This document shows, piece after piece, positions 1 to 64,000 of a stretch of 64,000 nucleotides of DNA (positions within the stretch are counted from its first letter, which is position 1; every line of letters begins with the position of its first letter). Where the stretch lies: NCBI GenBank assembly GCA_963169345.1, contig CAUJCT010000019.1, positions 105,366 to 169,365 on the forward strand, read 5' to 3'. The position numbers were made by a program, and so were the translations under genes. This stretch comes from Bacteroidota bacterium (GTDB lineage Bacteria; Bacteroidota; Bacteroidia; NS11-12g; UBA955). A model generated the notes under the pieces. That model saw only the letters and a list, made by a program, of their open reading frames with translations. It was not told the DNA's origin and made no database searches.

Positions 1-168
1 GATGACAATCAAACTAATATTCATCTACCCGCTGGTGTTGTTTGTTTTGAGTATGTCAAGATACTTGAAGAATTTAAAGTTATTAAGTTAATTGATAATA
101 TTTATTTCTCTTTAACAGAAAAAGGTTTAAGAGACCTTGATGAATTGAAGGCTGTAATCGAGAAATAG
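1..168 (+). CDS. 3' end of an unidentified CDS running in from upstream of the window
   Basis: Open frame from position 1 (…IHLPAGVVCFEYVKILEEF…KAVIEK) ending at TAG 166-168, followed by a hairpin plus T-tract. Confidence 0.3.
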   Translation, partial: DDNQTNIHLPAGVVCFEYVKILEEFKVIKLIDNIYFSLTEKGLRDLDELKAVIEK

Positions 169-180
169 ACTAATACTAAT

Positions 181-205
181 GGAGCTCTTAAAAGCTCCAT
201 TTTTG
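181..205 (+). terminator. Rho-independent terminator-like hairpin (GGAGCTcttaaaAGCTCC + TTTTT)
   Basis: 6-bp GC-containing inverted repeat followed by a T run immediately after the partial CDS. Confidence 0.45.
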
Positions 206-442
206 TATATAGACAGAGTTGTAATTATATGCTATAATAATTACAAGCTGGTTACTTCAATTCTTATTAGATTGTATGTAATGGATTGTGAGAACGTCTA
301 ACAGCTTTATACTATCCACATCAACATAATAAGTTCTTATACTAGCAATCTTTACAGACTTCGTTGACACTTCGGGCTAAAGCCCTTGTCATATATGCAT
401 ATTATGTTAAGTGGCTAAATGTTTCAGAAACAGAGTATTATA

Positions 443-1033
443 TTAAGGCTCAAATTTCCTTAGTTTAAGTTCAAATCTATTATTTGTTCCGCTTGCAATT
501 TTAATTTCTAGGTATTCGTCATAAATGTTCAAAATGTACTGTAACGAAAAGTCTCTGTGAGAAAATCCATGATTTACGGTTTGATTATCACTAAATTCGA
601 TATCCAATAATGGTTGAGAATTATCAATTTCAGACAATTTTATCGATTCATCCACTATATAGCATTTGAGATGTCCTGTATAAAATTGAGGGAAATTCAT
701 TGTTGTGATAATGACAAATTCTTGTCCAAACATAAATAGGTGTAATCTATTATATTTAGAAGAATATTCTGTTTTTATTACATCTTTGAATAGGTCATTA
801 GACTTAACATCTGCTTCTATCTTCTTCAATAATTCAGTACTTGCTAAATAGAGCTTATTAAATCGTCTGCTATAATCTTCAAAATTACGATAAGTACTAG
901 TGTAATTATTCCATTCCATATCAATCATCATCTTCAGTTGGACGTTCATCTTTAGGTCTACCGGATTCGCCTTTTTCAAAACGATCTTTTTCCATTTTTT
1001 GACCTTCATTAATCCGGCGAAGTTCTTCTTCAT
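443..1033 (-). CDS. hypothetical protein, third gene of a tightly coupled 3-gene operon (likely true start at the internal Met pair near 931)
   Basis: 591-nt ORF. Its 5' 113 nt overlaps the upstream small ORF in another frame, and an MM pair sits exactly at the upstream stop (ATGA-type coupling). Confidence 0.45.
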   Translation of the reverse strand: MKKNFAGLMKVKKWKKIVLKKANPVDLKMNVQLKMMIDMEWNNYTSTYRNFEDYSRRFNKLYLASTELLKKIEADVKSNDLFKDVIKTEYSSKYNRLHLFMFGQEFVIITTMNFPQFYTGHLKCYIVDESIKLSEIDNSQPLLDIEFSDNQTVNHGFSHRDFSLQYILNIYDEYLEIKIASGTNNRFELKLRKFEP

Positions 1034-1127
1034 TTCGGAGTTTTACTCTTTCATTTTCACGCCTTTGTTCTTCCCTTTGTCTTTGAAGTTCTTCTTGGCG
1101 TCTTTTGATTTCGTCATTATTGCTCAT
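921..1127 (-). CDS. small highly charged (Glu/Arg-rich, coiled-coil-like) hypothetical protein
   Basis: 68-aa ORF (EELQRQREEQRRENERVKLRNEEELRR). It starts 4 nt after the stop of the upstream 172-aa gene. Compositional bias makes the coding call uncertain. Confidence 0.3.
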   Translation of the reverse strand: MSNNDEIKRRQEELQRQREEQRRENERVKLRNEEELRRINEGQKMEKDRFEKGESGRPKDERPTEDDD

Positions 1128-1131
1128 AAAG

Positions 1132-1650
1132 TTATGAATTTTTGCAAATAAAAATTAGGGTTAATATTAGCCCAGTAATAAGTAAGGATAAAGAAATGAA
1201 ATTGAAAATTATTGTGAAATTGTCTAAAATCTTTGTCTGGCACTTATAGGTTGATTCATTATCAGTATTTACTATTTTACCTCTCTTTTTTCTTATTTGA
1301 AGTCTTGTAAATTTAATTTCTATCTGATTGGAGTAATATGATGTCTGTTGAGATAGAAGGTTGGAAATAATTGATGAAGTAAAGAATATCCATGACAGTT
1401 TGACTAATAAAAATGATACAACAATTGTATCGCTTTTAACAAAATCTTTAATAAATCCAATTGAAAAACCAAGTGCTCCTGTTGATAAGGAAATAATTAA
1501 TATATCAAATCGAGAAATTGCGTAAGATGAGGCTTCTTGACAGTTTTTAATCCATTCTTCTCTACGTTTAATGTAACTTTCAAGTTTAGCCTTTTCTGCG
1601 CCTATTTCACTATTGCTAATATCTTCCATTGAATTCAGTATAATCTTCAA
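1132..1650 (-). CDS. hypothetical membrane protein (3 predicted TM segments), first gene of the operon
   Basis: 172-aa ORF with hydrophobic stretches (ILIISLSTGALGFSIGFI; IVVSFLLVKLSWIFF; IIFNFISLSLLITGLILTLIF). A palindrome lies ~100 bp upstream. Confidence 0.45.
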   Translation of the reverse strand: MKIILNSMEDISNSEIGAEKAKLESYIKRREEWIKNCQEASSYAISRFDILIISLSTGALGFSIGFIKDFVKSDTIVVSFLLVKLSWIFFTSSIISNLLSQQTSYYSNQIEIKFTRLQIRKKRGKIVNTDNESTYKCQTKILDNFTIIFNFISLSLLITGLILTLIFICKNS

Positions 1651-1748
1651 ATATAGTTATTGAAAATAAAAGTTAATAACACATATCTTAGTTAAAAGTT
1701 ATATTTATTTAGTAGTATTAAAATTTACTCAACTTAAATTACCAGTTA

Positions 1749-1770
1749 AGTTATTTTCAAAAATAACAAA
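1749..1770. promoter_or_regulatory. 22-bp element AGTTATTTTCAAAAATAACAAA containing a perfect 18-bp palindrome GTTATTTTCAAAAATAAC
   Basis: An identical 22-mer recurs at 47537-47558 and a 1-mismatch copy at 47640-47661. It lies upstream of the minus-strand operon that starts at 1650. Confidence 0.4.
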
Positions 1771-1794
1771 TTATCCTATATTTGTGACGATATT

Positions 1795-1995
1795 TAACGT
1801 ACTGCGTTAGTTTTGTCGTCCAGTTGGAAACCGCGAATTTCTGAATAGCCGGACACGATTAGACTTAATGCCTCGCTACTGCGTGGGCTTATAGTTCTAT
1901 TTGTCTGGCTGGCTCTTCGCGGTGCCTCAACTGGCGATAGGCTATAATGTTCCACGCATTTTTTATTAACCGCCTGTTTAGGAACATTAGGGCAC
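1795..1995. other. GC-rich (~50% GC) island in an AT-rich intergenic region, a candidate structured RNA or 5' leader of the TM2 gene
   Basis: Local GC excess with several short complementary segments and no ORF. Located between the palindrome and the ATG at 2012. Confidence 0.25.
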
Positions 1996-2011
1996 CAACC
2001 TAAACAGACAA

Positions 2012-2671
2012 ATGAAATTATTTAACAGTTTTATTAAAGCATCGCTTCTTTCTCTATCAATCCTACTATTATTGCCATCCTGTACGATTACTAAAATGCG
2101 ATATAGTAATGGTATTAATGTGTCTTTTAATCTACTTGGCAACACACAAGATGGTGAGAGAAAGACAAAGAGACAAAAACACACTAACAAATCTTCAAAG
2201 ACTCAAAATGCAGATTCTTTTGTGAATTTTGATTTTGCAAGAACTCAACTAAAGGATTCAATGATAGGTCATTGTGTTAATGAAGAAAATTACACACTAG
2301 AAACAGTAGGTTATTGTCAAGAACAACAACTAAATAACTACAACCCTAAATTATCCAAAACAAACCAGAGTTTTCTCAAAAAAACACAACCGGTTCCTGT
2401 TATTGAGAATTCCGGAATAAATAATTCTGGGTTAGATGATAAAAATGTTAAGCCTAATAAAACACATTCAGGGAATAGCTGGATAATAGCATTATTACTA
2501 TGTATATTCTTCGGCATAATTGGTGCGCACAGATTCTATTTGGGATATACCGGAATTGGTATAATACAGCTACTGACTTTTGGATTATTGGGAATCTGGA
2601 CATTGATAGATTTCATAAGAATACTTACCGGATCATTAAAGCCTAAAGATGGAGATTATTTTGATTATTGA
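2012..2671 (+). CDS. TM2-domain lipoprotein
   Basis: Lipoprotein-type signal (LLLLPSC). C-terminal TM2-domain pattern (GAHRFYLGYTGIGIIQLLTFGLLGIWTLIDFIRILTG). Confidence 0.7.
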   Translation: MKLFNSFIKASLLSLSILLLLPSCTITKMRYSNGINVSFNLLGNTQDGERKTKRQKHTNKSSKTQNADSFVNFDFARTQLKDSMIGHCVNEENYTLETVGYCQEQQLNNYNPKLSKTNQSFLKKTQPVPVIENSGINNSGLDDKNVKPNKTHSGNSWIIALLLCIFFGIIGAHRFYLGYTGIGIIQLLTFGLLGIWTLIDFIRILTGSLKPKDGDYFDY

Positions 2672-4056
2672 TTTTACAATCTTTATTAATCTCAATATTA
2701 TAAAGATACCTATTTGGTAATTCACATTTCTTACAAGTTTATTCAAATTTAGGCACTCTCAACAACAAGAGCCCATTATATAGTAATATTTATCCGTGAA
2801 TAATATCATAATAGGTATGATATTATTATTAATATCAATAAAGAAGCAATCACTTTTTTGTGATATTTTGTTGATTGCAAACCCATTCAACTCGACAATA
2901 ATCAACATATATGCATTACTAATGATAAATATCTTATTTGCATGATAATACATTTTAGAAAGAGGCAAGCTTTATTCTCAATATCAATATTTATCATCAA
3001 TATAGAGGATATTCAAATATTCTTGACTTCGGTTAACATAGGACTTATTAAAATGTATATATTGGAACTGAATGTTGGAATAATTAATAAAAGTTAACCA
3101 TCAAGTTTACCAATTTGTGGGGTAGTGGCTGTGTAATAGCACGGCTAAATGATAAAGTACTTATTCTTCCAATAATTCAGGTGATATTTGGCTGGGTATT
3201 AATATTGTCAACTCAGATGGGTGTTATCGTATTCATTTAAAATATTGATATTAGATTCACTAATTGGTAACATTTTATGATCCATATATTTATAGATCAC
3301 TTTTTTATCAATATTTTTTTAATATTTGTTAGATTGACATTTCATATAGTTGGAAAATAGTATTTGGAAAGAATTTATCAATGGTATTAGAGGAGTATAT
3401 TAACTATAATCGGCATATTTCTTAGTCTATATCAATTAAATGTAATAACAGGAATTAAATTTAAATATACCATCTGAAGGAACATTGTTATTATTGTAAA
3501 TTCTAAAGCGGAGTTTTTTTGAAATGGGTTTTTTATTCAAATGTATCCAATAAATTGACTCTATATTAGTGAACGTGGCTGCTTTTTTCGACAGGTTGTA
3601 AATATAGTTCATTAATATTCAATACAACTTAATTCATTTTAATCCCTAAAAATATTTAAAGGGATTTAAATATTACACCGATAACTACAAATAAAATTAA
3701 CTTTTGCTTAAAAAATGTGTCATAAATCTATAATTTTAGGTACAATTTTTATACTTCTGGGATAGGTTTACTTCAAATTGCAGAATAAATGCAATATATA
3801 AAACATGCTATGTTGGTATGTAATATAATATTGATTAAATGACAAATCATCGTAAATTTTAAATACTATACATTTGTATAATTTTTACAATTATTGAGAT
3901 TGAATAAAGTTATGTATTCTATAGTTTTAAAATAAATATGAATGTGCTCAAATTGATATTGAACTAATTAAAGTTCTCTTATTTATATAAGTTGTTTATT
4001 TTTAACTTTATTTTCATTTTAGCCGAAAGAGCTTCACTTGAAAGTTTTTATAGATA

Positions 4057-4686
4057 TTATATAAATCCTTTTTTCAAAGCAATTACTGCCAGTTCAACAG
4101 CATTGTGTACCTCGAATTTTAAAAATATTTTCTTCTTTTGAGAGTTAATAGTGTTAACACTGACATTTCGCTGTTCAGCTATTTTATCAGTACTGTAACC
4201 TTTACATAAAAGCTTCAAAATTTCTAATTCAGCTTCTGTCAAAGTGTGAATTTCCGAAATTGTCTTCTGTCTTTCAAGTCTTTCAGATACTGTTTTTGAA
4301 TAGTATTTTTTATTTTCAAGATTGAATTTAATTACATCCTTCCATATTTCCAGGCTTTCTTCTTTTAACAAAATACTATCGACATTTAACTTCTGAAGTT
4401 GCAATAAATCATACATTATGTAATCATAACTGTTAGTTATGATTTTAGAGTTATAATGTTTATTTTTTATATGTTGAATCAATTCTATTCCGGTCATATC
4501 AGGTAAACACATGTCCACAATTAAGATATTATAGTTTGTTTGTCTATTTGCTTCCAATGCTTGAAAGCCATTAGAAGCAACATTAAAATTAATATTTGGA
4601 AAGATTGATTTTAAGTGTTTTTGTAAGCCATGTGAATAGGCAGGATGATCTTCAATTATTAAAATATTAGATTTAATTTGATCCAT
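4057..4686 (-). CDS. two-component response regulator, LuxR/FixJ (NarL) family
   Basis: Receiver domain (LIIEDHP…LIVDMCLPDMTG) plus C-terminal LuxR-type HTH (TEAELEILKLLCKGYSTDKIAEQRNVSVNTINSQKKKIFLKFEV). Confidence 0.8.
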   Translation of the reverse strand: MDQIKSNILIIEDHPAYSHGLQKHLKSIFPNINFNVASNGFQALEANRQTNYNILIVDMCLPDMTGIELIQHIKNKHYNSKIITNSYDYIMYDLLQLQKLNVDSILLKEESLEIWKDVIKFNLENKKYYSKTVSERLERQKTISEIHTLTEAELEILKLLCKGYSTDKIAEQRNVSVNTINSQKKKIFLKFEVHNAVELAVIALKKGFI

Positions 4687-4758
4687 AAAAGTTAGTTTTT
4701 TTTCAATACAATTCTAATTGTTTTATTACAATTATCAAAATATCAGAGAAATTTAGTT

Positions 4759-4796
4759 CACATGAATATGTGGTAAAGAGTCACATAATCATGTGA
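4759..4796. promoter_or_regulatory. two tandem CACAT-N4-ATGTG inverted repeats in the divergent promoter region
   Basis: cacatGAATatgtg (4759-4772) and tcacatAATCatgtga (4781-4796). They lie between the response regulator gene and the 4875 operon. Confidence 0.35.
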
Positions 4797-4874
4797 TTAA
4801 GTAAAAAAATATTAAATTTTTCTTGATTATAGAGGTTGTTTTCTATTAGTTCGCTTTTATAAAATAAAAACCCT

Positions 4875-6014
4875 ATGAAAATAAAATTAATAATTCTGAT
4901 TACTTTAATTGCTATTTTCCCTTTATCACTTTTTTCTCAACTAAGTATTCAATTTACTTCCATAAATAATTATTTATTTAACACAAAGGAAGCTCTGAAT
5001 TTTATTGTTATAAACAATGGTGTAAAATCCGTTCAAGTTCAGTTTTCAGGAAAGATAGTAAAATCAGATATTGGGAATGTCACCTTATTTAAAACAGAAC
5101 CATTAATTTTAAATGTAGGAGCAAATATCATTACACCTACAAGCATTAGTTTAAATGAAATAAATTATTTAGATAATGATATTAGAGAAATAGAGCAAAA
5201 AACGGGGACATATCCATCAGGTAATTATACAATCTGTATTTGGTCTGCCTGTACTAGCCCTGACTGTGATGGTTCGGGCCCAAGTGCAGGCTCAATAGAA
5301 CAACCGATATGTACTAATATTTCAATTGAAAATCCAACACCATTATTGTTGTCCTATCCATGTAACGAGACAGAGATTGAAGAAACTAAACCAGTTTATA
5401 CTTGGATCCCACCTGCACCTGTTGCGAGTTCGGCGTCTTTAAATTACAAAATGACACTTGTAGAAATATACGATGGTCAGACCAAATCGGACGCTCTAGC
5501 CATCAACAGACCATTAATTGAGTGGACTGGTATTTCCAACCCAATGCTCATGCACCCTTCTGACTTGCCAGCACTTGAAGGAGGAAAGTCATATGCCTGG
5601 CAAGTACAAGCTTTTGTTGGGCAGACTTATTTTGCGACTAGTGAACAGTGGAAGTTTAAATTGAAAAAGGATACCTTGAATTTGAAAAATGTACCTCGAG
5701 CACAATCTTATATTGAAATATCAGGGCAGACCGGGGCTTCCATTTTTTATGCGGTAGGGAAGTTGTATTTGAAAAATGTCGTACGGTTGCAGTCGGGAAT
5801 CATTAAGTTAAATATTATGGATAATTCCGGTTTAGCAGTTGATTTTAGTACCAATGAATTTCACATTAAACCAGGTGACAACCGCCTAATAATTGATCTT
5901 GAATCTGAATTGAAATTTATACATGGCAAAACTTACACATTGACGGGAAAATTGTTAGATGGAACCGTCTTTAAGATCAGATTTATCTACATAGACCCAG
6001 AGAAACTTAATTAA
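4875..6014 (+). CDS. secreted hypothetical protein (signal peptide, Cys-containing)
   Basis: 379-aa ORF with an N-terminal signal-like segment (LIILITLIAIFPLSLFSQ). First gene of the long plus-strand operon. Confidence 0.6.
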   Translation: MKIKLIILITLIAIFPLSLFSQLSIQFTSINNYLFNTKEALNFIVINNGVKSVQVQFSGKIVKSDIGNVTLFKTEPLILNVGANIITPTSISLNEINYLDNDIREIEQKTGTYPSGNYTICIWSACTSPDCDGSGPSAGSIEQPICTNISIENPTPLLLSYPCNETEIEETKPVYTWIPPAPVASSASLNYKMTLVEIYDGQTKSDALAINRPLIEWTGISNPMLMHPSDLPALEGGKSYAWQVQAFVGQTYFATSEQWKFKLKKDTLNLKNVPRAQSYIEISGQTGASIFYAVGKLYLKNVVRLQSGIIKLNIMDNSGLAVDFSTNEFHIKPGDNRLIIDLESELKFIHGKTYTLTGKLLDGTVFKIRFIYIDPEKLN

Positions 6015-6018
6015 ATTT

Positions 6019-6519
6019 ATGAATATCAATAGAATGCTGATATACCTATCCGTGGTATTATCAATAGGTGCGTTTGCTTTCAGCGCTTTCACGTTTCAAA
6101 AGGAAAAGCATATCTATTTTGTCAACAATGGTAAGTTGTATGACAATTTTAAATTGAAAATTGAATATGAAAGCCAGATCAAAACCATACGATCACAAAG
6201 AAAAAATATGATTGATAGTATTGAACTGACCCTTCGTCAATTGGAGTTGCAAAACAGGAATGATGAGTTTAAGATAGCACAAGGGTATTATATAGAAAAA
6301 GTAAAGAAGTTTGAGGAAGAGGAAGAGGTCTTAATCCAAGAGTACAACCAACAGATATGGAAACGATTGAACCAGTATGCGGTCGACTTTAGCAAGGAGA
6401 AAGGCATAGATATTCTGCTTGGTGCTAGTGGAGATGGGAATCTATTGCACGCCGATGATCAAATCGATATGACTAAGGAACTCATCGCTTATGCAAATAA
6501 CCGTTATGCCGGCAAATAG
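6019..6519 (+). CDS. Skp/OmpH-like periplasmic chaperone (tentative)
   Basis: 166 aa with N-terminal signal/anchor followed by an E/K/Q-rich coiled-coil, size typical of OmpH family. Confidence 0.45.
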   Translation: MNINRMLIYLSVVLSIGAFAFSAFTFQKEKHIYFVNNGKLYDNFKLKIEYESQIKTIRSQRKNMIDSIELTLRQLELQNRNDEFKIAQGYYIEKVKKFEEEEEVLIQEYNQQIWKRLNQYAVDFSKEKGIDILLGASGDGNLLHADDQIDMTKELIAYANNRYAGK

Positions 6520-7102
6520 AATCGCATTTTACGCCTGTATATTGTTATTGGTCAACGCTTGCAAGCCCAAGAGTTTGGAACCAAGTGATTTAATTAGCTG
6601 GGTTCAGAATCGAGACAATGGGTTGGTGAAAGAGGAAGTGATAGGAGAGGCTAAGTACACGGTGATGTACATGCCACCGCAATATTTGCTTGCGAAGTCT
6701 TTGCTCAATTTGGATTCATTTGCGATAAATTCAAATTCAGATTGCAACCATTGTTTTGTTATAAAAATGGAGCCGGTAGATGGTAAGTCCCAGTTTTTGA
6801 CTCTTGGAGCAATGGGAAAAAGTGAACCATACGAACGTATAAACTATTACATGAATGATATAGCTCAGGATATAAACATTCTGGTAGGAAACGATACGGT
6901 TTGTATGGATAATCTTGTCTTAGAAAGATACTACAACGTTTCACCTTCACAAAATCTTGTCGTTGCGTTTAGAACACCTGGAGCTGATATGCAAGGTAAA
7001 GGTGTTCGATTGTCTATAAATGACAGGTCAATTCACACAGGTCAGATGAACTTTGAGTTCTCATCGAGCCTGATGAAGGATATTCCAAAACTAAAAAAAT
7101 AA
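6491..7102 (+). CDS. lipoprotein, hypothetical
   Basis: 203-aa ORF with lipobox-like LLVNAC. It overlaps the upstream gene by 29 nt. Confidence 0.5.
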   Translation: MQITVMPANRIAFYACILLLVNACKPKSLEPSDLISWVQNRDNGLVKEEVIGEAKYTVMYMPPQYLLAKSLLNLDSFAINSNSDCNHCFVIKMEPVDGKSQFLTLGAMGKSEPYERINYYMNDIAQDINILVGNDTVCMDNLVLERYYNVSPSQNLVVAFRTPGADMQGKGVRLSINDRSIHTGQMNFEFSSSLMKDIPKLKK

Positions 7103-7114
7103 ATCAAAGAACTT

Positions 7115-10100
7115 ATGAAACCTAGTTTGTTTAAAACTATAAGAAAAAGGGGAAAATTCATCGCGTGTTTTTTCGCACTCAATCTACTGGTAGAAGTGGT
7201 GGCTCCGTTACAGGCTTACGCGTTGACAGGAGGGCCCAGCCAGCCGGAAGTCACCAGTTTTGAACCGGTGGGAACTACGGAAATGGTGGATTTGTTTAGC
7301 GGTGACTTCAGTTATAACATTCCCTTGTTTGATATTGGCGGCTATCCGGTAAATATCAGTTACCATGGCGGTATATCGATGGATCAGGAGGCGTCTTGGG
7401 TGGGATTGGGCTGGAATATTAACCCAGGAGCTATCAATAGGGGAATGAGAGGAGTGCCGGATGATTTTATTGGTGATGAGGTAAAGAAAACCATGAATAT
7501 CAAAAAAAATGAAACATGGGCAACAAATTTTAACTCTGACGGTGAAATATTTGGATTTACCTCTAGCAAAATAAAATTGGGAGGGAAAACTTTTAATACT
7601 AAAAATTCTTACAATCAAGGCAAAAGGATGAATAAACTTAGCAAATTTAATTTTGGTTTTGGAATAGTTTACAATACTTATAAAGGGATTGGTTATTCTT
7701 TGGATTTGAAATTTGACATTAATAAAACAAGTTATTTTTCTAGGGAGGAATTCAATGAAAACATGGATTTATTAGATAATTTTAAAAAAATTAAAGATGA
7801 CCCTGATTTAGATTTAATTAATAGGGAAGGTTCTAAGGATTATTATCAAGCTTTGGATGCAAATTATAAGAGCACAACTGCACAAAAGGTTGTTAAAAAA
7901 CAATCAAGTTTAAATGCAAATATTAATCTTTCAGCTTCATCGAATGAGGGAGCTAAGATTAACTTGACAATGTCTAATAACTTTCAAGATTTGATGGATG
8001 ATAGAACCAATTTATACAGAACAATAACACCATCAATTGGGTTAGGATATAATAGTTTGCTGGGAGTAAATTCATTTGATGTTGGTTTGTCAAAGCGGTA
8101 TAGCTGGCAAGTGGAGGTAGAAAAGGGAGCATATTATTCAGGCTCTATAAATAGGAGTGTTAATTCGTATATTCCAATAGGTTCATATAGTTATACGCCT
8201 AACATTCACTTTCCTACATTAAGTACATCGCAATCTTATAACGCAACAGTCGGCTTTGATGCATTCGGAGGACACCCAAATATGAGATTAAGCGGCTTCT
8301 ACAATTCTGAGGAGCTAAAGGATTCAAATATTATATATAATGCATTTGGATATTTGCAGGAACAAGAAGTGTTCTGGCATAGAGGAAAAAACTATGTGTT
8401 AATGGATTTTAACAGGGAGAAAGAATCGAAAGGAAATAAAAGCTCAACGCACTTACCTTTATCAAATCATACTTACGATATTTTCATGGTAACTGGCCAG
8501 GGCAATGGTGGCATTTATCGCCCTCATAGAAAGACAATTGGTTTGTTGTGTGACCCATACACTGAAAATAGTAATAAAAAAACTGGAATGAATGACTTCG
8601 GAATTGAGTTAGGATTTGGGGCCAATTTTCATTGGGGATTCAATTACAAAAACAAGGTGCAGAATTCATCTACTGGACTTTGGTATAATAATAATCAAAG
8701 AAATTTTTCAATAAAGTTTAACGAAGATGCTGATTTTTTTAATTCAAGTTTATCTGTTGATTTTTCAAAAAAGAATAATGTACTGCTTAAGGACAAGGAC
8801 AATGAATTAGTAGAGCTATTAAATTATAGAATGGAAGATGGAACTTTGAATAAGAGAAACAACCACTTTTACTTCAAATCTGCAGGAGAGCAAACTCCGT
8901 CTGACAATGATTTAGGAGATAATTGGGGCGGAAAGTTTCCTGTTTCGTTAAGAATAGGAAAGACAGAAGGACATGAGAGAAACTTTAGATTTGGCAAGGT
9001 TACAAACAAATTGAATGAGTCGACTCATGAAGTAAAGGGCCACTCAACATGGAACACCCCGCGTAACAGCGCAATTGAGTATTTATCCGCGGAAGAAGCG
9101 AGTCATGGGGGGATAGGCATGGAACCATTTATTGTAAGCTACCCACAAAATTATTGGACGTATTATATCAAGAGTCAAAATCTCCCGACCGTTGAGGTTG
9201 AAGAACGGTACAATGGAGCAAATGGCGCCAAGGCACATCATATTTCCGAGATCATCACTTATGGAGGTGATGGCATGCGGTATGTGTATGGTTTGCCCGC
9301 TTATAACAAAAAGCAACATGAGGTTAATTTTGCAGTTTCAAAGGACATTGTGGGGGGTGATTTATCTACTCGTTATGAGGATTGGGCCAGAGGGCTTGTT
9401 AAATACGAGCCAGGCCAAGATAATTCGACTAGAAATACCAGAGGGGCGGATAATTTCTTTATGAGCACTGAAATGCCTCCTTATGCACATTCATATCTCT
9501 TGACAGGAGTTCTTTCACCAGATTACTCAGATTTAACTGGTGATGGCATTACAGATGATGACTATGGCAGCGCGGTAAGATTCAACTATTACAAAGTGCC
9601 AGGATCCTATAAGTGGAGGACACCTTATGAAAAGGATTCAGCAAATTTGGATCTAGGGTATATTACTGATTTCAGCGACAATAAAGGTTCGTATGTGTAT
9701 GGAGAAAAGGAGATTTGGTACGTACAATCCATGGAGTCAAAGACGCATGTAGCTGAATTTAAATTATCAAGACGATTTGATGGTCATGGAGTAGCTTCAG
9801 AAAATGGTGGACTGGATACCTCAGAGTCTAATACGCTAATGAAATTGGATTCTATAGTGATATATAGCAAACTGGACATTCTTGCCAATGGCAGGAACGC
9901 AGTGCCTGTAAAGACCATAGTGTTTAAGTACGATTACAGTCTGTGTGCCGGTATACCTAATAATTCTGTAGGACAGGGTAAACTTACTTTAAAAAGCATT
10001 TATTTTACATACGGAAACAGTGGAAAGGGTGTTTTGAACCCTTATCAATTTGAATACTCCAATTTCAACCCGGCATACAGCCATGTGCATTTCGATAAAT

Positions 10101-13100
10101 GGGGCAACTACAAGTATGCGAATGAAAACTTGCCCAACCGGGATTTTCCTTATTCGGATATGGATTCAAACAGGGAAGTATATGACAAGTACGCTAGTGC
10201 CTGGAATCTGACTAAAGTCAAGTTACCTTCAGGAGGGGAGATTAATGTTACTTATGAAGCAGATGATTATGCGTACGTGCAAGATCGACGTGCGATGCAA
10301 ATGATAAAGGTAATAGGAGCAAGTTCTGACTATAAAAATTTCAAATTGTATAATGCCTTAAAAATTAAACCAGATATTTATAAGAAAAACAAACCAATCG
10401 TCGCAACATTATACGATGAAGGTAGAAATAATAATTTTTTGTATTTCAAATTATTGGAAGAACCAGCAGAAATTCCTACTTCAGGTCAATCAGATTATAT
10501 AGTAAATAAATACCTTAAAGATGAAAATGGGCAAAAGATGAGTTTTGTTTATTATAGATTCAAAGTGAATATGGATCCAAGGGCAAAAAATGAAGACCAT
10601 TTTGAATATATTTCAGGGTATGCGGAAATCGAATTAAATAAATGTGGAATTACAGATGATAAAAAATATGGTTTTATAAAACTCAAGGAGGTAGATCAGG
10701 GAGATGTAGGGCTAACCAAGGCACAGCCTATAGCCAAACAAGCTTGGCAGGAAGGTATGCAAAACCTAAGGAAAGTCATGTACCCTGGTAGTGATCAAAG
10801 TCAGCCTGATGTAAATGGAGATAAACAAAGTGCATTTAAAGCTCTGTTGAATTCTTATGGTCAAGCATTGAATATGTTCACCGGTCCTTATCAAAACCTG
10901 AGATGGAAACACATTGCCAAGAATTTCGAAGTGGGTAAGTCGTTCATTAGACTATACAGACCAGATAATTTCAAAGTTGGTGGAGGTAGTCGAGTTAAAA
11001 GAATCACAATTAACGACAATTGGTCGGCTATGAATACTAATCAGGAATCAAATGAGTATGGTCAGGAATACTTTTATTTAACAAAAAACCAAAATGGAGA
11101 GGTAATTAGTAGTGGCGTTGCCTCATACGAGCCATTTGTAGGAGGTGATGAAAATCCATTTAGGATACCGACGTTTTATTCTACAAACAGGTTCATGTTC
11201 CCTGATTTGAATGAATACTTGGAAGAACCCTTTGGAGAATCATTTTTTCCTTCTGCTAGTGTAGGTTATTCTAAAATTATAGTCAAGAATATTCCAAAAC
11301 CAGGTGTCGTCGCCAGCAGTACAGGAAAGATAGTGCATGAGTTCTATACTTATAAGGACTTTCCCATAGTAACTAGGAATACAAATTTGAAATATTTGAC
11401 AAATGGGAATGGAAATTCAAGTGATGAAAAAAATGTAAATAATAAAAAAGCGAAGAAGTTTAGCAAAGCTTTAGCTAGTTTGTTTAGTGTAGTCAAACGC
11501 GATTATATGGCTGCCACGCAAGGATATTCTATCATATTGAATGATATGCATGGAAAGCCAAAGTCAATGAAGGTGTATAGTGCGTTGGACGAGGCTGGAG
11601 ATGATATTGAAAAGTTATTCAGTGGGAGAATGCTCTCTGGAACAGAATATAAATATAAAACAAGTCTATCTGAAAATAGGCATAAGTTTGATGATTTATA
11701 CACTTCAAAGGACACCTTGCTTCCTTTTATTCCCGGAACTGAATTAAACAACACTGTCTGGGTCATGAAGGAAAACGGGGAATTGGTTGAACGAGAAATC
11801 GCAACTTCATATGATGTTTCAGTGGAGACTAAACAATCAAAATCACATTATCGACATGCTGGTGTAGATTTTAATACGGAGAATTTCTTATTAGCTGGAA
11901 TACCATGCCCATATCCTAAATATCTGGTGAATCAATCCTTGTTTCAAGCGGCTATTGTTACCAAGGTGATTCAGCAGTATGGTGTCTTAGAAGAAGTGAT
12001 TGCCTATGACCATTCATCCGTTGTACGGACAAAAAATCTAGTATGGGATGAGCAAACAGGTCAAGTATTATTGACCTCTACAACAAATGAGTTCAATGAC
12101 CCAATCTATAATTTCACCTATCCTGCTCATTTGGCCTATGAAGGCATGGGACCCGCATATAAGAATTTGGATTACGAAACTTATCTAACTATAGGCAGTG
12201 ATGGTGATGTCAATGTCAATATATTAAGTGAAGAAGACCAGGATATGTTCGTTGAAGGTGATGAACTTTTACTACGGAAAGATGAAGTGGTAATACGAGC
12301 GTGGGTATTGAAAGTGGTTAAAAATTCAAGTACAGGCAACTATCATCAGATTCGACTCATAAATCAGGCTGGACATGAAATAGGATCTGGCACATGGTAT
12401 TCTCGAGTAATTCGTTCAGGTAGACGTAATCTTTCTGGAGCTCCAGTTGGTGCTATTACAACCATGTTTAAAGGGATTTTTAACAACGACTCTTCTAAAA
12501 GGTTGAAATTAAATAAAGAAGTTGTACAAAGCGCCGCCATGACCTATTCAGACCAATGGCAGGGGTATGTAGACAAGGCCTCGTTTTTACGGTATGTTTG
12601 CGACACCTCACAGATTGGTAATGAAGAAGCTTATGCCCTAATTAAATCTATAGTGGAAACAGGGAATATCGGAGCATATTATCAGAATGGAAGCAACCTG
12701 TCGCCTGACGCATCAACATTGTCAGCATATACCGGAGGATTAAAAAATTCAGTGGAAAGTTATGCCAGATCTCTTGATGTAACTCAATGTGGTACTAACA
12801 AGGAATTAATCGGGACTTATTTTGGTCAGAGAATCGAAACTCCGGGAGTGTTTAATTTCAAGGCAAAATTCCGATGTGTTGGATCTGGAGATACTGTAAT
12901 ACGTGACCTGACATGCGAAATATTTCTGGAAAAAGTGGATTCTGATTGTGAAATCGAACTTGACAGTTTGGACGAAGTAGGTTCTTATTACCTTGATGCT
13001 GGATATCTGTATTTCAATGGCTATAAAGGAGAGGACTCTTGCCTGTTTAAGTTAACTTTCCCGAATATATGTTTTCTCAAGGTAGATTGTAGATATGTTC

Positions 13101-14293
13101 AAGATTGTGATTATTACGTCGGCAAGATTGTAAACCCTTACGTCAATAACATCCGGGGTGTCTGGAGACAGAAAGAGTCGTTTGCCTATAATTCAGGTAG
13201 AAATTATGAAGTGAAGAGTAACAATAACACAAACATTAGAAAGGATGGGTTGATAAATGACTACCACCCTTTTTGGCTGTTCAAGGATACGTCTGAAAAT
13301 GGCATTTATCAAAGCAATCACAATAAGTGGGTCTCTTCAAGTACTGCGACACTATTTGCTCCTGAGGGCAACGGTCTTGAGGAAATGGACGCTTTAGGGA
13401 TCTATTCTTCCCAACTATTTGGATACAACGATTTGTTGTCTGTTGCCCAGGCTTCAAACGCTAGACATTCCCAGATTGCTAGCGATAATTTTGAAGATTA
13501 TTTCAGTGCTTATGTTGGTTGTCAAAGAGAAAAGCACTTTGATTTCAGGAATGGATTGAATCTCGGTCAAATCACATTGCCAACTTATGCCTATGATTTA
13601 TTGAAAGTAGTGAATGTATTGCCAATTCCATCCTCAACTTTCGCTCATGCGCATATCGCCAGAGATACTGCTCATACAGGCTTGTTCAGCCTTTGCGTTA
13701 ATTCTGGGGCAACTCATTCCAATATCAGAAAACTGGATTATTCTGATTTGGCACTGGCTTCTGGAAATGACAGTCTGTTCAGATTGAAATCTGTAGAGGA
13801 TATGATTACCACTTTTGCTCCTACTAACGGTAGATATGTTTTATCATCCTGGGTCTATCAAACTGCTGAAGATCAGAACAGTCTGAATACATATTCGGAT
13901 GCTTATGTTAATGTCAAGGTCTTTAAGGACGGTACCGCAATTGTAGATAAGAACTATCTGGCATCTGGTAAAATCATAGACAAATGGCAGAGGATATACG
14001 GGGTGCTAGATATCCCGACAGAGTCTGACAGCATACGCGTGACTTTTGTAAATAATGGGGAAAGCAATGCTTATTTTGACGATATAAGGATACATCCTTT
14101 TGATTCAAAGATGATATGCAATGTCTATCATTTCACCAATTTGAAAGTCATAGCAATACTGGATGAGAATAACTTCGCCACTTTTTACGAATACGATAAT
14201 GAAGGTAGTCTGATTCGTGTGAAACGTGAAACTGAAAATGGCATCTTGACCATTCAAGAGTCTAGAAAATCAATTAGAAAAACACCAAATTAA
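7115..14293 (+). CDS. giant (2,392 aa) SpvB/TcB (TcaC)-like toxin-complex protein with an N/K-rich insertion and C-terminal YD-like repeat
   Basis: Signal peptide, then the SpvB N-terminal-domain pattern (GDFSYNIPLFDIGGYPVNISYHGGIS…WVGLGWNINPGAINRGMRGVPDDFIGDE). A mid region resembles TcdB mid domains. C-terminal FYEYDNEGSLIRV is YD-type. Confidence 0.8.
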   Translation: MKPSLFKTIRKRGKFIACFFALNLLVEVVAPLQAYALTGGPSQPEVTSFEPVGTTEMVDLFSGDFSYNIPLFDIGGYPVNISYHGGISMDQEASWVGLGWNINPGAINRGMRGVPDDFIGDEVKKTMNIKKNETWATNFNSDGEIFGFTSSKIKLGGKTFNTKNSYNQGKRMNKLSKFNFGFGIVYNTYKGIGYSLDLKFDINKTSYFSREEFNENMDLLDNFKKIKDDPDLDLINREGSKDYYQALDANYKSTTAQKVVKKQSSLNANINLSASSNEGAKINLTMSNNFQDLMDDRTNLYRTITPSIGLGYNSLLGVNSFDVGLSKRYSWQVEVEKGAYYSGSINRSVNSYIPIGSYSYTPNIHFPTLSTSQSYNATVGFDAFGGHPNMRLSGFYNSEELKDSNIIYNAFGYLQEQEVFWHRGKNYVLMDFNREKESKGNKSSTHLPLSNHTYDIFMVTGQGNGGIYRPHRKTIGLLCDPYTENSNKKTGMNDFGIELGFGANFHWGFNYKNKVQNSSTGLWYNNNQRNFSIKFNEDADFFNSSLSVDFSKKNNVLLKDKDNELVELLNYRMEDGTLNKRNNHFYFKSAGEQTPSDNDLGDNWGGKFPVSLRIGKTEGHERNFRFGKVTNKLNESTHEVKGHSTWNTPRNSAIEYLSAEEASHGGIGMEPFIVSYPQNYWTYYIKSQNLPTVEVEERYNGANGAKAHHISEIITYGGDGMRYVYGLPAYNKKQHEVNFAVSKDIVGGDLSTRYEDWARGLVKYEPGQDNSTRNTRGADNFFMSTEMPPYAHSYLLTGVLSPDYSDLTGDGITDDDYGSAVRFNYYKVPGSYKWRTPYEKDSANLDLGYITDFSDNKGSYVYGEKEIWYVQSMESKTHVAEFKLSRRFDGHGVASENGGLDTSESNTLMKLDSIVIYSKLDILANGRNAVPVKTIVFKYDYSLCAGIPNNSVGQGKLTLKSIYFTYGNSGKGVLNPYQFEYSNFNPAYSHVHFDKWGNYKYANENLPNRDFPYSDMDSNREVYDKYASAWNLTKVKLPSGGEINVTYEADDYAYVQDRRAMQMIKVIGASSDYKNFKLYNALKIKPDIYKKNKPIVATLYDEGRNNNFLYFKLLEEPAEIPTSGQSDYIVNKYLKDENGQKMSFVYYRFKVNMDPRAKNEDHFEYISGYAEIELNKCGITDDKKYGFIKLKEVDQGDVGLTKAQPIAKQAWQEGMQNLRKVMYPGSDQSQPDVNGDKQSAFKALLNSYGQALNMFTGPYQNLRWKHIAKNFEVGKSFIRLYRPDNFKVGGGSRVKRITINDNWSAMNTNQESNEYGQEYFYLTKNQNGEVISSGVASYEPFVGGDENPFRIPTFYSTNRFMFPDLNEYLEEPFGESFFPSASVGYSKIIVKNIPKPGVVASSTGKIVHEFYTYKDFPIVTRNTNLKYLTNGNGNSSDEKNVNNKKAKKFSKALASLFSVVKRDYMAATQGYSIILNDMHGKPKSMKVYSALDEAGDDIEKLFSGRMLSGTEYKYKTSLSENRHKFDDLYTSKDTLLPFIPGTELNNTVWVMKENGELVEREIATSYDVSVETKQSKSHYRHAGVDFNTENFLLAGIPCPYPKYLVNQSLFQAAIVTKVIQQYGVLEEVIAYDHSSVVRTKNLVWDEQTGQVLLTSTTNEFNDPIYNFTYPAHLAYEGMGPAYKNLDYETYLTIGSDGDVNVNILSEEDQDMFVEGDELLLRKDEVVIRAWVLKVVKNSSTGNYHQIRLINQAGHEIGSGTWYSRVIRSGRRNLSGAPVGAITTMFKGIFNNDSSKRLKLNKEVVQSAAMTYSDQWQGYVDKASFLRYVCDTSQIGNEEAYALIKSIVETGNIGAYYQNGSNLSPDASTLSAYTGGLKNSVESYARSLDVTQCGTNKELIGTYFGQRIETPGVFNFKAKFRCVGSGDTVIRDLTCEIFLEKVDSDCEIELDSLDEVGSYYLDAGYLYFNGYKGEDSCLFKLTFPNICFLKVDCRYVQDCDYYVGKIVNPYVNNIRGVWRQKESFAYNSGRNYEVKSNNNTNIRKDGLINDYHPFWLFKDTSENGIYQSNHNKWVSSSTATLFAPEGNGLEEMDALGIYSSQLFGYNDLLSVAQASNARHSQIASDNFEDYFSAYVGCQREKHFDFRNGLNLGQITLPTYAYDLLKVVNVLPIPSSTFAHAHIARDTAHTGLFSLCVNSGATHSNIRKLDYSDLALASGNDSLFRLKSVEDMITTFAPTNGRYVLSSWVYQTAEDQNSLNTYSDAYVNVKVFKDGTAIVDKNYLASGKIIDKWQRIYGVLDIPTESDSIRVTFVNNGESNAYFDDIRIHPFDSKMICNVYHFTNLKVIAILDENNFATFYEYDNEGSLIRVKRETENGILTIQESRKSIRKTPN

Positions 14294-14295
14294 CT

Positions 14296-15150
14296 ATGAA
14301 AAAAGGAACAGTAGCCATAATACTCCTTGTCTTTAGCGTCCTATCTGGATTTGCTATTGGGGTCTTTAATGTGATAATGGATGACTCAATGGAAAATACG
14401 GAGTCAATAGAATCATATATGGAAGAAAATGATTCAAGTTATAAACGAGTAGATCCATTCGCAGCTTCGGAACTAATTTCAGTATTGAAAAAAATGAAAG
14501 AATCAAAAATTATTCATGCGAAATTTAATGTGAAGCTGTTTAGCATGGATCAAATGAAGCAGTTTGAATCTTTTGAAGGGGAGTACATTCGAAATGAAAT
14601 GGGTGAAACTTATATCTCTTCTTATGAATCTGAGAATTTAATGACTTCGGAATATTTTATTGCTGTTGATCACTTGGAGAAGATGATCTATGTTGAGAAA
14701 CCTGAATTTATGGGGTCTGGAGACGTTTCATCTATGAATATACTCTTCGAACTGGATTCTATTGTTAATTTTCAAGACAGTTCTATTGTTTACAATATGA
14801 TAGATGGTTCATATTCAAAATTGAGCGTCTTTATTGAAACACCCTCCTATTATCAGATTGACATAATTTATGAAACTGCAACAAAAAAAATTTCAAAGCT
14901 TGTTCTTTACCCGTTTCAAGATGTTTTTATTGAGCCTGAGTCTGGTGAAATCGGGAAAATTGAAGTAGAAAACACGGAAAATACTATTGTAGAAGAAGTT
15001 CCTGGACTCATTGTCATTGAATATACCAAACTAGAATGTAATTCGGAAATAAAACAACTAAAAATTGATTCTAAACGATATTTTGAAAATAAAGATGGAA
15101 AACTGGTAGTAAATCGTAAATACAAAAACTATGAAATCGATTACGAATAA
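14296..15150 (+). CDS. membrane-anchored hypothetical protein between the two giant genes
   Basis: 284 aa with N-terminal TM/signal (VAIILLVFSVLSGFAIGVF). It lies 2 nt after the upstream stop and overlaps the downstream giant ORF by 20 nt. Confidence 0.55.
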   Translation: MKKGTVAIILLVFSVLSGFAIGVFNVIMDDSMENTESIESYMEENDSSYKRVDPFAASELISVLKKMKESKIIHAKFNVKLFSMDQMKQFESFEGEYIRNEMGETYISSYESENLMTSEYFIAVDHLEKMIYVEKPEFMGSGDVSSMNILFELDSIVNFQDSSIVYNMIDGSYSKLSVFIETPSYYQIDIIYETATKKISKLVLYPFQDVFIEPESGEIGKIEVENTENTIVEEVPGLIVIEYTKLECNSEIKQLKIDSKRYFENKDGKLVVNRKYKNYEIDYE

Positions 15151-18100
15151 ATATTTAAGGAATTTAAGTAAATTAAAGTGGTTTGCCAACTTGGGTCCGA
15201 CAAATCAGATTCTATACAGATATCTAAGTTTGTTGAGTTTGCTGATATCCTCTTTCATTCCTATCTCTTCCAATGCTCAATTCATGCCGGAGAAATTTTC
15301 AAGCATATGTTCTGGAGAAAAGCTCAAGACAATTATTACATCCTCATCTTTGCCTTTGAAAATTGACAGTGTCATGGATGACAAGCTGACTATGATTGAA
15401 TCAGGTGGAGCATGGCGTTCTGATTTCAAGCATCGCAGCATAACCAATAGGATTACAATTTGTGTCAAGGATACGAATAGAGCAATGCAGAAATTCGACT
15501 ACCTTTTCAATCTGAGCATTGATACAATAAATTCCTTGAATCAGAAAGGAAGCTTCAATGTTGTCATGAGGGTTTCGTATGATCCAGCCTCTCATAAAGC
15601 CTATATGGATAAGTCAGTCTTTCAATTTATGGGATGTCATAAGTTTTCCATAAAACTGAATGGAATCACCGATAGTGCTTTGTTAAATCCTAGTTCATTT
15701 GACGCGGCCAGTATGCAGACAAATTTCTATATAGAATCAGAAATAATAATTGAGCGGTATTATTTGGATGCCTATTCTACGCCGATTGAAAGTTTAAATC
15801 ACTCTTTTGTAGGAAAGGACAGGTTGATGTTCTACTGGACACCACCGAGTTCAAGTGCACCTAACATGTACGAGTTGGAATGGACCTATATAGATACTGC
15901 TGGTATGGATCCTGATTCTATTCGATACGATTTTAACTCTAACAGTTCTCGGGTTTTATTGTCTCAGACAAGTTTTGAAATAAATACCATATACGATGCG
16001 GGTGTTATCTTATATAGGGTCAGACGAGTGCGCCCGGATTCCGTCTACTTCAAGTATAACAAATACAGCGATTGGTTTCCTATTGGGCTATCAGACAAAG
16101 GATTTGTCAGCGCATATTCAAGCAATAAGGTGTTTGTCGCTTCGCACGAACAAATGGGTAAGAATTGGGATTACCAGATTGCTTTCGCGGAAGAGGGATT
16201 GAAGAAAGAAGTTGTCAATTATTTTGATGGATCGCTTAAACGGAGGCAGGGAGTTACCTTGTCCAATAGCAATAATTTCACCTTGGTCGACGAAAGTATA
16301 TACGATTATCACGGCAGGGAGGTCATTAAGATAATACCGGCTCCAACAGATAGCGGCACAATAAAATTTTACAAGGATTTTAATTTGAATGTCTCAGGAC
16401 AACCCTACTCAGCGAGAGACTTTGACTCGACCGATGCCATGGAAGACCGTTGTAATGGGCAATACAAGGCTGCCCCTTTAGGTACTCAAAATGGCGCCGG
16501 AAGATATTATTCCACAGATAATCCGGATAAATCAAATGAGAACGCCGCCATACCGGATGCAGGAGGTTATCCCTTGGTCCAGACACAATTGATGCCTGAT
16601 CCGACAGGAAGGGTCGCCTCACAGGGCGGGATTGGGGTTGCGCATCAGTTAGGAAGTGGGCATGAGACCAAATACTCTTATGGAACTTCAACTCAAGAGG
16701 AACTTGACAAGATGTTCGGAAGTGAAATGGGGGTTGTTTCGCATTATAAGAAAAATTCCGTAACGGACCCAAATGGGCAAGTTAGTATTTCCTACATAGA
16801 TCAGCATGGGCGGGTCGTCGCCACATCTCTTGCAGGAGGTGTGCCAGGTATGGTTGATACGGTTGGATCCTACATGTGTGAAGAGTTCGTTATGAACAAG
16901 CTATCAAAAAATAATGTTCCAATCGACAATTCCTTGGTAGTAAGATACGGTTTTTCAGTTTTTGCAAGTCATGTCAACAAGATTTATTACAATCTTCAAA
17001 GCGACAAGTTCCTGTTCGGCTGTATTGGATTGAATCATTGCTATACGTGTAGGTATAATGTCGATATGTATCTGACAGACGACTGCGGAAACAATTTACT
17101 TCAATTCAACCGAATAATTGGCGTGCATCAGGATACGAGTTGTGGTATTCTCGAATTTACACTGGTCGATAGTATTGACGCGATACTTGGTAGTGTCAGT
17201 CCGAATTCGGATTCCGTGGCATTGACATTGACACCGGGAAATTATTTCTTGTATAAGGTGCTCAGAGTTAACACAGATTCTCTTGATTTCGCGATTGATG
17301 AGGTTTTGTTCAATGATTCCACATGTTACAAGACTATAGATGAGTTTATAGAGGTCGAACTGTCCAAGATTGATTTTAATGAATGTGATTGTGATACATG
17401 TGGCCTGGATTCCATGACCTATTGCGATTCGAGAAAAACGCTGATGCTAAGCGATTTTGAACCCTTGGTCGGTCAATTCGCACTCAACGATGAACTTGAT
17501 TATTCCGATTCCACGAGTATCTTGAGATACTACGGTGAAGGATATTTCTATCAATACGTAGATGCTAACGCCTATAAGGATGAGTATGGGGTCAAGGATA
17601 CAATCTGGATTGACGGTATGCCAATTCTACCAACTGAACTGGAGCCAGAAGATTTCACGAATTACTACAAGGAAACGTGGGGAGAGGCACTGTTGCCATA
17701 TCATCCTGAGTATTGTCAATACCGATACTGTATGGACTCTTTACAGCCAAGTTTATTGTTTGATGAAGACATGATGGCGATTGAAAACTATGACACGGCG
17801 ATGTTCTATGGATATTTGGATCCACTGAAATACAAGGCCGAATATCCCGATATAGTTTCAGATCCATTTTTTGTTAATTCTGGTGGGACGCTCAATTGGA
17901 GGGGGAATCAGATGAAGGATAAGTTGGAGTATATGGATGACTTCAGTCAGTCAGATTCCAATGATCCCCTGTCAATCGGCGCTTCGAGTAGTGATATCTG
18001 GCAGTTCTCAAAATCTATTGGGTATTGTGAAAGTATTTCTGACAGTCTTGAACGTGCGGAGTGCTTCAAGAACAGGTATGATGATCTGACCATCAACAAT

Positions 18101-21100
18101 TGGATGGACGATGAGTTTGGTAGAAATAATTATTGGAATAAATTCAAGACTTTGTATTTCCAACTAAAGCAACATTATATAGAGGAAAAAATGAATGAGT
18201 TGAGCTTCTCTATAGCCTGTATTCCTAAAATAGGCACAAACAATTGCCCGAGAAGTGAATACTACAATAAGGTTTCTCATTTCGTTCGGTACAATAACAA
18301 ATTGGCTAATGTGGATTCAACACCTAACAAGGAGGACTTGCTAGATTCCTTGAAAACTTATGGTTCTTGTGAAGCCAATATGCAACATTGGGAAGAGGCG
18401 TTAAGCCTTTGTGAGAATTTTTCCGTACACAAGGATTCAATACTATATTATTTTAAAAAGGTTTGCCAAGCAGGTGGGTCATCCCAATCTTCCTTAAATA
18501 TCATCGGTTCCAGTGAAATTCCGAGCAGTCTGCAGGGCAATCTTGCCTATAAATCATTTCACGAGGTGCTGGTTCACTTTCTTGGCTCCAATTATAAGAA
18601 TGAGTGGTGCAACATCGATTTGATCAATATGCCAAGGGCTTATAATACGAATTATCTGAACGAAGGGGGCTCTGAAGTGACAGAATGTCTTTGTGATAAT
18701 CTAAAACAAGAGATCAAGTTGTTCAAGGGTTGCCATTCTAAATTTGATTCTACGGAATTGAGCATAGAAGGCCATTTGGTAAACGATTTTATCAATACTA
18801 TGGTCGATGATAATCTATTCAATATCACCGATACGGCATCGAGAACATTATCTGCCTATGCAGGTATGGCGGATCTGGTCAATAGGTTGTTCGTCCCTAT
18901 AATGGGAGGTGTGCCGGGTAATTATAAGATTAAGATGCACAAAGATGCGGTCTACGGTAATGAAAAGTCGTATTTCATTTATAGAACCATACCATCTGAA
19001 GGATGCAAGTTCTCATTTAGATTAAATCCGAATGTCTCCAACTTTACGAATATTGATACGACTAAGTCATTTAAGATGACAGTGCGAAGCGATGGGTCTA
19101 TCAATTATAGATTCTACAAGTTTGGGGGGGCTACTGTCGACGTATTTGTTTACAACACCTGTTTTAATTCGTTAGGGAAATGTTCTGAAAATCTATCTTA
19201 TGCGGAGATATCTGATTTTACTGTTTTTTTAAATGACAAGTTTAACTCGAATATGACAGATATTGAAGTTGAACAACTTGTTGCCCAATGTGGAAATGCA
19301 GGATTGCCTAGTATTGTTCTGGATAAGAAAAACACCTACTATTTGCGTTATGGATCGTGTCCAGAGCATTACAGAAATTACAAGGAAGCAAAGGACATAT
19401 ACCTCCTGAGCTTCTTGAATGAAATGATGAGGCCTAATGAATATTGGCGTAATACGATGACTGGTTTTGAATTGGGAGACCAATCTAAACGTTATCTGAA
19501 TACCTACGAACCGAATTTTCACTGTAATTCTGGGAAGGCCGATTTTCTAGTACAGACAAAAGATTATCATTTGTATAAGGAGTTTGTAGGAACGATACAC
19601 GATAATTACTGGTGGGTTAATGCCAAATATGTTGTGGACAGTTCCCTCACTGTATTGGGCTGTACGAGTAGTTGTGTCAAGGTATATGATACCATCTTTC
19701 TAAATAATTATAACAACGACCCCTATTTCGTCGGTGGATTTTGGATTGGTGCACGTTGCGATTTGTATAAGGACTCGACTTGCTTTGTATCCTTTGGTGA
19801 TCCATTCAAGCAGCTGGGGTTAGCAGGAAGGCCTTCCATTTCACAAATTGATTCCCTGACTAATTACCGATGGGATGGATCGGTAGGGAATTATGTTGTT
19901 ACAGCGTTTAATAGAAGTTCAGGAGATTCGATTGTGCTGACTATGATGAACCAATGCAAGGCGCAGTGCAATCCATTGTTCAAAGTGAAGGACATTGCGG
20001 TGAATTACAAGGATGTATTTGCGATTCCAGGTAAAGGTGGTTTCGCCAGATTAAAGGATGTTACTGCGAGAACAGGTTTTGACAGGGGGTACGGTTGGCC
20101 ATTCCTGGATATGCTTAATGGACTTACAAAAGCGGATAATTTAAGTGGTGGAGCTATCAAGGATATACGAAAAATCCAGAAGACTCATTTGCTGAATAAT
20201 TATTTTGACCAGTTAATTCCAGAAGCTGGGTCATATTACTACAGCAACGAACTGACAAATGATAGCGTTCTTGTCGGTTACTTACAGGATAACATTGGGG
20301 CATCCTCAAAATGCAGTTTTGGCTTGAGAAAATGGGGAAGCGATAGGTCTTTTAGTTTCGCGGATTTGGATGTGTTCAAGGACATGACGGCCGATCCTGT
20401 TGCCATTGAAGATGGTATGAAAAACGAAAGGCTGGATATGGCAGGCTACTTCTTTGCCATTAAGGGGGGGCATCTGAATAGTCCTGGAGATACGACCTGG
20501 TACGATCTGAGAGGTTGGAGCTCTTGCTGGAAATTCTTTGAGATTAGCGCCCTGTCTGGTAATTCAAGAGTCATTTTCAATTTACCAGAGGGGTTGTCGG
20601 CCAATTGTGGATGTTACGCCTGTACGGAGACAAAATCGTTCTACGATAGCTTGTACAACGAATACCCTAATTTATATCCTGGGCATCCAAATTACGCTCA
20701 AATTGTTACAAATTATATCAATAGAAAACTCAATACAAGCCTGAGTTTCACCGAAATTCAGACGAATTGGGATGAATGTGGCGTTTCATTCAGACGGTTC
20801 ACTTCAATTCCTGAGTCGGATTATCGTTTATCGGTAAAAAACACCGATTGCGTCAACCATGGGGATAGCATGCTGTATGAACTGATGGATGATTTGGGTC
20901 TGTCCTTTGGTGTCACCAAGGTAAAGGATGAAGACAGTTCGGTGTTTCTTTTGAATTTCTCAGGATTGTTGCCAACGGAAATTGCCACGATCCAGGACTC
21001 AATAGCGAAATACTTCAGTTCTCCCTATTGCGATGCCTTTATACATTGGAAACATTATCGAAGCGATTACGATATGATCCTTTATAACCTGGATTCGGCA

Positions 21101-24100
21101 TCTACACTGGATCCGGATCAAAACCTTTCAGGATTTACAATTTGGTTCGCTTCGGTCAAGGAAAATTTGTTTGACAATTCATCGGACCTGATCCTATCAA
21201 GCTATGACGACATCAGTTACAGCGAAGACTTCTTTGCAACTGAAAACACCTCGAATTGGTACGCGAAAATCAAATTCCGTGATTTGGATGAAAAGTCCAG
21301 GACACGATTTGAGGACACATTGATTGCTTGGGTCAACTCATTCGGAGGTTTTGAACTAAAACGCTCGTATTATGTGCCGGAACTTTCCTTGCATGGGGAT
21401 AATCTTCAGATTTGTGTCGTTGATGGAGGAGATACCTTATGTACATATTGCGATAGTGTGAAGGCCTATGTCAGGGATTACCAATACAGCACATACGCCG
21501 ATTCTCTCAATGTACGATTAGCCATGAGCCCAGTCTACTTGGAGCCGTATCTGAAGTTAAAGACAGGCGTTGATGTGCAAGTGTTTGATGGGCCAGGAAC
21601 TTGCGTCAGTTGTGCAAACAAAAGCTTGTACATATGCGACCAGCCCGAACAAAAGCTTCTTGGTATAGTTGAACTATTAAACCGAATCGCCAAATTAAAA
21701 AAACTCAATTCGACGAATTACGCGTTAAATGCAAGTTTTACCACTTTGTTAAATTCCATCAAGCCTGAAGACATCGTGCTTAATTCACCTTCCTACAGTT
21801 ACAAGCCAAATACCCAGGGAGGTTGGCATGTAATGCTTAAATACAATACCACTTTTTCTGAAGTGTTGTTTTTAAGTATAGATACGAATGATTTTCAGAA
21901 AATATTCAATCCTGGCATCGATACATTCAAACAAATTCGTCCAATTTTGGAAGATGGTGTTGTCAGCGGGTTTAGTATTGAAGGCGTAGACAGCTTGTAC
22001 AACAGTCTGACATTCAATTGCTATATGAATGGACTCAAGGCCTACGCGTGTTGTGAATTGCCTGTAACTATGCTTTGTCCCAGACCTTTCACAAGGGAGT
22101 ATGACCAGTATGAATCACCATGCAAGCAGGAAGAAGTAGTACAGGCAGTAAATGCCGGTACTTTTAAGTATTACGCATATCTGGATTCCATTCGCAACGA
22201 TATCAAGATACGTTACCAGACCTTTTGCCTCACGCATGCCAAGGAAGATATTCGGATAGGTCATAACCAACACAGGTACCACAGTACCTTGTACTATTAC
22301 GACCAAGCTGGAAATCTGAGCAAGACGGTTCCTCCTCAAGGGGTCAATGAACTGGCCTTGTCAGCCCAAAGGTTGGATAGCCTGGAAGTCTATAGATCCA
22401 ACATCAACCGAAACGATAGTTTTGTAAATTCGAATCATACGATGTCGACCCTATACAGATATAACGCGTTGAACCAGTTGATCTGGCAAAAAACGCCTGA
22501 TGGCGGTGAATCAAATTTCTGGTACGACAGACTTGGAAGACTCGTGTTGAGTCAGAACGCGAACCAATTGGCCAGAAGTGGTGTTGCGCAAAAGATATAC
22601 AGTTATACCAAGTTTGATAATTTGGGAAGAATTTTGGAAGTAGGTGAAATTAGTAACAGGACGATCAGCCAGGATTCCCTAATCAGTGATTTGGAATATT
22701 ACGACTTTTGGTTATCAGGGTCACTTGCAAGGATTCAAATAACAAAGACTTTTTATGATTATCCAATAACAGAGTCTATTGACTTGATGTTTGTGGAAGG
22801 CCAGAGAAATTTGAGAGGACGCGTCGCTTCCATCTGTTATTACAACGCTTATGCTAGTGCCGATACTACCGCGTATACCCGGGCTACGCATTACAGTTAT
22901 GATATACACGGGAATGTGGATCATCTCGTGCAAGATTTTCCAGATATGGAATCTTTGGGGCATAGATACAAGCATCTTGCATATACGTACGACGTGATAA
23001 GCGGTAAGGTGCATTCGGTCGCCTATCAAGCTGGGCAAGCGGACCAATGGTTTCACCGCTATCAATACGATTCGGACAACAGGTTGGTGTTGGCCGAGAC
23101 CAGTGCCGATAGCGTGATATGGGATAAGGACGCCGAATACACCTATTACAAGCATGGGCCTATAGCCAGAACTATACTAGGAGAAAAAGCTGTGCAAGGT
23201 GTTGATTACGCCTACACCATTCATGGTTGGATTAAGGGCGTGAACAGCAATATCTTGAATCCAAGTTATGACATTGGCTCAGATGGATATTGCTACTTGA
23301 GAACCTATACGGCTAGAGATGCCTTCGGATACACTATAGGCTATTACAACGATATAGCTGGAAGTGTGTTTGATGGGGATTATAAGAGTATTGGAAGCAC
23401 CGGTTTTGAATCGGGTAAATCAGGCAGCCCTATAGGTACTACTAGTGGAAATTTGTACAACGGAAATATCAGCCACATGGTCAGTTCGGTAAATGTATTA
23501 TTAGCCATGAATGGAGGCAGTCCTTTGGCCACATCCTACCGATACGACCAGTTGAACCGGATAAAACAAGTACAAACCTATAATGGCATAGACCTGGATA
23601 GTAACAAGTGGGATCCAGGGAGCTTCCAAACAGCGTGGAATGAAAAGTTTGATTTTGATGCCAACGGCAACATCACCGGACTACTCAGGTATGGGGCGAG
23701 TACAGTTATGGACAAGCTTACTTATAATTACAAATCTGGCAATAACCAGTTAGTATCCGTGGATGATACAGTGAATGCCACTAGGTATTTAAGTGATGTG
23801 GACAACCAGATGGCTGGCAATTACCGTTACGACCATATTGGTAACTTGACACACGATTCTCTGGAACAGATTGATAGCATCTATTGGAATGTGTATGGGA
23901 AAATTTCGAAGATACAACGGGATGCGAATAGCACGAGGGCGAATCTTGATTTTCACTACGACGCGATGGGGCAACGGGTTCTGAAGATTGTGAAGAAAGG
24001 CGAACTGGAGAAGGACTGGCTGTACACCTGGTACGTACGTGACGCACAAGGTAACATCATTTCAACGTATACAAAAAAGAGTTATTTTGAGAATATTGGG

Positions 24101-26467
24101 GATACATCATTATACAGGCAAATCAATAACAGCCTGATCTCCCAGATGAATACCGACAGTCTGGCCAATTTCCTGAAAGAGAAATTCAAGGGGTCGCAAT
24201 TCGATGCCGCGTTGTCGGATGTAATTAATAATAGGGGCTTTTTAGAAGATTGGTACACGCTGTATGGTGGAGATAGCCTGTTAACTTATGACAGTTCATT
24301 CGCCCAGGATTTTTTCCAGTATTATTGCGATTATTATAATGATAACTCGGATAGGCAGGGGTTCTTTGATAAGCTTTGGGCAATAGGACAAGACAGCCTG
24401 ATTTCCTTGGTAGGTAAAGGCTGTTACAACCTCAACGATCTTATGACCGCTCTGCTCGGATACGACGGGTCTGACGAGATATTGAATGCTCTGGGTGCTA
24501 TCGACATATCAAGGGTGGAGCAAATCTATTACATGAGCGGTGGAATGCCTCCGGCCCCATCCTTGGCTACCATGATTGGTACTATTAGAAGTAATCCTGA
24601 CGCGGTTGTGGCAAATTCCATAACGAACTGGTTCAACATTTATGAGATCGAAAGCGTAATAAGAGGCTTGAGTTCAACATTAAGGGATAATGGATTTGCG
24701 GCTTATGACTTTTGTAACACAATGAGTCACCTGGCTGGTTGTGGATTCACTGACTACTGGTACGGTTATGTCTACGACCATGTGGATGAGGACACCTTTA
24801 AAAATATAATTTATCAGGTTTCCGAATCATCCTATCTGACATCCTTCTTATTGACTAAGGATATAATGGCAGTAAATAAACTCGCAAGTTTGCAAAGCGA
24901 CATCTTGTCAGACGCGTTGAGAGAATTTGATGGCTTGGATATTATGTCGTATTTAGGTTATATTTATAAACGCTTCGGTAAGAACATTTACAATCAAGTC
25001 ATTGAGGATTTAGGAGGCAATATTAAGATAATCAAGGCTTTGACATTAGATGAACAACATATTTACGGCTCCAGTAGACACGGCATCCGCAAGCCAAAGG
25101 CGGTTTTGGCAAGCAAGACGTACGAGTTGGAAGAGATCGGAGAAAACGGGGAATTATCCAGTATAGGATATTCCACAGACAGCACGATTTCTTGGTTGAA
25201 CTACAGATACTTTACCCGGACTTTGACCAAGAAACAATACGAGTTAAGCAACCACTTAGGAAATGTTTTGGCTACAATCTTGGATAGGAAGACGCCTGTA
25301 ATAGAAGAAGAAGGAGGCGATACGTTATTGTATTATATTGCTGATGTTAGTACCGCTCAATATTATTATGCCTTCGGGAGCGTAATTCAGGAGATGAAGT
25401 ACGCCCACGTGGAGGAGGGTGATACGGCTGGCTACATTTTTGGGTTTAATGGGAAAGAATATGATATTGAAACCAAATTACAAGATTATGGATTTAGAAT
25501 ATACAATAACGGAATTGGAAAGTTTCTTAGTGTAGACCCATTGACTGATGATTATCCATTTTATTCTCCTTATCATTTCGCAGGTAATACCCCAGTTTAT
25601 GCTATAGATATGGACGGGTTAGAGCCAATCCCTCCTAGAGTAATGTATGATCCGATTGGCGCGTTTTGTGATTGGATTTGGGGTGAAACTCCTGAAGAAA
25701 GAAAGAAGTCAATGGATTACATTAATTCGACTATGGGAATAGGGCCAGATCCTGAAGGAATTACTTATTCGAATTCAGAATTAACTTTTTGGGCTGGAGT
25801 TTCAATTTCAGCAAATTCATTAAATGATTATAATAATCTAACTTACAATCCGTTTGGTGCATCATCTAGATTTTCTGGTAGTACAGCCAAAACAAAACCT
25901 ACACCAACAAATTCTTCCAATTCTACTAAAAAGCCTTATTATAGCTCAAGTTCAAGCACAACCAAAACTAAATATGGTACAAGTACTTCAACTAAACCAG
26001 TACTTAAATATACTTCTACATATAGTAGCAAAGTAAATTCAAATATTGCATTTTCATATGGAATTAAATCCGCGTGGGCTTTAGACAAATCTGGGATGTA
26101 TACTCAAAGAGGTAGAAATTTGCAATCTCTAAATTCAAAATACATATACAAGCCTGCTGGATATAGGGATTTAGATGAATTTCATAATATCAATAATTTT
26201 GTACTTTTTGATTTTTATCATTTTGGAACTCAACATGCAGTTAGTTTTAAATCATGGGGAGGTAATACTTGGAATAAGTCGCTTTGGATTGGATATATTG
26301 ATAAAATCTCAAAAACAATTGGGACTACTCATAAAGGATATTTTATTCAATCAGCATCACTTGATGTTGTTGTACCTAATGATGCTGCCAAGCAAAAATT
26401 AGAATCTGAATTAGATGCATATGCAAAGAAAAATAATGTAAAATTAAATATTACAGTTCAAAATTAA
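15131..26467 (+). CDS. giant (3,778 aa) RHS/YD-repeat polymorphic toxin (TcC/Rhs-like) with ~2,370-aa Cys-rich N-terminal extension, RHS core and variable C-terminal toxin tip
   Basis: Many YD repeats (YYYDQAGNL, YRYNALNQL, WYDRLGRLV, YTYDVISGKV, YQYDSDNRLV, YRYDQLNRI, YRYDHIGNL, FHYDAMGQRV). RHS core signature (GKFLSVDPLTDDYPFYSPYHFAGNTPVYAIDMDGL) parallels Rhs GRFISQDP…YxYxxNNPVxxVDPLGL. Confidence 0.85.
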   Translation: MKSITNKYLRNLSKLKWFANLGPTNQILYRYLSLLSLLISSFIPISSNAQFMPEKFSSICSGEKLKTIITSSSLPLKIDSVMDDKLTMIESGGAWRSDFKHRSITNRITICVKDTNRAMQKFDYLFNLSIDTINSLNQKGSFNVVMRVSYDPASHKAYMDKSVFQFMGCHKFSIKLNGITDSALLNPSSFDAASMQTNFYIESEIIIERYYLDAYSTPIESLNHSFVGKDRLMFYWTPPSSSAPNMYELEWTYIDTAGMDPDSIRYDFNSNSSRVLLSQTSFEINTIYDAGVILYRVRRVRPDSVYFKYNKYSDWFPIGLSDKGFVSAYSSNKVFVASHEQMGKNWDYQIAFAEEGLKKEVVNYFDGSLKRRQGVTLSNSNNFTLVDESIYDYHGREVIKIIPAPTDSGTIKFYKDFNLNVSGQPYSARDFDSTDAMEDRCNGQYKAAPLGTQNGAGRYYSTDNPDKSNENAAIPDAGGYPLVQTQLMPDPTGRVASQGGIGVAHQLGSGHETKYSYGTSTQEELDKMFGSEMGVVSHYKKNSVTDPNGQVSISYIDQHGRVVATSLAGGVPGMVDTVGSYMCEEFVMNKLSKNNVPIDNSLVVRYGFSVFASHVNKIYYNLQSDKFLFGCIGLNHCYTCRYNVDMYLTDDCGNNLLQFNRIIGVHQDTSCGILEFTLVDSIDAILGSVSPNSDSVALTLTPGNYFLYKVLRVNTDSLDFAIDEVLFNDSTCYKTIDEFIEVELSKIDFNECDCDTCGLDSMTYCDSRKTLMLSDFEPLVGQFALNDELDYSDSTSILRYYGEGYFYQYVDANAYKDEYGVKDTIWIDGMPILPTELEPEDFTNYYKETWGEALLPYHPEYCQYRYCMDSLQPSLLFDEDMMAIENYDTAMFYGYLDPLKYKAEYPDIVSDPFFVNSGGTLNWRGNQMKDKLEYMDDFSQSDSNDPLSIGASSSDIWQFSKSIGYCESISDSLERAECFKNRYDDLTINNWMDDEFGRNNYWNKFKTLYFQLKQHYIEEKMNELSFSIACIPKIGTNNCPRSEYYNKVSHFVRYNNKLANVDSTPNKEDLLDSLKTYGSCEANMQHWEEALSLCENFSVHKDSILYYFKKVCQAGGSSQSSLNIIGSSEIPSSLQGNLAYKSFHEVLVHFLGSNYKNEWCNIDLINMPRAYNTNYLNEGGSEVTECLCDNLKQEIKLFKGCHSKFDSTELSIEGHLVNDFINTMVDDNLFNITDTASRTLSAYAGMADLVNRLFVPIMGGVPGNYKIKMHKDAVYGNEKSYFIYRTIPSEGCKFSFRLNPNVSNFTNIDTTKSFKMTVRSDGSINYRFYKFGGATVDVFVYNTCFNSLGKCSENLSYAEISDFTVFLNDKFNSNMTDIEVEQLVAQCGNAGLPSIVLDKKNTYYLRYGSCPEHYRNYKEAKDIYLLSFLNEMMRPNEYWRNTMTGFELGDQSKRYLNTYEPNFHCNSGKADFLVQTKDYHLYKEFVGTIHDNYWWVNAKYVVDSSLTVLGCTSSCVKVYDTIFLNNYNNDPYFVGGFWIGARCDLYKDSTCFVSFGDPFKQLGLAGRPSISQIDSLTNYRWDGSVGNYVVTAFNRSSGDSIVLTMMNQCKAQCNPLFKVKDIAVNYKDVFAIPGKGGFARLKDVTARTGFDRGYGWPFLDMLNGLTKADNLSGGAIKDIRKIQKTHLLNNYFDQLIPEAGSYYYSNELTNDSVLVGYLQDNIGASSKCSFGLRKWGSDRSFSFADLDVFKDMTADPVAIEDGMKNERLDMAGYFFAIKGGHLNSPGDTTWYDLRGWSSCWKFFEISALSGNSRVIFNLPEGLSANCGCYACTETKSFYDSLYNEYPNLYPGHPNYAQIVTNYINRKLNTSLSFTEIQTNWDECGVSFRRFTSIPESDYRLSVKNTDCVNHGDSMLYELMDDLGLSFGVTKVKDEDSSVFLLNFSGLLPTEIATIQDSIAKYFSSPYCDAFIHWKHYRSDYDMILYNLDSASTLDPDQNLSGFTIWFASVKENLFDNSSDLILSSYDDISYSEDFFATENTSNWYAKIKFRDLDEKSRTRFEDTLIAWVNSFGGFELKRSYYVPELSLHGDNLQICVVDGGDTLCTYCDSVKAYVRDYQYSTYADSLNVRLAMSPVYLEPYLKLKTGVDVQVFDGPGTCVSCANKSLYICDQPEQKLLGIVELLNRIAKLKKLNSTNYALNASFTTLLNSIKPEDIVLNSPSYSYKPNTQGGWHVMLKYNTTFSEVLFLSIDTNDFQKIFNPGIDTFKQIRPILEDGVVSGFSIEGVDSLYNSLTFNCYMNGLKAYACCELPVTMLCPRPFTREYDQYESPCKQEEVVQAVNAGTFKYYAYLDSIRNDIKIRYQTFCLTHAKEDIRIGHNQHRYHSTLYYYDQAGNLSKTVPPQGVNELALSAQRLDSLEVYRSNINRNDSFVNSNHTMSTLYRYNALNQLIWQKTPDGGESNFWYDRLGRLVLSQNANQLARSGVAQKIYSYTKFDNLGRILEVGEISNRTISQDSLISDLEYYDFWLSGSLARIQITKTFYDYPITESIDLMFVEGQRNLRGRVASICYYNAYASADTTAYTRATHYSYDIHGNVDHLVQDFPDMESLGHRYKHLAYTYDVISGKVHSVAYQAGQADQWFHRYQYDSDNRLVLAETSADSVIWDKDAEYTYYKHGPIARTILGEKAVQGVDYAYTIHGWIKGVNSNILNPSYDIGSDGYCYLRTYTARDAFGYTIGYYNDIAGSVFDGDYKSIGSTGFESGKSGSPIGTTSGNLYNGNISHMVSSVNVLLAMNGGSPLATSYRYDQLNRIKQVQTYNGIDLDSNKWDPGSFQTAWNEKFDFDANGNITGLLRYGASTVMDKLTYNYKSGNNQLVSVDDTVNATRYLSDVDNQMAGNYRYDHIGNLTHDSLEQIDSIYWNVYGKISKIQRDANSTRANLDFHYDAMGQRVLKIVKKGELEKDWLYTWYVRDAQGNIISTYTKKSYFENIGDTSLYRQINNSLISQMNTDSLANFLKEKFKGSQFDAALSDVINNRGFLEDWYTLYGGDSLLTYDSSFAQDFFQYYCDYYNDNSDRQGFFDKLWAIGQDSLISLVGKGCYNLNDLMTALLGYDGSDEILNALGAIDISRVEQIYYMSGGMPPAPSLATMIGTIRSNPDAVVANSITNWFNIYEIESVIRGLSSTLRDNGFAAYDFCNTMSHLAGCGFTDYWYGYVYDHVDEDTFKNIIYQVSESSYLTSFLLTKDIMAVNKLASLQSDILSDALREFDGLDIMSYLGYIYKRFGKNIYNQVIEDLGGNIKIIKALTLDEQHIYGSSRHGIRKPKAVLASKTYELEEIGENGELSSIGYSTDSTISWLNYRYFTRTLTKKQYELSNHLGNVLATILDRKTPVIEEEGGDTLLYYIADVSTAQYYYAFGSVIQEMKYAHVEEGDTAGYIFGFNGKEYDIETKLQDYGFRIYNNGIGKFLSVDPLTDDYPFYSPYHFAGNTPVYAIDMDGLEPIPPRVMYDPIGAFCDWIWGETPEERKKSMDYINSTMGIGPDPEGITYSNSELTFWAGVSISANSLNDYNNLTYNPFGASSRFSGSTAKTKPTPTNSSNSTKKPYYSSSSSTTKTKYGTSTSTKPVLKYTSTYSSKVNSNIAFSYGIKSAWALDKSGMYTQRGRNLQSLNSKYIYKPAGYRDLDEFHNINNFVLFDFYHFGTQHAVSFKSWGGNTWNKSLWIGYIDKISKTIGTTHKGYFIQSASLDVVVPNDAAKQKLESELDAYAKKNNVKLNITVQN
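25622..26464 (+). other. C-terminal variable toxin tip (~281 aa) of the RHS protein downstream of the DMDGL core boundary
   Basis: Sequence after DMDGL(EP) has a Ser/Thr/Lys-rich linker then a ~150-aa domain I cannot assign. Local AT content rises sharply relative to the RHS repeat region. Confidence 0.6.
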
Positions 26468-26473
26468 ATATAT

Positions 26474-27307
26474 TTGAAAAATTTATCATTTTCAAAACGC
26501 AAAATAAATAACCAAATGACTATACTTGAAGCATTAGAAAAATGTGATAAGAAGCTTGAGTTTCATTTTTCATTTGATCTCAAAACAAATTATAATGAGT
26601 TAGTTTTATATATTTTATACACTAACCCGTTAAAATTAAGAATGGATTTGATGTCAATTTCTGGATATGTAGAAGATGCGCCAATAATAGAATCTGAACT
26701 TAAAGGCTATTTATATGAAACAGAAGAAAGATCATATCAGTTTTATGACAAAGAAAAACAAGTTGAATATATGATTATGAGAAATTATCATAAAGCAGGT
26801 GGTTCTTATCAACTTTATGTAACAATAAATACTACAAAATTTGAATATACCCCGAGTTTTGAGTGGATATCGGATCTTTATTCTAAATTTCCTTTCATAA
26901 TTGGTTATGTATATGACCAATTGTTTGTAGATTTTCAATCTTCTACTCAGCCTATCATAATGAGAGTAAATCATATTGACCCTGGAGAATACAGCCATTT
27001 GGTTTCTATAAATGCTATAGGTCATGAATCTTTAGATGTTTCTAGGAATTATGGGCGAAAATGCCTTGTAGGTTCACTTTGGCTAATGGCTTCCTGGCAA
27101 ATGTTTATTACTAGTCGTTTTGAAGAAAAGCTTGGATCAAAATTTATCTCCCCCCAAAATGTTAAGGTTTTATATAATAATGAATTTAGAGTTATTCAAC
27201 TTTATGATAATCCCTTTGAAAGTCATTTAAAAGAGAATTTAGATAAATTAAAAGCAATTCGAGATTTAAATCATTTTGATGAAATTGAATACAGAGACAA
27301 TAAATAA
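26474..27307 (+). CDS. putative cognate immunity protein of the RHS toxin tip
   Basis: 277-aa ORF starting 7 nt after the toxin stop and sharing its AT-rich composition. Assigned by the polymorphic toxin/immunity positional rule only. Confidence 0.5.
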   Translation: MKNLSFSKRKINNQMTILEALEKCDKKLEFHFSFDLKTNYNELVLYILYTNPLKLRMDLMSISGYVEDAPIIESELKGYLYETEERSYQFYDKEKQVEYMIMRNYHKAGGSYQLYVTINTTKFEYTPSFEWISDLYSKFPFIIGYVYDQLFVDFQSSTQPIIMRVNHIDPGEYSHLVSINAIGHESLDVSRNYGRKCLVGSLWLMASWQMFITSRFEEKLGSKFISPQNVKVLYNNEFRVIQLYDNPFESHLKENLDKLKAIRDLNHFDEIEYRDNK

Positions 27308-27869
27308 AACCAAACTAAACAAACGATTATTTTGGATTAAATTTCTTTCCTTAATTTACATTACTTTTTCGATTTGTCTGATTTTAGGATTGGAATTAAG
27401 GTTGTCTGAATTTATCCAAGGATTATTGTTTATTCTTGTTTTTAACCTAATTATAAAATCAGTACAATTAAGAAGGTTGATTGAATATCTTTTTTATACA
27501 TACATTGTTTACAATATTACTGAATATATAATTTTAAGATTTTATTTTAAACTGCAACTATTATATATTCTTGAGTTCATTAAATGGTTTCTTTTATCTA
27601 TTCTTGGATTATCTCTTTTTAAAACATCTTTTAAGATTTATGGAATTTCAATATTGCTAAGTTCTATACTACTAGTTGTTGCTCCAATTGTATATGCAAA
27701 TTTAGTTAAAATTGGTTTTGTAGAAATTAATCTAATGTCAAAAAGAATTATTTTTATTTTTCTCGAAGTTGTAATGTTGATTCCTTTTTGCATTTTGATC
27801 TTTCTCTCAAGTTCGCAAAAAAAAGTTGTAAAGTATATTTTAGATGATAATATAAATTTAGATGGTTGA
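27276..27869 (+). CDS. polytopic membrane protein (possible second immunity or accessory protein, could be spurious in AT-rich DNA)
   Basis: 197 aa with ~5 hydrophobic segments. It overlaps the putative immunity gene by 32 nt. Confidence 0.35.
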   Translation: MMKLNTETINKTKLNKRLFWIKFLSLIYITFSICLILGLELRLSEFIQGLLFILVFNLIIKSVQLRRLIEYLFYTYIVYNITEYIILRFYFKLQLLYILEFIKWFLLSILGLSLFKTSFKIYGISILLSSILLVVAPIVYANLVKIGFVEINLMSKRIIFIFLEVVMLIPFCILIFLSSSQKKVVKYILDDNINLDG

Positions 27870-27973
27870 CTGAAATAGAATAATTATTTGAATGAATTCT
27901 AAATATATATAAGCAATAGTTCTTGTATTTTAATTTTCAATTCCTAACTTTTAACATAGCAAACTAAAACTTC

Positions 27974-30370
27974 ATGCGCATACTCTTTACATTTGCATGT
28001 CTCATTTATGGAAACATAACCTATACACAGGAAATCTTATACTCATTTGACAGTTGCAAGAATGATTTCGGAGCAAATTCATCAAGTTTTGAATATAATT
28101 TCTCAGGTTGTCAGAACAAAAATAGTCAATCTTCATCAGGTAAGACTAGACTAGATCTTAGGTCATTCACCGACAGCCTTAAACTGAAAAATTCGGTTAA
28201 AACAAGCACTGATAATAGCAATGACTATGGAAACAGGATTTTTAACTTTCCGAGACTCACTTACGATTGGTTGAAAAATGAACTTCCCAAGGGCAATGAT
28301 CTTCTAAAGTTTTCTATGAACATGCGCTCAGAAAACTTTGGTACCACATCTCAAAATCCAATGATTAGAAGTGAGCTTATGTACAGTAGATTGTATTTGA
28401 GCCCTACTTTCACTGTTTTGGGACTTCCCTTTACTTCTAATCTGTTTTTTACCACCGAAGCCAACAATACCTATAAAAATAATTTCTTTTCATTCAGGTT
28501 GGATGTGAATGCTTTGAGAAGAATAGCTCAGGAAAGACTCAGAAAGGAAGTTGAGCAAGCAAAAAAGCTGGATAGGTCTAGGCAGCTAGAACTCAATAAG
28601 CAGGCACTTGAAACCAAAAAATACCAGCAGGAGCTTGATAAGGTGGAGTCGGAAATGAATGAATACAAGCAGTGGAATTCGCAGATTCAGAATCAAGCTC
28701 AATTAAAGTCCAAGGCGTATTTGGATAAAGAAAGAGCCCAACTCGAAGAGCAACTTAAAACAGCTTCAGACGAGCAGAAAGAGCAGATGATAGCAGCGTA
28801 CAATCAAAAATCTGATTCGGTACAAAATGCTCTGAGGTCTCAACTTGAAGACTCTGCGGCAAAGTTAAAAGGCACCATGCCCAATTTGGATACATCCAAA
28901 CTCAACAGAATAAACAGGCTCAAAACAAAGATGGAACAACTCAATCAGAGGGCTAAAGAAATTGAGAGTTTAAGACAAAAGGACACATTGGGACTGTCGG
29001 AAAAAGCAGAAGGGTTGCGACATCCTGAGAAATTGAAATCCATGACCCAAGGTCAGTTACCCGGAAAAGGACTAATGAACCGGTTCTTGTCGGTAGACAG
29101 ACTCGGGGTAGGTTTAATTGCACCTATGTATTCAGAGTTCACTTTGAGTGCTGCATCTGTTAAAGGTTTGGACATAGGTGTTTCAAAAACCAATTGGTAT
29201 TACGATATCAGTCTGGGAAGAATGACCAAACAGTTTACCGGCCCATTTTCATCTGTTCAACCTGAATATGACCGAAACATGGCTATAGCCAGAATTGGAC
29301 TTGGAGAAAGAAACAATGCGCATTTAGCTGTAGAATATTTCAGTGCCTTTGACACAAAAGTGACAGACAGCATGTCTCCAATGGTAAACAATGGGGTACT
29401 TGCATTGGAATTTAAATATGTTTTCTTAAAGCATTTAACAGTAGATGGTGATTTGGCTCAAAGTAATTACAAAGAAAAATTCAACAGTCTAAATATTTCT
29501 TCGTCTTCTAATTCAAGCAATTCGATATTCAATATCAGAGACAGCAGAGCATACCGGTTAAAGGCTACACAAGAGGCTGGCAAAAACACAAAGCTGCAGG
29601 TTGAAGCCAGGCAAGTAGGAGCAGCCTTCAGGTCATTGGGTAACCCCTTTTTAAGAAGAAATTTTAGAGAAATCGATGCCAGACTGGAACAAAGTTTCTA
29701 TAAAAAGCAGATACTCTTGCAAGCCAATTACAAAGAGATGCGAGATAATGTTCTGGAATTGAATCAGGCCACCAACAGACTGAAAGGTTGGGGTATCAAA
29801 CTACAAACCGCATTTGAAAAATGGCCTAACCTGACTTTAAGTCACAGCCCATACCAGCAAGGCAATAACCATCCGGATAGCTTATACAGAACCAACAATC
29901 AGTTTTCTATTTCCATGGCAATGCTCACCTACAAAAAGCGATTCAAGGGTCTTAACTGGAATATGATGGCTTGTGCCACCAGGTCAGCCATGGAGATATA
30001 CGGCAGAGGTCCTGTTGACTATAGAATGCTGACGATAACCAATATGGTTCAATTAGGCTTAAGACACAACATCATGTTGAATTACATGTCCAACACAACA
30101 CTGCCTGGAGTAGATTCATTGAACTCAAATTCCATACAATTCAATTATATTTACCTGGCTAAAAAAGGATTTACTATTGGCACAATAGGAGAACATACAA
30201 TTTACAAAAATCAGGCATTCAGATCAGGGGGCGGATTAACAGCGAGTGCCAATTTAATTAAGAATCTTTCATTGTCGGCTCTAGTTCGCTACGATAAAAT
30301 TGATGGATTATGGCGATTAGAGAATCAGGATGTTTGGACCGGAAGGCTTGTGCTTTTATGGAGTTGGTGA
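27974..30370 (+). CDS. outer-membrane beta-barrel-like protein with long Q/E/K-rich coiled-coil insert
   Basis: 798 aa with signal peptide, ~160-aa coiled-coil segment (residues ~180-340) and C-terminal aromatic-terminated strand (…LVLLWSW). Confidence 0.5.
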   Translation: MRILFTFACLIYGNITYTQEILYSFDSCKNDFGANSSSFEYNFSGCQNKNSQSSSGKTRLDLRSFTDSLKLKNSVKTSTDNSNDYGNRIFNFPRLTYDWLKNELPKGNDLLKFSMNMRSENFGTTSQNPMIRSELMYSRLYLSPTFTVLGLPFTSNLFFTTEANNTYKNNFFSFRLDVNALRRIAQERLRKEVEQAKKLDRSRQLELNKQALETKKYQQELDKVESEMNEYKQWNSQIQNQAQLKSKAYLDKERAQLEEQLKTASDEQKEQMIAAYNQKSDSVQNALRSQLEDSAAKLKGTMPNLDTSKLNRINRLKTKMEQLNQRAKEIESLRQKDTLGLSEKAEGLRHPEKLKSMTQGQLPGKGLMNRFLSVDRLGVGLIAPMYSEFTLSAASVKGLDIGVSKTNWYYDISLGRMTKQFTGPFSSVQPEYDRNMAIARIGLGERNNAHLAVEYFSAFDTKVTDSMSPMVNNGVLALEFKYVFLKHLTVDGDLAQSNYKEKFNSLNISSSSNSSNSIFNIRDSRAYRLKATQEAGKNTKLQVEARQVGAAFRSLGNPFLRRNFREIDARLEQSFYKKQILLQANYKEMRDNVLELNQATNRLKGWGIKLQTAFEKWPNLTLSHSPYQQGNNHPDSLYRTNNQFSISMAMLTYKKRFKGLNWNMMACATRSAMEIYGRGPVDYRMLTITNMVQLGLRHNIMLNYMSNTTLPGVDSLNSNSIQFNYIYLAKKGFTIGTIGEHTIYKNQAFRSGGGLTASANLIKNLSLSALVRYDKIDGLWRLENQDVWTGRLVLLWSW

Positions 30371-30449
30371 AATAAGAAGTTTAACTATGCTCTAATACTT
30401 AGAAAATAATAAAAACAAAATCTATCAAATTAACAAAACATTCAATTTT

Positions 30450-32153
30450 ATGAAATCAAAAATTAAAACCTTAACTATTTGCGTTTGTGCTTTTTTTACA
30501 TTGAATTCGAACGCACAGAAATGGACCAGAACACTAACCACATCAAATCCGGAGAATGAAGTTGGGATACTAAAGACAAACGATGGCTCAGGATCGTTGA
30601 TCAATGTGTGCAATGTAACTGTAAACGGCCAGAGTGACTTCGTGATCTCAAAGCTAAACAGCGATGGCACAATCAATTGGTCTTACACTTATACGATGAG
30701 TAATGCAAGTGAAGTTATCAATAGTTTTATCCTGGACAGGAACAACGACATAGTCCTTGTCGGATCCACAAATTCTTCTGGGGTTCAAAAAGGGTTGGTG
30801 TTGAAAGTGGATCACACGAATGGTAACATCTTGTTTTCATATAGGACTCAATCAAGTGGTAATAGTGCATATATAAGAAAAGTCATCCAAATGAACTCTG
30901 GTTATTCAGATGATTATGTGATATTGGGAACTGTGAACTATCCTGTAACCAATCTTGTAGCAAGAATAGATGGAAATAATGGCGCAACTATATGGGCGCA
31001 CAATCATAATGTAGTATTGGGGAATACAGATCTTTGGTATACTTTAAATCAAGTCAATAATAATGATATTGTCATTGGAGGGGGCCTGTACAATGGATCA
31101 AATAACGATCATGCTGTCATACATTTGAATCCGTCGAATGGCGGAAGAATTATTATTAAGAGATGGAATATCACGAATGGAACAGCTGCAAATGGCGGAT
31201 TTGATGATGCAGTTGTAATACCGGGGACAGATACTTTGGTCTTAGCATTTGTCCAAAATGGTGGCGGAGCTGCTACAAAGCATGGTTTCGCTATATATGA
31301 TGCTGGAGCTAAGAATCTTGTTTCAGCGAATATCAATTATTTGGGAAGTACAAACACAAGGGCGTTGCGAATAGATTTCAATTCTGACAAACGCGAGCTT
31401 ATGATTGGTGGAGTTTCAGGTGCAACATATAATGATCATTTCATCCAACTGGTTGATATTGATAGCAAGTTGATAAAGTCTTCAGGTAAGTTCGATGGAA
31501 CTATTAACCGTTCAGCATTCAAATTGGCTAATACTTGGGTGAGTTATATTTCTACAAACCAATTCGTGCTAGGTAATACGGTAATCCCGCTAGGCACGTA
31601 TCCGAACGGAAATGAAGTCGTCATATCAATGGTAGGCGGCCCTTTTGTGAGCTGTTACGATAGCATTGATATCTCTAATGACACGTTAGTGATACCAAAT
31701 TCATTCACGACCACCATGGATTCGACGAACCAGACTATAGATTCCGTTAGCTTTAGCAGGGACACCTTTCAGTTTAATGATACATTGCGATGCTATTCCG
31801 ATCAGGATTTAATAAGAAGAGCCCGTTCAAACCAGTACTTGTCCGGAGAGTACGAAAACACGGTCTTCCCATTCCCATTAACAGGCTTACTTAAAGAGGA
31901 GATGCTGACTTTTGAGGTCTATCCGAATCCAAGCAATGGCGCACAAAGCTTGATCTTGGATATTAATAATCTGCTAAATCTTGAAACTATTGTGACAATT
32001 TATGATGCTCAAGGAAACATGGTGTATACCAGCACTATTCCAGGAGATTCATTGAATGTTGATGTCGACGTCAGCATATTAGAAAAAGGTCTATATATTA
32101 TTAAATTAAGCAATTCTCAAAACTCGAGTTATTCGAAAATTCAAATAAATTAG
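30450..32153 (+). CDS. secreted beta-rich protein with T9SS (Por) C-terminal sorting domain
   Basis: Signal peptide. C-terminal FEVYPNPSNGAQSLILD…GLYIIKLSNSQNSSYSKIQIN matches T9SS type-A CTD. Confidence 0.7.
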   Translation: MKSKIKTLTICVCAFFTLNSNAQKWTRTLTTSNPENEVGILKTNDGSGSLINVCNVTVNGQSDFVISKLNSDGTINWSYTYTMSNASEVINSFILDRNNDIVLVGSTNSSGVQKGLVLKVDHTNGNILFSYRTQSSGNSAYIRKVIQMNSGYSDDYVILGTVNYPVTNLVARIDGNNGATIWAHNHNVVLGNTDLWYTLNQVNNNDIVIGGGLYNGSNNDHAVIHLNPSNGGRIIIKRWNITNGTAANGGFDDAVVIPGTDTLVLAFVQNGGGAATKHGFAIYDAGAKNLVSANINYLGSTNTRALRIDFNSDKRELMIGGVSGATYNDHFIQLVDIDSKLIKSSGKFDGTINRSAFKLANTWVSYISTNQFVLGNTVIPLGTYPNGNEVVISMVGGPFVSCYDSIDISNDTLVIPNSFTTTMDSTNQTIDSVSFSRDTFQFNDTLRCYSDQDLIRRARSNQYLSGEYENTVFPFPLTGLLKEEMLTFEVYPNPSNGAQSLILDINNLLNLETIVTIYDAQGNMVYTSTIPGDSLNVDVDVSILEKGLYIIKLSNSQNSSYSKIQIN

Positions 32154-32159
32154 CAAATA

Positions 32160-32190
32160 AAAAGGTCTCAGAAATGAGGCCTTTTTTATT
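32160..32190 (+). terminator. Rho-independent terminator-like hairpin
   Basis: AGGTCTCAgaaaTGAGGCCT imperfect inverted repeat followed by TTTTTT just after the stop at 32153. Confidence 0.5.
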
Positions 32191-32516
32191 CCATACTACT
32201 AAAATTTTAATTGAATAGTGTTTTTCGAATTAATTTAAGAGCAAATTGTTTGAATTTATCATAAAAATGCCTTTACTTTGAGTCAACTATAAATATACTA
32301 AAGCTCAATCTCTTGTTTACAAAGATTTAAATTTAAGGAAATATATCTAAAGACAGATAACATATTTTTAGATGGAAATATATTTATTAGAGATATTTAG
32401 ATTTTTTTAGATCAAAACAATTTACTTAAACATAAAACAAACAATATCATTAACTATAAAAAAGATTAGGCAATAATATGGTTGGTTAACCTAATTGCAT
32501 TTTTACGGAATACAAA

Positions 32517-32948
32517 TCAATAGTTCGATTTTATTATTTTTATTAGTAAGAGGGTGAAAAAGAAACTTGAAAAAAAGCACCAAGTCAAAATGAAAATTAA
32601 AAGGTGTTGCTTATAGTAACCATAATCGGTTAAAAATGGATAAACCAATGTATAAAGAATTGTTATAAACTGTAGCTTTATTGACATAGTAATATAGCTT
32701 AATAATGCAGGAAAATTACCGCTTTCACGAATAAATTTCATTGGTCTAGTGGTCATTGACTGAATCATTGTTAAAATTGTGATGAAAAAGCCTATAAGTG
32801 AGATGAATACCTTGCTTAATTCGCTCAATTTGTCGCAGGACTCTTTGAACATATAAATTCTTTTCTCAAAAACTATTGTACATAAGGTTAGTAAGACGGA
32901 TATAACCAAAGCCCTATATTTCTCCCATATTTTAGCACTTTTACTCAT
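32517..32948 (-). CDS. small membrane protein (3-4 TM), third gene of an unknown 3-gene cassette
   Basis: 143-aa hydrophobic ORF. ATGA overlap with the upstream 192-aa gene. Confidence 0.5.
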   Translation of the reverse strand: MSKSAKIWEKYRALVISVLLTLCTIVFEKRIYMFKESCDKLSELSKVFISLIGFFITILTMIQSMTTRPMKFIRESGNFPALLSYITMSIKLQFITILYTLVYPFLTDYGYYKQHLLIFILTWCFFSSFFFTLLLIKIIKSNY

Positions 32949-33523
32949 TCATTAACTCTTTTATCATAAGTGGCTAATAAATCTTCTCTTTCAAACAAAA
33001 ACATTTTTTCAATTTCGAACATTCTTGCTTTAATAGCAATTTCATTAATGTGTCTTGTATATTCTACATATATCTTTCTTCTCATTACTTCACTAACTAA
33101 ATCAAATGGTTTAAAGTAGTTTCCGTCTTCATCTTGTCCATAGACTTCCATTTTTCCAACCTGTTTCATACCATCTGAATTAAACCGCTTAAACAAATCA
33201 ACTAGACTTCTAAATTTCGGTAGATTCAAATGATTCCCCTTTCCAACGCTTTTATATTCTATTGTAAGTTGATCTGCATTTGTATCCTTACTTGCATCTA
33301 CTATTTGAGAAACACTTTTTTCTTGAGAAGCAAAAATATTGCCATTTGTTACTCTTGCTATTGAGATTTTAAAAGACCTTAGAGTCCTTAATGATTTATA
33401 GTTTTTGAGAATTTTGGGGTCATAAACATTGAGAAATTTAATTTTTTCTTGCAAATTATGACAACGCTTAAAATATTCATAAAACTTTTCTCTAGTAACC
33501 CCATTTTGAATTCTTTCGATCAT
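32945..33523 (-). CDS. hypothetical soluble protein, middle gene of the cassette
   Basis: 192-aa ORF with no family I can assign. Translationally coupled to the downstream membrane protein. Confidence 0.5.
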   Translation of the reverse strand: MIERIQNGVTREKFYEYFKRCHNLQEKIKFLNVYDPKILKNYKSLRTLRSFKISIARVTNGNIFASQEKSVSQIVDASKDTNADQLTIEYKSVGKGNHLNLPKFRSLVDLFKRFNSDGMKQVGKMEVYGQDEDGNYFKPFDLVSEVMRRKIYVEYTRHINEIAIKARMFEIEKMFLFEREDLLATYDKRVNE

Positions 33524-33553
33524 AAGTATTTGCGAATATTCATCATATATGAA

Positions 33554-33907
33554 TTAAGTTGCAAATCCTAAAGATTCTTCATTTGTTAAAGGTAGTTCTT
33601 TGGCTTCCTTTCTAGAAGCATTACTAGCAAGCGGCAAGTTATAATATTTACTATTAATGAATGTGCCTTTGAAATAACCATTTGATGAATACTCTATTTC
33701 ACCCACCTTATAAGTTTGAGGTATCGGAGCAGAATAATCGCCTTGGTTGTTTAATTCTGCCAAAAATAAGTCTTTTAGCTTTTGATTTTCGTTGCTGATT
33801 TTTTTTGAAAATTTCAGCTCATAGAAATCTATTGTGATTTCTTTTGTATTAGCCATTTTCAAATAAATGAAAAAATAGTTAAACAGCAAAATTATTGTAT
33901 AAAACAA
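33554..33907 (-). CDS. small hypothetical protein, first gene of the cassette (true start probably the internal Met at ~33856, MANTKEITIDF…)
   Basis: ORF 117 aa. A hydrophobic N-terminal extension in AT-rich DNA makes the later Met more plausible. Confidence 0.45.
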   Translation of the reverse strand: MFYTIILLFNYFFIYLKMANTKEITIDFYELKFSKKISNENQKLKDLFLAELNNQGDYSAPIPQTYKVGEIEYSSNGYFKGTFINSKYYNLPLASNASRKEAKELPLTNEESLGFAT

Positions 33908-34171
33908 TCATAAATGACTTACAATTAGCTTCATTCTGAGTGTAAACATATTAAATATAGCTGGTTAGACTCAAGTCAAAGTTTTATGTATTTGTAAACA
34001 TAAATTAAATGCCTATAAGAAGAATATAAGAAATACTGTATTTGAAATATTGTTGCTGCTATAAATTACCACATTGACAAAGCACATAACGAAACGTATG
34101 ATGGTACGCTTGACACTGGCGTGGCTGTTGTCCTTTACGTTATGTAGGCTGTGGTAAGCCTTGAGCAGTAA

Positions 34172-34609
34172 TTGATATACAGTTACGCCTTTTTTAATGC
34201 TCAAAATTACCACTATATGAACCCATACTTTACACCACGTCCACCGAAAAGCCTTGGTGCTTCCATTGCTCTTACACTTTTATTTGGTCCATTTGGATTA
34301 TTCTATGCCTCCATTATTGGAGGATTAGTAATGTCATTCCTTGTTCCAATATGTTTAATTGGGATAAGTATCATTTCAGCACAATACAACACAATTGATC
34401 CATACGACTTCCTTATGATTTTATTCAGTTCTTGGATTATCGTTCTAATAATATACTGGCCAATATGCATTGTTTGTGGAGTAGTTGCAGTAGGTAAGTA
34501 TAGCAAGAAAGTGTACTCAGAAGCATCAACTCAAATGTTGTTTGGAAATAATGTCAATAGTCATTCTCAGACAACATCTGTTTCAAACGCTTCTCTCCTT
34601 CAGCAATGA
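34172..34609 (+). CDS. membrane protein, hypothetical
   Basis: 145 aa with 3 hydrophobic segments. Confidence 0.45.
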   Translation: MIYSYAFFNAQNYHYMNPYFTPRPPKSLGASIALTLLFGPFGLFYASIIGGLVMSFLVPICLIGISIISAQYNTIDPYDFLMILFSSWIIVLIIYWPICIVCGVVAVGKYSKKVYSEASTQMLFGNNVNSHSQTTSVSNASLLQQ

Positions 34610-34712
34610 CTGAAAGATAATCCTGGCAAGAATTTGAACGATTACTACAAGAAATCAAAGTAGAATATGGAAGCCGAACATTGATGCATTGGGTCATTAT
34701 CTGATAGAACCT

Positions 34713-35573
34713 CTACAATGGTTCACAATTTCTTAGGTTGTATCGAAATTGAAACTCGTGGCAGTATCTAATCAGATGATGTTTTGAAACCCAATGATAG
34801 ACACCTGTTATACCTCGTTTTAGATGACTCCAAAAACCTTCAATGGTTTTTGTGTGAATTTCAGGATTATCAAAATCAACATACTCTTTAGCCCCATTAT
34901 TGATTACATAATGTTCTCTTCCCTTTCGACTGACTCTTCTGTATCCCATGTGGTCATCAGTCATTACTACCGTTCCATCATTAGTATAACTCTTGGCAAA
35001 TGAAGAAAGCCCTTTAACTCTTTTTACTACTACAACCCTTACATTTCCTCCTCTTTCAACAAATCCAACTACTGGGGTCTTGTTTTCACTAACTAGACCA
35101 CGTTTGCTTCTAACATATCTTTTATTCTTCATCTTTCCACCAACATAGGTCTCGTCTACCTCCACAGTTCCACAAAGTTTTTTCTTGAATTCAGGGTTGT
35201 TGAACATAGCTTTCCTGATTCTATGCAACATAAACCAAGCTGTTGGCTGGGTTACATTAATTTCTCGAGCAAGACCATAGAAAGAAATACCTTTCTTTGA
35301 ATTGATAAAGGTTATTATGGCTCTTAGCTATTTTTGTATTGGAATGTGTGAGTTCTCGAATATTGTTCCCTTTAAAACGCTAAACTGCTTTTTACAGACA
35401 CTACACTTGTATCTATTTACAGTCTTTAAGTACCAGAATTTCTCATAACAGCCACAATGAGGACAGTCTTGATGAGTGTTCCAATGGATTTGACCTAGCT
35501 GTTCGGTACATTGTTCTTCAGATAAATTCGAAATCTCATAGAGATTTTTAAAATGAAATGTTGAGTTAATCAT
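34713..35573 (-). pseudogene. IS1595-family transposase interrupted by a single in-frame TAG (at 35328-35330), an IS remnant
   Basis: N-terminal zinc-ribbon part (CPHCGCYEKFWYLKTVNRYKCSVCKKQFSVLKGTIFENSHIPIQK), TAG, then the same frame continues LRAIITFINSKKGISFYGLAREINVTQPTAWFMLHRIRKAMF… through the DDE domain (TIEGFWSHLKRGITGVYHWVSKHHLIRYCHEFQFRYN). The TAG sits where family members have Trp (KW). Confidence 0.75.
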
Positions 35574-35885
35574 AATTGGTATGGATTATATTTACAATGC
35601 CTAATATTCAATCAATTATTTGATTTATAAAGTTTTACATCAAATATTTTTGAGAAATATTTCTTCTTTCTAAAATCAAAGTTATTACTTCTGTAAAGTA
35701 AGTTTTTCAATGGTATGGATTAGTTGCTTTACGTTTGAGAGAGGCGTTAACGCACCCCTTTCTTTATATAACTTCCCTAACAATATAAAACATCCAACTT
35801 GGTGATTAAGTTGTTAACATTTTTTTTGCAAGACTTGAAAATTGTTTTTTATTTCTTTCTATCTTCGCATCAGTACTCAACGTTG

Positions 35886-36078
35886 ACTCTTTATGACAAG
35901 ATACGCTTGTAAAGAGAACTGAGCCGCCCGACGGGGCACTCCGATGTTGCAAATTATTTCATAAGGTGAGGTCAGCAGTACCGATGGGAAAATTTTCTCT
36001 CACCTGTGTCGACAAAATTAAGTCCTCCATTTGTAAAGGAGGGCCAGAAAGGAAACCCTAGCTAGGTTTCCTTTTTTG
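35886..36078 (+). other. candidate structured non-coding RNA or riboswitch-like leader ending in an intrinsic terminator (36052-36078)
   Basis: Relatively GC-rich and ORF-free. Successive hairpins: CTCTTTA…TAAAGAG, GCCGCCCgacGGGGC, GGTGAG…CTCACC, CCTCCatttgtaaaGGAGG. Terminal GGAAACCctagctaGGTTTCC is followed by TTTTTT, 25 nt before the next ATG. Confidence 0.4.
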
Positions 36079-36107
36079 TTTTTCAAATATTATCGTAGTT
36101 TTGTTAT

Positions 36108-36311
36108 ATGAGTCAAAAATTTAAAACTGGTGACATTGTTCGTTTAAAGTCAGGTGGTCCCAAAATGACAGTTGCTAACACTAAAACGAGCCGAGATATA
36201 CATAATCCAATTATAAATGTATATTGTGCATATTGGGATGAAAACGACCAAACTTTTCGAAACACTGTCTTTATAGAACATATGATAGAACTGGTTCCTG
36301 AAAAAGATTGA
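36108..36311 (+). CDS. DUF2158 (YodC-like) small protein
   Basis: 67 aa. FKTGDIVRLKSGGPKMTV…C.YW motif pattern is typical of this family. Confidence 0.65.
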   Translation: MSQKFKTGDIVRLKSGGPKMTVANTKTSRDIHNPIINVYCAYWDENDQTFRNTVFIEHMIELVPEKD

Positions 36312-36352
36312 TTATTGATATTAAATTTAATCAAGGTTAACCATCCATATTA

Positions 36353-38587
36353 TTGCCAAAGATTATGAAAAAGCAATTCCTAACATTAGTAATAACTCTT
36401 TTGTTTCACACAATAAATGCTCAAAATTTTGATTGGGGCTTTACACTCGGGACATCTCAAAGTGAGGAAGGTTCAAATGTAACCAGAGATGTAAATGGTA
36501 ATGTTTTTATCACTGGACCTTTATTAGGTACACTTGATTTTAACCCTGGTCCTGGAGTCAATAATTTGAGTCTATCAGGTCCTGCATCAATATTTATCGC
36601 AAAATATAATTCAAAAGGTACTTATCAATGGGCTAAAACATTACCTACAAATAACTATGTCATGGCTAAAGATATTGTTACTGATAAATATGGAAATGTG
36701 TATGTTTTAGGGCAGTCAACAGGTGTTATTGATCTTGACCCTGGTTCTGGAACTGTGCTTGATTCTGGATTTTTGTTTTTTATACTTAAATTGAATAGTT
36801 CAGGTCAATATGTTTCGTCTCATGTTTTTAAAACACAACTTCGTGAATTTAATGTTGACCAACTTTGTATGATTCAATTGGGGAAAAATGATAATATATA
36901 TTGTGTTATGAATTATTATCAGAAGATTGATTTGGACCCTGGTCCTGATTCTTTAATACTTGATTCAAAAGCCTTGAGCACATACGTAGTCAAACTTGAT
37001 TCTTCTGGAAGCTTATTATGGGGAGGGAAAATTACTGGAACAAGCGGTATCAATTATATTAATGGGATTGACTTAGATGATGAAGAAAATTTATATTTAA
37101 CCGGAGCATTTCAAACAACTAAGGATTTCGATCTTTTTGGTGGAAATTTAACAATGACTTCGAACGGTCAGTTGGATGCATTTGTGGTGAAATATAATAA
37201 AGATGGAAATCTTATTCATCGGTATTCCATGGGAACTGGTTTAGGTGATAGGGGACAAGCAATTAAAGTCTCTGGTGCCGACTTATATATAAGTGGAAAT
37301 TATACCGGAGGAGGGATTGATTTCGATCCAAGCTCTAGCAGTAAGTCACCTGGAGCGTCAGGTACAATTAATATGTTTTTATTAAAATGGGATACTGCAT
37401 TCAATTATAAGTGGGTTAAGAAAAATGAAGGGGATGCTCAAAATTTTTTAATAAGATATTTAGATGTTAATAGTTGGGGCAATATTACATTAATCGGAAC
37501 TACAGGTGGTATAAGCGTAGACATGGATTTTGACAGTACGAAATTTGCTTATATAAGTACATTTAAAAATTCTGCTTTTGCTTGTAAATATGATTCAAAA
37601 GGAGCTTTAATTTGGATGTCAAGTTTTACTGGAGGTACTAGTAATTCAGATATCAATGTACGAGATGCCTTTGAGGATAATTGGAATAGATTGAGTATTT
37701 GTGGGAATTTTCCATCAATGATCAATATTAATCCATCGGGGTCGACTTTTATAAATACAAATGGTTTCAAAGACATCTTTTTTACAAATCTTCAAAGTAA
37801 TACAACCTATGATACAGCTATTTCATTTTGTGATAGTGTCATTTCACCTAGCGGAAAGTATGTTTGGCTTAGTAGTGGTAAGTATAGCGATACTATACAA
37901 AATGTCAATGGAGGTGATAGTATATTCAGACCCAATTTGACAAATAGAACTCAGTATATGAGCAGTACTATATCAGTCTGTGGACAGTATAAATCACCTT
38001 CGGGGAAGCTATTTAAACAGTCAGGTACTTATTTTGACACAATACCAAACATATATGGCTGTTTCAATTTCCAGACCATCAACCTTACCGTATTGCCCAT
38101 AAGTTATTCAAGCTTAAAAGCTTCCGCTTGCGAATTATACATTTCACCTAGCGGGCGTTATAAATGGTATTCTGGAGGTATTTATACTGATACATTAAAG
38201 AATTATTTCGGATGCGATAGCGTGATTCTAATTGATCTTTCAATCAATAATCCTCAATACGCTTCTATCAAACAAACAGCATGTGGAACTTATACATCTC
38301 CAAGTGGTAAATATACCTATACCTACTCTTTGGTGTTTAAAGATACAATTTCTACGATTGCGGGATGTGATAGCATACTGACTGTCAATTTGACGATTTT
38401 ACCTACTGATAAAGCTGTAGTGCCCGTAAAGGCTTGTGGAACTTATGTTTCTCCAAGTGGCAAGTATATGTGGAACAATAGCGGCACCTATTTTGATACA
38501 CTTAATAATAGTTTCGGTTGCGACAGTATACTAGAAATCAGGCTTGAAATAAACAATTCAGTTTCATCCGTTCTGAATTTCAGCTAA
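36353..38587 (+). CDS. T9SS cargo adhesin-like protein, N-terminal part (SBBP beta-propeller repeats plus 6-7 Cys-containing ~45-aa modules), terminated by an in-frame TAA
   Basis: Signal peptide. DVNGNVFITG / DKYGNVYVLG / DEENLYLTG SBBP-like repeats. Repeated modules C(G/E)(T/L)Y.SPSGKY…G(C)DSI. The frame continues unbroken after TAA 38585-38587 into the next ORF. Confidence 0.6.
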   Translation: MPKIMKKQFLTLVITLLFHTINAQNFDWGFTLGTSQSEEGSNVTRDVNGNVFITGPLLGTLDFNPGPGVNNLSLSGPASIFIAKYNSKGTYQWAKTLPTNNYVMAKDIVTDKYGNVYVLGQSTGVIDLDPGSGTVLDSGFLFFILKLNSSGQYVSSHVFKTQLREFNVDQLCMIQLGKNDNIYCVMNYYQKIDLDPGPDSLILDSKALSTYVVKLDSSGSLLWGGKITGTSGINYINGIDLDDEENLYLTGAFQTTKDFDLFGGNLTMTSNGQLDAFVVKYNKDGNLIHRYSMGTGLGDRGQAIKVSGADLYISGNYTGGGIDFDPSSSSKSPGASGTINMFLLKWDTAFNYKWVKKNEGDAQNFLIRYLDVNSWGNITLIGTTGGISVDMDFDSTKFAYISTFKNSAFACKYDSKGALIWMSSFTGGTSNSDINVRDAFEDNWNRLSICGNFPSMININPSGSTFINTNGFKDIFFTNLQSNTTYDTAISFCDSVISPSGKYVWLSSGKYSDTIQNVNGGDSIFRPNLTNRTQYMSSTISVCGQYKSPSGKLFKQSGTYFDTIPNIYGCFNFQTINLTVLPISYSSLKASACELYISPSGRYKWYSGGIYTDTLKNYFGCDSVILIDLSINNPQYASIKQTACGTYTSPSGKYTYTYSLVFKDTISTIAGCDSILTVNLTILPTDKAVVPVKACGTYVSPSGKYMWNNSGTYFDTLNNSFGCDSILEIRLEINNSVSSVLNFS

Positions 38588-38701
38588 TGTTACGGAGAAA
38601 GTGTCATAGTCGGGAGCAAGTCATACTTCAAGCCGGGCAAATTTCTTGATACCCTTATTACTTTTAACGGATGTGACAGCTTTGTAGAGATTAATATTAA
38701 T

Positions 38702-39181
38702 GTGGCACCGCAAATCGATGTGAACATTGTCAAGGAAGGCAGAATTTTGAGAGCTGTCAAAGGATATGATAGTTATCAATGGCTGAAATGTTACAATGGG
38801 CAATATGCCTTGTTAAATGGCTTTAGCGAAGATTCTTTAAATGCGCCTGAATCTGGTCATTATGCTGTAGAGATTAGGCAGGCTACATGTATGGATAGCT
38901 CTATTTGTATAGAAGTCTTCGAGACCAATATATCAGACTTGAATATCAAGACAGTTCATTTTTACCCTAATCCAGCTGAATCCTTCGTTCATATTGAATC
39001 GGACAGAGTGATTGTGGGCGTTGAACTTATAGCTGCGGATGGTAGACGTTACGTGGTTGAAGTAATTCCAGGAATGTTACTTAATATAGAACTTGGAGAA
39101 TTTGAATCTGGGATTTACACTTTGGTGTTGCGATTGTCTGACAAAGAATTCATCATGAGACAACTTAGTGTTCTTAGGTAA
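38702..39181 (+). CDS. C-terminal continuation of the preceding gene carrying the T9SS C-terminal sorting domain (same reading frame, separated only by one TAA)
   Basis: 38588-38701 in the same frame encodes another repeat module (CYGESVIVGSKSYFKPGKFLDTLITFNGCDSFVEINI). The C-terminus VHFYPNPAESFVHIESDRV…GIYTLVLRLSDKEFIMRQLSVLR is a T9SS CTD. Confidence 0.55.
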   Translation: MAPQIDVNIVKEGRILRAVKGYDSYQWLKCYNGQYALLNGFSEDSLNAPESGHYAVEIRQATCMDSSICIEVFETNISDLNIKTVHFYPNPAESFVHIESDRVIVGVELIAADGRRYVVEVIPGMLLNIELGEFESGIYTLVLRLSDKEFIMRQLSVLR

Positions 39182-42103
39182 TCATCTTAAGAGTGTTATG
39201 CTCACCTTCTGACTCTGTATGCCTCCTCGTTTTGGGATGATGAAGATGACGCATATATAAACTCCCTGCTCGCAATCTTCACCTTTATAGGTGCCGTCCC
39301 AGCCCTGGTTGACGTCCTCGCTGTAAAATACTCTCTCACCCCAGCGGTTGTATATCTCCATACGGTATTTGTTCACGAATGGAGTGACTTGTGGCTTGTA
39401 TACATCATTGACTCCATTGCCATCCGGTGAGAAGCAATCTGGAATTAACAGTCTTATTTCAGTGTAAAGTGTGCCAGTTTGCTTTATGGCAGTATCCTTG
39501 CACCCTTCGGAATTGGTAACGACCAAAGTAATCATTCTACTGTTGGTATCCTCGAAACCTATCGTCGGACTTTTCTCGGAACTTTCGGAAACTTGGTCAA
39601 ATATCCATTTCCATTGTTTGACCCCTACGCTAGAAAGGTCGTTCATCTGGAATTCTGCCGTGTTGAACTTGGTGTCAGGTAACCGGATATAACTGAAATT
39701 GGCTTCTGGTTTTGGATAAACTACGACTTGTTGATCCGTCGTATCCTTGCATCCAAAACTGTCTGTGACTATAAGTCTGACATTGTACTTGCCCTGACTT
39801 CCAAATTGATGAGATACTTGTTCGTTGGTTTCGAATCCCCCATCGTTAAAATCCCAATAAAAACTGTTATTACTTTTTGTTCCGAATGAACTGGAACTCT
39901 CAAGTCGAATTCTCTCTGGGAAACAGACCGTGTCCGAGCCAAACCTAGCAACAGGAGGTTCAAGAACGCGCAATGGTAATTGAGCAGTATCCTTGCATCC
40001 GTTTTCAGATTCTGTTTTTAATTTTATCAGGTAATCTCCAAAATTGGAGTAGCTGTAATTTAGGTTGTTGGATGTGAAGTTCTTGCCATCTCCAGTTTGC
40101 CAGTCAAATCCCAATAGATTAACTGTTGAGTCTAAAATGGAGACTTTTAAATTAAACAGATTTCCTTCCAGGCATTGTGTGTCCTTTAGTGGGTTGATGA
40201 TTTTGGTAACACCATACTTTTCAAGTAAAATGTCTTTTGATACCGTGTCCTTGCATCCAAATTTATTTGAAACGATTAATTTGAATATATGTTTGCCAAA
40301 TTCCTTGGTTATCCAATCATTGATTCCTTCAGCATTTCCAATTGAATCAGTATCATAATACCAAGTATAGTCCACCGAATCATAAGCTTTGATGGTCTGG
40401 TCTGTAAGGTTGAAGCTGTTTGAATTTTGACATTGTGCACTGTCATTTATAGAGAATCTGGCAATCGGGTGCCTTAAGACTGCGATTTCCTTTTCTGTCG
40501 TGTCGGTACATGAGTGTTTCGAAAGTGCAATAAGCTTTACAGTGTAATCACCATAAGACAAATATCTATGTGTTGGGGATTTAGCGGTATCTTCTTGCAG
40601 GTCGCCAAAGTCCCACCGATAATTTAAATTTCCTGTTGATATTGTGGATGTATTCAGATAGTCAAATTGGTTGCCTTTGTAACATTGCGAATCTTTGTTT
40701 GTTTGAAAGAAAGCTACTGGATGCTCAGCAACCAGCACAGATTTCGAAATCGTGTCGTAACAATTGGTCAGGTATGAGTAGGCAATCAGTTGAACATTTT
40801 TGATGCCTGTATTTGAATAGTTGATGGTCTTTGTTGTCAATCCGATAGATGAATCTCCATTGCCATAATCCCAATAGTAGCTGAGCGTGTTCATCGCGCT
40901 GAACGTTGTCGCACTCGTAAAATCAAAGGAATTGCCGTTGAAGCACTGAATAGTGTCATTAATTGTAAACTGGGATATTGGTCGTTCAAGAAGACTGATA
41001 GGATGACTAGCTGAATCTCGACATCCATTTTCAGTTTCAACAACGTACCAAAGTGTATAATTATCGGATTTGTTAGGGTAGAATTTTGATGCGGGTTTGA
41101 AGGCTGTATCCTGAGTTCCATCCCCGAATTTCCATGTGCTCGACAATTTGCCGTATTTGAGTTTGGAGTTGTTTAGGATTTTAAATTCATTCTTTTGCCA
41201 GCATTGTGAATCGTTTGGTATGGTGAAATCTATGACAGGAAAAGCAAAAGTTATGGCAGGCTGAATTAAAGTATCTGAACAGCCGTTATCCGCCCAAGAT
41301 ACAAGCCTTACAGAAAAAGTATCCTCCGTTATAAACGAATGTGAAAACAAATTGGCTGTAGATGCAAACCCATCAGATAATTTCCAGTCAAGAAATAGGA
41401 TTGAATCATCGGTTGTCTCTGTCCTATCAATAAAATTGAACAGATTCTCTTTGAAACATTGCTTGTCTTTGTCGATGTCGAAGTTTGCTTTGGGGTTGGC
41501 TTTTATCATCACTGAATGATAAAAGGTGTCTTTGCATCCATTTGTGTTCTCAGTTTGGAGCCTTATCGATTTTTTACCAGAACTTGGGAATTTCAAATTT
41601 TCAATAGATAATGAAGTATCCGATACAAAGGTATCCAAATGCCAATGGAAACTTGACAGATTAGTGCCAGATAATCGGTTGGCCTGTATAGTGAAGTTGT
41701 TTTCATTCAGACATTGCGTGTCCTTGTTGATTGACAAGTTGAGTTCAGAATTCTCAAACACTTTGACTATTCTATCAGAAGTATCTGGACAACCGAAAAA
41801 ACTCTTGGTTATGAGTCTGATTTTAAATGTTCCCGAATCCTTGTATTGTTTAGTGCAAATCGTATCATTAGAGTTCGTTCCATCGCTAAAGTCCCAGCTT
41901 ACCATCCCTTTTTGGTCACCTAAAACTCTGCTAGTGTCAACGAGATAAAAAGCGCTTGTCCTTTGGCACATCACGGTATCTGAAATTGTAAATCCCGCAT
42001 ATACTTTAGGTTGCAACACAACGATGGTATCCTTGCCGACACAATTGGCGCTATCTGTAGCTTTCAGAATGTATTGTCCGGGCTTGTTGACAAAAATATT
42101 CAC
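39182..42103 (-). CDS. PKD-repeat surface protein with gliding-motility/T9SS type-B C-terminal domain, the C-terminal part of a split gene
   Basis: About 10 PKD-like ~85-aa modules (…GCKDT/GCSDT/GCRDS…). C-terminal CFSPDGNGVNDVYKP…YNRWGERVFYSEDVNQGWDGTYKG…GVYICVIF. It has no signal peptide of its own and begins at GTG directly after the upstream ORF's TAA in the same frame. Confidence 0.6.
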   Translation of the reverse strand: MNIFVNKPGQYILKATDSANCVGKDTIVVLQPKVYAGFTISDTVMCQRTSAFYLVDTSRVLGDQKGMVSWDFSDGTNSNDTICTKQYKDSGTFKIRLITKSFFGCPDTSDRIVKVFENSELNLSINKDTQCLNENNFTIQANRLSGTNLSSFHWHLDTFVSDTSLSIENLKFPSSGKKSIRLQTENTNGCKDTFYHSVMIKANPKANFDIDKDKQCFKENLFNFIDRTETTDDSILFLDWKLSDGFASTANLFSHSFITEDTFSVRLVSWADNGCSDTLIQPAITFAFPVIDFTIPNDSQCWQKNEFKILNNSKLKYGKLSSTWKFGDGTQDTAFKPASKFYPNKSDNYTLWYVVETENGCRDSASHPISLLERPISQFTINDTIQCFNGNSFDFTSATTFSAMNTLSYYWDYGNGDSSIGLTTKTINYSNTGIKNVQLIAYSYLTNCYDTISKSVLVAEHPVAFFQTNKDSQCYKGNQFDYLNTSTISTGNLNYRWDFGDLQEDTAKSPTHRYLSYGDYTVKLIALSKHSCTDTTEKEIAVLRHPIARFSINDSAQCQNSNSFNLTDQTIKAYDSVDYTWYYDTDSIGNAEGINDWITKEFGKHIFKLIVSNKFGCKDTVSKDILLEKYGVTKIINPLKDTQCLEGNLFNLKVSILDSTVNLLGFDWQTGDGKNFTSNNLNYSYSNFGDYLIKLKTESENGCKDTAQLPLRVLEPPVARFGSDTVCFPERIRLESSSSFGTKSNNSFYWDFNDGGFETNEQVSHQFGSQGKYNVRLIVTDSFGCKDTTDQQVVVYPKPEANFSYIRLPDTKFNTAEFQMNDLSSVGVKQWKWIFDQVSESSEKSPTIGFEDTNSRMITLVVTNSEGCKDTAIKQTGTLYTEIRLLIPDCFSPDGNGVNDVYKPQVTPFVNKYRMEIYNRWGERVFYSEDVNQGWDGTYKGEDCEQGVYICVIFIIPKRGGIQSQKVSITLLR

Positions 42104-43621
42104 TTAAGACTGACCAGTACTCCATTCATGTTTAGCAAAAGGCTTTCCTGGTCGCAAGATTAGAAAAATCTGATTGCAAAATGCTGTATCATTTCCCAAT
42201 ATTGGCTTTGGATCTTTAATTTCAATTTTCTTAACAAATGAGTCCTTGTATCCTGAATAAAAAAAGTAAGCCTTTACAGTATAATAACCAGCCTTAGTAT
42301 AGATATGCGTGGCACCATACTTGTTTTTTGATGAATTAAGAATTCCAGAAATGGTATCACCAAAATCCCAAACTGTTGAGTCTAGGTTCTCAGTTTTTGA
42401 CAAGGTAAATTGCGTTGTGTCGTTGTTGCAATTGCGCCAATAGTTAAAGATTCGTTTAATGAAAAAAGACTGAGTGAATGCTGGCAGTCCGAGCTGGGTC
42501 TTACCCTTGGCTAAGGTAATTTGACTCCTTACAAAGTTTACATTGGCAGCATTAGTATCCGGTTTGTTGATGCATGACAAGTATGTCACAATGAACTGGG
42601 ACATATAAATTTTATTATCTGGACCGAGCTGAAGACTTCCAAAAGTGCCGTTTATTACGCTATCAATTACAACCCTAGAATTTCTAAATGCGGTGCTAGA
42701 AGTGGCCAGCGCATTATATTGAACTAGCTTCGCCTGTCCATGATCCGTCAAGTACAAGTATTTACCATTCGGAGAAAACTCGGCACCGTAACCATATCGA
42801 AATGGGAATTTCCAAACATTACTGACTTGGCCTGTAGCGCTATTGAAATTACCAATTACTGCTGTATCCTTGTTGTAGTTCACTGCAACGAACTTTTTGC
42901 CGTTTCCCGAAACCTTTAAGGCTCCTATCATCGAATAACCACCGTTGATATAAAGTCCAGTCCTAGAGTATACTGGCGTAGTGTTTACACCCAATGAATT
43001 CACTTTGTATGCCGCTATGGAATCAGATTTGTATTTGTATGCAAGTATCCAAAATTCCCTACCGTTAGCATGACTAACGGCAGTCAGTTTCTCACAAACA
43101 GGCGTCAAAAGTTTCGTGTTTTTGGAACTCACAACAACATCACCTCTCCCAGAATCCAATCTCATATCAACGATACTGTATGTCATACCGTCATCACGCC
43201 CAAGATCCTGAACACAAAATATGAAATACAGGCTTGGACTATCAGGATATGGCACGATGATGGCGGATTGAGTAGAAGAAGCATTTCCTAATAAGTCGTA
43301 TCCATTAGGCATTTTCTTATGAATGCTGTCATACACATTTACACCGTCTGTATAAAAAAGCAATCTGCCAGTGCCAGTGCTTATTGAGGCACAACCTTCA
43401 TAAGTTTTCATGGCGCTGTTTGTCATGGAGGTAAGAGTCCCAGAATTGAAACTTATTGCCCCATATTCGCCAAAATACCAATTGTTGGCCTCTTTTTGAG
43501 CTTGTAAATTCACAGCGAATGCTAAAGCTAAAAAAAACACAAAATACTTTGAATAGCCAAACTCACACTTCTTATTATCAAGTGATTGAATTAACAATTG
43601 TATTTTCCATAAACACCGCAT
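42104..43621 (-). CDS. N-terminal part (signal peptide plus beta-rich domain) of the same split T9SS protein
   Basis: 505-aa ORF with a signal peptide (KYFVFFLALAFAVNLQAQ). Its stop TAA (42104-42106) abuts the GTG of the downstream ORF in frame. Confidence 0.6.
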   Translation of the reverse strand: MRCLWKIQLLIQSLDNKKCEFGYSKYFVFFLALAFAVNLQAQKEANNWYFGEYGAISFNSGTLTSMTNSAMKTYEGCASISTGTGRLLFYTDGVNVYDSIHKKMPNGYDLLGNASSTQSAIIVPYPDSPSLYFIFCVQDLGRDDGMTYSIVDMRLDSGRGDVVVSSKNTKLLTPVCEKLTAVSHANGREFWILAYKYKSDSIAAYKVNSLGVNTTPVYSRTGLYINGGYSMIGALKVSGNGKKFVAVNYNKDTAVIGNFNSATGQVSNVWKFPFRYGYGAEFSPNGKYLYLTDHGQAKLVQYNALATSSTAFRNSRVVIDSVINGTFGSLQLGPDNKIYMSQFIVTYLSCINKPDTNAANVNFVRSQITLAKGKTQLGLPAFTQSFFIKRIFNYWRNCNNDTTQFTLSKTENLDSTVWDFGDTISGILNSSKNKYGATHIYTKAGYYTVKAYFFYSGYKDSFVKKIEIKDPKPILGNDTAFCNQIFLILRPGKPFAKHEWSTGQS

Positions 43622-43775
43622 TAGGTTTTAGTTTTATATATCCGGGTTGACGGTTTTAAAAATCGAATTTAGGGTTTTTTTGTGAAATTATTGTAAATTA
43701 ATAGAGTGGGATGGTATATTTGGTAGGTAATCAGCGGATAATAACTCATTTTTTGAAGAATTAAATGAAAATTGC

Positions 43776-46700
43776 TTATTTAAATTGCGTTTTATCTATT
43801 GCAATAATGCATGAAGATATCATTTCATCAAGTGTATTTGAAAATTGACAGTTCTCAATTAGCCATTCAATTTGCTTACTTGATATTGTGACGTTTTTGT
43901 GCGAAAGGTCTTTAAGTGTGTAAATTTTTCTAACTCTTGATTTTTGGCCTTTTAATTTATCTAATTCTGGTATAAGTATTTCTAGCCAAAGATCTGCGAA
44001 TTGATCTAAGTCGACATAAAGATCATCTTCAGTTTCAGGATTAAATAAATTTAATAATTTTTCGGCATTTAATTTGTCTTTCCCTGAGAGTGAATTAACT
44101 TTTAAATTGTGATTTAATATATTTTCTCCTTGATTTAATGCTCTTCTTTTTTTCCATGGCAACAATTGCTTCTCTTGACTTCGTAGTTTTCTAATTATGT
44201 CCTTTAGCTTTTGTGAAGTATCAATTTCTTTCCAATTTCGTTGAACAATGGTTGTTTTTGACAAGTATGATTTAAGTAAATAAGTAATGTCAGAAAAATC
44301 TGTGTAACCTTTGTTATTTTCATCAATCAATAACCATTTTGGACTTTTTCGGGTACTTCCTCTAAAGGAAAAGAAACACCAATTTTTGTCGGTTTCAATA
44401 AAACTGATAGCTGTCTTAACGGTTGAATCAACATCTTTGTAAAGATCATAAATAGCATGGTCTATTAGTGCGCTTTCCCCTTCTATAAGGCCATATAAAT
44501 CTTGTGTGCTATCCCTTACGCCTTCCCATTCATAATCACTACTTGAATATTCTGTGTAAGCTTCAATAATATTTTGAGTACTCAAACTATTTTTGAGATA
44601 TTTCTCATAAATGACTTTAGGTATTCCTACATTGTTTCCAATTAAATCTTCTGTAAGCAATAAAGTGTCTATTATCCTTCTGTCGCCGTTTAAGGAGAAT
44701 TCTTCAGAATCATTTGGCCACATTACTGTAATTTCATTATGTTCGCAATCCATCCTTTCAATACGGCCAATACGCTGTTCAATAACCCTAAGTACGCTTG
44801 GCATGTCTAGTAAGATAAGACAGCTGGAATCTTGAAGATTAATCCCTTCAGACATAGCATCAGAACAAAAAGCAATCAACTTTTCTTTTGAATGATTTTC
44901 TAGTGAAAACAGCTTCATTACTTCGGTTCTGTCTTTGCTGTTATGTCCTGCTGCAACAATGGTTTTAAATTGGGGATTTCTTTCTTGAAGTAACTTGTTT
45001 AAGTAATCAAGTGTGATTACTGTTGAATCAAAAGCTAATATCTTGTTATGCTCTTCTAAAGCCTTAATAATGGTATCGATCTTACTAATTTCTCGATTTT
45101 TACTTAATTGATTTACAAGTCTTCCAATTTTTTCATATATTTCAATCTCTTTGTCACATGTAGTTTTATACAATGTCTCATCATATAACCAATGATAACT
45201 TTCTTGTAAAAGTCTTTTATCTATAAACATTTTAGGCACTATGTTTTTAAGTTTTTTTACCTTTCCAATCATATCACCTGATAAGTTTTTAGTAGAGTTT
45301 AGTCCAAATTCTTGATTAGCGGCATTTGTCCCATATAAGTATTCATGAATGGCACATTGGGAAGATCTCAATTTTACCCTAACCATATAGGCTGCTAATG
45401 CTGTTGCTGAAGTAAACCTTTGGTTAATATAATTAACCATTTCTTCATCTCCTTTAATAAAATTTGGGATTTTGATTCTTTGCAAATAATGAATTCCTTT
45501 CAATTTGGATGTCAATGTTGAAATTTGCATCCCAATTTTTTTGTCAGAGACTGTCTCATTAGTTTCATAAACGATTGAATTTGTTTTCGGGTACTTACAA
45601 ATATGCCCTAACCTATTAGTATATAATTTTGGAGATCGTTCAATCATTTTATTCAGTTCTTTTTTCGTTCGACGAACTATAAACTGATTCACATATTTTT
45701 TAAGTTGCTCAAGGTGCTGTTTGTTAATGCCCTTTTTTCTTTTCTTCCTTAACTCAAAATAAGTTTTTAAATCGTCGTCACTAAGGTTATCAATATCAAG
45801 AAGTTCAATTAATCTCAAAATATCATCTATTTTTTTATTGATGGGGGTTGCGGTTGACAAAATTACATTACATGAACCTTTTGGAATAATTGCTTTACTT
45901 CTTTTAGAATGAGGATGAAGGTAATTATGAGCTTCATCAATAACCAATATATCAGAACTATGGATAGCCTTTTGGATATTCCTTTGATTTTTATCCAAGC
46001 CAAGACTTAATTTCCCCATTGATTCAATTTTATTATAAAGCACAAAATGTTCCTGTTCTCTTTCCCAATTTTCAATAACAGTTTTAGGACAAATTATTAA
46101 CGCATTTGAACGATCCTTTCTACCATTTTCCCATAGCCAATGAAACAATGTATAAGCAAGAGCCGTAGCAAATTTAGTTTTCCCACTTCCTGTTGGGTCA
46201 GCTATTAGTACTCGTCCTTGATCTTGGATAATTTTCATTGCTCGCGCTATTCCCATTTTTTGAGAAGGCCACAATTTATGGGTTATTAAAGCTTGATAAA
46301 GAACAGGATAATCTTTCATCCATTTGCTTTCTAAAATTTCAGAAATCGCTCTGGCTAAAGCCTCTTGCCAGGTTGCTTCTTTGAATAATTTACTAAATAA
46401 TTCAATCAGGTGGTAGTTATAATCATCGGATATAGTATAATAATATTCAGCTATTCGTTTAATATCTGAATATTGCTCTTTTTCCTTTTTAGACGAAGAA
46501 CTTTGAATTCTAATGTTTGCTTCTGTTTGTAAAATAGTTCCTGATTTGCTAAAATTGGATGAACCCAATATGGCTGTTTCGTCACCTATATATATTTTTG
46601 CATGGAGTTTATCCCTTACTTTAAATTCTATACAATTATTATTGATTTTCTCAATAATATTAAGAACAGAACCACATAGTTTTAAACTAACATTTTGCTT

Positions 46701-47009
46701 TACCCAATAATTTTTTATCTCGGTTGGAAGTGAATAGTGAGGAAGTCGAGCGCTCACTCTCTCATCAGGATCAAAGCCTATTACAATTCGAAGCTTTTTT
46801 AACTTTGGATAATCATTAACTCCAAAAACATCTATTAAATTGGATAAGGAAGTAAATCCTGTAAGTATTAAATAATTCTCTGAATTTTGAATGTCCTTTA
46901 AAAGCAAATCTTTGACTCTTCGATCTTGTTCCTTAAGATTTAAAGGAAAATCTTCTTGATTTGGCAAGTCAAGTTTATAGTTAAAGTCGAATAGATTAGG
47001 TGTTTTCAT
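43776..47009 (-). CDS. PLD-family (HKD) nuclease domain fused to an SF2 (DEAH-type) helicase with ~320-aa C-terminal unknown domain, a candidate single-protein defence gene
   Basis: HKD motif HAKIYIGDETAILGSSNFS (res ~136-154). Helicase motif I LIADPTGSGKT, Ia LIICPKT, II VIDEAHNY, III ILSTATP, V FCSDAMSEGINLQ, VI QRIGRIER. Confidence 0.85.
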   Translation of the reverse strand: MKTPNLFDFNYKLDLPNQEDFPLNLKEQDRRVKDLLLKDIQNSENYLILTGFTSLSNLIDVFGVNDYPKLKKLRIVIGFDPDERVSARLPHYSLPTEIKNYWVKQNVSLKLCGSVLNIIEKINNNCIEFKVRDKLHAKIYIGDETAILGSSNFSKSGTILQTEANIRIQSSSSKKEKEQYSDIKRIAEYYYTISDDYNYHLIELFSKLFKEATWQEALARAISEILESKWMKDYPVLYQALITHKLWPSQKMGIARAMKIIQDQGRVLIADPTGSGKTKFATALAYTLFHWLWENGRKDRSNALIICPKTVIENWEREQEHFVLYNKIESMGKLSLGLDKNQRNIQKAIHSSDILVIDEAHNYLHPHSKRSKAIIPKGSCNVILSTATPINKKIDDILRLIELLDIDNLSDDDLKTYFELRKKRKKGINKQHLEQLKKYVNQFIVRRTKKELNKMIERSPKLYTNRLGHICKYPKTNSIVYETNETVSDKKIGMQISTLTSKLKGIHYLQRIKIPNFIKGDEEMVNYINQRFTSATALAAYMVRVKLRSSQCAIHEYLYGTNAANQEFGLNSTKNLSGDMIGKVKKLKNIVPKMFIDKRLLQESYHWLYDETLYKTTCDKEIEIYEKIGRLVNQLSKNREISKIDTIIKALEEHNKILAFDSTVITLDYLNKLLQERNPQFKTIVAAGHNSKDRTEVMKLFSLENHSKEKLIAFCSDAMSEGINLQDSSCLILLDMPSVLRVIEQRIGRIERMDCEHNEITVMWPNDSEEFSLNGDRRIIDTLLLTEDLIGNNVGIPKVIYEKYLKNSLSTQNIIEAYTEYSSSDYEWEGVRDSTQDLYGLIEGESALIDHAIYDLYKDVDSTVKTAISFIETDKNWCFFSFRGSTRKSPKWLLIDENNKGYTDFSDITYLLKSYLSKTTIVQRNWKEIDTSQKLKDIIRKLRSQEKQLLPWKKRRALNQGENILNHNLKVNSLSGKDKLNAEKLLNLFNPETEDDLYVDLDQFADLWLEILIPELDKLKGQKSRVRKIYTLKDLSHKNVTISSKQIEWLIENCQFSNTLDEMISSCIIAIDKTQFK

Positions 47010-47209
47010 TTATAAAAATTAATTTAATTGTGTTGTCTCCTTCACTGAGGATAGAGATCAAACAAAAATAATCTATAAATTAAATAAAAATATGGTTGAG
47101 TTTTCAGTGGGATTTGAGATGATTTGAGAATAAATTAAAATAACTGATCCTTATAGTATAGTTCTCATATTTTGTTTCAAACTATAAAAGATGAATACTA
47201 TTCAAAAAT

Positions 47210-47476
47210 TTAAAAAGACTTTCGCTTGTATTTGTCAATAAAAAGCTTGACGGACTTACTGTTGTATAGAATCAATTTTCTTACCGGTTGAGAAAATTCA
47301 ATCTCTCCTTGGTTTCTTAACTTTTGGATGGTAGACTTGCTTTTTATATTTAAGATAGACATTAGTTCTTTTTCAGTTATCCATTCTTTTTCTATCTTCA
47401 AATTTTCTTTGACTTTAAATATTATTTCATCGATTAATTTATAGAATGCTTCTGTTTCAATTATAATGACTTCCAT
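47210..47476 (-). CDS. excisionase/AlpA-like helix-turn-helix DNA-binding protein (mobile-element regulator)
   Basis: 88 aa. C-terminal …ITEKELMSILNIKSKSTIQKLRNQGEIEF… resembles Bacteroidota Xis-type HTH proteins. It lies upstream of and co-oriented with the PLD-helicase. Confidence 0.65.
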   Translation of the reverse strand: MEVIIIETEAFYKLIDEIIFKVKENLKIEKEWITEKELMSILNIKSKSTIQKLRNQGEIEFSQPVRKLILYNSKSVKLFIDKYKRKSF

Positions 47477-47536
47477 ATAAATGCAAAGTTATATCTAAAA
47501 TGACAAAAAAACAACTTAAGTTGCAGATAATTAGGT

Positions 47537-47558
47537 AGTTATTTTCAAAAATAACAAA
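47537..47558. promoter_or_regulatory. second copy of AGTTATTTTCAAAAATAACAAA palindrome-containing element
   Basis: Identical 22-mer to 1749-1770. Located ~60 bp upstream of the HTH gene start in the divergent region with 47890(+). Confidence 0.4.
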
Positions 47559-47639
47559 CTAATTTATTGTATTATTATATCAATAAATTGGTAAATAAAT
47601 ACTATTTTAGTGATATAGAAGAGTTTATCAAATTTTCTT

Positions 47640-47661
47640 AGTTATTTTTAAAAATAACAAC
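47640..47661. promoter_or_regulatory. third, 1-mismatch copy (AGTTATTTTTAAAAATAACAAC), still a perfect 18-bp palindrome
   Basis: Located 110 bp from the previous copy in the same intergenic region. Confidence 0.35.
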
Positions 47662-47889
47662 GGTCATTAATCAACATTTTTCGAATTTATCCACTTTGAA
47701 AAGTTGGGATTGATTTTTGAATAATTAATTTAGAAAATATCGTAGTTTAAATCAACGATTCTAAGAATTATTCAAAAGCTATATAATTACAGATTTCTTA
47801 GACATAAATAAACGGCTTTTCTGAAATTACTTTTTTCTAAAATTTTTTGTAATTTAGCAGAGAATTACATTAAATCAGATTAAACAACT

Positions 47890-48432
47890 ATGACAAAAAA
47901 AGAAATAGAACAATGGATTATAGTCTTGAATGACCTCTTAATATTGACAGAAAATGAATTGAGCATGCAGGAAGATTTCAACTCTTACACATCTAGTAAG
48001 ATTAGCAATCTTCAGAGTGAGCTGAATGCAAACGAAGCTGCATTAAACAAAACATCCAATGATCCAACCCAGCAAGCTACTATTAAACACAATTTTGTTA
48101 ATTCTTTAAATGATCTTTCCAGAAGAATTAATGAGTTGCGTTATAAACCTATGCCACCATTTCAAATTGAAAAAGAATTTCGCCACTTTCATCAGACAAA
48201 CTTCAATTTCATAAAGCCAATTATGGCTCAAGTACCTTTTAGTTACAGTATTACACCAGACCCTCAGAACATTTACGGGAAAATACATAGAACTTGGGCA
48301 ATTAAGAATGTTTCAGAACTAAATGAATTTCTTAATTTAATAAATGACAAATTCGAAAGAGACATTAAACAATTAGATATGACTGAAATTGAGGGTGTTT
48401 CTCCAGTCTACTTTGTAATACATAGCAACTAA
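47890..48432 (+). CDS. hypothetical protein (island cargo)
   Basis: 180-aa ORF, no recognisable motifs. Confidence 0.5.
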   Translation: MTKKEIEQWIIVLNDLLILTENELSMQEDFNSYTSSKISNLQSELNANEAALNKTSNDPTQQATIKHNFVNSLNDLSRRINELRYKPMPPFQIEKEFRHFHQTNFNFIKPIMAQVPFSYSITPDPQNIYGKIHRTWAIKNVSELNEFLNLINDKFERDIKQLDMTEIEGVSPVYFVIHSN

Positions 48433-48652
48433 TTATATTGCATGAAAAGTAAAATTACATCCCAGTAAAATAAATCAAATCAGAAAATGCTAATAAAGGA
48501 ACTAATGGTGTAAATAGACAATATTCACAAGTTCACGGCAATAGAGGCATGCAACTCAACCCTAATCAGTCTAATAAGCAATAAACTTTGTCTTACTTTT
48601 TATAGAACAGACACATTCCCTTTTTGGGTTTAAGGAGGAAAATAATTTAAGT

Positions 48653-49615
48653 ATGCAGTTCATTTTTGACACAAATTATTATCGAGGTATTGTATTTGGA
48701 AAGGAATTGCTAGATATTCAAAAAAAGCTTTTTGAGCAAAAGGATAGGGAGCGTCTAAAAGGACATGAAATTCTATTTCCTAATATTGTCGCCATTGAAT
48801 TAATTAGCCATTTAAAGAGCGGTGATAATGCCCTTAGAGTATGTTATACTGCTCTACACTTTCTGGCTAATCATTGTAATAGAAACGGGGCGAATAAATT
48901 CAAAGGAACTTATATGCCAACTTATGAGGACCTAATTTCATTTTATTTCTTTCAAACTCCATCTGATCAATTTGGTATAGTTAATCGAAATTTAAATAAA
49001 TATGCTAATGACATTGGAGGGGTTTATAATATTGCAAATACTTTTGATTATAGGGATGTCATTAAGGAAATATCAGAATTTAAGAAATTTGGTATAAACA
49101 ATTTGATCTCAAATATTGAAAAGCACTATTTACCTGCGATACATCCTAATAAAATTTCAGATAAAGATATTTTCAATAAAAATGCAGAAGTGAAGGAGGA
49201 GTTTGAGCGGGCGTATAAAGTTGGAGATTATCATAAATGGTGGGGGTTGGTTTTTCTATCAATGGCAATGCAAGATAAAAAAATTGAGAAAATCAAACTC
49301 ACAAAGGAAGAGTTTCAACATGGCTTTTTGAATGATTTCAAGGTGTCAATTGATTTCTTTGTCAATCATGTTTGGCGTAAAGTTGCGGACACCAAAAAAG
49401 TAGAGTATTTTTATTCTCCTGAGACCGATGGAAAAAAAAGGTGGAATAGTTATTATGATATGCAGCTAATCTTTGCCACTGAATTTGAAAATTATAAGAA
49501 TCGTAATACAATCTTAGTAACAACTGAAAGAAAGATACAGGAGGCTTTTGCAAAAATGGGAAAAGAAAATCTTGTAATTAGTCCAGGCGAGTACCAAGAA
49601 TTGTTGGAAAAATAA
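48653..49615 (+). CDS. hypothetical protein with PIN-like N-terminus (weak)
   Basis: 320 aa. It starts MQFIFDTNYY… (the D-T-N pattern of PIN domains), with E in IVAIELISHL. Confidence 0.45.
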   Translation: MQFIFDTNYYRGIVFGKELLDIQKKLFEQKDRERLKGHEILFPNIVAIELISHLKSGDNALRVCYTALHFLANHCNRNGANKFKGTYMPTYEDLISFYFFQTPSDQFGIVNRNLNKYANDIGGVYNIANTFDYRDVIKEISEFKKFGINNLISNIEKHYLPAIHPNKISDKDIFNKNAEVKEEFERAYKVGDYHKWWGLVFLSMAMQDKKIEKIKLTKEEFQHGFLNDFKVSIDFFVNHVWRKVADTKKVEYFYSPETDGKKRWNSYYDMQLIFATEFENYKNRNTILVTTERKIQEAFAKMGKENLVISPGEYQELLEK

Positions 49616-50099
49616 AGAAAGTAGCAAAGTTAGGCGACTAGCCCAACCCAGGCATATAGAGCTTAAAAGCGTTAGGCATAAACACAAGCAATTCATAAGC
49701 ACACTTTTATTCTGATTCCTTTATGACTTTTTTGCAGCGACACCCTGAAAAATGGCTTTATTTTTAATTTTTCCTGTTTTGTTTTTTCTTTTGCAAAATT
49801 ACCATTTGCAGACTTAGGAAGTTTTCTAATGAAATAAAATCTTCGGCTATTGATAAAGTTTAATATTTGGATGCGTCTCGTTCGGTCAGGTTTCTGCATT
49901 ATTGTTTACCTATGCTTATATTGTCATTAGCTGTGTTTTGAATTTGTTGCTCAATAAAGTTATCATTATCACATGCAAGTCAACTGACAACCTTGGAATC
50001 TAGAATTGAGGAACGAAAAAATGAGTAAAGCTCATATTATGCCACTATCAAAGTAAGTTATAGGAATTCTCAGAAATTAAATCTCAACAAATGCTGACT

Positions 50100-50394
50100 C
50101 GAAGTATATTTTACCAAGCCAAAATGCAAATCGAATACCAATTAGTAATTATGCCATTTTTACGCACTTTATCGTATGGGATATAAGGGAAAGACTACTA
50201 GACATAGTTTCAGAGCCTTTGCAATATCTAACATCAAAGAAAAGCATTGTTCCCGCCACGAGGTTGTTGACCGACAATTAGCCCATGCTCATAGAAACTG
50301 TGTTAATGCTGCTTATGACAGGTCGCAATTTCTAGATGAGGAAGGTAATGATGTAAGAATGGGCAGATTACATAGACAAGATGAAATAATTTAA
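50100..50394 (+). pseudogene. decayed C-terminal fragment of a P4-type tyrosine integrase (frameshifted)
   Basis: One frame (from 50108) gives ILPSQNANRIPISNYAIFTHF. The ORF at 50176-50394 in another frame gives TRHSFRAFAISN…VDRQLAHAHRNCVNAAYDRSQFLDEEGNDVRM, matching the conserved integrase C-terminus (HGFR…QLAHA..N.VRAAYNRA.YL.ER). The catalytic N-terminal portion is absent. Confidence 0.55.
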
Positions 50395-50454
50395 CTTGAA
50401 AGCTTATTATTGTTAAATTTGAAAATAGTTATTTAGTTTAAGGAAATAATTGAT

Positions 50455-51075
50455 ATGGAAAAACTACTTGCAAGAATAAATAGCGCAAATAATCCTATAA
50501 TTGTTCCTGTTAATATAGAAAAATATTCAACACCGAATAATTGTTTTTACAATGTAATGAAGAAAGTAGCGTTGGATGGTGGCCATATTGTTTATGGATG
50601 GAAAATACATCATGGTAAATTGCTTGATGAGGCGGAAAGGCACGCAGTATGGAGGTCTCCTAATGGGGAGTTAATAGATATATCGCCATTCAATTCGAAT
50701 GGAAAAATTACATTTATAGAGGAAGATATGGGTTGGAAATACAGAGGACAATTTGAGGATAACATTCGAGTTAATATTACAGACAATCCATTAGTTGATG
50801 ACTTAATTTTATTGTGTGAGACAATTACAAAGCTCTGGCAAACGAGTTCAAGAAAGTCATCCCAAGAGATTTCCATTCATGTATTAATAAAGAAGCAAAT
50901 TGATGTACTTGAAGCAAACAAAATTAAGTTCGAATTTTTTGCTTTGAAAAACCAAGATCGTGAGTGCCTTTGTTTCTGTGGTAGTTCCTTAAAGTATAAA
51001 AAGTGCCATGTTTTTAATGAAGAAACTCAGCGAGAAATCCTTGGTTGGGCTAATAATGTCCTTAAAGAAGTTTAA
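50455..51075 (+). CDS. hypothetical protein with C-terminal SEC-C-like metal-binding motif
   Basis: 206 aa ending …CLCFCGSSLKYKKCH… (compare SEC-C CPCGSGKKYKKCC). Confidence 0.5.
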   Translation: MEKLLARINSANNPIIVPVNIEKYSTPNNCFYNVMKKVALDGGHIVYGWKIHHGKLLDEAERHAVWRSPNGELIDISPFNSNGKITFIEEDMGWKYRGQFEDNIRVNITDNPLVDDLILLCETITKLWQTSSRKSSQEISIHVLIKKQIDVLEANKIKFEFFALKNQDRECLCFCGSSLKYKKCHVFNEETQREILGWANNVLKEV

Positions 51076-51116
51076 ATAATAATAAAAAATATATTACAGC
51101 ATAATTTATACTTTAG

Positions 51117-52340
51117 TTACCTCAAACTCCCAAACACTTTGTCTGAGGCTTCGTCCACAGCCTCGTCTCTAATACTCGAAAGGTAAATTTGGGTAGTTTT
51201 AATATCGCTGTGCCCTAACATTTTACTAACTACTGAAATATCTATACCGGAGTCTCTGGCTAATGATGCAAATGAATGACGAATGGTATTGGTTGACATA
51301 TATTCAAAATCAATCCCAAGATGAGTCGCCAATTTCTTTAAATCTCTGTTATAATTTCTGATAGCCCCTCTCGAAATAGAATATGCCCTCTCTAAGCTCA
51401 TATCTTTATTTAGGAATGGTAAAATGTAATCTTCACTAGTTTTGTCCTCTGAAAAATGTTTAATAAGCGTTTCAAGTGGCTCCGAAATGCCGACATTATA
51501 CAACTTAGCCGTTTTTCGCCGATTATAGTAAATTCTATCATTTGTAATATCCTTGAGTTTTAGAAAACATATATCGGTGAAGCTCGCTCCTCTCATATAA
51601 AATGAGAACAGGAACACCAATCTAGTGCGCTCCATTGTTTTGTTAGTCAGTTTAGCTGACTTGATCTTTTCCAAAGCCTCCTTTGGCAAAGCTCTTTTAG
51701 CGGTATCTTGTCTTCTTACCTGATATTGGTCGAATGGATAGGCATCTTTGGGAAGTATTTTGTCAGAAATTGCTCTGTTCACCAATGCCCTCAATGCTCT
51801 AAGTTTTACCCCCAAACCATTTACACTATTACCTTTGGCTAGATACTTTTGTTCCATCTTTTTAATCCAAAAAGGAGTGATGTGTTCTAAGGGAATATCA
51901 GCAGTGCCATTGTAATTAATTACCCACTGCAGAAAGTCGTTGTATGCTTTTGCATTCCCGAACCTTCCTGCACCCTTCATTTCTTCAATAACAGTCTTTG
52001 TGTATTCAGCTATGCTGACGGCAATTGATTCATTCAAAATTCTAGTTTTAATCTCAGAAATCCCCATTCTTTTTATATCTCCAGATTCATCTAAGGCAGA
52101 CAATATGCTAAAAGCCTCAGCACTTCTGGTTTTTATCTTGGCATTTTCAGCCCCAATATTCTTGATTTTTTTACAGGTAGAGCGTATAGTTTGGCTGCTT
52201 TCATTCCATTCGCTTGGTTCTAATGTAACTCCCAAAGGAATTGAGGTACTTTTACGGTTTGCTATTATTCGCAGTATTAAAGGATAACCGTCCCTTTTTC
52301 TGTTTCTTTCATCTAAAATAACCCTGACACTATAAGACAT
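51117..52340 (-). CDS. site-specific tyrosine recombinase (Bacteroidota phage-integrase family)
   Basis: 407 aa. C-terminal catalytic region …RHSFASLARDSGIDISVVSKMLGHSDIKTTQIYLS… (R…HxxR…Y). Confidence 0.85.
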   Translation of the reverse strand: MSYSVRVILDERNRKRDGYPLILRIIANRKSTSIPLGVTLEPSEWNESSQTIRSTCKKIKNIGAENAKIKTRSAEAFSILSALDESGDIKRMGISEIKTRILNESIAVSIAEYTKTVIEEMKGAGRFGNAKAYNDFLQWVINYNGTADIPLEHITPFWIKKMEQKYLAKGNSVNGLGVKLRALRALVNRAISDKILPKDAYPFDQYQVRRQDTAKRALPKEALEKIKSAKLTNKTMERTRLVFLFSFYMRGASFTDICFLKLKDITNDRIYYNRRKTAKLYNVGISEPLETLIKHFSEDKTSEDYILPFLNKDMSLERAYSISRGAIRNYNRDLKKLATHLGIDFEYMSTNTIRHSFASLARDSGIDISVVSKMLGHSDIKTTQIYLSSIRDEAVDEASDKVFGSLR

Positions 52341-52342
52341 AT

Positions 52343-52373
52343 TGCAAACATAATTTGCAAACCATTTGCAAAC
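52343..52373. promoter_or_regulatory. three tandem TTGCAAAC direct repeats (spacing 12/11 bp), candidate arm-type integrase/Xis binding sites or int promoter elements
   Basis: ttgcaaac at 52343-52350, 52355-52362 and 52366-52373, immediately upstream of the integrase start and ~100 bp from the tRNA-fragment att site. Confidence 0.35.
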
Positions 52374-52473
52374 AAATTTTGTTTCAATATATATTAATTT
52401 GAATTTATTTTTTGTTTATATATATGAATATCAATTATATAATGTAATTCATGTATCATAATAAACTAGTATT

Positions 52474-52522
52474 CCTCAGATTTCTAATCTGTGGGTCAGG
52501 GGTTCGAATCCCTTCGGGATCA
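52474..52522 (+). tRNA. partial tRNA gene: 3' ~49 nt (anticodon arm, variable loop, T-arm, 3' acceptor strand) of a tRNA-Arg(TCT)-like gene, a probable att-site remnant
   Basis: tcaga-TTTCTAA-tctgt anticodon arm (U33, anticodon TCT, A37). Variable loop gggtc. T-arm aGGGG-TTCGAAT-CCCtt. 3' strand cgggatc + a. No matching 5' acceptor strand or D-arm upstream, only AT-rich DNA. Confidence 0.5.
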
Positions 52523-52530
52523 CTAGCATC

Positions 52531-52560
52531 AAAGCCTCCACGTATGTGGAGGCTTTTTTT
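52531..52560 (+). terminator. Rho-independent terminator (AAAGCCTCCACgtatGTGGAGGCTTTTTTT)
   Basis: Perfect 11-bp stem, 4-nt loop, 7 T's directly after the tRNA fragment. Confidence 0.7.
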
Positions 52561-52750
52561 ATGCCCTTAAAAAATCCCCAAGCGTCATCAGACCTTGAGG
52601 GATTTTTGAAAGGGCATAAAAAATAAGTCTTGCATCAGCAGGACTTTGATGCTTTTGCAGGACCTTTTTCTGGGATCATGAAATAATCCCTAGGCCCCAA
52701 GCGTCGCCAGAACTTGAGGGATTTTTGAAGAGGTATAAAAAATAAGTATT
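52561..52750. repeat. two tandem copies (~85% identical, ~55-65 nt) of a hairpin-forming element
   Basis: Copy 1 at 52576-52628 and copy 2 at 52695-52747 share ccccaagcgtc..cagaac/cttgagggatttttgaa.gg.ataaaaaataagt. Copy 1 is embedded in a long imperfect inverted repeat ATGCCCTTaaaaaatcccCAAG…CTTGagggatttttgAAAGGGCAT. Confidence 0.5.
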
Positions 52751-53058
52751 ACATTTTCATCGGGTCATTTTGTGAATTTGAATTACTGGAATCAATACCC
52801 TTACATTCTAATTGGCCGATTTTTGAATTCTGAACGGACTTCTTCCTAATCCATTCACTCATTTTTAACACTATATTTGTCTAACATTTATTATAATGGA
52901 ACGGTAAAAAAGACGATTATTATTACAGTTACAGTACTTTGTATAATAGTAGTTCGTTTTATTACTAATGACGATACAGGGGATAATTGTTAGGTCAAAC
53001 TTGGTTGAATGTATTGTGCTTGTAATTGGGGTGTTTTAAGGTTTAATGAAATTATTTT

Positions 53059-54030
53059 ATGAAAATTTATTCAATGAGAGCTATGTTTAGTATGGTTGAT
53101 ATGCGAATCCTTCTTTTGAGTATTGCGCTTACTCAATTGTGTTCTACATTTGGGACTGAAGTAAGTGAGAAATTTTGCACTTTTTATCGCACATCAACAG
53201 TTCATAAAGTAAATGCAATGGATAGTTTTTATAGAATTACGGATACAGTGTTTCAATTTGAATTTTATGAGAATGGGGTTTTTGTGAGGACTGATAAGAA
53301 ATTTACTGAGATTTACCGGCAAGGAAAGAAAAATAAAATGTGGCATAAGACTTTCAGAGTTATCAAAGGGAAATATATAAATAAGGGGGATTCAATTGAG
53401 ATCTTGTCTGGATTTAAAGAAGCTGGAAATACTTTGAGCCGATTCTACTTACGTCAAGAAGTAGCTTATTGGGCCAGAAGAAACTTTACTGTGTATTTAT
53501 GGGATACAGAGAAGCAGTATAACTATACAAAGGTGTCAAATTGGGAATCGAATGAGTATTGTCAAAGGAAATTTAGACACAAGTTGAACTTAATACATGA
53601 ACGATTGATGGATAGGTCATCTGATACAATAAGTTTTTGGCGTATGGATTCTGTTTACTTTGATTTTATGGATCTTCCCAAACCTAAATTCCTCTATCCG
53701 GGAGCACATCTATATATACATACTTATGTTTTCTATAATGCATATTTATGGTATTCGTATGTTGATACTGCTCAGTTTGAGAATAAGCACCTGTATGATA
53801 GCACCGGTTGTCTTCACAAGTATTACTATTTAGGAAACATACATCAAACGATTAACTCCTGTTATTATGAATTTAAGTTTGAAAATTTAAAGTATGAATT
53901 AAAAGTTGTAAGTATTCGGGATAGCAAGGATGATTCTTATTACCGTTTGGTGCGAGATACACAGGGGAAATTGCGAATGATTGAACACTACAATGTTAAT
54001 GGGGTATTGATAGAGAGATTTAGTTGGTGA
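53059..54030 (+). CDS. secreted hypothetical protein
   Basis: 323 aa with an N-terminal signal-like segment, Tyr/Trp-rich. Confidence 0.5.
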   Translation: MKIYSMRAMFSMVDMRILLLSIALTQLCSTFGTEVSEKFCTFYRTSTVHKVNAMDSFYRITDTVFQFEFYENGVFVRTDKKFTEIYRQGKKNKMWHKTFRVIKGKYINKGDSIEILSGFKEAGNTLSRFYLRQEVAYWARRNFTVYLWDTEKQYNYTKVSNWESNEYCQRKFRHKLNLIHERLMDRSSDTISFWRMDSVYFDFMDLPKPKFLYPGAHLYIHTYVFYNAYLWYSYVDTAQFENKHLYDSTGCLHKYYYLGNIHQTINSCYYEFKFENLKYELKVVSIRDSKDDSYYRLVRDTQGKLRMIEHYNVNGVLIERFSW

Positions 54031-54300
54031 TGTCCAGATTATGTTGAGTCATTTAATGAACTTTTCTGCAATTTATGAATGGGTCAATTTCTTTCAAAAT
54101 TATAAATCGGGTTTCAAAGTAACCTTATTGCTAACACAACGTTTGAGAAATTCCCTTCTTAGTTTTTATATGAATTTCTCTAATAATTTGAAAAGCATAT
54201 TGAGATTGTGAGGTATACTAACTTAAAGGAAGCTTTGCCGATTCAATGTGCCTAAAAAGATTTATAGAATTTATTTTAGTATTTTTGAGACATCTCGATT

Positions 54301-54738
54301 ATGTTAAAGCGACTTTTATATAGCGAGAATGAAAGGACAACCATCCTCATTCGCCTGATGCTTGGCGCAGTGTTTTTATCGGAGGGTATTCAGAAATTTT
54401 TATTTTCTGAAACTCTGGGAGCTGGCAGATTTGAGAAGATTGGGTTGCCCAACGCTGATTTTTTGGGGCCATTTGTTGCAACTCTGGAGATAGTGAGTGG
54501 TGTGGGGATATTATTTGGCTGTTTAAGTAGGATATTTGCTACAGTTACTTGTTTTATTATGTTTGTGGCTATAATTACTACAAAGTTAGATGTGTTACAA
54601 GATGAAGGCTTTTGGCAAATGATGCATGGAAGTCGCACAGATTGGGCCATGCTTTTAGGAAGTGTTTTCTTGATTTTTAAAGGCTCAGGTAAGTGGTCGG
54701 TTGATAATTGGATATTGAATTTTAAACAATGGAAATAG
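54301..54738 (+). CDS. DoxX-family membrane protein
   Basis: 145 aa with 4 TM segments. Pattern RLMLGAVFLSEGIQKF…G…E.VSGVGILFG is typical of DoxX. Confidence 0.6.
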   Translation: MLKRLLYSENERTTILIRLMLGAVFLSEGIQKFLFSETLGAGRFEKIGLPNADFLGPFVATLEIVSGVGILFGCLSRIFATVTCFIMFVAIITTKLDVLQDEGFWQMMHGSRTDWAMLLGSVFLIFKGSGKWSVDNWILNFKQWK

Positions 54739-55502
54739 TAATTATGTCTCTGGTGGCTTTTGTAGTCGCCATTCTAACATTCTTTTCGGGATTTGGTTTA
54801 GGTACCATTCTGACGCCTGTTTTTATGATTTATTTTCCTGTAGATTTAGCTATTGGACTTACCGGAGTTGTACATTTTTTGAATAACATTTTTAAGTTAT
54901 TACTGGTAGGAAAGGGCGCTGATAAAAATACACTTTTAAGATTTGGATTACCTGCAGTACTGGCAGCTTTTGCTGGAGCCTGGTTGTTGTTTCAGATTCC
55001 GGATGTTGAGCCCCTTTTCAGCTATGAAGCTTTTAATCGTCATTTTGAAGTGTCACCTCTTAAGTTCATTATTTCAATTTTGTTGTTATTTTTTGCTGTT
55101 CTCGATTTGGTGCCTTTTCTTAATAAAATTAAATTCGAAGACAAACACATGCCTGTTGGAGGGATTTTAAGTGGTTTTTTTGGCGGACTTTCGGGTAATC
55201 AAGGCGCCTTGCGAAGTGCTTTCCTAATTCGTTCGAAACTCAAAAAAGAAACTTTTATAGCCACGACGGTTGTTATTTCCTGTTTTGTCGATTTTAGCAG
55301 ATTGTCAGTTTATGCATCCAGATTTTCTTTAGATGATTTAAATGCACACACAACATTGGTGATATGTGCTACATTATCTGCTATTGCCGGTGCTTTTTTG
55401 GGCAATAAATTGTTGAAGAAAGTAACATTTAAATTTGTCCAAACAATAGTAGCCATCATGCTCATAGTGCTTTCACTTGCATTGGGTGCTGGAGTGATTT
55501 AA
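54729..55502 (+). CDS. TauE/SafE (DUF81) family sulfite/anion exporter-like membrane protein
   Basis: 257 aa, polytopic with two internally repeated halves (…FFSGFGLGTILTPVFM… and …GILSGFFGGLSGNQGALRSAFLI…). Confidence 0.65.
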   Translation: MEIVIMSLVAFVVAILTFFSGFGLGTILTPVFMIYFPVDLAIGLTGVVHFLNNIFKLLLVGKGADKNTLLRFGLPAVLAAFAGAWLLFQIPDVEPLFSYEAFNRHFEVSPLKFIISILLLFFAVLDLVPFLNKIKFEDKHMPVGGILSGFFGGLSGNQGALRSAFLIRSKLKKETFIATTVVISCFVDFSRLSVYASRFSLDDLNAHTTLVICATLSAIAGAFLGNKLLKKVTFKFVQTIVAIMLIVLSLALGAGVI

Positions 55503-55654
55503 TTTGTGTCAGATTCTGTTATACTAATCAGAAAAAATAGATTCACACTTTTTGGACTCAGTTGAACGAATTAAAATTCTCCATCTAAATTGGTCCTTCT
55601 GTTTGATTTGGTAAATAGAATAGAATGATAAAATTTCAGTAAACAACCTGAATA

Positions 55655-57265
55655 CTAAAATTTAATCCATTGTTCGGCCATTACTTTGTCATCACTAACA
55701 CGCAAAACGATTGTGTAGATTCCGGAACTCAATTCAGATACATCTATGTTTGGATTTGAATAATCAATAGTGATATCTTTCATTACTATTTTACCCGTGT
55801 TATTGTAAATATCTGCTTTGACAGGGGTTCTGTAATAATCGAAAAACCGTGGTAAAATATGCAGCACATCCTGCACAGGATTTGGATAAATGAAATGATT
55901 GAAACTGAAGTTGTATTTGTAAGGTGCTTGAAATCGGGAGCGCCATAATTCACGGCCATGTGTATTATCCATACAATTAAAATACAATTCACCACTCATA
56001 ACAATACTGCTTGTTGGAAGCATATTTTTAGTTGGGTCATTACTTATTGTTGTAATGAGGTAAGCTGAATCATCGCGAATCTCGAACAATGCTTGACGAA
56101 AATCCTTGGTAAAGCCGAAGAACAATAATTTTTGTTCTGTAGTTATAAATCCATGGAAAATGGGATGTAACTCTATCCCTTGTTTGAAGTGTACTTTATG
56201 TGCCTTTTCATTTTCATCTATGTATGCAATTTGTTCTTCCAAATCAAAATTGTAATTGATATACAATCTGTTTTGAAATACTTTTAGTTTTCTTGGGAAT
56301 AAACTAGTGGCTCCTTGCACAACTGGAATTATCTTTGTTCCAGTATCTGTTCCATCAGAACGCCATAATTGATAATGGCCAATTAAATTATCAGATGTGT
56401 TAAAATACACCCGTCCATTATAAGCACATAAAAGTTGGGTATTACTACCAATATATCCTTGTATAAAATCTTTGACTAAATAGGTGCCGGTGGTTGTCAA
56501 ATCTGTTACCCATAGCTCCCGCCCGGTAGCACTGTCATTTGCTGTAAAAAATGTTTGATTGCCGACTGTTGTAAAGTAGTCAGGAATGTCGTAATAATTG
56601 TTTCGAAATTGTTTGATAAACACAAAGTCATTGATGCCCGGATCAAATTTAAACATATTAAAAAGCATGATGCTCGGGCTTATGTTGTCATATTCTATTG
56701 CTACCAGTTTGCCTTGAATATTGTGAAGAGCTTTAGGCATTTTTATTAATCCTGATGAGTTGAAATGACTGATCATGATGGTGCCGTTTGATGTTCCGTC
56801 AGTTCTCCAAACTTGATATTTATGGATGTTACTGTACGCTATAAAATAGACAGTATCGTTTATACTCGTAAGTCCCATTGGGGGATAATTTTTTAAATTT
56901 CCAGGTAAAATATCTTTTAAGAGAAATGAGGTATTTTTATTTCTGTCATAGCACCAAATTTCAGGGCCATGTTGTATATCTGCATAAATAAAATAAACCT
57001 TTCCATTAGCAGATATAATTTGTTTATTGAAACTTTGCACCGGATGTGGGAGATCTTTAATAGCAACAGTTCCGGCAGCAGTTCCATTGCTTCTCCAAAT
57101 CTCATTTTGACCTGTATAGAAGTATATTTCATTGTTCATGACATGAAAACTATCAGGGGAAGAAGAAACTTCTCCATCCACGATATCTTTCAACATGCTT
57201 ATTTGAGTATATGCATTAAAATAAGGCAGCAACAAGCATAAAAGAACAAGGAACCTTTTTTTCAT
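55655..57265 (-). CDS. secreted ELWxxDGT-repeat protein with T9SS C-terminal sorting domain
   Basis: Repeats EIWRSNGTAAGT / QVWRTDGTSNGT / ELWVTDLTTTGT / QLWRSDGTDTGT. C-terminus FIYPNPVQDVLHI…GIYTIVLRVSDDKVMAEQWIKF. Confidence 0.7.
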   Translation of the reverse strand: MKKRFLVLLCLLLPYFNAYTQISMLKDIVDGEVSSSPDSFHVMNNEIYFYTGQNEIWRSNGTAAGTVAIKDLPHPVQSFNKQIISANGKVYFIYADIQHGPEIWCYDRNKNTSFLLKDILPGNLKNYPPMGLTSINDTVYFIAYSNIHKYQVWRTDGTSNGTIMISHFNSSGLIKMPKALHNIQGKLVAIEYDNISPSIMLFNMFKFDPGINDFVFIKQFRNNYYDIPDYFTTVGNQTFFTANDSATGRELWVTDLTTTGTYLVKDFIQGYIGSNTQLLCAYNGRVYFNTSDNLIGHYQLWRSDGTDTGTKIIPVVQGATSLFPRKLKVFQNRLYINYNFDLEEQIAYIDENEKAHKVHFKQGIELHPIFHGFITTEQKLLFFGFTKDFRQALFEIRDDSAYLITTISNDPTKNMLPTSSIVMSGELYFNCMDNTHGRELWRSRFQAPYKYNFSFNHFIYPNPVQDVLHILPRFFDYYRTPVKADIYNNTGKIVMKDITIDYSNPNIDVSELSSGIYTIVLRVSDDKVMAEQWIKF

Positions 57266-57638
57266 TGTGTTTTATATTTAAACCAAAAATAGTTTAATTT
57301 CTTGATAGAATTAAAGTTTAATAAATCATATTTTGGACATATTTTCAATTGTTTATAAATGAAAGCATTATACTCAATATCAAATTTTATCACTTACCTT
57401 TGATAAGAAATAGATGCTAAAAAAGTTAAGGATATTTATTCTGATAAGTTTGACTAAGTCAGATTTTAGTAATGGAAGTGAAAAAAATGAATTGAAAAGG
57501 GTGCTGAATCAACTGAGTTTAAAGTTGAATTAAATTTATCAATGTACTTTTGATACAACTATATTTTCTAAGTACAAAGTAATTGCAATCTGTCAATAGG
57601 ATTGATGTATGCGTCCGTTTGAAGAATTTATCTTTTAA

Positions 57639-59879
57639 TTAATAGTTCAAAGCCAATCCCAGTCCATAGCCCATGTCACTGTCGTAATGTGCCCTTATTC
57701 CTATGTTTCTGCTGACTATATAACGCAGGTCCATCATGTATTCTTTGTCTGAATTAAGCATAAAGCCCATGCGCAAACGTTTACTTAAAGGAATGTCTTC
57801 TCTTGAAAGTGATAATCGGACGATACCATCATGATAAGCCTCCGCCTGAAAATTAATCAGCATTGGCAATAAGGCAGTAAAACCAATACTAATTGCCCTT
57901 CGGGTGTCTTTTTCGTTTTTTTGATTAAAAATATTGGTCTCATGTAAATCAATTCCCATTTTTCTATATCTCCAGTCAAAGCCTGCGAATACGGCCAATC
58001 TTTGCATTTTGCCGAAGTGCCGATTCAGATGGGTCTCTACTTCGTAGCCATGCATGTCGTTATAGCCTAAACGCCATTCTGAGCTCAGACTCCATCTTGC
58101 ATTCATGAGCATCCACTCTCCATCATTGCCATTACTTGCAATATCATTTTGTGCAGTGAAATGAATCATGTTACTTTCCATTTGTAGCATCCTGTATGCC
58201 ATCGATTTATTCATGATTCTTGGATTGTGATAATTGCCAACTTCAAATACTCTGTTCATGCCAGCCATCATGTGATAGAGGATATGGCAATGAAAGAACC
58301 AGTCGCCTTCTGTGTTGGCAATGAATTCTATTGTATCTGTTTCCATTGGCATAATATCTATGATGTTTTTTAATGGAGAACTGTCACCATGTGAATTGAG
58401 TAATCTGAAATCGAAACCATGTAAATGAATGGGATGTCGCATCATGGAATTGTTATAAAGCACAATTCTTAAAATCTCGCCTTTTTTAACCGGAATTTTA
58501 TCACTTTCTGACAGTACTCTATTATCCATGCTCCACACATAACGACTCATATTTCCTGTCAGAATAAATTTTAGTGACTTGACCGGAGCTTCGGGCAGTT
58601 TTGTGTTAAATGGCGATTTAAGCATATCGTAATTTAAAGTCACTATGTTACTCAAAGCGTTGGAATTATATCTGTTTGGATCGCTTTCTTCCTGTTTGTT
58701 TCTCTTTTTTGAATGACCTGTGATTTCAGGGTACATGACAATGTTCATGTCCATTTTATTGAGACTCATATTCATACCCATGTCATCTAAATTGCCATTG
58801 AATTTCATCATGTCATTCATCATTTTCATCCCATCAAAATATTTAAGTCTGCTTAAAGGTTCTAATCGTTTTTCCTGGCCATTGCCAATCAACAAACTTG
58901 CCGACTGAGTGCGGTCTTCTGTAGTCGCCATTAATTCGTACGAAAACCCATCTTCAGGAATCTGTACAATGATGTCGTACGTTTCGGAAACTGCGATGAT
59001 AAGTCTGTCGACTTCAACCGGTACAACATCGTTGCCATCGCTTGCTACCACTGTCATTTTACCACCAGAATATCTCAGCCAGAAATAAGATGAAGCTCCT
59101 CCATTGGATATACGGAGTCTGATTTTATCACCACCTTTGATGCTTTGATTATTTATAGAATTGATTTTAGATTGAATCTGGCCATTCAGCAATACTGCGT
59201 CGTAATACACATCACTAACATCCATGGCAGTCATTCGTTTCCATTCATTAGTAAGTTTGGTGCCAAATCGACCGCTTATAATAGATTCCGAGTAGCTTTG
59301 AGTAGCGCCTTTTCGTATTGCAAACCAATCATTGGCAGCACTCAACATTCGCTGTACATTTTTAGGGTTAAGGTTGGTCCATTCACTCAGTATGATTGGA
59401 ATTTCAGGAAGGTCGTCTATACCCGGTCGAAAATATTTATCGTCTTTTCTCTTGTGTATAATAAGGTTACCATACATGCCAATTTGTTCCTGGAGGCCGG
59501 TATGAGAATGGTACCAGTGTGTGCCATTTTGAATAAGCGGAAATTTATAGGTGTAAATGGAATGTGCAGGTATAGGCATTTGTGTAAGAAAGGGAACGCC
59601 ATCTTCCTTATTGGGTAAAAATATGCCATGCCAGTGCAAGGAAGTGCTTTCATTCATTAAATTATGCACGACAATTTCTGCTGTATCACCTTCTGTAAAT
59701 TCGAGTGTGGGCATGGGTATCTGACCATTAACTGCAATGGCTTTTTTGGTTTTGCCTGCGTAATTAACCATCGTATCGTTGATGTATAGGTCGTAATGAA
59801 CCAGTTTCTGTGCAAAAACAGTTGTATTGATAATGGCTAGAAGCCACACAAGGAGTAAAATGATATATGCTCTATACAT
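57639..59879 (-). CDS. multicopper oxidase (CopA-type) fused to a C-terminal CopB-like outer-membrane domain
   Basis: Copper-site motifs HWHG, WYHSHTG, HPIHLHG, HCHILYHMMAGM. A ~200-aa C-terminal extension ends …GLGLALNY (beta-barrel-like terminus). Confidence 0.75.
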   Translation of the reverse strand: MYRAYIILLLVWLLAIINTTVFAQKLVHYDLYINDTMVNYAGKTKKAIAVNGQIPMPTLEFTEGDTAEIVVHNLMNESTSLHWHGIFLPNKEDGVPFLTQMPIPAHSIYTYKFPLIQNGTHWYHSHTGLQEQIGMYGNLIIHKRKDDKYFRPGIDDLPEIPIILSEWTNLNPKNVQRMLSAANDWFAIRKGATQSYSESIISGRFGTKLTNEWKRMTAMDVSDVYYDAVLLNGQIQSKINSINNQSIKGGDKIRLRISNGGASSYFWLRYSGGKMTVVASDGNDVVPVEVDRLIIAVSETYDIIVQIPEDGFSYELMATTEDRTQSASLLIGNGQEKRLEPLSRLKYFDGMKMMNDMMKFNGNLDDMGMNMSLNKMDMNIVMYPEITGHSKKRNKQEESDPNRYNSNALSNIVTLNYDMLKSPFNTKLPEAPVKSLKFILTGNMSRYVWSMDNRVLSESDKIPVKKGEILRIVLYNNSMMRHPIHLHGFDFRLLNSHGDSSPLKNIIDIMPMETDTIEFIANTEGDWFFHCHILYHMMAGMNRVFEVGNYHNPRIMNKSMAYRMLQMESNMIHFTAQNDIASNGNDGEWMLMNARWSLSSEWRLGYNDMHGYEVETHLNRHFGKMQRLAVFAGFDWRYRKMGIDLHETNIFNQKNEKDTRRAISIGFTALLPMLINFQAEAYHDGIVRLSLSREDIPLSKRLRMGFMLNSDKEYMMDLRYIVSRNIGIRAHYDSDMGYGLGLALNY

Positions 59880-59895
59880 CTTATTTATTGTTTAT

Positions 59896-60357
59896 TTATT
59901 GTTTTGAGTTTTTATACTTTTTGAAATGATTTTGATTTTCGAAATACAATACTTCATCGTTGTCTGAGATGGCAATATAGGCATGAGCTTTATTGACTTT
60001 GGTTTGACTGTAAGGGTCGATGGCGAATCGTGTTTCCGGATTGTTTTTAAGCTGTTCTTCACACATGTTGCAACATCCGTAGTATACAATATAATTAATT
60101 TTAACAGGAATTTGTGGCTCACCCATGTATTTGTTGTTAACCATGCAGACCAGGTTGGCAGGAATAGAATCTGTTAGTGTTAATTGACTGTTTGTATTCA
60201 TTCCATCCGCTTTGAATTGTTGATTACAAGACATGATCATGATAGATAAAATAGCGAAGCCAAGAGTCAATAATTTTCTGCAACCATTGCTTAGATTCAA
60301 TTCCCGGATTTGTACTTTCTGTATATGGAACATACTTTCTCGCTTGTGACTCTTCAT
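59896..60357 (-). CDS. periplasmic/lipoprotein YHS-like metal-binding domain protein
   Basis: …KINYIVYYGCCNMCEEQLKNNPE… resembles YHS/TRASH pattern (YYFCS..C…F..NPE). Lipobox-like LSIMIMSC near the N-terminus. The start codon is uncertain. Confidence 0.45.
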   Translation of the reverse strand: MKSHKRESMFHIQKVQIRELNLSNGCRKLLTLGFAILSIMIMSCNQQFKADGMNTNSQLTLTDSIPANLVCMVNNKYMGEPQIPVKINYIVYYGCCNMCEEQLKNNPETRFAIDPYSQTKVNKAHAYIAISDNDEVLYFENQNHFKKYKNSKQ

Positions 60358-60803
60358 TACAATTTTTTTGTTTCTACGACTTTTCCGCAGTTAAGCATTG
60401 AAGAACCGTAATAAGGGTTTTTGATTTCTTTTTCACGACTGATCCAATACGCTTTCTTCATAGGACAGTACTGGTAGTACAATGGACCTTTAACTGAATC
60501 ATTGTTTTTGACCAATTGCCACATTAAAGTAGAGACTTCTTTGAAATTGGTTCGTTTCTTTTCTAAATCAGCTGACTTGGATAATTTTTCTACAGCTTTA
60601 ATAAGTGATTTTTTTTCTTTGAATTCAGCTTCCTTTTTGAGGTCACTCAGAAAGACATCAATTGCTTTTTTTGATTCTTCATTATTGCTGTTTACCAGGG
60701 CATTTTTTATTACTAGATAATCATCCAGTAATTTGTTTGCATCGATGGCATAGGATGTTTGATGAAACAAAGCCATAGCCAGTAATAGGATTAAATTTTT
60801 CAT
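60357..60803 (-). CDS. DUF3347-like periplasmic protein of copper-resistance clusters
   Basis: 148 aa with signal peptide. C-terminal YYQYCPMKKAYWISREKEIKNPYYGSSMLNCG pattern. Confidence 0.5.
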   Translation of the reverse strand: MKNLILLLAMALFHQTSYAIDANKLLDDYLVIKNALVNSNNEESKKAIDVFLSDLKKEAEFKEKKSLIKAVEKLSKSADLEKKRTNFKEVSTLMWQLVKNNDSVKGPLYYQYCPMKKAYWISREKEIKNPYYGSSMLNCGKVVETKKL

Positions 60804-60814
60804 TGTTGTTTAAA

Positions 60815-61036
60815 TTAAGGTTGAATGAGTTCTATTTGATATCCCAGTGATTGTATGGTGTCTTCTATACTGTCTGTATTAGCTGAAACACTAACAACGG
60901 TGAGGATTTTGTCGGCATGGTTGGTGTCCACTTCCCACCTTTCAATATCCTTTAAATTGTCCATTCCAGATTGTATGCTTCTGACACAGCCACTGCATTT
61001 GATATTTGTTTTGAATTTATAAATGTTGTTTGACAT
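60815..61036 (-). CDS. heavy-metal-associated (HMA) domain copper chaperone, CopZ-like
   Basis: 73 aa, …FKTNIKCSGCVRSIQSGM… (metal-binding CxxC in HMA fold context). Confidence 0.65.
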   Translation of the reverse strand: MSNNIYKFKTNIKCSGCVRSIQSGMDNLKDIERWEVDTNHADKILTVVSVSANTDSIEDTIQSLGYQIELIQP

Positions 61037-61051
61037 ATTGATAAAATTATT

Positions 61052-61306
61052 TTATGGATTTACTACGCAGCAAGCAGAATGGCATTCAGCTTTTTCAGTA
61101 TCGGTATCAATTGAAGTGCTGTATCCGGCATCTTCAATTGATTGAATGACTTTTGATTTCAGTATATCCGATTCCAACATGATTTTAACGGAGCCTTTGG
61201 TGAGTTCCTGAATTTGTACACCATTGATTTGATCAATTGCGTTTTTCACTCTTTGCATACAATGTGAACTCTGCATGCCTGGTATTTGAATGTTTATGGG
61301 TTTCAT
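61052..61306 (-). CDS. HMA-like domain protein with variant metal site (MQSSHC) and C-terminal Cys cluster
   Basis: 84 aa, IQIPGMQSSHCMQRVKNAI… in place of the GMxCxxC pattern. Ends …AECHSACCVVNP. Confidence 0.45.
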   Translation of the reverse strand: MKPINIQIPGMQSSHCMQRVKNAIDQINGVQIQELTKGSVKIMLESDILKSKVIQSIEDAGYSTSIDTDTEKAECHSACCVVNP

Positions 61307-61482
61307 CTTTTATATAAATTAGTAATACAAAATTCTTAAAATTGGATGTATGAGCTGTTGTATTATTTTGGTTATGAGTTATGAAATTTACGTTTTAAAT
61401 TTTTTTTAATTGCCTTTATAACGTAATTGTTTATTATGAGTTTATATAGTTATAACAACAGTTTAGCGATAGTTGTATTCAA

Positions 61483-63900
61483 TTAATTTCTCTTGAGTTT
61501 TAATCTCAGACTATTGCTAACGACACTGACACTGCTCAATGCCATAGCGGCGCCCGCTATCATGGGGTTAAGTAAAAAACCATTGAAAGGGTACAAAATA
61601 CCTGCAGCAATAGGAATGCCTATGAGGTTGTAAATAAATGCCCAGAATAAATTCTGCCTGATAGTATTCACTGTATGTTTGGATAAAGTAATAGCCTGAT
61701 GAATTTTGGATAAATCGGATGAGATAATCGTCATTTTAGCCGCTTCAATGGCTATATCACTTCCTTTACCCATTGCTATGCTGAGGTCGGCAGTGGCAAG
61801 TGCTGCACTGTCATTAATGCCGTCTCCAACCATTGCTACTATTTTACCTTGTTGTTGAAGTGATTGAATAAATTCAACTTTCTGATGAGGTAATACATCA
61901 GATTTGAATGATTTAATCCCTGTTTGTCTGGCAACTGCCAAAGCCGAATTATAGTTGTCTCCGGTTAACATATAAACATCAATACCCAATTGTGTTAATT
62001 CTTCAATGGCGGCTTTTGAGTTGGGTTTAATTTGATCGGTAATGGATATAGCTGCAAGAGCTTGTTTACTGTCAGCAAACCAAATAAGCGTTTGTGCTTT
62101 TTGATTCATAGACTTTGTAAATTCATTGAGCTCCTCAGGGATAGAAATATTGTTTTCTTTAAGCAGACTACCATTGCCAATATAATAAACATCTTGATTG
62201 TATTGAGCTTTTGCGCCTTTCCCGGTAACGCTTTCAAAATTGTTTATTTCAACTATGTCAGCCTCTTTTAATTTGTTTACAACAGCTTCTGCTAATGGAT
62301 GCTCAGAGTGTTTTTCAATGCTGAATAAGATGTTTTCATGTGTTTTAGATTTATTCAACCATTTTATTTCTGAAACTACAGGATGTCCAATTGTGATAGT
62401 GCCTGTTTTATCGAGAACAATAGCATTCACTTTTTTAGCTATTTCTAAACTTTCAGCATCCCTGATTAAGATACCGGATTCGGCACCTTTACCTACCCCC
62501 ACCATAATGGCGGTTGGTGTAGCCAGCCCAAGTGCACAAGGACATGCTATAACAAGCACTGTTACAGAAGTCATGAGACCTTGAACAAATCCATTTTCAC
62601 CACCAAGAACTGTCCATAAGATGAAAGTCAGAACTGAAATTGACAAGACAACCGGAACGAATATGGCAGCTACTTTGTCAACTGTTTTTTGTACAGGTGC
62701 TTTACTTCCCTGGGCTTCTTGTACCATTTTGATGATTTGAGCCAACATGGTATCGCTTCCAATTTTATGCGCTTTAAACTTAAAACTACCTTTTTGATTG
62801 ATAGTTCCGGTGAAAACTTTATCATTTAGGCTTTTCCAAACTGGAACAGGCTCTCCACTAAGCATACTCTCATCAACAAAAGACTCTCCTTCGGTTATAA
62901 TACCATCAACAGCAATCTTTTCACCTGGTTTCACTATGATAATATCATCTATTTTAACGTCATTAATGGGGATGGTTTTATGAGTTCCGTTGTTCTGAAT
63001 GATGGTGACATTTTTAGGTTGTAGTCCAATAAGTTTTTTAATTGCTGCAGAAGTGTTGCCTTTAGCTTTTTCCTCAAGCATTTTGCCAATTAAAATAAAT
63101 GTGATAACAACTGCAGAGGCTTCAAAGTAAACATGTGGATGTATACCTGCCTGATGCCAGTAATCTTCGAAAATGATGTTGATTATACTGAACAGATAAG
63201 CAATGCCTGTACTAAGTGCTACCAAAGTATCCATATTGGCTGATAGATGGTTGGCTTGTTTCCATGCATTAATAAAAAAATCTTTGCCAAACCACAAGAC
63301 AACTGGTGTAGAGAGTGCCCACATGATATAGTTGGCATAAGGTAAGTCCATTAAAAACATACCAATAATCATAAGAGGCAGGGAAAAAATGACAGACCAT
63401 ACAGTGCGGTTTTTTAATTTGAGATAGTTCTTTTGATTGATGTCTTCAATTGTGATTTCTTGCTCTTCTCTGCTTGAAATCAGTAAGTCGTATCCTATTG
63501 ATTGAACTGCCTTTTGAATGTTTTCAGGGTTGGTCATTGATGGCAGGTATTCAACTAATAAAGTAGCATTAGCAAAATTAACGGAAGCATCTATAACTCC
63601 GGGAGTGGATTTAACAATACTCTCCGCACTGATGGCACAGGATGCACAGGTCATGTGTAAGACTGGGAAACTCGATTTTATGGTGATAACATCATATCCC
63701 ATATCCTTTATGCTTTTTATTGATTTCTTAATAGCATCAGGGTCACTTACTGAGATGATAGCCTGTTTATTGTTGAGTTCAACTTTGTGTTGTTCAACCC
63801 CATTTATCTTTGAAAGCGCGTTGTCGACAATTAAGGCGCAATGTTCACTTTCAACATTTACTAATGGAAGGTAAACGGTCTCACTTTTATTATTTGCCAT
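61483..63900 (-). CDS. copper-translocating P1B-type ATPase (CopA-like) with two N-terminal HMA domains
   Basis: Two HMA sites: HCALIVDNAL (CxxxxC-like variant) and MTCASCAISAE. Transport motifs CPC (IACPCALG), DKTGT(IT), GDGINDSAALA, and TGE-type actuator region. Confidence 0.9.
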   Translation of the reverse strand: MANNKSETVYLPLVNVESEHCALIVDNALSKINGVEQHKVELNNKQAIISVSDPDAIKKSIKSIKDMGYDVITIKSSFPVLHMTCASCAISAESIVKSTPGVIDASVNFANATLLVEYLPSMTNPENIQKAVQSIGYDLLISSREEQEITIEDINQKNYLKLKNRTVWSVIFSLPLMIIGMFLMDLPYANYIMWALSTPVVLWFGKDFFINAWKQANHLSANMDTLVALSTGIAYLFSIINIIFEDYWHQAGIHPHVYFEASAVVITFILIGKMLEEKAKGNTSAAIKKLIGLQPKNVTIIQNNGTHKTIPINDVKIDDIIIVKPGEKIAVDGIITEGESFVDESMLSGEPVPVWKSLNDKVFTGTINQKGSFKFKAHKIGSDTMLAQIIKMVQEAQGSKAPVQKTVDKVAAIFVPVVLSISVLTFILWTVLGGENGFVQGLMTSVTVLVIACPCALGLATPTAIMVGVGKGAESGILIRDAESLEIAKKVNAIVLDKTGTITIGHPVVSEIKWLNKSKTHENILFSIEKHSEHPLAEAVVNKLKEADIVEINNFESVTGKGAKAQYNQDVYYIGNGSLLKENNISIPEELNEFTKSMNQKAQTLIWFADSKQALAAISITDQIKPNSKAAIEELTQLGIDVYMLTGDNYNSALAVARQTGIKSFKSDVLPHQKVEFIQSLQQQGKIVAMVGDGINDSAALATADLSIAMGKGSDIAIEAAKMTIISSDLSKIHQAITLSKHTVNTIRQNLFWAFIYNLIGIPIAAGILYPFNGFLLNPMIAGAAMALSSVSVVSNSLRLKLKRN

Positions 63901-64000
63901 ATCATTGAAATTTAATGATGCAAAACTGGCGGTTAAAAAGCAACTTAATGTTATGTAATTTTAAGTGTGGTTTGTAAGATTTACTTACACTTTATCCAAA

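Follow-up and report, generated by a model that had tools for sequence, protein, structure and literature searches.

RHS toxins are among the commonest bacterial weapons, and they are known to be delivered by the T6SS, by Tc injectors or, in Gram-positive bacteria, by the T7SS or Sec. The Bacteroidota, which are dominant in soils, waters and guts, encode thousands of Rhs proteins of the DUF6443 type, and the literature searched contained no paper on the outer-membrane route of these proteins. Toxins of the 'TcdB/TcaC-type', in which a signal peptide, SpvB and an integrin-like propeller are fused to RHS and a toxin, are a class reported in Bacteroidetes (Zhang et al. 2012, PMC3482391).

In this study, we focus on a window of 64,000 nucleotides from a Bacteroidota contig, in which a sequence-only reading had flagged positions 7115-27869 as a Tc-toxin-like locus built on two very large proteins, named here giant1 (2,392 aa) and giant2 (3,778 aa). 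The observation is confirmed, all ORF positions of that reading being exact, and its overall interpretation is partly supported, namely for giant2 as an RHS toxin, but not for the TcB/TcC identity of the pair. The unit proved larger than the flagged stretch and extends from 4875 to 30370 (window positions, all its genes lying on the + strand). At least 580 related loci were found, of which 80 independent ones were examined as a comparison set, with counts given out of 81. The predominant order among the 81 loci is p798, a probable outer-membrane protein (OMP) of about 800 aa, followed by p379, a secreted protein of about 380 aa, a Skp/OmpH gene and a lipoprotein gene (these two not always present), giant1, a LolA3-family gene and giant2. 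Giant2 is thus accompanied by giant1 and by a LolA3-family protein, located between the two giants in 65 of the 81 loci, and usually also by the secreted protein, the Skp/OmpH homologue, the small lipoprotein and the protein with the OMP-type C-terminus. Since this gene order recurs and the gene junctions in the window are overlapping or tight, the cluster is read as a functional unit, and each of its components carries, by inspection, an N-terminal export signal (signal peptide or lipobox). Carriers include Chitinophaga, Flavobacterium, Pedobacter, Mucilaginibacter, Terrimonas, Saprospiraceae and others. The cluster is real and widespread in Bacteroidota, and no description of it was found in the literature searched. 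We estimate at roughly 55% the probability that the window harbours a single copy of an envelope system conserved across the Bacteroidota and organised around an RHS polymorphic toxin and that the export mechanism proposed below is correct. The divergently transcribed LuxR-type response regulator, first taken as part of the locus, was rejected as a dedicated regulator, as it occurs near only 6-7 of the 81 loci and lies outside the conserved system.

Judged by its sequence, giant2 (15131..26467) is a genuine RHS polymorphic toxin of the DUF6443 type, bearing a Sec signal peptide (..ISSNA/QF, by inspection). Matches to PF05593, TIGR03696 and DUF6443 uphold its earlier description as an RHS protein with a core and a variable tip. 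Its conserved N-terminal module (residues 91-760, 15401..17410), found in about 66 of 80 loci, comprises DUF6443 and the first RHS repeat. The DUF6443 match (PF20041, residues 353-431, nt 16187-16423, E 4e-11, 43.7 bits for a cutoff of 27.8) was obtained when this part of the protein was scanned as a segment, and the first RHS repeat is at residues 543-570. The 2,696 representatives of this module all occupy residues ~60-750 within proteins 2,400-5,800 aa long, and DUF6443 is also present in the relatives P0121-P0125, P0163, P0169 and P0173. The sequence-only reading had regarded both giants as far larger than their canonical counterparts; these sizes are in fact normal for the two families, the relatives of giant2 covering the same 2,400-5,800 aa and those of giant1 spanning 1,800-2,500 aa.

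The coverage profile across loci delimits a Cys-rich middle region (residues 761-2290, 17411..22000), semi-conserved up to residue 1200 and then hypervariable up to 2290, where it is matched by the closest relatives only. About 55 Cys are found between residues 600 and 2400, a content in keeping with an envelope location. The Pfam scan of this region returned no match, and BLAST self-comparison detected no internal repeats in giant2; one relative harbours BNR/YCF48 and DUF5122 propeller repeats at the corresponding position. The Cys-rich middle of the ~2,370-aa N-terminal region noticed earlier is hence retained, but this region does not lack a YD start, since DUF6443 and the first YD repeats lie at about 350-600. 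The YD/RHS shell (residues 2291-3000, 22001..24130), conserved in about 50-59 of 80 loci, matches PF05593 (E 8.6e-7 with the whole protein, 1.8e-9 on segment 2371-2970) and, weakly, Tse5. It is followed by an insertion (residues 3001-3300, 24131..25030), likely helical by composition, that shows no conservation across loci; most relatives lack it, and P0157, a relative of 51% identity, has it. The Rhs-associated core (residues 3301-3497, 25031..25621) ends in ...GNTPVYAIDMDGL and matches TIGR03696 at residues 3412-3497 (E 1.7e-12, 47.7 bits for a cutoff of 32.5). It carries the motifs ...FLSVDP... and ...AIDMDGL, with DMDGL (residues 3493-3497) as a predicted autocleavage motif of the DPxGL type. 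Giant2 thus appears to possess its own full-size shell, made of DUF6443 and the first YD repeats (about 350-600) together with ~900 aa at 2,291-3,497. Pfam and NCBIfam searches revealed no PAAR, VgrG or clade domain in it.

The remaining residues (3498-3778, 25622..26464) form a putative variable C-terminal toxin with an S/T-rich linker. Beyond residue ~3500, giant2 is conserved in none of the 80 loci, and from nt ~25750 the GC content drops from ~0.42 to ~0.30 over the toxin and the two following genes. A match to PF21111 (CDI_toxin_EC869_like) at only E 0.033 gives a weak restriction-endonuclease-like hint, the search of the toxin domain against the PDB gave no match, and one relative ends in Peptidase_M91. 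Directly 3' of the toxin, p277 (26474..27307, GC 0.24-0.33) is a candidate cytoplasmic immunity protein, with no family match and no homologue in the 81 loci. The next gene, p197 (27276..27869, GC 0.22-0.24), codes for a multi-pass membrane protein according to its hydrophobic segments (by inspection), and represents a second immunity or accessory candidate that likewise has no homologue in the 81 loci. The earlier account of a variable tip followed by immunity-like genes agrees with this loss of conservation, the GC drop and the locus-specific p277 and p197; the tip is, on sequence grounds, a swappable low-GC toxin with immunity-like genes downstream.

Giant1 (7115..14293; signal peptide at residues 1-36, ..LQAYA/LTGG, by inspection) is the conserved partner of giant2; over 5,000 proteins of ~2,200 aa, unannotated and missed by current domain databases, make up its family. 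Its predicted layout combines sheets like those of an Rhs cocoon with an SpvB-N-like fold, a CBM-like domain and a terminal YD hairpin; the AF2 models behind the SpvB/Rhs-like fold are of moderate confidence. The most conserved N-terminal motif, defined by invariant columns of the family alignment (residues 37-125, 7223..7489; LTGGPSQPE...VDLFSGDF.YNIPL...GLGWN...R.MRG.PDDF), resembles the SpvB/TcB N-terminus by eye only. Smith-Waterman alignment of this motif with SpvB was not significant against shuffles (z about 1-1.6), and hhalign gave a probability of 0.13% between the giant1 family profile and Salmonella SpvB (from pSLT), and of <2% between the giant1 profile and either the shell or the N-module profile of giant2. 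No Pfam or NCBIfam match to SpvB (PF03534), TcdB_toxin_midN/C or RHS was obtained for giant1, whose whole sequence and five segments were scanned for SpvB with nothing at E<=10, or for 20 relatives; CBM_4_9, in two relatives, was the sole family match. In addition, no beta-propeller of the TcB mid-domain (PF12256/PF12255) was detected in giant1, and PDB searches (phmmer, profile hmmsearch) returned no TcB, only a CBM4 at E 0.0096. The profile searches (Pfam, NCBIfam, hhalign) therefore do not support the SpvB N-terminal domain of the sequence-only reading in giant1 or the 20 relatives, and what persists of it is a possible SpvB-N-like fold in the AF2 models.

In these models, the motif at residues 37-125 would form the SpvB-N-like fold together with a highly conserved, confidently modelled beta-rich core (residues ~700-1060, 9212..10294). 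In the N-terminal half, an amphipathic hairpin array (residues ~130-525, 7502..8689) consists of about 12 amphipathic beta-hairpin strands, each long (13-19 residues). Amphipathicity and generic OM-barrel matches make this array, which interrupts the SpvB-like domain, a candidate for a beta-barrel embedded in the membrane; the region has a pLDDT of 50-80 (AF2). A Foldseek search of the PDB with the N-terminal half yielded nothing at E<=1e-3, the best match being perforin-type pores with a probability of 0.11. The C-terminal half, which includes a CBM-like beta-sandwich (residues ~2175-2340, 13637..14134), is similar to CBMs and to binary-toxin receptor-binding domains (CDTb RBD1, iota Ib). The protein terminates in a nearly invariant YD-type hairpin defined on the family alignment (14135..14290; NNYATFYEYD.EG.L.RVKKETE.GI.TIQESR). 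This hairpin alone, among all segments of giant1, can be aligned to the shell profile of giant2, and the alignment is weak.

Between the two giants, a protein of 284 aa (14296..15150) was assigned to the LolA3 family, with a predicted LolA-like periplasmic chaperone fold. It matches NF053579 with E 1.5e-13 over model positions 28-231 of 232, at 50.8 bits, below the trusted cutoff of 83 bits; all of 37 syntenic LolA3 homologues match this model (best E 3.7e-53), and comparison of the LolA3 profile with the PDB was uninformative. Previously described as membrane-anchored, this protein does have an N-terminal signal or anchor, and it is now placed, as a probable member, in the orphan LolA3 family. 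Mutants and structures of LolA3 (Fjoh_0605, PGN0947) have been published with its function left open; these studies found neither a gliding or T9SS phenotype nor pairing with LolB, and do not mention the cluster neighbourhood (PMC11885536, PMC13103446). LolA3 is also present in species such as P. gingivalis.

Among the other components, p379 (4875..6014, signal peptide by inspection) is the first gene of the operon in the window, and iterated HMM searches placed homologues at the same position in 62 of the 81 loci; at some loci, a protein of 1,600-2,300 aa that shares its C-terminal domain takes its place. No Pfam or PDB match was found for p379, and hhalign detected no similarity of p379 to giant1 or to the N-module of giant2, nor of p798 to giant1. 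The OmpH/Skp-like periplasmic chaperone (6019..6519), syntenic in 32 of the 81 loci, was correctly recognised from the start, its PF03938 match (E 5.7e-8, 33.5 bits) exceeding the gathering score of 32.4. The small lipoprotein (6491..7102, lipobox ...LLLVNAC by inspection) has syntenic homologues in 54 of the 81 loci and no Pfam or NCBIfam family match. The last member, p798 (27974..30370), has homologues in 37 of the 81 loci, normally immediately 5' of p379 and usually as the first gene. It displays a signal peptide, a central coiled coil (~residues 170-350) and a C-terminus with an OMP beta-signal (...GRLVLLWSW); a W or F is the C-terminal residue in 43 of 63 relatives, with alternating hydrophobic residues. 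Its profile retrieved coiled-coil matches only from the PDB, and p798 and 31 relatives matched no Pfam domain, hence no POTRA/Omp85, and no PorP/SprF model. Amphipathicity and the C-terminal motif make it a probable outer-membrane beta-barrel. The low counts for OmpH and p798 are partly due to flank limits and divergence.

Taken together, the cluster is most likely a Sec-dependent system, self-contained, for the export and presentation of an RHS toxin. Both giants would cross the inner membrane via Sec, and the Skp-like and LolA3 proteins would then serve in the periplasm as holdases for the giants or for their amphipathic segments. The p798 protein, and probably the hairpin array of giant1, would insert in the outer membrane with the assistance of the lipoprotein. 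Giant1, through its divergent SpvB/Rhs fold, CBM-like domain and YD hairpin, might dock the giant2 cocoon and either present it at the cell surface or aid its passage through the outer membrane. Target binding would fall to the CBM carried by giant1 together with the variable middle of giant2, and the toxin, freed inside the cocoon by autoproteolysis, would be delivered to a neighbouring cell, the producer being protected by p277 and/or p197. A bolder form of this proposal, which we hold as tentative and rather doubtful, is that the cluster represents an unrecognised, Bacteroidota-specific pathway of outer-membrane export and delivery, composed of the giant1 barrel in its SpvB/Rhs-like scaffold, p798 and the orphan LolA3 family as a dedicated chaperone in the periplasm. 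Giant1 would then be a chimera whose barrel resides in the outer or target membrane and which, with p798, translocates, docks or injects the cocoon. If true, this would be a new type of secretion system for Rhs cocoons of ~420 kDa, independent of the T6SS, T9SS, TcA and TPS.

Other readings share part of these features. In a canonical Tc toxin, giant1 and giant2 would be TcB and TcC, forming a split cocoon that docks on a TcA encoded elsewhere, but several features that define such a cocoon are absent here, namely the SpvB match, the propeller and a signal-less start. To our knowledge, Tc B and C subunits have no signal peptides, whereas both giants bear Sec signals. The DUF6443, first YD repeats and ~900-aa shell of giant2 would suffice for a closed cocoon alone, and neither the large ORFs of the window nor the conserved genes of the 81 loci include one of TcA size. 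The absence of TcA and of T6SS/PAAR genes noted earlier is thus borne out, T6SS genes, PAAR and VgrG being found neither in the window nor in the conserved neighbourhood, and we give the Tc reading very little probability. Giant1 could instead be co-secreted and act on the target as a translocator substituting for TcA, its CBM binding glycans and its hairpin barrel forming the pore. The long amphipathic hairpins, the weak best Foldseek match to perforin-type pores and the likeness of the C-terminal half to CBMs, CDTb RBD1 and iota Ib agree with this, and the dedicated Skp-like and LolA-like holdases could keep the hairpins soluble. However, a barrel in the producer outer membrane fits the same features equally well, the hairpin region is modelled with low confidence and the perforin match is of low probability, and an unexplained route through the producer outer membrane would be needed for proteins of 260 and 420 kDa, so we regard a translocator as unlikely.

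Both giants might also be exported by the T9SS through a C-terminal signal that escaped recognition; the accessory proteins would then, as in the sprB operon, be no more than chaperones or anchors of the PorP/SprF kind. T9SS cargo too starts with a Sec signal, the C-terminus of giant1 is nearly invariant, and the window carries Por_Secre_tail domains at 30450-32153 and 55655-57265(-) and a CHU_C domain at 39182-42103(-). The Pfam and NCBIfam scans by which these three sorting domains (PF18962/TIGR04183, CHU_C) were recognised in neighbours detected no type A or B CTD in either giant, the C-terminus of giant2 is a variable toxin that cannot serve as a conserved sorting signal, and p798 has no PorP/SprF model match, which makes this route distinctly unlikely. 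The chance that the system is not primarily a weapon but a teneurin-like complex for surface recognition or adhesion, with a structural role for the RHS shell, appears slight indeed. The autocleavage-type motif of the Rhs core is intact, the hypervariable low-GC C-terminal cassette with its lineage-specific genes is a signature of toxin/immunity exchange, and a relative has a Peptidase_M91 effector tip.

A large subset of the DUF6443-type Rhs proteins of Bacteroidota has a fixed set of partners, which provides a concrete and testable candidate for their export machinery. The cluster further offers a functional context for LolA3, for which neither deletion nor crystallisation has revealed a function. 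Among the carriers, Flavobacterium, Chitinophaga and Pedobacter can be grown in culture, and at least some flavobacteria are genetically tractable.

Compared with the Tc BC complexes (TcdB2-TccC3, YenB/RHS2), the present system has Sec signals on both proteins and neither a TcA, a TcB propeller nor an SpvB or TcdB_mid sequence signature. Giant2 possesses its own N-terminal DUF6443 and YD start and a variable insert of ~1,500 aa, and the cluster, restricted to Bacteroidota, contains dedicated Skp-like, LolA3, lipoprotein and OMP-like genes. The 'Tc toxin' genes of Amoebophilus are canonical A/B/C homologues and unrelated to the present system. The 'TcdB/TcaC-type' toxins (PMC3482391) combine, as the present system does, a Sec signal with RHS and SpvB-like modules, and likewise have a polymorphic toxin at the C-terminus. 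However, the SpvB-like module is here a separate protein of 2,392 aa, missed by the SpvB profile and lacking any detected propeller; the RHS protein carries DUF6443 instead, and the conserved accessory genes are absent from that description. The T6SS Rhs effectors (RhsA, Tse5, Tse15, RhsP) differ in that the present proteins lack T6SS linkage as well as any PAAR, VgrG or clade domain, are predicted to be Sec-exported and are three to four times larger. The likeness to the Tc BC cocoon and to T6SS Rhs proteins would thus concern toxin encapsulation only, the export route probably being different and self-contained. Unlike teneurins and bacterial teneurin-like proteins, giant2 is encoded in an operon with exchangeable toxin and immunity genes, a separate giant partner and a set of chaperones. 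In other respects, the system recalls TPS/CDI (TpsB-TpsA, CdiB-CdiA), where a giant Sec-dependent toxin is likewise encoded beside an outer-membrane protein (a probable one here) and an immunity gene, and where periplasmic chaperoning is expected. It departs from them in that p798 has no POTRA/Omp85 signature, an RHS cocoon takes the place of the filamentous haemagglutinin repeats, and a second giant protein and LolA3 are part of the cluster.

The cluster encodes an RHS polymorphic toxin; all of its components bear Sec signals, and a fixed partner set is conserved throughout the phylum. When one genome per species was scanned, at least 580 cluster loci came to light, carried by Chitinophaga, Flavobacterium, Pedobacter, Mucilaginibacter, Terrimonas, Taibaiella, Saprospiraceae, Cytophagales and others. 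Homologues of giant1 (2,392 aa; 7115-14293) number more than 5,000 in a 90%-clustered database; they are 1,800-2,500 aa long, all unnamed and nearly all devoid of any Pfam domain. Gene order was compared in 81 loci, 80 from the genome scan and one (L001) from a metagenome contig identical to part of the window, the homologues being collected by phmmer and then iterated HMMs. The dominant order starts with a p798-like protein (~750-850 aa) and a p379-like protein (~370-390 aa, replaced in some lineages by a 1,600-2,300-aa protein sharing its C-terminal domain), followed by OmpH (32/81 loci), a small lipoprotein (54/81), giant1, a 230-300-aa protein (65/81) and giant2, the 3,778-aa RHS protein (15131-26467; 68/81). 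Five MAG records bearing the Bacteroidota-type cluster (L002, L010, L015, L022 and L037) are titled Rhizobium, Hydrocarboniphaga or Burkholderiales; these are likely mislabelled or contaminated bins rather than a real occurrence in Proteobacteria.

With regard to the window, the ORFs claimed by the sequence-only reading are present at their exact coordinates, with identical gene calls in an NCBI assembly, and the OmpH/Skp homologue is confirmed by Pfam. The unit, placed by that reading at 7115-27869, actually spans 4875-30370, because the gene for p798, a 798-aa probable outer-membrane protein usually encoded first, upstream of the secreted p379 (4875-6014), lies here downstream of the immunity-like genes (27974-30370). 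This is a local rearrangement of the cluster; a p798 homologue is similarly downstream in the related locus L031, and inverted in several others. Intergenic distances range from -32 to +12 nt between 4875 and 27869; a 104-nt gap then precedes the p798 gene, and another of 79 nt separates it from p567 (567 aa; 30450-32153, same plus strand), whose product bears a type A C-terminal sorting domain of the T9SS; a terminator-like hairpin comes next. Since p567, like p277 and p197, has no counterpart in the other loci of the 81-locus set, it is probably an unrelated neighbour. The proposed LuxR-type response regulator is indeed divergent and Pfam-confirmed, but it does not belong to the system, since just 6-7 of the 81 loci have it nearby; a TM2-domain protein upstream of the regulator (2012-2671, plus strand; PF05154, E 8e-20) shows no apparent link to the cluster. 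Further away, on the minus strand, PLD-like nuclease, SNF2 and helicase domains are combined in a 1,077-aa protein (43776-47009) that looks like a defence or restriction protein. A few kb from it, also on the minus strand, lies a tyrosine integrase that carries an Arm DNA-binding domain (51117-52340); together they may mark a mobile or defence island. What looks like a copper-resistance module (57639-63900, minus strand) pairs a 746-aa multicopper oxidase with a nearby 805-aa heavy-metal P-type ATPase containing HMA domains.

The RHS nature of giant2 stands, with Pfam RHS repeats and the Rhs-associated core TIGR03696 above cutoff (E 1.7e-12). A signal peptide (ISSNA/QF, about residue 49) precedes a conserved N-module (residues ~91-760, weaker to 1200) that includes DUF6443 (353-431; E 4e-11 when the segment was scanned) and the first RHS repeat (543-570). 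At 50% clustering, 2,696 representatives of this module are found, in every case at residues ~60-750 of a protein 2,400-5,800 aa long, so that giant2, previously considered unusually large, is of typical size for its own family. About 55 Cys lie between residues 600 and 2400, and residues 1200-2290 find matches in the closest relatives only. In P0169, a 4,459-aa relative, BNR/YCF48-type and DUF5122 beta-propeller repeats occupy this variable middle region (residues ~1778-2553). The region thus seems to accommodate different binding modules, which recalls the teneurin NHL propeller. The conserved YD shell (residues 2291-3000) is interrupted just before the Rhs core by an insertion of ~300 aa (24131-25030, residues 3001-3300), likely helical by composition, absent from most relatives and present in the 51%-identical P0157. 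The core itself (residues 3301-3497) ends in VYAIDMDGL.

The 281-aa C-terminal tip that follows is conserved nowhere among related loci, and GC content drops from a level of ~0.42 to 0.22-0.30 beyond nt ~25750, in a stretch that takes in p277 (26474-27307) and p197 (27276-27869). Taken together with the C-terminal Peptidase_M91 effector of another giant2 relative, these features give the tip and p277/p197, at the sequence level, the textbook hallmarks of an exchangeable toxin/immunity cassette in a polymorphic toxin. The sole hint at an activity of the putative toxin is a match to a restriction-endonuclease-like CDI toxin (E 0.033). In two loci (L049 and L064), the full-length giant2 gene is followed downstream by short ORFs of 79-145 aa that match giant2 and may be orphan Rhs C-terminal fragments, as in other polymorphic-toxin loci.

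The SpvB N-terminal domain formerly assigned to giant1 is not reproduced by sequence models, since Pfam, NCBIfam and PDB searches with the whole protein, five segments (E<=10) or a 46-sequence profile gave no match, except for a CBM4-like stretch near the C-terminus. Pfam searches with 21 members, hhalign against SpvB from pSLT and against the giant2 shell, and shuffle-controlled Smith-Waterman were likewise negative for SpvB/RHS homology. The protein begins with a signal peptide (LQAYA/LTGG) and closes with an almost invariant YD hairpin of ~50 residues. AF2 models built with 33 homologues for residues 30-1200 and 1201-2392 separately reached pLDDT 67.6 (about 85-93 over residues ~660-1050) and 76.9, respectively. 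No beta-propeller, a fold suggested for a structural check, was found among the best 60 structural matches of either half; for the N-half, Foldseek returned nothing at E<=1e-3, its best, weak matches being long-hairpin barrels and pores. On our reading, giant1 would be very distantly related to the SpvB/Rhs-shell fold class and would not be a TcB. Inside the SpvB-like part, residues ~130-525 form an insertion of about 12 strands of 13-19 residues, with one face 65-79% hydrophobic and the other 2-17% across the family. The strongest dyad-amphipathic windows concentrate in residues 65-552 (15 of 27, or 3.1 per 100 aa), against 0.65 per 100 aa in the rest of giant1 and 0.57 in the giant2 Rhs shell. 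As a single-layer Rhs shell has no lipid-like face, this hairpin region, modelled at low confidence, is regarded as a candidate membrane beta-barrel.

Among the smaller partners, p798 starts with a signal peptide and has a coiled coil in its centre, its PDB profile matches being coiled coils only, and neither it nor its relatives match a Pfam family. Of 63 relatives, 43 have W or F as the C-terminal residue, and hydrophobic residues alternate towards this end, features typical of the beta-signal of outer-membrane proteins. No relatives of known function were detected for p379 and the lipoprotein (Pfam/NCBIfam and, for p379, PDB profile searches). The 284-aa protein encoded between the giants (14296-15150) matches NCBIfam LolA3_fam (NF053579) near end to end, below the trusted cutoff (E 1.5e-13); all 37 syntenic homologues match the model (best E 3.7e-53), and on these profile matches it is assigned to LolA3. 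LolA3 was named in Flavobacterium johnsoniae (Fjoh_0605), where its deletion left gliding and T9SS unaffected (PMC11885536). The crystal structure of P. gingivalis LolA3 revealed a LolA-like fold lacking the LolA and LolB hallmarks and not pairing with LolB, from which its authors concluded a separate function (PMC13103446). Neither paper considers the gene neighbourhood, and this family, left without an assigned function in both, gains a functional context from its position between the giants in 65 of the 81 loci.

We propose, with a probability of about 0.55, that both giants would be exported via Sec, and held in the periplasm by the Skp-like and LolA3 proteins, while p798, and probably the giant1 hairpin array, would become embedded in the outer membrane. 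Giant1 would then dock, present or help translocate the giant2 cocoon, target binding would fall to the variable region of giant2 and the CBM of giant1, and the toxin, released autoproteolytically inside the shell, would be delivered, while p277 and/or p197 would protect the producer. That giant1 serves as an outer-membrane anchor or translocon of the producer is a tentative part of this scheme, held with much less confidence than the whole; its acting instead as a pore in the target membrane, substituting for TcA, seems unlikely. Two further T9SS substrates encoded on the minus strand, one with PKD repeats and a CHU_C (type B) sorting domain (39182-42103) and one with a Por_Secre_tail (55655-57265), indicate that the host has a T9SS, but no CTD was detected in the giants, and their being T9SS cargo with an unrecognised signal is slightly less likely still. 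A non-toxic, teneurin-like adhesion complex is the least plausible reading, and we consider it very improbable.

The locus is a real feature, and the sequence-only reading of it as an unusual Tc-like pair that brings its own means of delivery is partly right. To our knowledge, Tc B and C subunits have no signal peptides; giant1 has one, lacks the TcB sequence signature and propeller, and has no TcA partner in the window or the 81 loci, making a canonical BC pair with TcA encoded elsewhere improbable. POTRA/Omp85, the features of TPS, are likewise absent from the cluster, and no description of it was found in the literature searched. As in Tc BC cocoons and T6SS Rhs effectors, the toxin is encapsulated, the PAAR/VgrG features of the latter being absent here. 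Zhang et al. 2012 (PMC3482391) catalogued in Bacteroidetes the 'TcdB/TcaC-type' polymorphic toxins, which combine signal peptide, SpvB, propeller and RHS and which the cluster also resembles; the cluster is best filed as an RHS polymorphic toxin with a previously undescribed, conserved envelope module.

Follow-up and report, generated by a model that had tools for sequence, protein, structure and literature searches.

The closest described relatives of the payload considered here are the CdiA-CT toxins of Escherichia coli EC869/TA271, CdiA-CT(o11), and of Yersinia pseudotuberculosis YPIII (structures 4G6U and 4ZQU), Zn-dependent DNases that form the Pfam family PF21111 (CDI_toxin_EC869_like) and whose catalytic residues have been defined (PMC9086364). 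The relevant carriers are the Rhs/YD-repeat toxins, among them the enterobacterial rhs products, the T6SS-associated RhsA of Pseudomonas protegens and the TcC component of Tc toxins, in which YD repeats are followed by a core ending in a PxxxxDPxGL-type motif; the roles of this motif and of the core aspartates have been described (PMC8765631).

Here we describe a locus within a window of 64,000 nucleotides (the whole stretch of DNA that was analysed) that probably represents a polymorphic-toxin cassette carried by an RHS protein of the Bacteroidota type, in which a swapped tip bearing a PD-(D/E)xK nuclease domain is paired with a cognate immunity protein of 263 residues. As a bacterial weapon the locus is of an ordinary kind, and its payload is rare. 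All features lie on the + strand. The RHS gene (15131..26467, from the list of open reading frames and its translation) encodes 3778 residues, arranged from the N-terminus as a signal-peptide-like segment, DUF6443 (43.7 bits, cutoff 27.8, in a scan of the N-terminal 600 residues alone), YD/RHS repeats (PF05593 RHS_repeat, E-value 8.6e-7), an Rhs-associated core and a C-terminal tip. The protein is unusually long, with ~1700 residues being unassigned Cys-rich sequence, and in a public collection it stands alone in its cluster, its single source being an NCBI contig of 203 kb.

The Rhs-associated core (25364..25621, residues 3412-3497) matches the full NCBIfam model TIGR03696 (Rhs_assc_core; positions 1-76 of 76, 47.7 bits, cutoff 32.5) and ends ...YHFAGNTPVYAIDMDGL, with L3497 encoded at 25619-25621 and the tip beginning at 25622. 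Its terminus, P3488-VYAI-D3493-M-D-G-L3497 (PVYAIDMDGL), is a variant form of the autoproteolysis motif PxxxxDPxGL, bearing out an earlier note on this DNA, all of whose listed features are present; D3469 and D3493 are candidate catalytic aspartates. In its YD repeats, core motif, variable tip of ~30 kDa and downstream immunity gene the protein resembles the enterobacterial, RhsA and TcC toxins. Unlike them, it has a Sec-type signal and DUF6443 at the N-terminus rather than PAAR, VgrG or TcB partners, its motif has DMDGL where theirs has DPxGL, and it is unusually long. No T6SS genes were found within the window, and no array of orphan tips follows the RHS gene.

Further counterparts of the carrier are DUF6443-RHS proteins of Bacteroidota, for which we assembled 79 comparator loci (Chitinophagaceae, Flavobacteriales, Sphingobacteriales, Saprospiraceae and other Bacteroidota, with a few records labelled otherwise). 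They share the core-end motif, which takes the form PYQFAGNxPIxAxDLDG(L/A/G)E in ~150 Bacteroidota core ends and the same form here, as well as a tip of ~200-300 residues; the best core identity is 55%. Among ~150 comparator tips and their flanking ORFs, none matches the present toxin domain, the immunity family or the EC869-like profile.

The 281 residues beyond the core fall into the three parts that had been anticipated. A linker (25622..25846, residues 3498-3572) has no relatives: it matched nothing in Pfam or NCBIfam, nor, by phmmer, any of the ~150 comparator tips. It is followed by a low-complexity spacer rich in Ser, Thr, Lys and Pro, delimited by a composition scan (25847..26047, residues 3573-3639, tip residues 76-142), with 18 S, 13 T and 9 K in 67 residues; no DNA tandem repeat was found in it, and some comparators (e.g. 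L024 and L070) have comparable stretches after the core. The toxin domain proper occupies the last 145 residues (26030..26464, residues 3634-3778).

The earlier note considered this end domain unassignable and possibly a novel effector, a view that our analysis does not support: by sequence and fold it is a very distant homologue of the EC869(o11)/YpIII PD-(D/E)xK DNases. We favour this relationship because five lines of comparison agree. PF21111 aligned with the domain over model positions 21-123 of 123 (E-value 0.024), at a score of 15.3 bits that lies below the gathering threshold of 27. A three-member family profile found the PDB chain 4zqu_A with the Asp and SxK aligned (E-value 0.067, ranked third behind unrelated proteins). 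Against six EC869-like toxins, hhalign gave a probability of 94.4% (E-value 9.4e-8, 89 columns) and, at low stringency, a collinear alignment of 125 columns reaching from the N-terminal helix as far as the C-terminal strand; the real score of 49.0 compares with 12.5±2.7 for 40 column shuffles (maximum 18.7) and 13.5 for a reversed alignment, while unrelated families reached probabilities of 0.2-1.0%. Finally, a Foldseek search of 350,542 chains returned 4zqu_A first and 4g6u_A second (probabilities 1.00 and 0.99). Because confidence in the underlying AlphaFold2 model is low (mean pLDDT 53, and below 50 in the half with the catalytic residues), these fold matches are supportive rather than decisive. 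The two groups share a predicted PD-(D/E)xK core and a position at the end of a polymorphic toxin ahead of an immunity gene. They differ in that identity is only ~19-28%, and in that the carrier is a Bacteroidota RHS protein here and a Proteobacteria CdiA two-partner-secretion protein there. The tip is also 6 residues shorter in one region, which we take to be the counterpart of the protruding hairpin that contacts CdiI in 4G6U.

In the hhalign alignment, D3694 (26210-26212), S3705 (26243-26245) and K3707 (26249-26251) coincide with the catalytic D198, S209 and K211, and the spacing D-x10-S-x-K (26210..26251) is identical in the EC869-like DNases. The fourth catalytic position is different: in both the low-stringency hhalign and the joint MAFFT alignments Q3665 (CAA, 26123..26125) stands where those enzymes have Glu177. 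It is therefore conceivable, though in our view unlikely, that the tip is a nuclease fold whose activity has been nearly or wholly lost through this Glu-to-Gln change, a decaying or detoxified module beside which the immunity gene merely persists. Such a history would fit the Glu retained at this site by one of the few relatives, P0004, and the CAA codon, which is a single base from GAA and is the same on independent metagenome contigs, one of which (L001) is 100% identical across it. There is also a natural precedent, as two Sulfitobacter plasmids carry orphan EC869-like toxins with an in-frame stop at exactly the codon equivalent to Glu177. Against this, the domain is complete and has the remaining three catalytic residues, its gene is open over all 3778 residues, and beside it lies an intact, tightly linked immunity gene. 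Moreover, the N-terminal helix is where the alignment is least certain and hhalign confidence is low, acidic residues (D3680, D3682 and E3683) lie close by in the following loop, and PD-(D/E)xK enzymes are tolerant of changes at the acidic position of helix 1. The substitution may mean that the domain is attenuated, that one of these other acidic residues serves in its place, or that a different metal or substrate is used.

The wider PD-(D/E)xK CdiA-CT group includes tRNases, and DNA is therefore a putative substrate. That the domain is instead an RNase, cleaving for instance specific tRNAs in the manner of the Burkholderia CdiA-CT 1026b and E479 toxins, seems to us a clearly improbable reading. 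The CdiA-CT superfamily does hold both DNases and tRNases whose active sites are alike (PMC9086364), and the Gln together with the shortened hairpin region indicates that the surroundings of the active site differ from those of the EC869-like toxins. However, every sequence and fold match falls on the DNase branch (4zqu, 4g6u and PF21111), 4g6v and 5j4a are absent from the top matches, and the tip shares the Ser-x-Lys of that branch, whereas Asp replaces this Ser in the 1026b tRNase.

The probable cognate immunity gene (26516..27307), of equally low GC3, begins 48 nt past the RHS stop codon and encodes a predicted cytoplasmic protein of 263 residues from an undescribed family, with no match in Pfam, NCBIfam, PADLOC or the PDB. 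The earlier note gave this ORF as 26474-27307 (277 residues); the ORF is there, but the ATG at 26516 is a likelier start than the TTG at 26474 because the homologue starts at the aligned Met. In a search of 1.84 billion representative proteins the toxin domain had just two relatives, P0004 and P0003, and since a homologue of the 263-residue protein lies directly downstream of each, at two other, unrelated loci (L004 and L003), we regard it as the probable immunity protein, as had been proposed. P0004 is the tip of another RHS gene (and is not matched by PF21111 on its own). P0003 is a C-terminal remnant of 77-90 residues without the catalytic half, adjoining an immunity homologue cut by the contig end; L003 is thus a classic orphan arrangement. 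Identities diverge in step, from 49% (toxin) and 54% (immunity) with L004 to 33% and 23% with L003.

A third ORF (27279..27869), overlapping the immunity gene by 29 nt, encodes by translation and hydropathy a multi-pass membrane protein of 196 residues; independent metagenome contigs also carry it as a called gene, and family searches gave no match. It could be a putative additional or orphan immunity protein. That protection comes from this ORF or from neither, the 263-residue protein not being an immunity protein at all, is very unlikely. The latter matches no known immunity family and its predicted structure has a pLDDT of only 39, while the membrane ORF has the composition of the cassette and in L003, too, the pair is followed by a small membrane ORF. 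Yet the two membrane ORFs show no similarity to each other, the 263-residue family alone is conserved beside the toxin domain in all three loci, the orphan included, and a cytoplasmic nuclease would be expected to have a soluble cytoplasmic binder, in keeping with a protein that lacks any hydrophobic segment.

The candidate was also compared with the CdiI proteins of EC869-like toxins. It is ~90 residues longer and unrelated to them (hhalign probability 0.4%); the tip thus resembles a characterised nuclease, and the neighbouring ORF is no homologue of that nuclease's known immunity protein. Because the families are unrelated, the mode of inhibition is probably different.

Also very unlikely is that the tip is a truly novel effector and the EC869-like signals are chance matches compounded by structure-predictor bias, a reading favoured by the weak Pfam and PDB-profile E-values, the low-confidence model and the existence of just two sequence relatives.

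By analogy with known Rhs proteins, we suggest that the YD-repeat shell would enclose the C-terminal 281 residues, that the core, acting as an aspartyl protease, would cut after L3497 in PVYAIDMDGL, and that the freed tip would be delivered into a neighbouring bacterium. There the toxin domain would kill by degrading nucleic acid in the cytoplasm, most probably DNA, and in the producer the 263-residue protein, as its conserved linkage implies, would bind and neutralise the toxin.

The composition of the DNA bears on how the cassette arrived. G+C is 0.40-0.48 in the RHS body and drops from ~25550 to 0.25-0.33 over the tip and downstream ORF, confirming that this part is more AT-rich than the repeats. 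The lowest value, 0.217, lies at 27350-27800, and G+C rises again after ~27950; the recovery of GC3 is placed at 27974. The shift is not due to amino-acid composition because it is visible at third codon positions: GC3 is 0.448 in the body (0.385-0.515 per 600 nt), 0.191 in the linker, 0.151 in the toxin domain, 0.189 in the 263-residue ORF, 0.187 in the membrane ORF and 0.406 in the next gene (body versus tip, Fisher's test, p = 4e-21). Maximum likelihood places the change point within 25426..25546, with a best estimate of nt 25456 (codon 3442; log-likelihood ratio 55), where GC3 changes from 0.494 to 0.175. This lies ~55 codons upstream of the DMDGL boundary, inside the core domain, and the interval is probably the recombination junction of the swapped cassette.

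The low-GC3 cassette (~0.17, with flanks of 0.41-0.49) spans ~nt 25456-27950 and comprises the last ~55 core codons, the tip, the immunity gene and the small membrane ORF. The earlier note's compositionally distinct cassette is thus supported, with the membrane ORF added to the tip and adjacent ORF that it had named. Such a composition is as expected if a tip with its core fragment was inserted by homologous recombination in the conserved core (C-terminal displacement), the mechanism described in the literature, in which tips move while attached to core fragments (PMC2935791). A break near the core/tip junction, which fits recombination within the core, is shared with the enterobacterial, RhsA and TcC toxins. 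The shift had been read as a signature of cassette swapping; it is real but common, since across 60 Bacteroidota RHS genes tip GC3 averages 0.22 below that of the body and is more than 0.1 below in 88%. A fall in GC3 at the tip, similar in size to the one seen here, is the norm among these comparators and no special signature of the present locus.

The gene that carries the tip, an RHS polymorphic-toxin gene at 15131..26467 (+) in the ORF list, translates to a protein of 3778 aa. A scan of the whole protein matched the RHS repeat family PF05593 (E 8.6e-7), and YD repeats are visible by eye from ~aa 2290 on. The protein has a Sec-type N-terminus and a DUF6443 domain (PF20041), which scored 43.7 bits against a threshold of 27.8 when aa 1-600 were scanned alone and 22 bits in the whole-protein scan. 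Up to ~aa 2290 (window 15131-22000) the recognizable domains are DUF6443 at aa 353-431 and a single RHS repeat at aa 543-570; ~1700 Cys-rich residues that match no family follow before the YD repeats resume, and this stretch makes the RHS protein unusually long. The Rhs-associated core (TIGR03696) occupies aa 3412-3497, covers the full model with 47.7 bits against a cutoff of 32.5, and ends in P3488-VYAI-D3493-M-D-G-L3497, a PxxxxDPxGL form in which proline is replaced by methionine at one position. Because the core ends at the L3497 motif, the tip starts at nt 25622 and is 281 aa long, in agreement with the boundary proposed in the earlier note. The conserved C-terminal region of Rhs proteins is an aspartyl autoprotease acting at a PxxxxDPxGL-type motif (PMC8765631). 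By analogy, D3469 and D3493 are candidate catalytic aspartates of the core; they are spaced by 24 residues, whereas the spacing in RhsA (D1324, D1346; PMC8765631) is 22.

Species-representative genomes were scanned with an alignment of the core end, which yielded 549 relatives, and 79 loci were kept for comparison. Nearly all are labelled Bacteroidota (Chitinophagaceae, Flavobacteriales, Sphingobacteriales, Saprospiraceae), with a few other labels, and the highest core identity to the window's RHS protein among the 79 was 55%. The same variant motif is the rule in these comparators, where ~150 core ends take the form PYQFAGNxPIxAxDLDG(L/A/G)E, and the tips that follow, of ~200-300 aa, are all different. 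Several comparator loci (e.g. L021, L078) carry downstream arrays of up to six orphan modules made of a core fragment and a tip; the window has one core end, and looking through the rest of it for orphan core or tip modules turned up none.

The window's tip consists of a linker (aa 3498-3572, + strand), a Ser/Thr/Lys/Pro-rich spacer (aa 3573-3639, + strand; 18 S, 13 T and 9 K in 67 residues) and, at its end, a toxin domain of 145 aa on the same strand, matching the division into linker, low-complexity stretch and end domain first made by inspection. A DNA tandem repeat was considered for the spacer and dropped, as none was detected in the Ser/Thr stretch. G+C content is 0.40-0.48 in the RHS body (the protein before the tip) and 0.22-0.33 from ~25550 to ~27950. 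At third codon positions (GC3) the values are 0.448 for the body, 0.191 for the linker, 0.151 for the toxin domain, 0.189 and 0.187 for the two ORFs that follow the RHS gene, and 0.406 for the next gene; body and tip differ with p = 4e-21 (Fisher's test). Amino-acid composition does not account for the shift, since third codon positions show it too. Other genes of the window have a GC3 of 0.20-0.43, so that the cassette (the tip with the two following ORFs) represents the window's minimum and the RHS body its maximum. The maximum-likelihood GC3 change point falls at nt 25456 (codon 3442), ~55 codons ahead of the core-end motif and within the core domain. In a published model tips move joined to core fragments, via homologous recombination (PMC2935791), and a change point within the core fits this model. 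The AT-rich shift described in the earlier note is present in both G+C and GC3, and the note's reading of the architecture and of the cassette holds. In the 60 comparators with enough sequence, tip GC3 lay below body GC3 by a mean of 0.22 (the difference exceeded 0.1 in 88% of them and 0.25 in 40%), which makes the window's drop of ~0.30 typical of the class.

The only Pfam match of the toxin domain was to PF21111 (CDI_toxin_EC869_like), the family of the EC869-like CdiA toxins, at E 0.024 and 15.3 bits against a gathering threshold of 27; it spans model positions 21-123 of 123. Searches of NCBIfam, PADLOC and PDB sequences with the domain or the tip gave nothing meaningful, and a phmmer search of PDB sequences with the whole tip produced low-complexity noise, with antibody light chains aligned to the Ser/Thr stretch. 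A word-index search with the 145-aa domain found no homologue. When 1.84 billion representative proteins were searched exhaustively with HMMER, two relatives were recovered: P0004 (158 aa, 33% identity, E 2.7e-4) and P0003 (77 aa, E 9.8e-6), the latter with 49% identity confined to the C-terminal half. P0004 alone did not match PF21111, and a profile of the three members, searched against proteins, returned its own members and nothing else. Against the PDB the three-sequence profile matched 4zqu_A (E 0.067), the CdiA-CT of Yersinia pseudotuberculosis YPIII, with an Asp and an SxK motif aligned. RIB57, the best PDB match of the toxin-family profile, was judged spurious.

For a profile-profile comparison, six EC869-like toxins encoded on Salmonella, Sulfitobacter, Proteus and Ralstonia plasmids were gathered with tblastn. 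Using hhalign, the toxin domain aligned with them at a probability of 94.4% (E 9.4e-8, 89 columns), and at low stringency the alignment was collinear over 125 columns. The real score was 49.0, compared with 12.5±2.7 for 40 column shuffles of the query alignment (maximum 18.7) and 13.5 for the reversed alignment, and unrelated families gave probabilities of 0.2-1.0%. An AlphaFold2 model built from the three-sequence alignment was of low confidence (mean pLDDT 53; below 50 in the N-terminal half, 62-85 in the C-terminal half); Foldseek nevertheless ranked 4zqu_A first and 4g6u_A second among 350,542 chains, with probabilities of 1.00 and 0.99.

The 4zqu and 4g6u toxins are Zn-dependent PD-(D/E)xK DNases with the catalytic residues Glu177, Asp198, Ser209 and Lys211 (PMC9086364). 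In the window's toxin domain D3694, S3705 and K3707 align with Asp198, Ser209 and Lys211, and the D-x10-S-x-K spacing is identical. The position aligned with Glu177 is occupied by Gln3665 (codon CAA), leaving the EC869-like catalytic set incomplete; P0004 has Glu at this position. The Gln is no one-off read error, because a metagenome contig that spans its codon (L001) is 100% identical to the window. Each of these lines is modest singly; what gives the nuclease assignment its strength is that they agree and that the controls are negative. Taken together, the sequence comparisons and the structure model indicate that the toxin domain is remotely homologous to the EC869-like DNases, and probably a sister lineage of that family. 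The tip therefore cannot be called unassignable, as it had been on first reading, given the sub-threshold PF21111 match, the hhalign probability, the 4zqu/4g6u matches and the aligned D/S/K residues. With the Glu-to-Gln substitution, the domain may or may not have full nuclease activity. On two Sulfitobacter plasmids (L010, NZ_CP084956.1; L012, NZ_CP136685.1), orphan EC869-like toxins adjoin annotated CDI immunity genes and have an in-frame stop exactly at the Glu177 codon (...GGPW*DHL..., about nt 73-75 of each locus), where the window's tip has Gln.

The 263-aa ORF at 26516..27307 (+) begins 48 nt past the RHS stop codon and shares the low GC3 of the cassette; its start is most likely the ATG at 26516. 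The protein has no hydrophobic segment, matched nothing in Pfam, NCBIfam, PADLOC or the PDB, and retrieved itself alone in a word-index search, and a single-sequence structure model was unusable (pLDDT 39). The two toxin-domain relatives proved more informative. At L003, P0004 forms the tip of a different RHS gene, in which the upstream frame ends ...YSPYAFSGNRVTDAIELEGAEP and a second frame carries the tip onward; the ORF directly after this tip is 23% identical to the 263-aa protein. At L004 and its duplicate L008, P0003 is a C-terminal remnant of 77-90 aa without the catalytic half, and the end of this remnant is overlapped by an ORF that shares 54% identity with the 263-aa protein; remnant and ORF adjoin a lipoprotein gene and an integrase/primase element. 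An orphan tip/immunity pair, which the earlier note had suggested looking for, is thus found at L004 as a toxin remnant beside a homologue of the 263-aa protein. Three observations combine to mark the 263-aa protein as the probable cognate immunity protein: linkage in three contexts, the remnant beside a homologue and the parallel divergence of the partners. This agrees with the earlier note, which took the adjacent gene as the putative immunity gene.

L003 itself (459-1172, 1191-1931) has its RHS tip split from the core by the frame change and an in-frame stop at 1371-1373 in the immunity homologue; contig coverage is ~2x, so these could be assembly errors or mark a decaying locus. In L004 (164-5054) the remnant and immunity homologue lie near an integrase, HTH_17 and VapE-like primase element. 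The window has an integrase of the same domain architecture (Arm-DNA-bind_5, Phage_int_SAM_5, Phage_integrase) at 51117-52340 (-), ~24 kb downstream of the cassette. The third ORF of the cassette (27279-27869, +) encodes a 196-aa membrane protein with several hydrophobic segments and cassette-like composition, for which no relatives were found. The two membrane ORFs downstream of the toxin/immunity pairs, in the window and in L003, showed no similarity to each other, and the idea that they are related was dropped.

A scan of genome contigs with the immunity alignment, scans of viral contigs with the toxin and immunity alignments, and tblastn of both proteins against plasmids gave no match; a metagenome scan gave one recovery, a second copy of the L004 locus. 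Profiles of the toxin domain, the immunity family and the EC869-like toxins matched none of the ~150 comparator tips or their flanking ORFs. The few relatives found set a lower bound on how frequent the tip is, because neither the word-index nor the exhaustive protein search with tip queries returned the window's own 3778-aa protein, which an exact look-up located in the protein collection; very long proteins were probably missed by both searches. That both toxin-domain matches are short ORFs likewise suggests under-sampling of tips on full-length RHS proteins.

We read the locus as encoding an RHS polymorphic toxin whose tip carries a very divergent PD-(D/E)xK nuclease, together with an immunity protein from an undescribed family. 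If the protein works as characterised Rhs proteins do, its repeats would form a shell around the tip, and the C-terminal region of the core, acting as an aspartyl autoprotease, would cut at the DMDGL motif. Once inside a neighbouring cell, the nuclease domain would act by degrading DNA; in the producer the 263-aa protein would block it. The tip formerly called unassignable can now be placed in a characterised nuclease superfamily. An EC869-type DNase module, known on proteobacterial CdiA, appears to have been taken up by RHS proteins of Bacteroidota, where its immunity partner is a different one, a further case of toxin domains and immunity proteins being swapped independently among delivery systems. 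With hhalign the 263-aa family was unrelated to three CdiI proteins encoded beside EC869-like toxins (probability 0.4%). As the family has no Pfam or PDB relatives, it would represent a new inhibitor fold for a PD-(D/E)xK nuclease. The general picture of polymorphic toxins is unchanged by this locus.

Genes neighbouring the RHS gene encode an unassigned secreted protein of 2392 aa, a LolA3-like product and cargo of the T9SS, whereas no gene of a T6SS, no Tc gene and no CdiB gene was seen in the window. In contrast to a CdiA/CdiB system, the carrier here is the RHS protein, and there are no haemagglutinin/TPS domains in the ORFs scanned. A 284-aa ORF at 14296-15150 (+) has a sub-threshold LolA3 match (NF053579, E 1.5e-13, 50.8 bits against a cutoff of 83) and, given its 20-nt overlap with the RHS start codon, is probably co-translated with the RHS gene as part of one operon. 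A scan for promoters and terminators gave nothing informative. Just upstream of both, at 7115-14293 (+), lies the 2392-aa ORF, with a signal-like N-terminus and a YD-like 'YEYDNEGSLIRV' close to the C-terminus. Searched in pieces of 500-700 aa, its product had no match in Pfam or NCBIfam; comparison ruled it out as an RHS paralogue, and it may be a delivery partner.

A more far-reaching interpretation, which we consider unlikely, is that toxin and partner form a Bacteroidota-specific sister lineage of the EC869-like nucleases with an unrelated, larger immunity protein of new fold, that the Glu-to-Gln change reflects an altered metal requirement or substrate and no decay, and that with the 2392-aa and LolA3-like genes the locus belongs to an uncharacterised RHS route using neither T6SS nor Tc partners. 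Directly after the cassette comes a 798-aa ORF without a family match (27974-30370, +), and next to it the gene for a 567-aa protein bearing a C-terminal T9SS sorting domain (30450-32153, +; Por_Secre_tail, E 4e-11); further T9SS cargo is encoded in the window at 39182-42103 (PKD and CHU_C) and 55655-57265.

Follow-up and report, generated by a model that had tools for sequence, protein, structure and literature searches.

A premature TAA in a T9SS adhesin-like gene of a Bacteroidota bacterium, probably a recent nonsense pseudogene, beside a defunct IS1595-type transposon

Introduction

Bacterial nonsense pseudogenes are known from accessory and surface-protein genes beside IS insertions, and the locus considered here resembles them in several ways: a single stop in the gene of interest, intact orthologues, a recognisable open remnant, a mobile element at the 5′ end, and neighbouring accessory genes that are disrupted too. 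Bacterial pseudogenes often arise through small indels. Here there are six stop substitutions and no frameshift, which is somewhat unusual for a set of pseudogenes.

The gene itself compares well with the T9SS cargo proteins that have a type A C-terminal domain (CTD; Por_Secre_tail/TIGR04183), in encoding a signal peptide, then a propeller of SBBP type, repeat modules and an Ig-like domain, and at the C-terminus a predicted beta-sandwich in which YPNP and GIY motifs occur. It differs from them in that its CTD is cut from the body by a stop, and in that the profile scores of the CTD are just under the curated cut-offs. Such a domain is required for T9SS secretion (PMC10202324). The adjacent mobile element shares with the IS1595 family a PF12760 Zn-ribbon, an ISXO2-like DDE domain (PF12762), inverted repeats of ~24 nt and an 8-bp duplication, but at 3.9 kb it is distinguished by four extra ORFs and a transposase inactivated by two stops.

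Is the stop one that ribosomes are meant to pass? Selenocysteine UGA, TAG- or TGA-recoded phages and suppressor tRNAs are the obvious precedents, and the likeness to them is of an in-frame stop in a conserved ORF, with several such stops side by side. The differences are that the stop here is the main terminator, TAA, and is conserved in no homologue, that all three stop codons are involved, at positions with differing ancestral residues, and that the window has no recoding element or tRNA nearby. (By the window is meant the whole 64,000-nucleotide stretch of DNA analysed.)

The interrupted gene

The adhesin-like gene has 938 codons, of which codon 741 is an in-frame TAA. Its parts are as follows.

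36365..38584, plus strand: upstream part of the adhesin-like gene, 740 codons, assigned from its translation, with weak SBBP and LipL53-family SBBP matches, and colinear with the homologue P0002
38585..38587, plus strand: premature stop TAA, a sense codon in homologues and identical in seven read-set assemblies
38588..39181, plus strand: remnant past the stop, 197 codons, predicted to be untranslated, covering Cys module six, an Ig-like domain and a probable T9SS type A CTD

The frame opens at ATG 36365, the TTG at 36353 being a mechanical ORF start only and not the start of the adhesin gene. The 740 residues encoded ahead of the stop begin with a Sec-type signal peptide, recognised by eye from the translation without a predictor (MKKQFLTLVITLLFHTINA, with QN following the cleavage point), and continue with SBBP-like beta-propeller repeats and five Cys-bounded modules of ~45 amino acids, the consensus of which is C..Y.SPSGKY.W..SG.Y.DTL.N..GCDS. 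The TAA, which has T at +4, directly precedes the first Cys, an invariant one, of the sixth and final module in this series. Beyond it the frame stays open for 197 more codons until the conserved natural TAA at 39179-39181. With the base composition of the window the chance of such a stop-free continuation is ~3.5e-7, and segments of 197 codons or longer number 27 among the 7,853 stop-to-stop segments in the six frames of the whole window. That the TAA splits a gene whose frame then continues, open for 38 codons, into ORF 38702-39181 had been pointed out in the initial annotation, and is borne out by the sequence: there is no in-frame ATG, GTG or TTG between 38588 and 38701, which is why the listed downstream ORF begins at GTG 38702, a first start that lies inside a domain. 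The translation of 38588-39181 has no signal peptide.

The downstream piece has YPNP...GIY motifs, and residues 126-189 of its 197 are matched by both PF18962 (E=2.4e-4, 21.7 bits against a cut-off of 27) and TIGR04183 (E=5.9e-4, 19.8 bits against a curated cut-off of 23). An AF2 model of it is all-beta (mean pLDDT 86), with a confident beta-sandwich; a PDB fold search with the C-terminal model gave generic Ig-like matches only, none of them CTD-specific. Further CTD proteins are encoded in the window at 30450-32153 and 55655-57265, and there is also the CHU_C protein dealt with below, while T9SS core genes are absent from the window. Since secretion by the T9SS needs the CTD (PMC10202324), the 740-residue product would not be exportable.

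Homologues

The closest homologue, P0002, is one uninterrupted protein of 938 amino acids, a length identical to that of the joined frame, and is colinear with it across the site at 51% identity. In 15 further homologues there is also a sense residue at the stop column, before the invariant Cys; the residues found there are P, A, S, T, Y or Q, and the closest, L004, has CCT. The initial annotation had looked to orthologues for a sense codon at this position, which P0002 and the 15 others supply, and had allowed for their being two separate genes, the second with its own signal peptide. They are single genes. No homologue has a stop at the adhesin column, nor do homologues have one at the PKD, DUF6731 or transposase sites described below. 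The L008 and L004 orthologues end where the window adhesin ends, with the C-terminus aligned, and a relative-rate count within the CTD gave 8 unique changes for the window gene and 7 for L008. As there is no extra divergence downstream of the stop, the lesion is young.

Homologues with both PF06739 and PF18962 exist in their hundreds, and the protein search yielded none closer than 51%. A scan of GTDB species representatives for a near-identical strain with an intact allele gave only a 29% relative. Comparison of dN/dS upstream and downstream of the stops was uninformative, synonymous sites being saturated against every homologue.

Is the stop in the DNA?

A single-base lesion within an otherwise perfect ORF is just the pattern to be expected of a sequencing or assembly error in a gene that is really intact, and scepticism on this score was built into the initial annotation, where read support for the TAA was called for. 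However, Logan assemblies of the seven runs covering the codon (ERR10643333 and those ending in 34, 35, 37, 39, 40 and 41) match the window over it at 100% identity; these independent assemblies agree base for base, and the stop is no sequencing artefact. Moreover, among 5.8 billion clustered proteins there is no intact adhesin allele, the sole close match being the 740-residue truncated form. That exact product is called in public assemblies, as is, also as a gene, the downstream piece. The transposase TAG and the PKD TAA are likewise covered by assemblies of several runs. That the TAA is an error is thus a proposition to which we give hardly any credence.

Six premature stops in five genes

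The adhesin sits in a 10.7-kb patch of decaying accessory genes. Between 32.9 and 43.6 kb there are six premature stops (3 TAA, 2 TAG and 1 TGA) in five neighbouring genes, four of the six being inside an IS1595-type transposon and the other two in the adhesin and in a convergent PKD/CHU_C gene. The density, 6 in ~3,400 codons, is to be set against 0 in 15,140 elsewhere in the window, two giant genes included; arithmetic from these codon counts gives ~4e-5 for random placement of all six in the patch. Three otherwise intact genes within 8 kb, each with exactly one stop, was the initial tally. The other two stops it comprised, TAA 42104-42106 and TAG 35328-35330, both on the minus strand, do exist, but the count was too low and the span too short, and 'exactly one' does not hold for the transposase, which has a second TAG and has lost its natural stop. 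The transposon that holds four of the six had gone unrecognised. Same-frame neighbours at 7100, 26465 and 59892 were also considered as interruptions, and are ordinary gene boundaries instead.

All six disrupting lesions are substitutions to stop, with no frameshift among them. The ancestral codons that can be deduced at the stops are TCA/TCR (Ser) and TGG (Trp), and the mutation types are mixed: C to A and G to A occur, together with at least one change that took more than a single step. The genes of the patch have no excess of amino-acid divergence. As a counterpoint to regarding them as pseudogenes, lesions that are all stops would also fit a setting in which stops are partly tolerated.

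The transposon at the adhesin start

32469..36357 (3,889 bp), no strand assigned: IS1595-family transposon with passenger genes, defunct and single-copy, delimited by inverted repeats and target duplication
32154..32468, plus strand: native upstream region of the adhesin, now parted from its ATG by the transposon, from reconstruction of the empty site
34554..35573, minus strand: IS1595 transposase pseudogene (Zn-ribbon and DDE), from profile matches and alignment with nine IS1595 transposases
34217..34663, plus strand: small membrane-protein gene, convergent with the transposase gene, with TGA at 34607-34609
32945..33856, minus strand: passenger gene encoding DUF6731, interrupted by TAA at 33554-33556 (codon 101 of 303)

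The terminal inverted repeats, GGCAATAATATGG(T/A)TGGTTAACCT, are of 24 nt, match at 23 of the 24 positions, and are at 32469-32492 and 36334-36357. Outside them is a target-site duplication, AAAGATTA, at 32461-32468 and 36358-36365; its 8 bp are the norm for the IS1595 family (ISfinder), and the chance of such a flank match is ~3e-5. In the right AAAGATTA copy the last base is the A of the adhesin ATG, which the right end of the transposon abuts. Insertion was exactly at the start codon, and has parted the adhesin from the sequence natively upstream of it; when 32468 is joined to 36366, the reconstructed empty site reads ...AAAAAAGATT-ATG-AAAAAG. The transposon was found in one genomic context only. 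A related, intact element of 2.9 kb in L007 shares these inverted repeats, is flanked by a duplication of 9 bp and encodes an uninterrupted 323-residue transposase.

The window copy is dead: three of its genes contain four premature stops between them. Its transposase (PF12760, E=5.3e-11; PF12762, E=4.8e-36) is not uninterrupted: TAG 35328-35330 replaces an invariant Trp (TGG in L007), TAG 34713-34715 replaces an Asp (GAT in L007), and the ancestral TAA terminator is now TCA (34635-34637), with the frame extending to 34554. In the membrane-protein gene, the TGA stands where the L007 homologue has Trp, and 17 conserved codons (LKDNPGKNLNDYYKKSK) follow it in frame. At the DUF6731 stop, P0247, a 302-residue homologue with gapless 66% identity, has Ser (TCG). 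The four extra ORFs encode a 143-residue protein, the DUF6731 protein, the small membrane protein and a DUF2158 protein; a PADLOC scan of the 143-residue and DUF6731 proteins gave no match. The DUF2158 gene, in the right end of the transposon, is directed into the adhesin, with no terminator-like site detected in the interval. Because neither a sigma-70 scan nor one for the Bacteroidota -7 motif TAnnTTTG rose above chance, no promoter is claimed.

The convergent PKD/CHU_C gene

39182..43621, minus strand: gene of 1,479 codons for a PKD-repeat protein carrying a T9SS type B (CHU_C) sorting domain, interrupted by TAA at 42104-42106 (codon 506)

At the position of this stop orthologues have Ser, encoded by TCA in L008 (77% identity) and by AGC in L004 (56%), and the lesion is TCA to TAA. 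In both L004 and L008 the gene also adjoins the adhesin. The relative-rate comparison gave unique-change counts of 59 for the window gene and 64 for L008.

Discussion

The TAA at 38585 is, very probably, a recent nonsense substitution that has made a pseudogene of a single 938-codon T9SS cargo gene. The initial annotation had offered this or read-through; the former has been strengthened by the intact orthologues and by the presence of the stop in seven assemblies, and positive support for the latter did not emerge. What read-through proposes is that the stop is passed or suppressed, for instance by a tRNA-Ser with anticodon UUA or another suppressor tRNA (such as one inserting Ser at ochre or amber codons), or through leaky termination, with some full-length adhesin being exported, the neighbouring genes, like the adhesin, still being expressed at a reduced level, and the strain tolerating nonsense but not frameshifts. 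Such tolerance would account for the lesions being stops in six cases out of six and frameshifts in none, and for homologues having Ser at two of the three TAA sites; that the parts downstream of the stops have not diverged faster fits with it too, as does the bias in natural terminators, TGA being used by 4 of 5 in the stop cluster vs 4 of 29 elsewhere (Fisher p = 0.007). Yet TAA terminates 22 of the 34 window genes, often directly ahead of the start of the next gene, and it terminates the adhesin itself; internal stops are absent from the 15,140 other window codons. With TGA and TAG also among them, in place of Trp and Asp, the stops cannot be accommodated by one rule of recoding. As to context, U at +4 is reported to lower read-through (PMC5289835), and the TAA-T here favours termination; there is no stimulatory structure after the stop, the downstream 115 nt folding no better than shuffles (z = +1.12), and the window lacks tRNA genes. 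With the stop absent from all homologues as well, both suppression of the adhesin stop and continued reduced expression of the group seem very unlikely.

A split that is functional, in which the 740-residue propeller and repeat protein has a periplasmic role of its own, or the 159-residue downstream ORF is expressed separately, gains something from retention of the signal peptide on the upstream piece and from public assemblies having both pieces called as genes. No homologue has that architecture though, the cut interrupts the series of repeats just one residue ahead of an invariant Cys, and the downstream ORF starts with a GTG within a domain and specifies a product that, as it has no signal peptide, could not reach the T9SS. 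That neighbouring genes are broken in the same way points to decay instead, and we regard a functional split as highly improbable. A further issue is why the stops are clustered. A local burst of base substitution over ~10 kb, as distinct from simply relaxed selection, would leave the adhesin a pseudogene all the same, and might be traced to error-prone repair or recombination near the inserted transposon, or to damaged incoming DNA. The concentration of the stops (~4e-5), their being substitutions to the exclusion of indels, and the lack of excess amino-acid divergence in the patch genes are all consistent with it. Against it, the mixture of mutation types described above amounts to no single mutational signature, four of the stops belong to a single dead mobile element, in which decay would be expected in any case, and, with synonymous sites saturated, there was no relative at >90% nucleotide identity by which local substitution density could be gauged. 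Such a burst is, on balance, unlikely.

Apart from these, some forms of recoding were looked for in the window and set aside. Reassignment of a stop codon is discounted by TAA, TAG and TGA all serving as terminators there. Neither a suppressor tRNA nor a known recoding RNA is in the window, which has no Rfam matches. Termination-reinitiation at the TAATG overlap would involve an ATG in another frame that, as read from the sequence, opens only ~20 codons.

To return to the nonsense pseudogene, how might it have come about? The intact ancestor would have had the signal peptide, SBBP propeller, six Cys modules, Ig-like domain and type A CTD. Selection on three adjacent units may then have been relaxed, possibly beginning with the transposon insertion, and substitutions biased from G/C to A/T would have given the stops. 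Translation would now halt after 740 residues, leaving the final 197 codons untranslated, and the product would pass to the periplasm via Sec but not be displayed, because the CTD that the T9SS needs is absent from it.

Beyond correct annotation the importance is little. A single pseudogene is the right annotation for ORFs 36365-38587 and 38702-39181; the fragments of the PKD/CHU_C, DUF6731, membrane-protein and transposase genes need the same treatment, and the 3.9-kb transposon should be marked. Were read-through to be true after all, it would be a rare, naturally occurring instance of nonsense suppression in Bacteroidota. As it stands, the locus is a small, clean example of IS insertion at a start codon accompanied by loss of both a surface adhesin and the partner gene beside it.

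The interrupted adhesin frame

The codon at 38585-38587 (+) reads TAA in frame with ATG 36365, and it does split the adhesin gene as the initial annotation had proposed: 740 residues are encoded up to it, after which the frame stays open for 197 codons and closes at TAA 39179-39181, a continuation whose chance, by composition, is about 3.5e-7. The earlier ORF of 36353-38587 was right as to its end and not as to its start, TTG 36353 being merely the first possible start past the preceding stop that an ORF lister would take. The 38 start-less codons described between the stop and the downstream ORF are real, the earliest in-frame ATG, GTG or TTG past the stop being GTG 38702.

Parts of the adhesin gene
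32154-32468: native upstream region, now separated from the start codon by a mobile element
36365 up to TAA 38585-38587, +: upstream part, 740 residues; Sec-type signal peptide, SBBP-like propeller repeats, five Cys-bounded modules
After that TAA, to 39179-39181, +: downstream part, 197 codons; sixth Cys module, Ig-like domain, C-terminal domain

The C-terminal domain of the remnant matches the T9SS type A signal just below the curated cut-off, both for PF18962 (E=2.4e-4) and for TIGR04183 (E=5.9e-4). The AF2 prediction for the 197 remnant residues is of high confidence (mean pLDDT 86) and all-beta; searched against the PDB, it matched generic Ig-like domains in tandem, among them fragments of GhpA, the grappling-hook protein of Aureispira, and nothing specific to CTDs. 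Lacking a signal peptide, the downstream piece could not get to the T9SS by itself, and as the CTD is required for T9SS secretion (PMC10202324) the 740-aa product would be expected to remain in the periplasm.

Authenticity and ancestry of the stop

Is the stop genuine? Logan assemblies contain the exact 740-aa product as well as the downstream ORF of 159 aa, and contigs from seven different runs (ERR10643333, 34, 35, 37, 39, 40 and 41) are 100% identical to the window over the TAA. A protein search of 5.8 billion clusters recovered the truncated 740-aa form and no near-identical full-length allele. Given the seven-run identity and that search, assembly error is very unlikely; the sampled population carries the stop.

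The closest homologue, P0002, is a single 938-aa protein of 51% identity that matches the joined frame exactly in length, is colinear across the stop site and has Pro (CCT) where the stop falls. When 15 further homologues are aligned, the stop column contains P, A, S, T, Y or Q, and the next position is a Cys that never varies, the first one of its module. The orthologue comparison that had been suggested thus gives a sense residue throughout, and the arrangement that would have told against a split gene, a pair of genes of which the second has its own signal peptide, is not seen: all 16 homologues compared here, P0002 included, are undivided at that point. The position is variable, and the alignment fixes no single ancestral codon; TCA, CAA and TAY each lie one step from TAA.

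Extent of the nonsense cluster

Within 8 kb, three genes had been noted with a single stop apiece; those three stops exist, and they are an undercount, the full tally being six stops spread over five genes from 32.9 to 43.6 kb.

Premature stops in the patch
Stop 1: 33554-33556, -, TAA in the DUF6731 gene (32945-33856); Ser (TCG) in P0247
Stop 2: 34607-34609, +, TGA in a small membrane protein gene (34217-34609); Trp in the L007 homologue
Stop 3: 35328-35330, -, TAG in the IS1595 transposase; replaces an invariant Trp (TGG in L007)
Stop 4: 34713-34715, -, second TAG in the IS1595 transposase; Asp (GAT) in L007
Stop 5: 38585-38587, +, TAA in the adhesin; variable residue in homologues
Stop 6: 42104-42106, -, TAA in the PKD/CHU_C (T9SS type B) gene; Ser in L008 and L004

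The comparisons are with P0247, a 302-aa DUF6731 homologue (66% identity, ungapped), and with homologous DNA in L004, L007 and L008. Past the membrane-protein TGA 17 conserved codons continue in frame, and conserved sequence likewise continues past TAG 34713-34715; the ancestral TAA terminator of the transposase has been lost, 34635-34637 now being TCA. The codon at stop 6 is TCA in L008 (77% identity) and AGC in L004 (56% identity, ungapped). Outside the patch there is no internal stop in 27 ORFs (15,140 codons). Same-frame ORF junctions at 7100, 26465 and 59892 were considered as interruptions and rejected as ordinary gene boundaries.

A transposon at the adhesin start

Stops 1-4 all lie within one mobile element, and it is this transposon that accounts for most of the cluster. 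A 27-nt inverted repeat pair resolves to 24-nt terminal repeats, GGCAATAATATGG(T/A)TGGTTAACCT, at 32469-32492 and 36334-36357, with an 8-bp direct repeat, AAAGATTA, matching perfectly on either side (32461-32468 and 36358-36365; a flank match with a chance of about 3e-5). With a transposase of Zn-ribbon and ISXO2-like DDE domains, these features identify the transposon at 32469-36357 (3,889 bp) as a member of the IS1595 family; its four passenger ORFs are those for a 143-aa protein, DUF6731, the small membrane protein and DUF2158. A related 2.9-kb element in L007 (ENA ERZ534009) shares these inverted repeats, comes with a duplication of 9 bp and encodes a transposase of 323 aa that is intact. 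Among the runs the window's element has one genomic context only.

The right copy of AAAGATTA ends on the A of the adhesin ATG, and removal of the element in silico restores ...AAAAAAGATT-ATG-AAAAAG..., which places the insertion exactly between the adhesin's upstream region and its start codon. The DUF2158 gene, at the right end, is oriented into the adhesin; no terminator-like site was found between the two, and promoter scans were uninformative.

Pseudogene, read-through or suppression

Both a pseudogene and read-through had been offered for the adhesin. The 16 unsplit homologues favour the former. For programmed read-through the stop is unconserved, its context is not leaky and no stimulatory structure accompanies it: the following base is T, and PMC5289835 reports that a +4 U reduces bacterial read-through; the RNA 3′ of the stop gives no more stable a fold than its shuffled versions do (z = +1.12). 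The natural end of the gene is also TAA, with a conserved C-terminus, at the same position as in the L008 and L004 orthologues.

A wider proposal is that nonsense codons are partly tolerated, by read-through or by suppression, e.g., by a Ser-inserting suppressor tRNA. Three weak signals point that way: all six lesions are substitutions to stop codons, with no frameshift in alignments of the five interrupted genes; Ser is the residue replaced at two of the three premature TAA sites; and natural terminators in the patch (32517-43621) are rich in TGA, 4/5 vs 4/29 elsewhere (post-hoc Fisher test, p = 0.007), with TAA at the end of the PKD and 143-aa genes in relatives (L008, L004, L014). That excess may be due to chance or to a different origin of the segment. 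Against such tolerance, TAA is routinely used as a terminator (22 of 34 window genes, with TGA in 8 and TAG in 4), one premature stop is TGA, the premature TAGs stand at Trp and Asp positions, and the other 15,140 codons are free of internal stops; we consider it highly improbable. The window has no tRNA gene and no Rfam match. A pseudogene is very probably the right reading.

History of the patch

The patch consists of three adjoining units, namely a dead transposon, the adhesin that it hit and the adhesin's partner gene, all of them probably under relaxed selection. Inferable ancestral codons changed from G/C to A/T (TCA to TAA, TCR to TAA, TGG to TAG and TGG to TGA), and a local burst of substitution mutagenesis is an unlikely additional cause of the clustering. 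A relative-rate test of the adhesin was feasible since L008, the closer relative, carries the orthologue's end: over 88 C-terminal residues there are 8 window-unique vs 7 L008-unique changes (outgroup L004), with no sign of decay downstream of the stop, which suggests that the mutation is young or, less likely, that the region is still selected. Counts for the PKD gene (59 vs 64) and the transposase (15 vs 30) likewise give no excess amino-acid change, so that all lesions appear recent relative to divergence from the nearest available relatives, saturation of synonymous sites against all of these meaning that dN/dS cannot date them more finely.

The PKD/CHU_C gene adjoins the adhesin in L004 and L008 also, and from this conserved adjacency the two products may work together. 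The two genes are in tandem in L004 (Logan ERR14847261) and convergent in L008 (JGI 3300048834) and in the window, the locus having been rearranged among lineages.

Other features of the window

Two giant genes, 7115-14293 (2,392 codons) and 15131-26467 (3,778 codons), are intact, only the second having a Pfam match (RHS repeat); small family-less ORFs follow each, a layout that recalls polymorphic toxin/immunity loci. Between 2672 and 4056 there is 1.4 kb without an ORF of at least 80 codons, a tRNA or an Rfam match, overlapping a bin (2001-4000) of about 27% GC. The stretch 43776-52754, possibly an integrative element or a defence island, includes a PLD-SNF2 helicase of 1,077 aa (PADLOC similarity to the helicases DpdE, DrmD and BrxH), an HTH_17 protein, three family-less ORFs and a tyrosine integrase (51117-52340); a pair of 60-nt direct repeats that contain internal hairpins lies at 52576-52754. 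A copper-handling cluster at 55655-63900 (-), all of its genes intact, encodes a T9SS CTD protein, a multicopper oxidase, TRASH and DUF3347 proteins, an HMA protein and a P-type ATPase with HMA domains.

Meaning of the interruption

The adhesin belongs, in disrupted form, to the very large SBBP-repeat family of T9SS type A cargo; its neighbour is a type B cargo protein (PKD/CHU_C), likewise disrupted, and the inserted element an IS1595 family member with passenger genes. The overall picture is one of routine IS-associated pseudogenisation of accessory surface-protein genes, and its practical outcome is a corrected annotation.

Follow-up and report, generated by a model that had tools for sequence, protein, structure and literature searches.

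A premature in-frame TAA divides a T9SS type-B cargo gene of a Bacteroidota bacterium: probably a null allele that arose recently at a degenerating locus

Introduction

SprB-type surface proteins are the studied examples of Bacteroidota T9SS cargo that carries a type-B C-terminal sorting domain (CTD). In-frame stop codons belong to a different group of known systems when they are recoded; stops of that kind are conserved or numerous within a gene, and dedicated tRNAs or RNA elements accompany them. To our knowledge, the codon that is recoded in bacteria and phages is TGA or TAG, not TAA. With regard to export, part of a published account states that a T9SS substrate requires a Sec signal peptide as well as a CTD (PMC12618676). 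In Flavobacterium, gliding and T9SS-related genes are documented to acquire loss-of-function mutations in response to phage, as described in parts of two reports (PMC9804748; bioRxiv 10.1101/2020.10.02.323337).

Here we describe a cargo gene of this kind that is divided by one TAA codon into two open reading frames. It lies in a 64-kb stretch of DNA of a Bacteroidota bacterium, the whole of which was analysed and is termed the window; all coordinates refer to it. The reading that we favor, with a probability of about 0.8, is that the divided gene is a recent null allele, produced by a single C-to-A nonsense change in one ancestral T9SS cargo gene at a degenerating locus.

Results

One reading frame interrupted by a single TAA

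The mechanical ORF list of the window contains two minus-strand ORFs, ORF 42104-43621 (ATG...TAA, 505 aa) and ORF 39182-42103 (GTG...TGA, 973 aa), which share a common frame with zero bases between them, the GTG following directly after the TAA. The minus strand across the site reads ...GAA TGG AGT ACT GGT CAG TCT TAA GTG AAT ATT TTT GTC.... The divided gene comprises the following parts:

42107..43621, minus strand: 5' gene fragment of 505 codons, with a signal peptide, an N-terminal domain, one PKD domain and the first half of a junction module
42104..42106, minus strand: premature in-frame TAA, codon 506 of an ancestral gene of ~1,479 codons, placed by codon alignment with L081
39182..42103, minus strand: 3' gene remainder of 973 codons plus TGA, with the second half of the junction module, a PKD array and a type-B CTD
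42008..42211, minus strand: ~68-residue inter-PKD junction module, cut in two by the stop and defined from homologue alignments

Single ORFs run gapless over the junction in more than 15 homologues. A search with the joined sequence revealed P0001, a full-length single protein of 56% identity over 95% coverage (67% aa identity to the 505-aa fragment), and P0007-P0011, single proteins of 1,462-1,488 aa that share 38-43% identity over 98% coverage. Of 20 homologous loci examined in GTDB species genomes, 14 form one continuous ORF; at the remaining six, PKD matches belonging to several genes had been joined. The homologues derive from Bacteroidia and Chitinophagaceae MAGs, many of them from lakes, and are annotated by JGI or NCBI as gliding motility-associated-like, PKD-domain or T9SS type B sorting domain proteins. 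The closest orthologue, P0243 (JGI contig L081), was found in the cluster that contains the 505-aa ORF at 90% identity, the first homology search not having listed the closest relatives. It has 1,440 aa, its N-terminus being cut by the contig end, and shares with the window 87% aa identity upstream of the stop and 73% downstream.

Codon alignment places CAA TTT TCA GTG AAT ATC of L081 against CAG TCT TAA GTG AAT ATT of the window. The stop thus represents a single C-to-A change, because L081 has the Ser codon TCA, one step from TAA, and the same GTG (Val) follows in both sequences. In six other homologues the aligned column holds Ser, Lys, Lys, Thr, Thr and Thr, so that the in-frame stop is lineage-specific, with a sense codon at the site in all orthologues compared. 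A pattern of 21 + NNN + 18 bases around the stop gave 0 matches in GTDB genome contigs and 0 in JGI metagenome contigs, and thus revealed no near-identical strain that has a different codon there.

The stop falls inside the junction module, which has the consensus PKPxLGxDTxxC...Y.W......V.K.G.Y....D..xC...DTI.V..P. Its invariant residues are P, G, D, C, Y and W before the stop, and G, Y, D, C, D-T and P after it. The module matched no Pfam family, even at E=10. In an AlphaFold2 model of the junction segment, built from a 7-sequence alignment, the flanking PKD domains are well predicted and the junction module has a pLDDT of <50. The same-frame adjacency of the two ORFs is not due to chance, because the full-length homologues show no gap there and the stop interrupts a conserved module. 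The initial annotation, which had joined the abutting ORFs into one reading frame and regarded the ~1,479-aa product as the natural unit, holds on both points, since P0243/L081, P0001/L003 and P0007-P0011 (1,462-1,488 aa) are uninterrupted. It had also let the GTG open the downstream ORF; this codon corresponds to a conserved internal Val codon and does not point to a start.

Two export signals on separate ORFs

The N-terminus of the 505-aa ORF is signal-peptide-like, the highest mean hydropathy over 15 residues (KD 2.08) falling at residues 27-41, and the far end of the 973-aa ORF carries a sorting domain:

43499..43621, minus strand: predicted Sec signal peptide, residues 1-41, with the hydrophobic core YFVFFLALAFAV and then LQA|QKEAN, from hydropathy and motif
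39206..39445, minus strand: T9SS type-B C-terminal sorting domain (CHU_C / TIGR04131), residues 887-966 of the 973-aa ORF, from PF13585 and TIGR04131

The ...AQKEAN motif after the hydrophobic stretch is conserved in P0007-P0011 and L003, and the true start codon of the 505-aa ORF may lie downstream of the annotated ATG. The ORF then consists of a ~350-aa N-terminal domain, which matched no Pfam family, followed by one PKD domain at residues 398-451. The 973-aa ORF has six PKD_4 matches in the Pfam search. Its CTD scores 53.5 bits with PF13585 (E=2.6e-14; cut-off 27) and 42.8 bits with TIGR04131 (curated cut-off 35), and the first 100 residues of the ORF contain no comparable hydrophobic stretch, with a hydropathy maximum of 1.19. 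These values bear out the earlier description of a protein that has no signal peptide yet ends in a type-B CTD. They also agree with the claim that the 973-aa piece alone could not reach the T9SS, given that it has no predicted signal peptide and that both signals are needed under the rule quoted in part from PMC12618676. Sec signal peptide and CTD stand on one polypeptide in the reconstructed ancestor and the orthologues, whereas here the TAA lies between them.

Three other ORFs of the window carry a CTD (30450-32153, 55655-57265 and 36365-39181), which would imply that the host possesses a T9SS. No T9SS machinery gene was seen within the 64-kb window, and no PorP/SprF-like partner gene among the window ORFs of at least 100 aa.

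The stop in the assemblies and the genetic code

The TAA at 42104 is contained in the Logan per-run assemblies of four runs (ERR10643333, -34, -35 and -37), which are 100% identical to the window. Parts of the locus occur, with 0 mismatches, in the Logan assemblies of seven runs (ERR10643333, -34, -35, -37, -39, -40 and -41); the stop at 42104 is covered in four of them, and two further premature stops, at 38585 and 35328, in seven and two, respectively. A 203,218-bp NCBI contig is recorded as carrying the same split proteins, and TAA is the consensus in every sampled assembly of the strain. An assembly artefact is ruled out by this identity between the per-run assemblies and the NCBI contig, in agreement with the view that the stop at 42104 is genuine. 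An altered code in which TAA is a sense codon was likewise rejected: TAA is the main terminator, as 24 of the window's 36 large ORFs end in it, and the ~17,000 codons of the large ORFs contain just two in-frame TAAs. Moreover, conserved C-termini end at TAA or TAG just where their homologues end. A sequencing or assembly error, or a code with TAA as sense, thus has a negligible probability, as the assemblies are identical at the site and TAA is the dominant terminator; the in-frame stop itself is all that speaks for it.

The agreement of the assemblies bears also on the proposal that the TAA is a strain-level variant in a segregating population, in which cells with TCA lie below the consensus threshold of the assembler and maintain the function. 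All contigs come from a single run series, ERR10643333-41, so that one population was sampled, and the mutation appears to be very young, both of which fit such a polymorphism. Against it, the four per-run assemblies have the same base and show no alternative contig, at a level at which minor alleles may escape notice, and a collection of 15 billion proteins holds no protein of at least 90% identity with an intact junction except the more distant P0243. We consider this proposal improbable.

Constraint on either side of the stop

Comparison of the window with L081 gave a pS of about 0.77, at which synonymous sites are saturated, and a pN of 0.07 upstream and 0.17 downstream of the stop. This saturation makes dN/dS against L081 unusable, and relative-rate counts were used instead. 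With P0001 as the outgroup, lineage-specific aa changes upstream of the stop number 14 in the window and 15 in L081 (p=1.0), and downstream 45 and 49 (p=0.76); the picture did not change when P0001 served as the sister sequence and five more distant sequences as outgroups. Family-invariant columns are kept in the window at 82 of 85 positions upstream and 165 of 171 downstream, within the leave-one-out range of the intact homologues. No further stop or frameshift was found in the 973 downstream codons. By a rough estimate, neutral divergence of more than ~1% would have left ~25 extra aa changes and one or more extra stops.

The 973-codon part thus appears to have been under normal purifying selection for essentially all the time since the split from L081. 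Neither relaxed constraint nor extra lesions, by which a pseudogene is recognized, were observed past the stop, which is compatible only with a very young pseudogene. Given that there is no decay downstream, the mutation would be very young or else tolerated, two possibilities that sequence alone has no power to separate. The second of these corresponds to functional read-through or suppression, in which UAA (and UAG) is decoded usefully, for example by an ochre-type suppressor tRNA whose gene lies on a phage or in another part of the genome. This would yield some full-length exportable protein from the split gene, and likewise from its neighbour and a nearby transposase gene. A translated and selected region past the stop would look the same as the region observed, and the presence of the allele as the consensus in every sampled assembly also fits. 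By contrast, the stop is not conserved, with TCA in L081 and Ser, Lys or Thr in other homologues, and TAA serves as the terminator of 24 of 36 large ORFs, also at conserved C-termini. The neighboring genes and the surroundings of the stop, described below, bear on the same question.

Premature stops in three adjacent genes

The split gene is followed by two other genes with in-frame stops:

36365..39181, plus strand: convergent SBBP-repeat gene with a type-A CTD, split by an in-frame TAA at 38585-38587
34650..35573 (about), minus strand: IS1595-family transposase gene, with in-frame TAGs at 35328-35330 and 34713-34715 and no frameshift

The stop codon of the SBBP-repeat gene touches that of the split gene, with zero bases between them; in L081, a convergent Por_Secre_tail gene adjoins with the same zero gap. 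The homologue of the SBBP-repeat gene in L003 is an intact 938-aa ORF, with 51% identity over the entire length and a Pro where the window has the stop, and further full-length homologues exist. The in-frame TAA at 38585, where the initial annotation had pointed out the same pattern, is real, and the gene that it breaks has an intact counterpart in a relative. A weak hint of faster evolution after the 38585 stop was seen in the window lineage. In the transposase gene, the first TAG (35328) aligns with Trp in 120 of 120 homologues, and the second lies near the C-terminus, with homologous sequence going on past it. A third cargo gene, 30450-32153, is intact and shares 63% identity with its L003 counterpart. 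At 7100 and 26465, the same-frame neighbours each have a start of their own and are separate genes; as candidates for further splits, they and the pair at 59892 were judged to be ordinary separate genes or alternative-frame noise.

Altogether, the four premature stops all fall within about 9 kb, in three adjacent genes of the roughly 45. Each of them is TAA or TAG, and the lesions include neither a TGA nor a frameshift. Rough estimates put the chance of finding no TGA at about 0.33 and that of finding no frameshift at about 0.03-0.1, so that this spectrum is only mildly unlikely. It is the spectrum that an ochre-type suppressor would tolerate, and thereby counts for read-through. The confinement of the stops to three adjacent genes argues against a genome-wide decoding peculiarity, since the other ~40 genes have none, and the transposase TAG at an invariant Trp is unlikely to be restored by an ochre suppressor. 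From its position, the cluster points to a local cause, for instance relaxed or negative selection on a functional pair of cargo genes together with a dead IS.

Search for recoding signals

No tRNA gene, including a suppressor tRNA, and no Rfam match was found in the 64-kb window. Folding of the 126 nt that begin at the stop is poorer than that of shuffled sequences (z = +1.73), which gives no indication of a stimulatory RNA structure. The premature stops at 42104, 38585 and 35328 have no common context (TCT TAA GTG, AGC TAA TGT and AAA TAG CTA). TAAG is the rarest natural TAA context in the window (1 of 21), for which we claim no status as a strong terminator in this host.

Several other routes around the stop were considered and rejected. 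Bypass by frameshifting disagrees with the homology, which stays in frame 0, and the +1 and -1 frames meet a TGA at once. A diversity-generating retroelement or templated mutagenesis was discarded, as no repeat pair lies near the site and no reverse transcriptase was found among the ORFs scanned. Phase variation was discarded as well, with no repeat or homopolymer at the TAA site.

A full-length protein made by reading through the TAA, which the initial annotation had implied, is not supported, given the TCA in L081, the use of TAA as the main terminator, and a window with no suppressor tRNA, Rfam element, stimulatory structure or common stop context. Functional read-through or suppression of the stop is, in our assessment, quite improbable. 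A more specific version holds that the strain decodes these stops usefully, through an ochre-type suppressor with the anticodon UUA, which reads UAA and UAG, or by other means, and that the split cargo genes and the transposase thereby stay partly functional. This version would explain the restriction of the stops to TAA and TAG, the absence of frameshifts and the undecayed 973 codons, and we regard it as highly improbable.

Discussion

The divided gene is most likely a young, ordinary loss-of-function allele, not a recoding signal. The ancestral cargo would have had ~1,479 residues and consisted of a Sec signal peptide, an N-terminal domain, a PKD array and a type-B C-terminal sorting domain. 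In the window lineage, a C-to-A change would have turned the Ser codon TCA at codon 506 into TAA. Translation would then stop at the TAA and release a 505-residue fragment that crosses the inner membrane and, having no CTD, could not be passed on by the T9SS. The 973 codons would either stay untranslated or be reached by a restart at the GTG, giving a cytoplasmic product that has no signal peptide and whose CTD would be unusable. As the two export signals lie on separate ORFs, we infer that the allele is a functional null, a pseudogene in the making. The absence of decay downstream suggests that the mutation is very recent relative to the split from the nearest known relative.

A neighbourhood with three stop-bearing genes would fit relaxed selection or selection for the loss of surface proteins. 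By analogy with Flavobacterium, phage selection could plausibly lie behind the breakage of the two adjacent cargo genes and behind the allele having become the consensus.

For annotation, the 505-aa and 973-aa entries, which are now deposited apart, should be replaced by a single entry that is marked as a disrupted gene, and the 973-aa ORF should not be taken as a T9SS substrate that dispenses with a signal peptide. For biology, the locus would represent the loss of two adjacent T9SS surface-protein genes, caught in the act in a clonal environmental population, which could be followed in the ERR10643333-41 series. Otherwise, the split gene is an ordinary nonsense allele of a kind already known. 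It would gain greater importance only if read-through were demonstrated; natural UAA suppression that sustains split T9SS cargo genes would, if true, be new.

Comparison with known systems

Like other T9SS cargo with a type-B CTD, the reconstructed 1,479-aa protein combines a signal peptide, PKD repeats and a type-B CTD above the cut-offs. However, signal peptide and CTD are here placed on different ORFs by the premature TAA. The locus differs further in that no PorP/SprF-like partner was seen among the window ORFs of at least 100 aa, and in a ~350-aa N-terminal domain and a junction module that match no Pfam family.

The comparison with programmed read-through or recoding, as in recoded phages or the insertion of selenocysteine and pyrrolysine, yields a single likeness, namely an in-frame stop within a coding sequence. 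Unlike those systems, no conservation or multiplicity of the stop, no tRNA and no RNA element was found at the split gene or in the window. An easily reversible switch is a poor match as well, since the TAA lies outside any repeat or homopolymer.

The mutations selected by phage in Flavobacterium are similar in that point mutations knock out surface or secretion genes of Bacteroidota, as far as parts of the two reports describe them (PMC9804748; bioRxiv 10.1101/2020.10.02.323337), but nothing in the window ties the split protein to a phage. Pseudogenes that carry a single nonsense mutation resemble the locus in several respects: intact orthologues exist, a single base separates the stop, which falls inside a conserved module, from the sense codon of the orthologue, two export signals needed on one chain have been separated, and adjoining genes are also disrupted. 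They differ from the split gene in secondary decay, of which it shows none, so that it would represent a very early stage, with the loss of function deduced from its sequence.

Arrangement of the two convergent cargo genes

The split type-B-CTD gene on the minus strand converges on a second T9SS cargo gene, itself split, and the two open reading frames end back to back:

36365-39181, plus strand: SBBP-repeat gene with a T9SS type-A CTD, split by an in-frame TAA (38585-38587)
39179-39181, plus strand: TAA, stop codon of the SBBP-repeat gene
39182-39184, minus strand: TGA, stop codon of the split type-B-CTD gene, abutting the preceding stop

No intergenic base separates the two stop codons (39179-39184), which leaves no space for terminators between the genes. 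The identical zero-gap layout is found at 4353/4354 of L081, the JGI contig that carries the closest orthologue of the split gene; in L003, the contig of a more distant relative, the two cargo genes are co-directional and separated by a 163-nt spacer. The L003 homologue of the SBBP-repeat gene is an unbroken protein of 938 aa, with a proline where the window has the TAA at 38585-38587. Past this codon, the sequence comparison weakly hints at quicker evolution in the window lineage, for instance in unique changes (19 vs 5, with one outgroup).

Homologues of the split gene

The called start of P0001, the L003 homologue of the split gene, is an internal ATG, and the frame remains open further 5' (L003 1-700). 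This open stretch encodes a signal-peptide-like segment and the conserved AQKEANNWYFGEY motif without any in-frame ATG; therefore, translation probably begins at a codon other than ATG, and the deposited protein is truncated at its N-terminus.

When the joined 1,479-aa protein served as query, the word-indexed homology search missed the closest relatives, P0242 and P0243 (the latter being the L081 orthologue), as well as P0244, the window's own 973-aa ORF, all of which were recovered only by exact-sequence cluster look-up. Absence from the results of this search is thus no evidence against the existence of a close orthologue.

In-frame stops in the IS1595 transposase gene

TAG interrupts the reading frame of an IS1595-family transposase gene at two places; the gene is free of frameshifts:

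34650-35573, minus strand: IS1595-family transposase gene
35328-35330: first TAG, at a position occupied by Trp in 120/120 homologues
34713-34715: second TAG, ~22 codons short of the usual C-terminus, with homologous sequence continuing beyond it

Amino-acid changes in this transposase are not in excess in the window lineage (20 vs 32, 15 vs 17).

Other neighbouring loci

7115-14293, plus strand: giant ORF (2,392 aa) starting with a signal peptide, no Pfam match
15131-26467, plus strand: giant ORF (3,778 aa) with RHS-repeat and DUF6443 matches
57639-63900, minus strand: copper-handling cluster of a multicopper oxidase (746 aa), a TRASH-like ORF, a DUF3347 ORF and a heavy-metal P-type ATPase (805 aa)
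47210-47476: HTH_17 excisionase-like ORF
51117-52340: Bacteroidota-type tyrosine integrase
within 43776-52340: SNF2/PLD-domain helicase (1,077 aa)

Every gene of the copper-handling cluster appears intact. Each giant ORF is followed by small family-less ORFs (14296-15150 and 26474-27869) that could be immunity-type genes. The whole arrangement resembles a polymorphic-toxin locus. The region 43776-52340 adjoins the split gene directly upstream. With its helicase, excisionase-like ORF and integrase, it may represent an integrated mobile or defence element, the helicase showing sub-threshold similarity to the DpdE/DrmD defence helicases.
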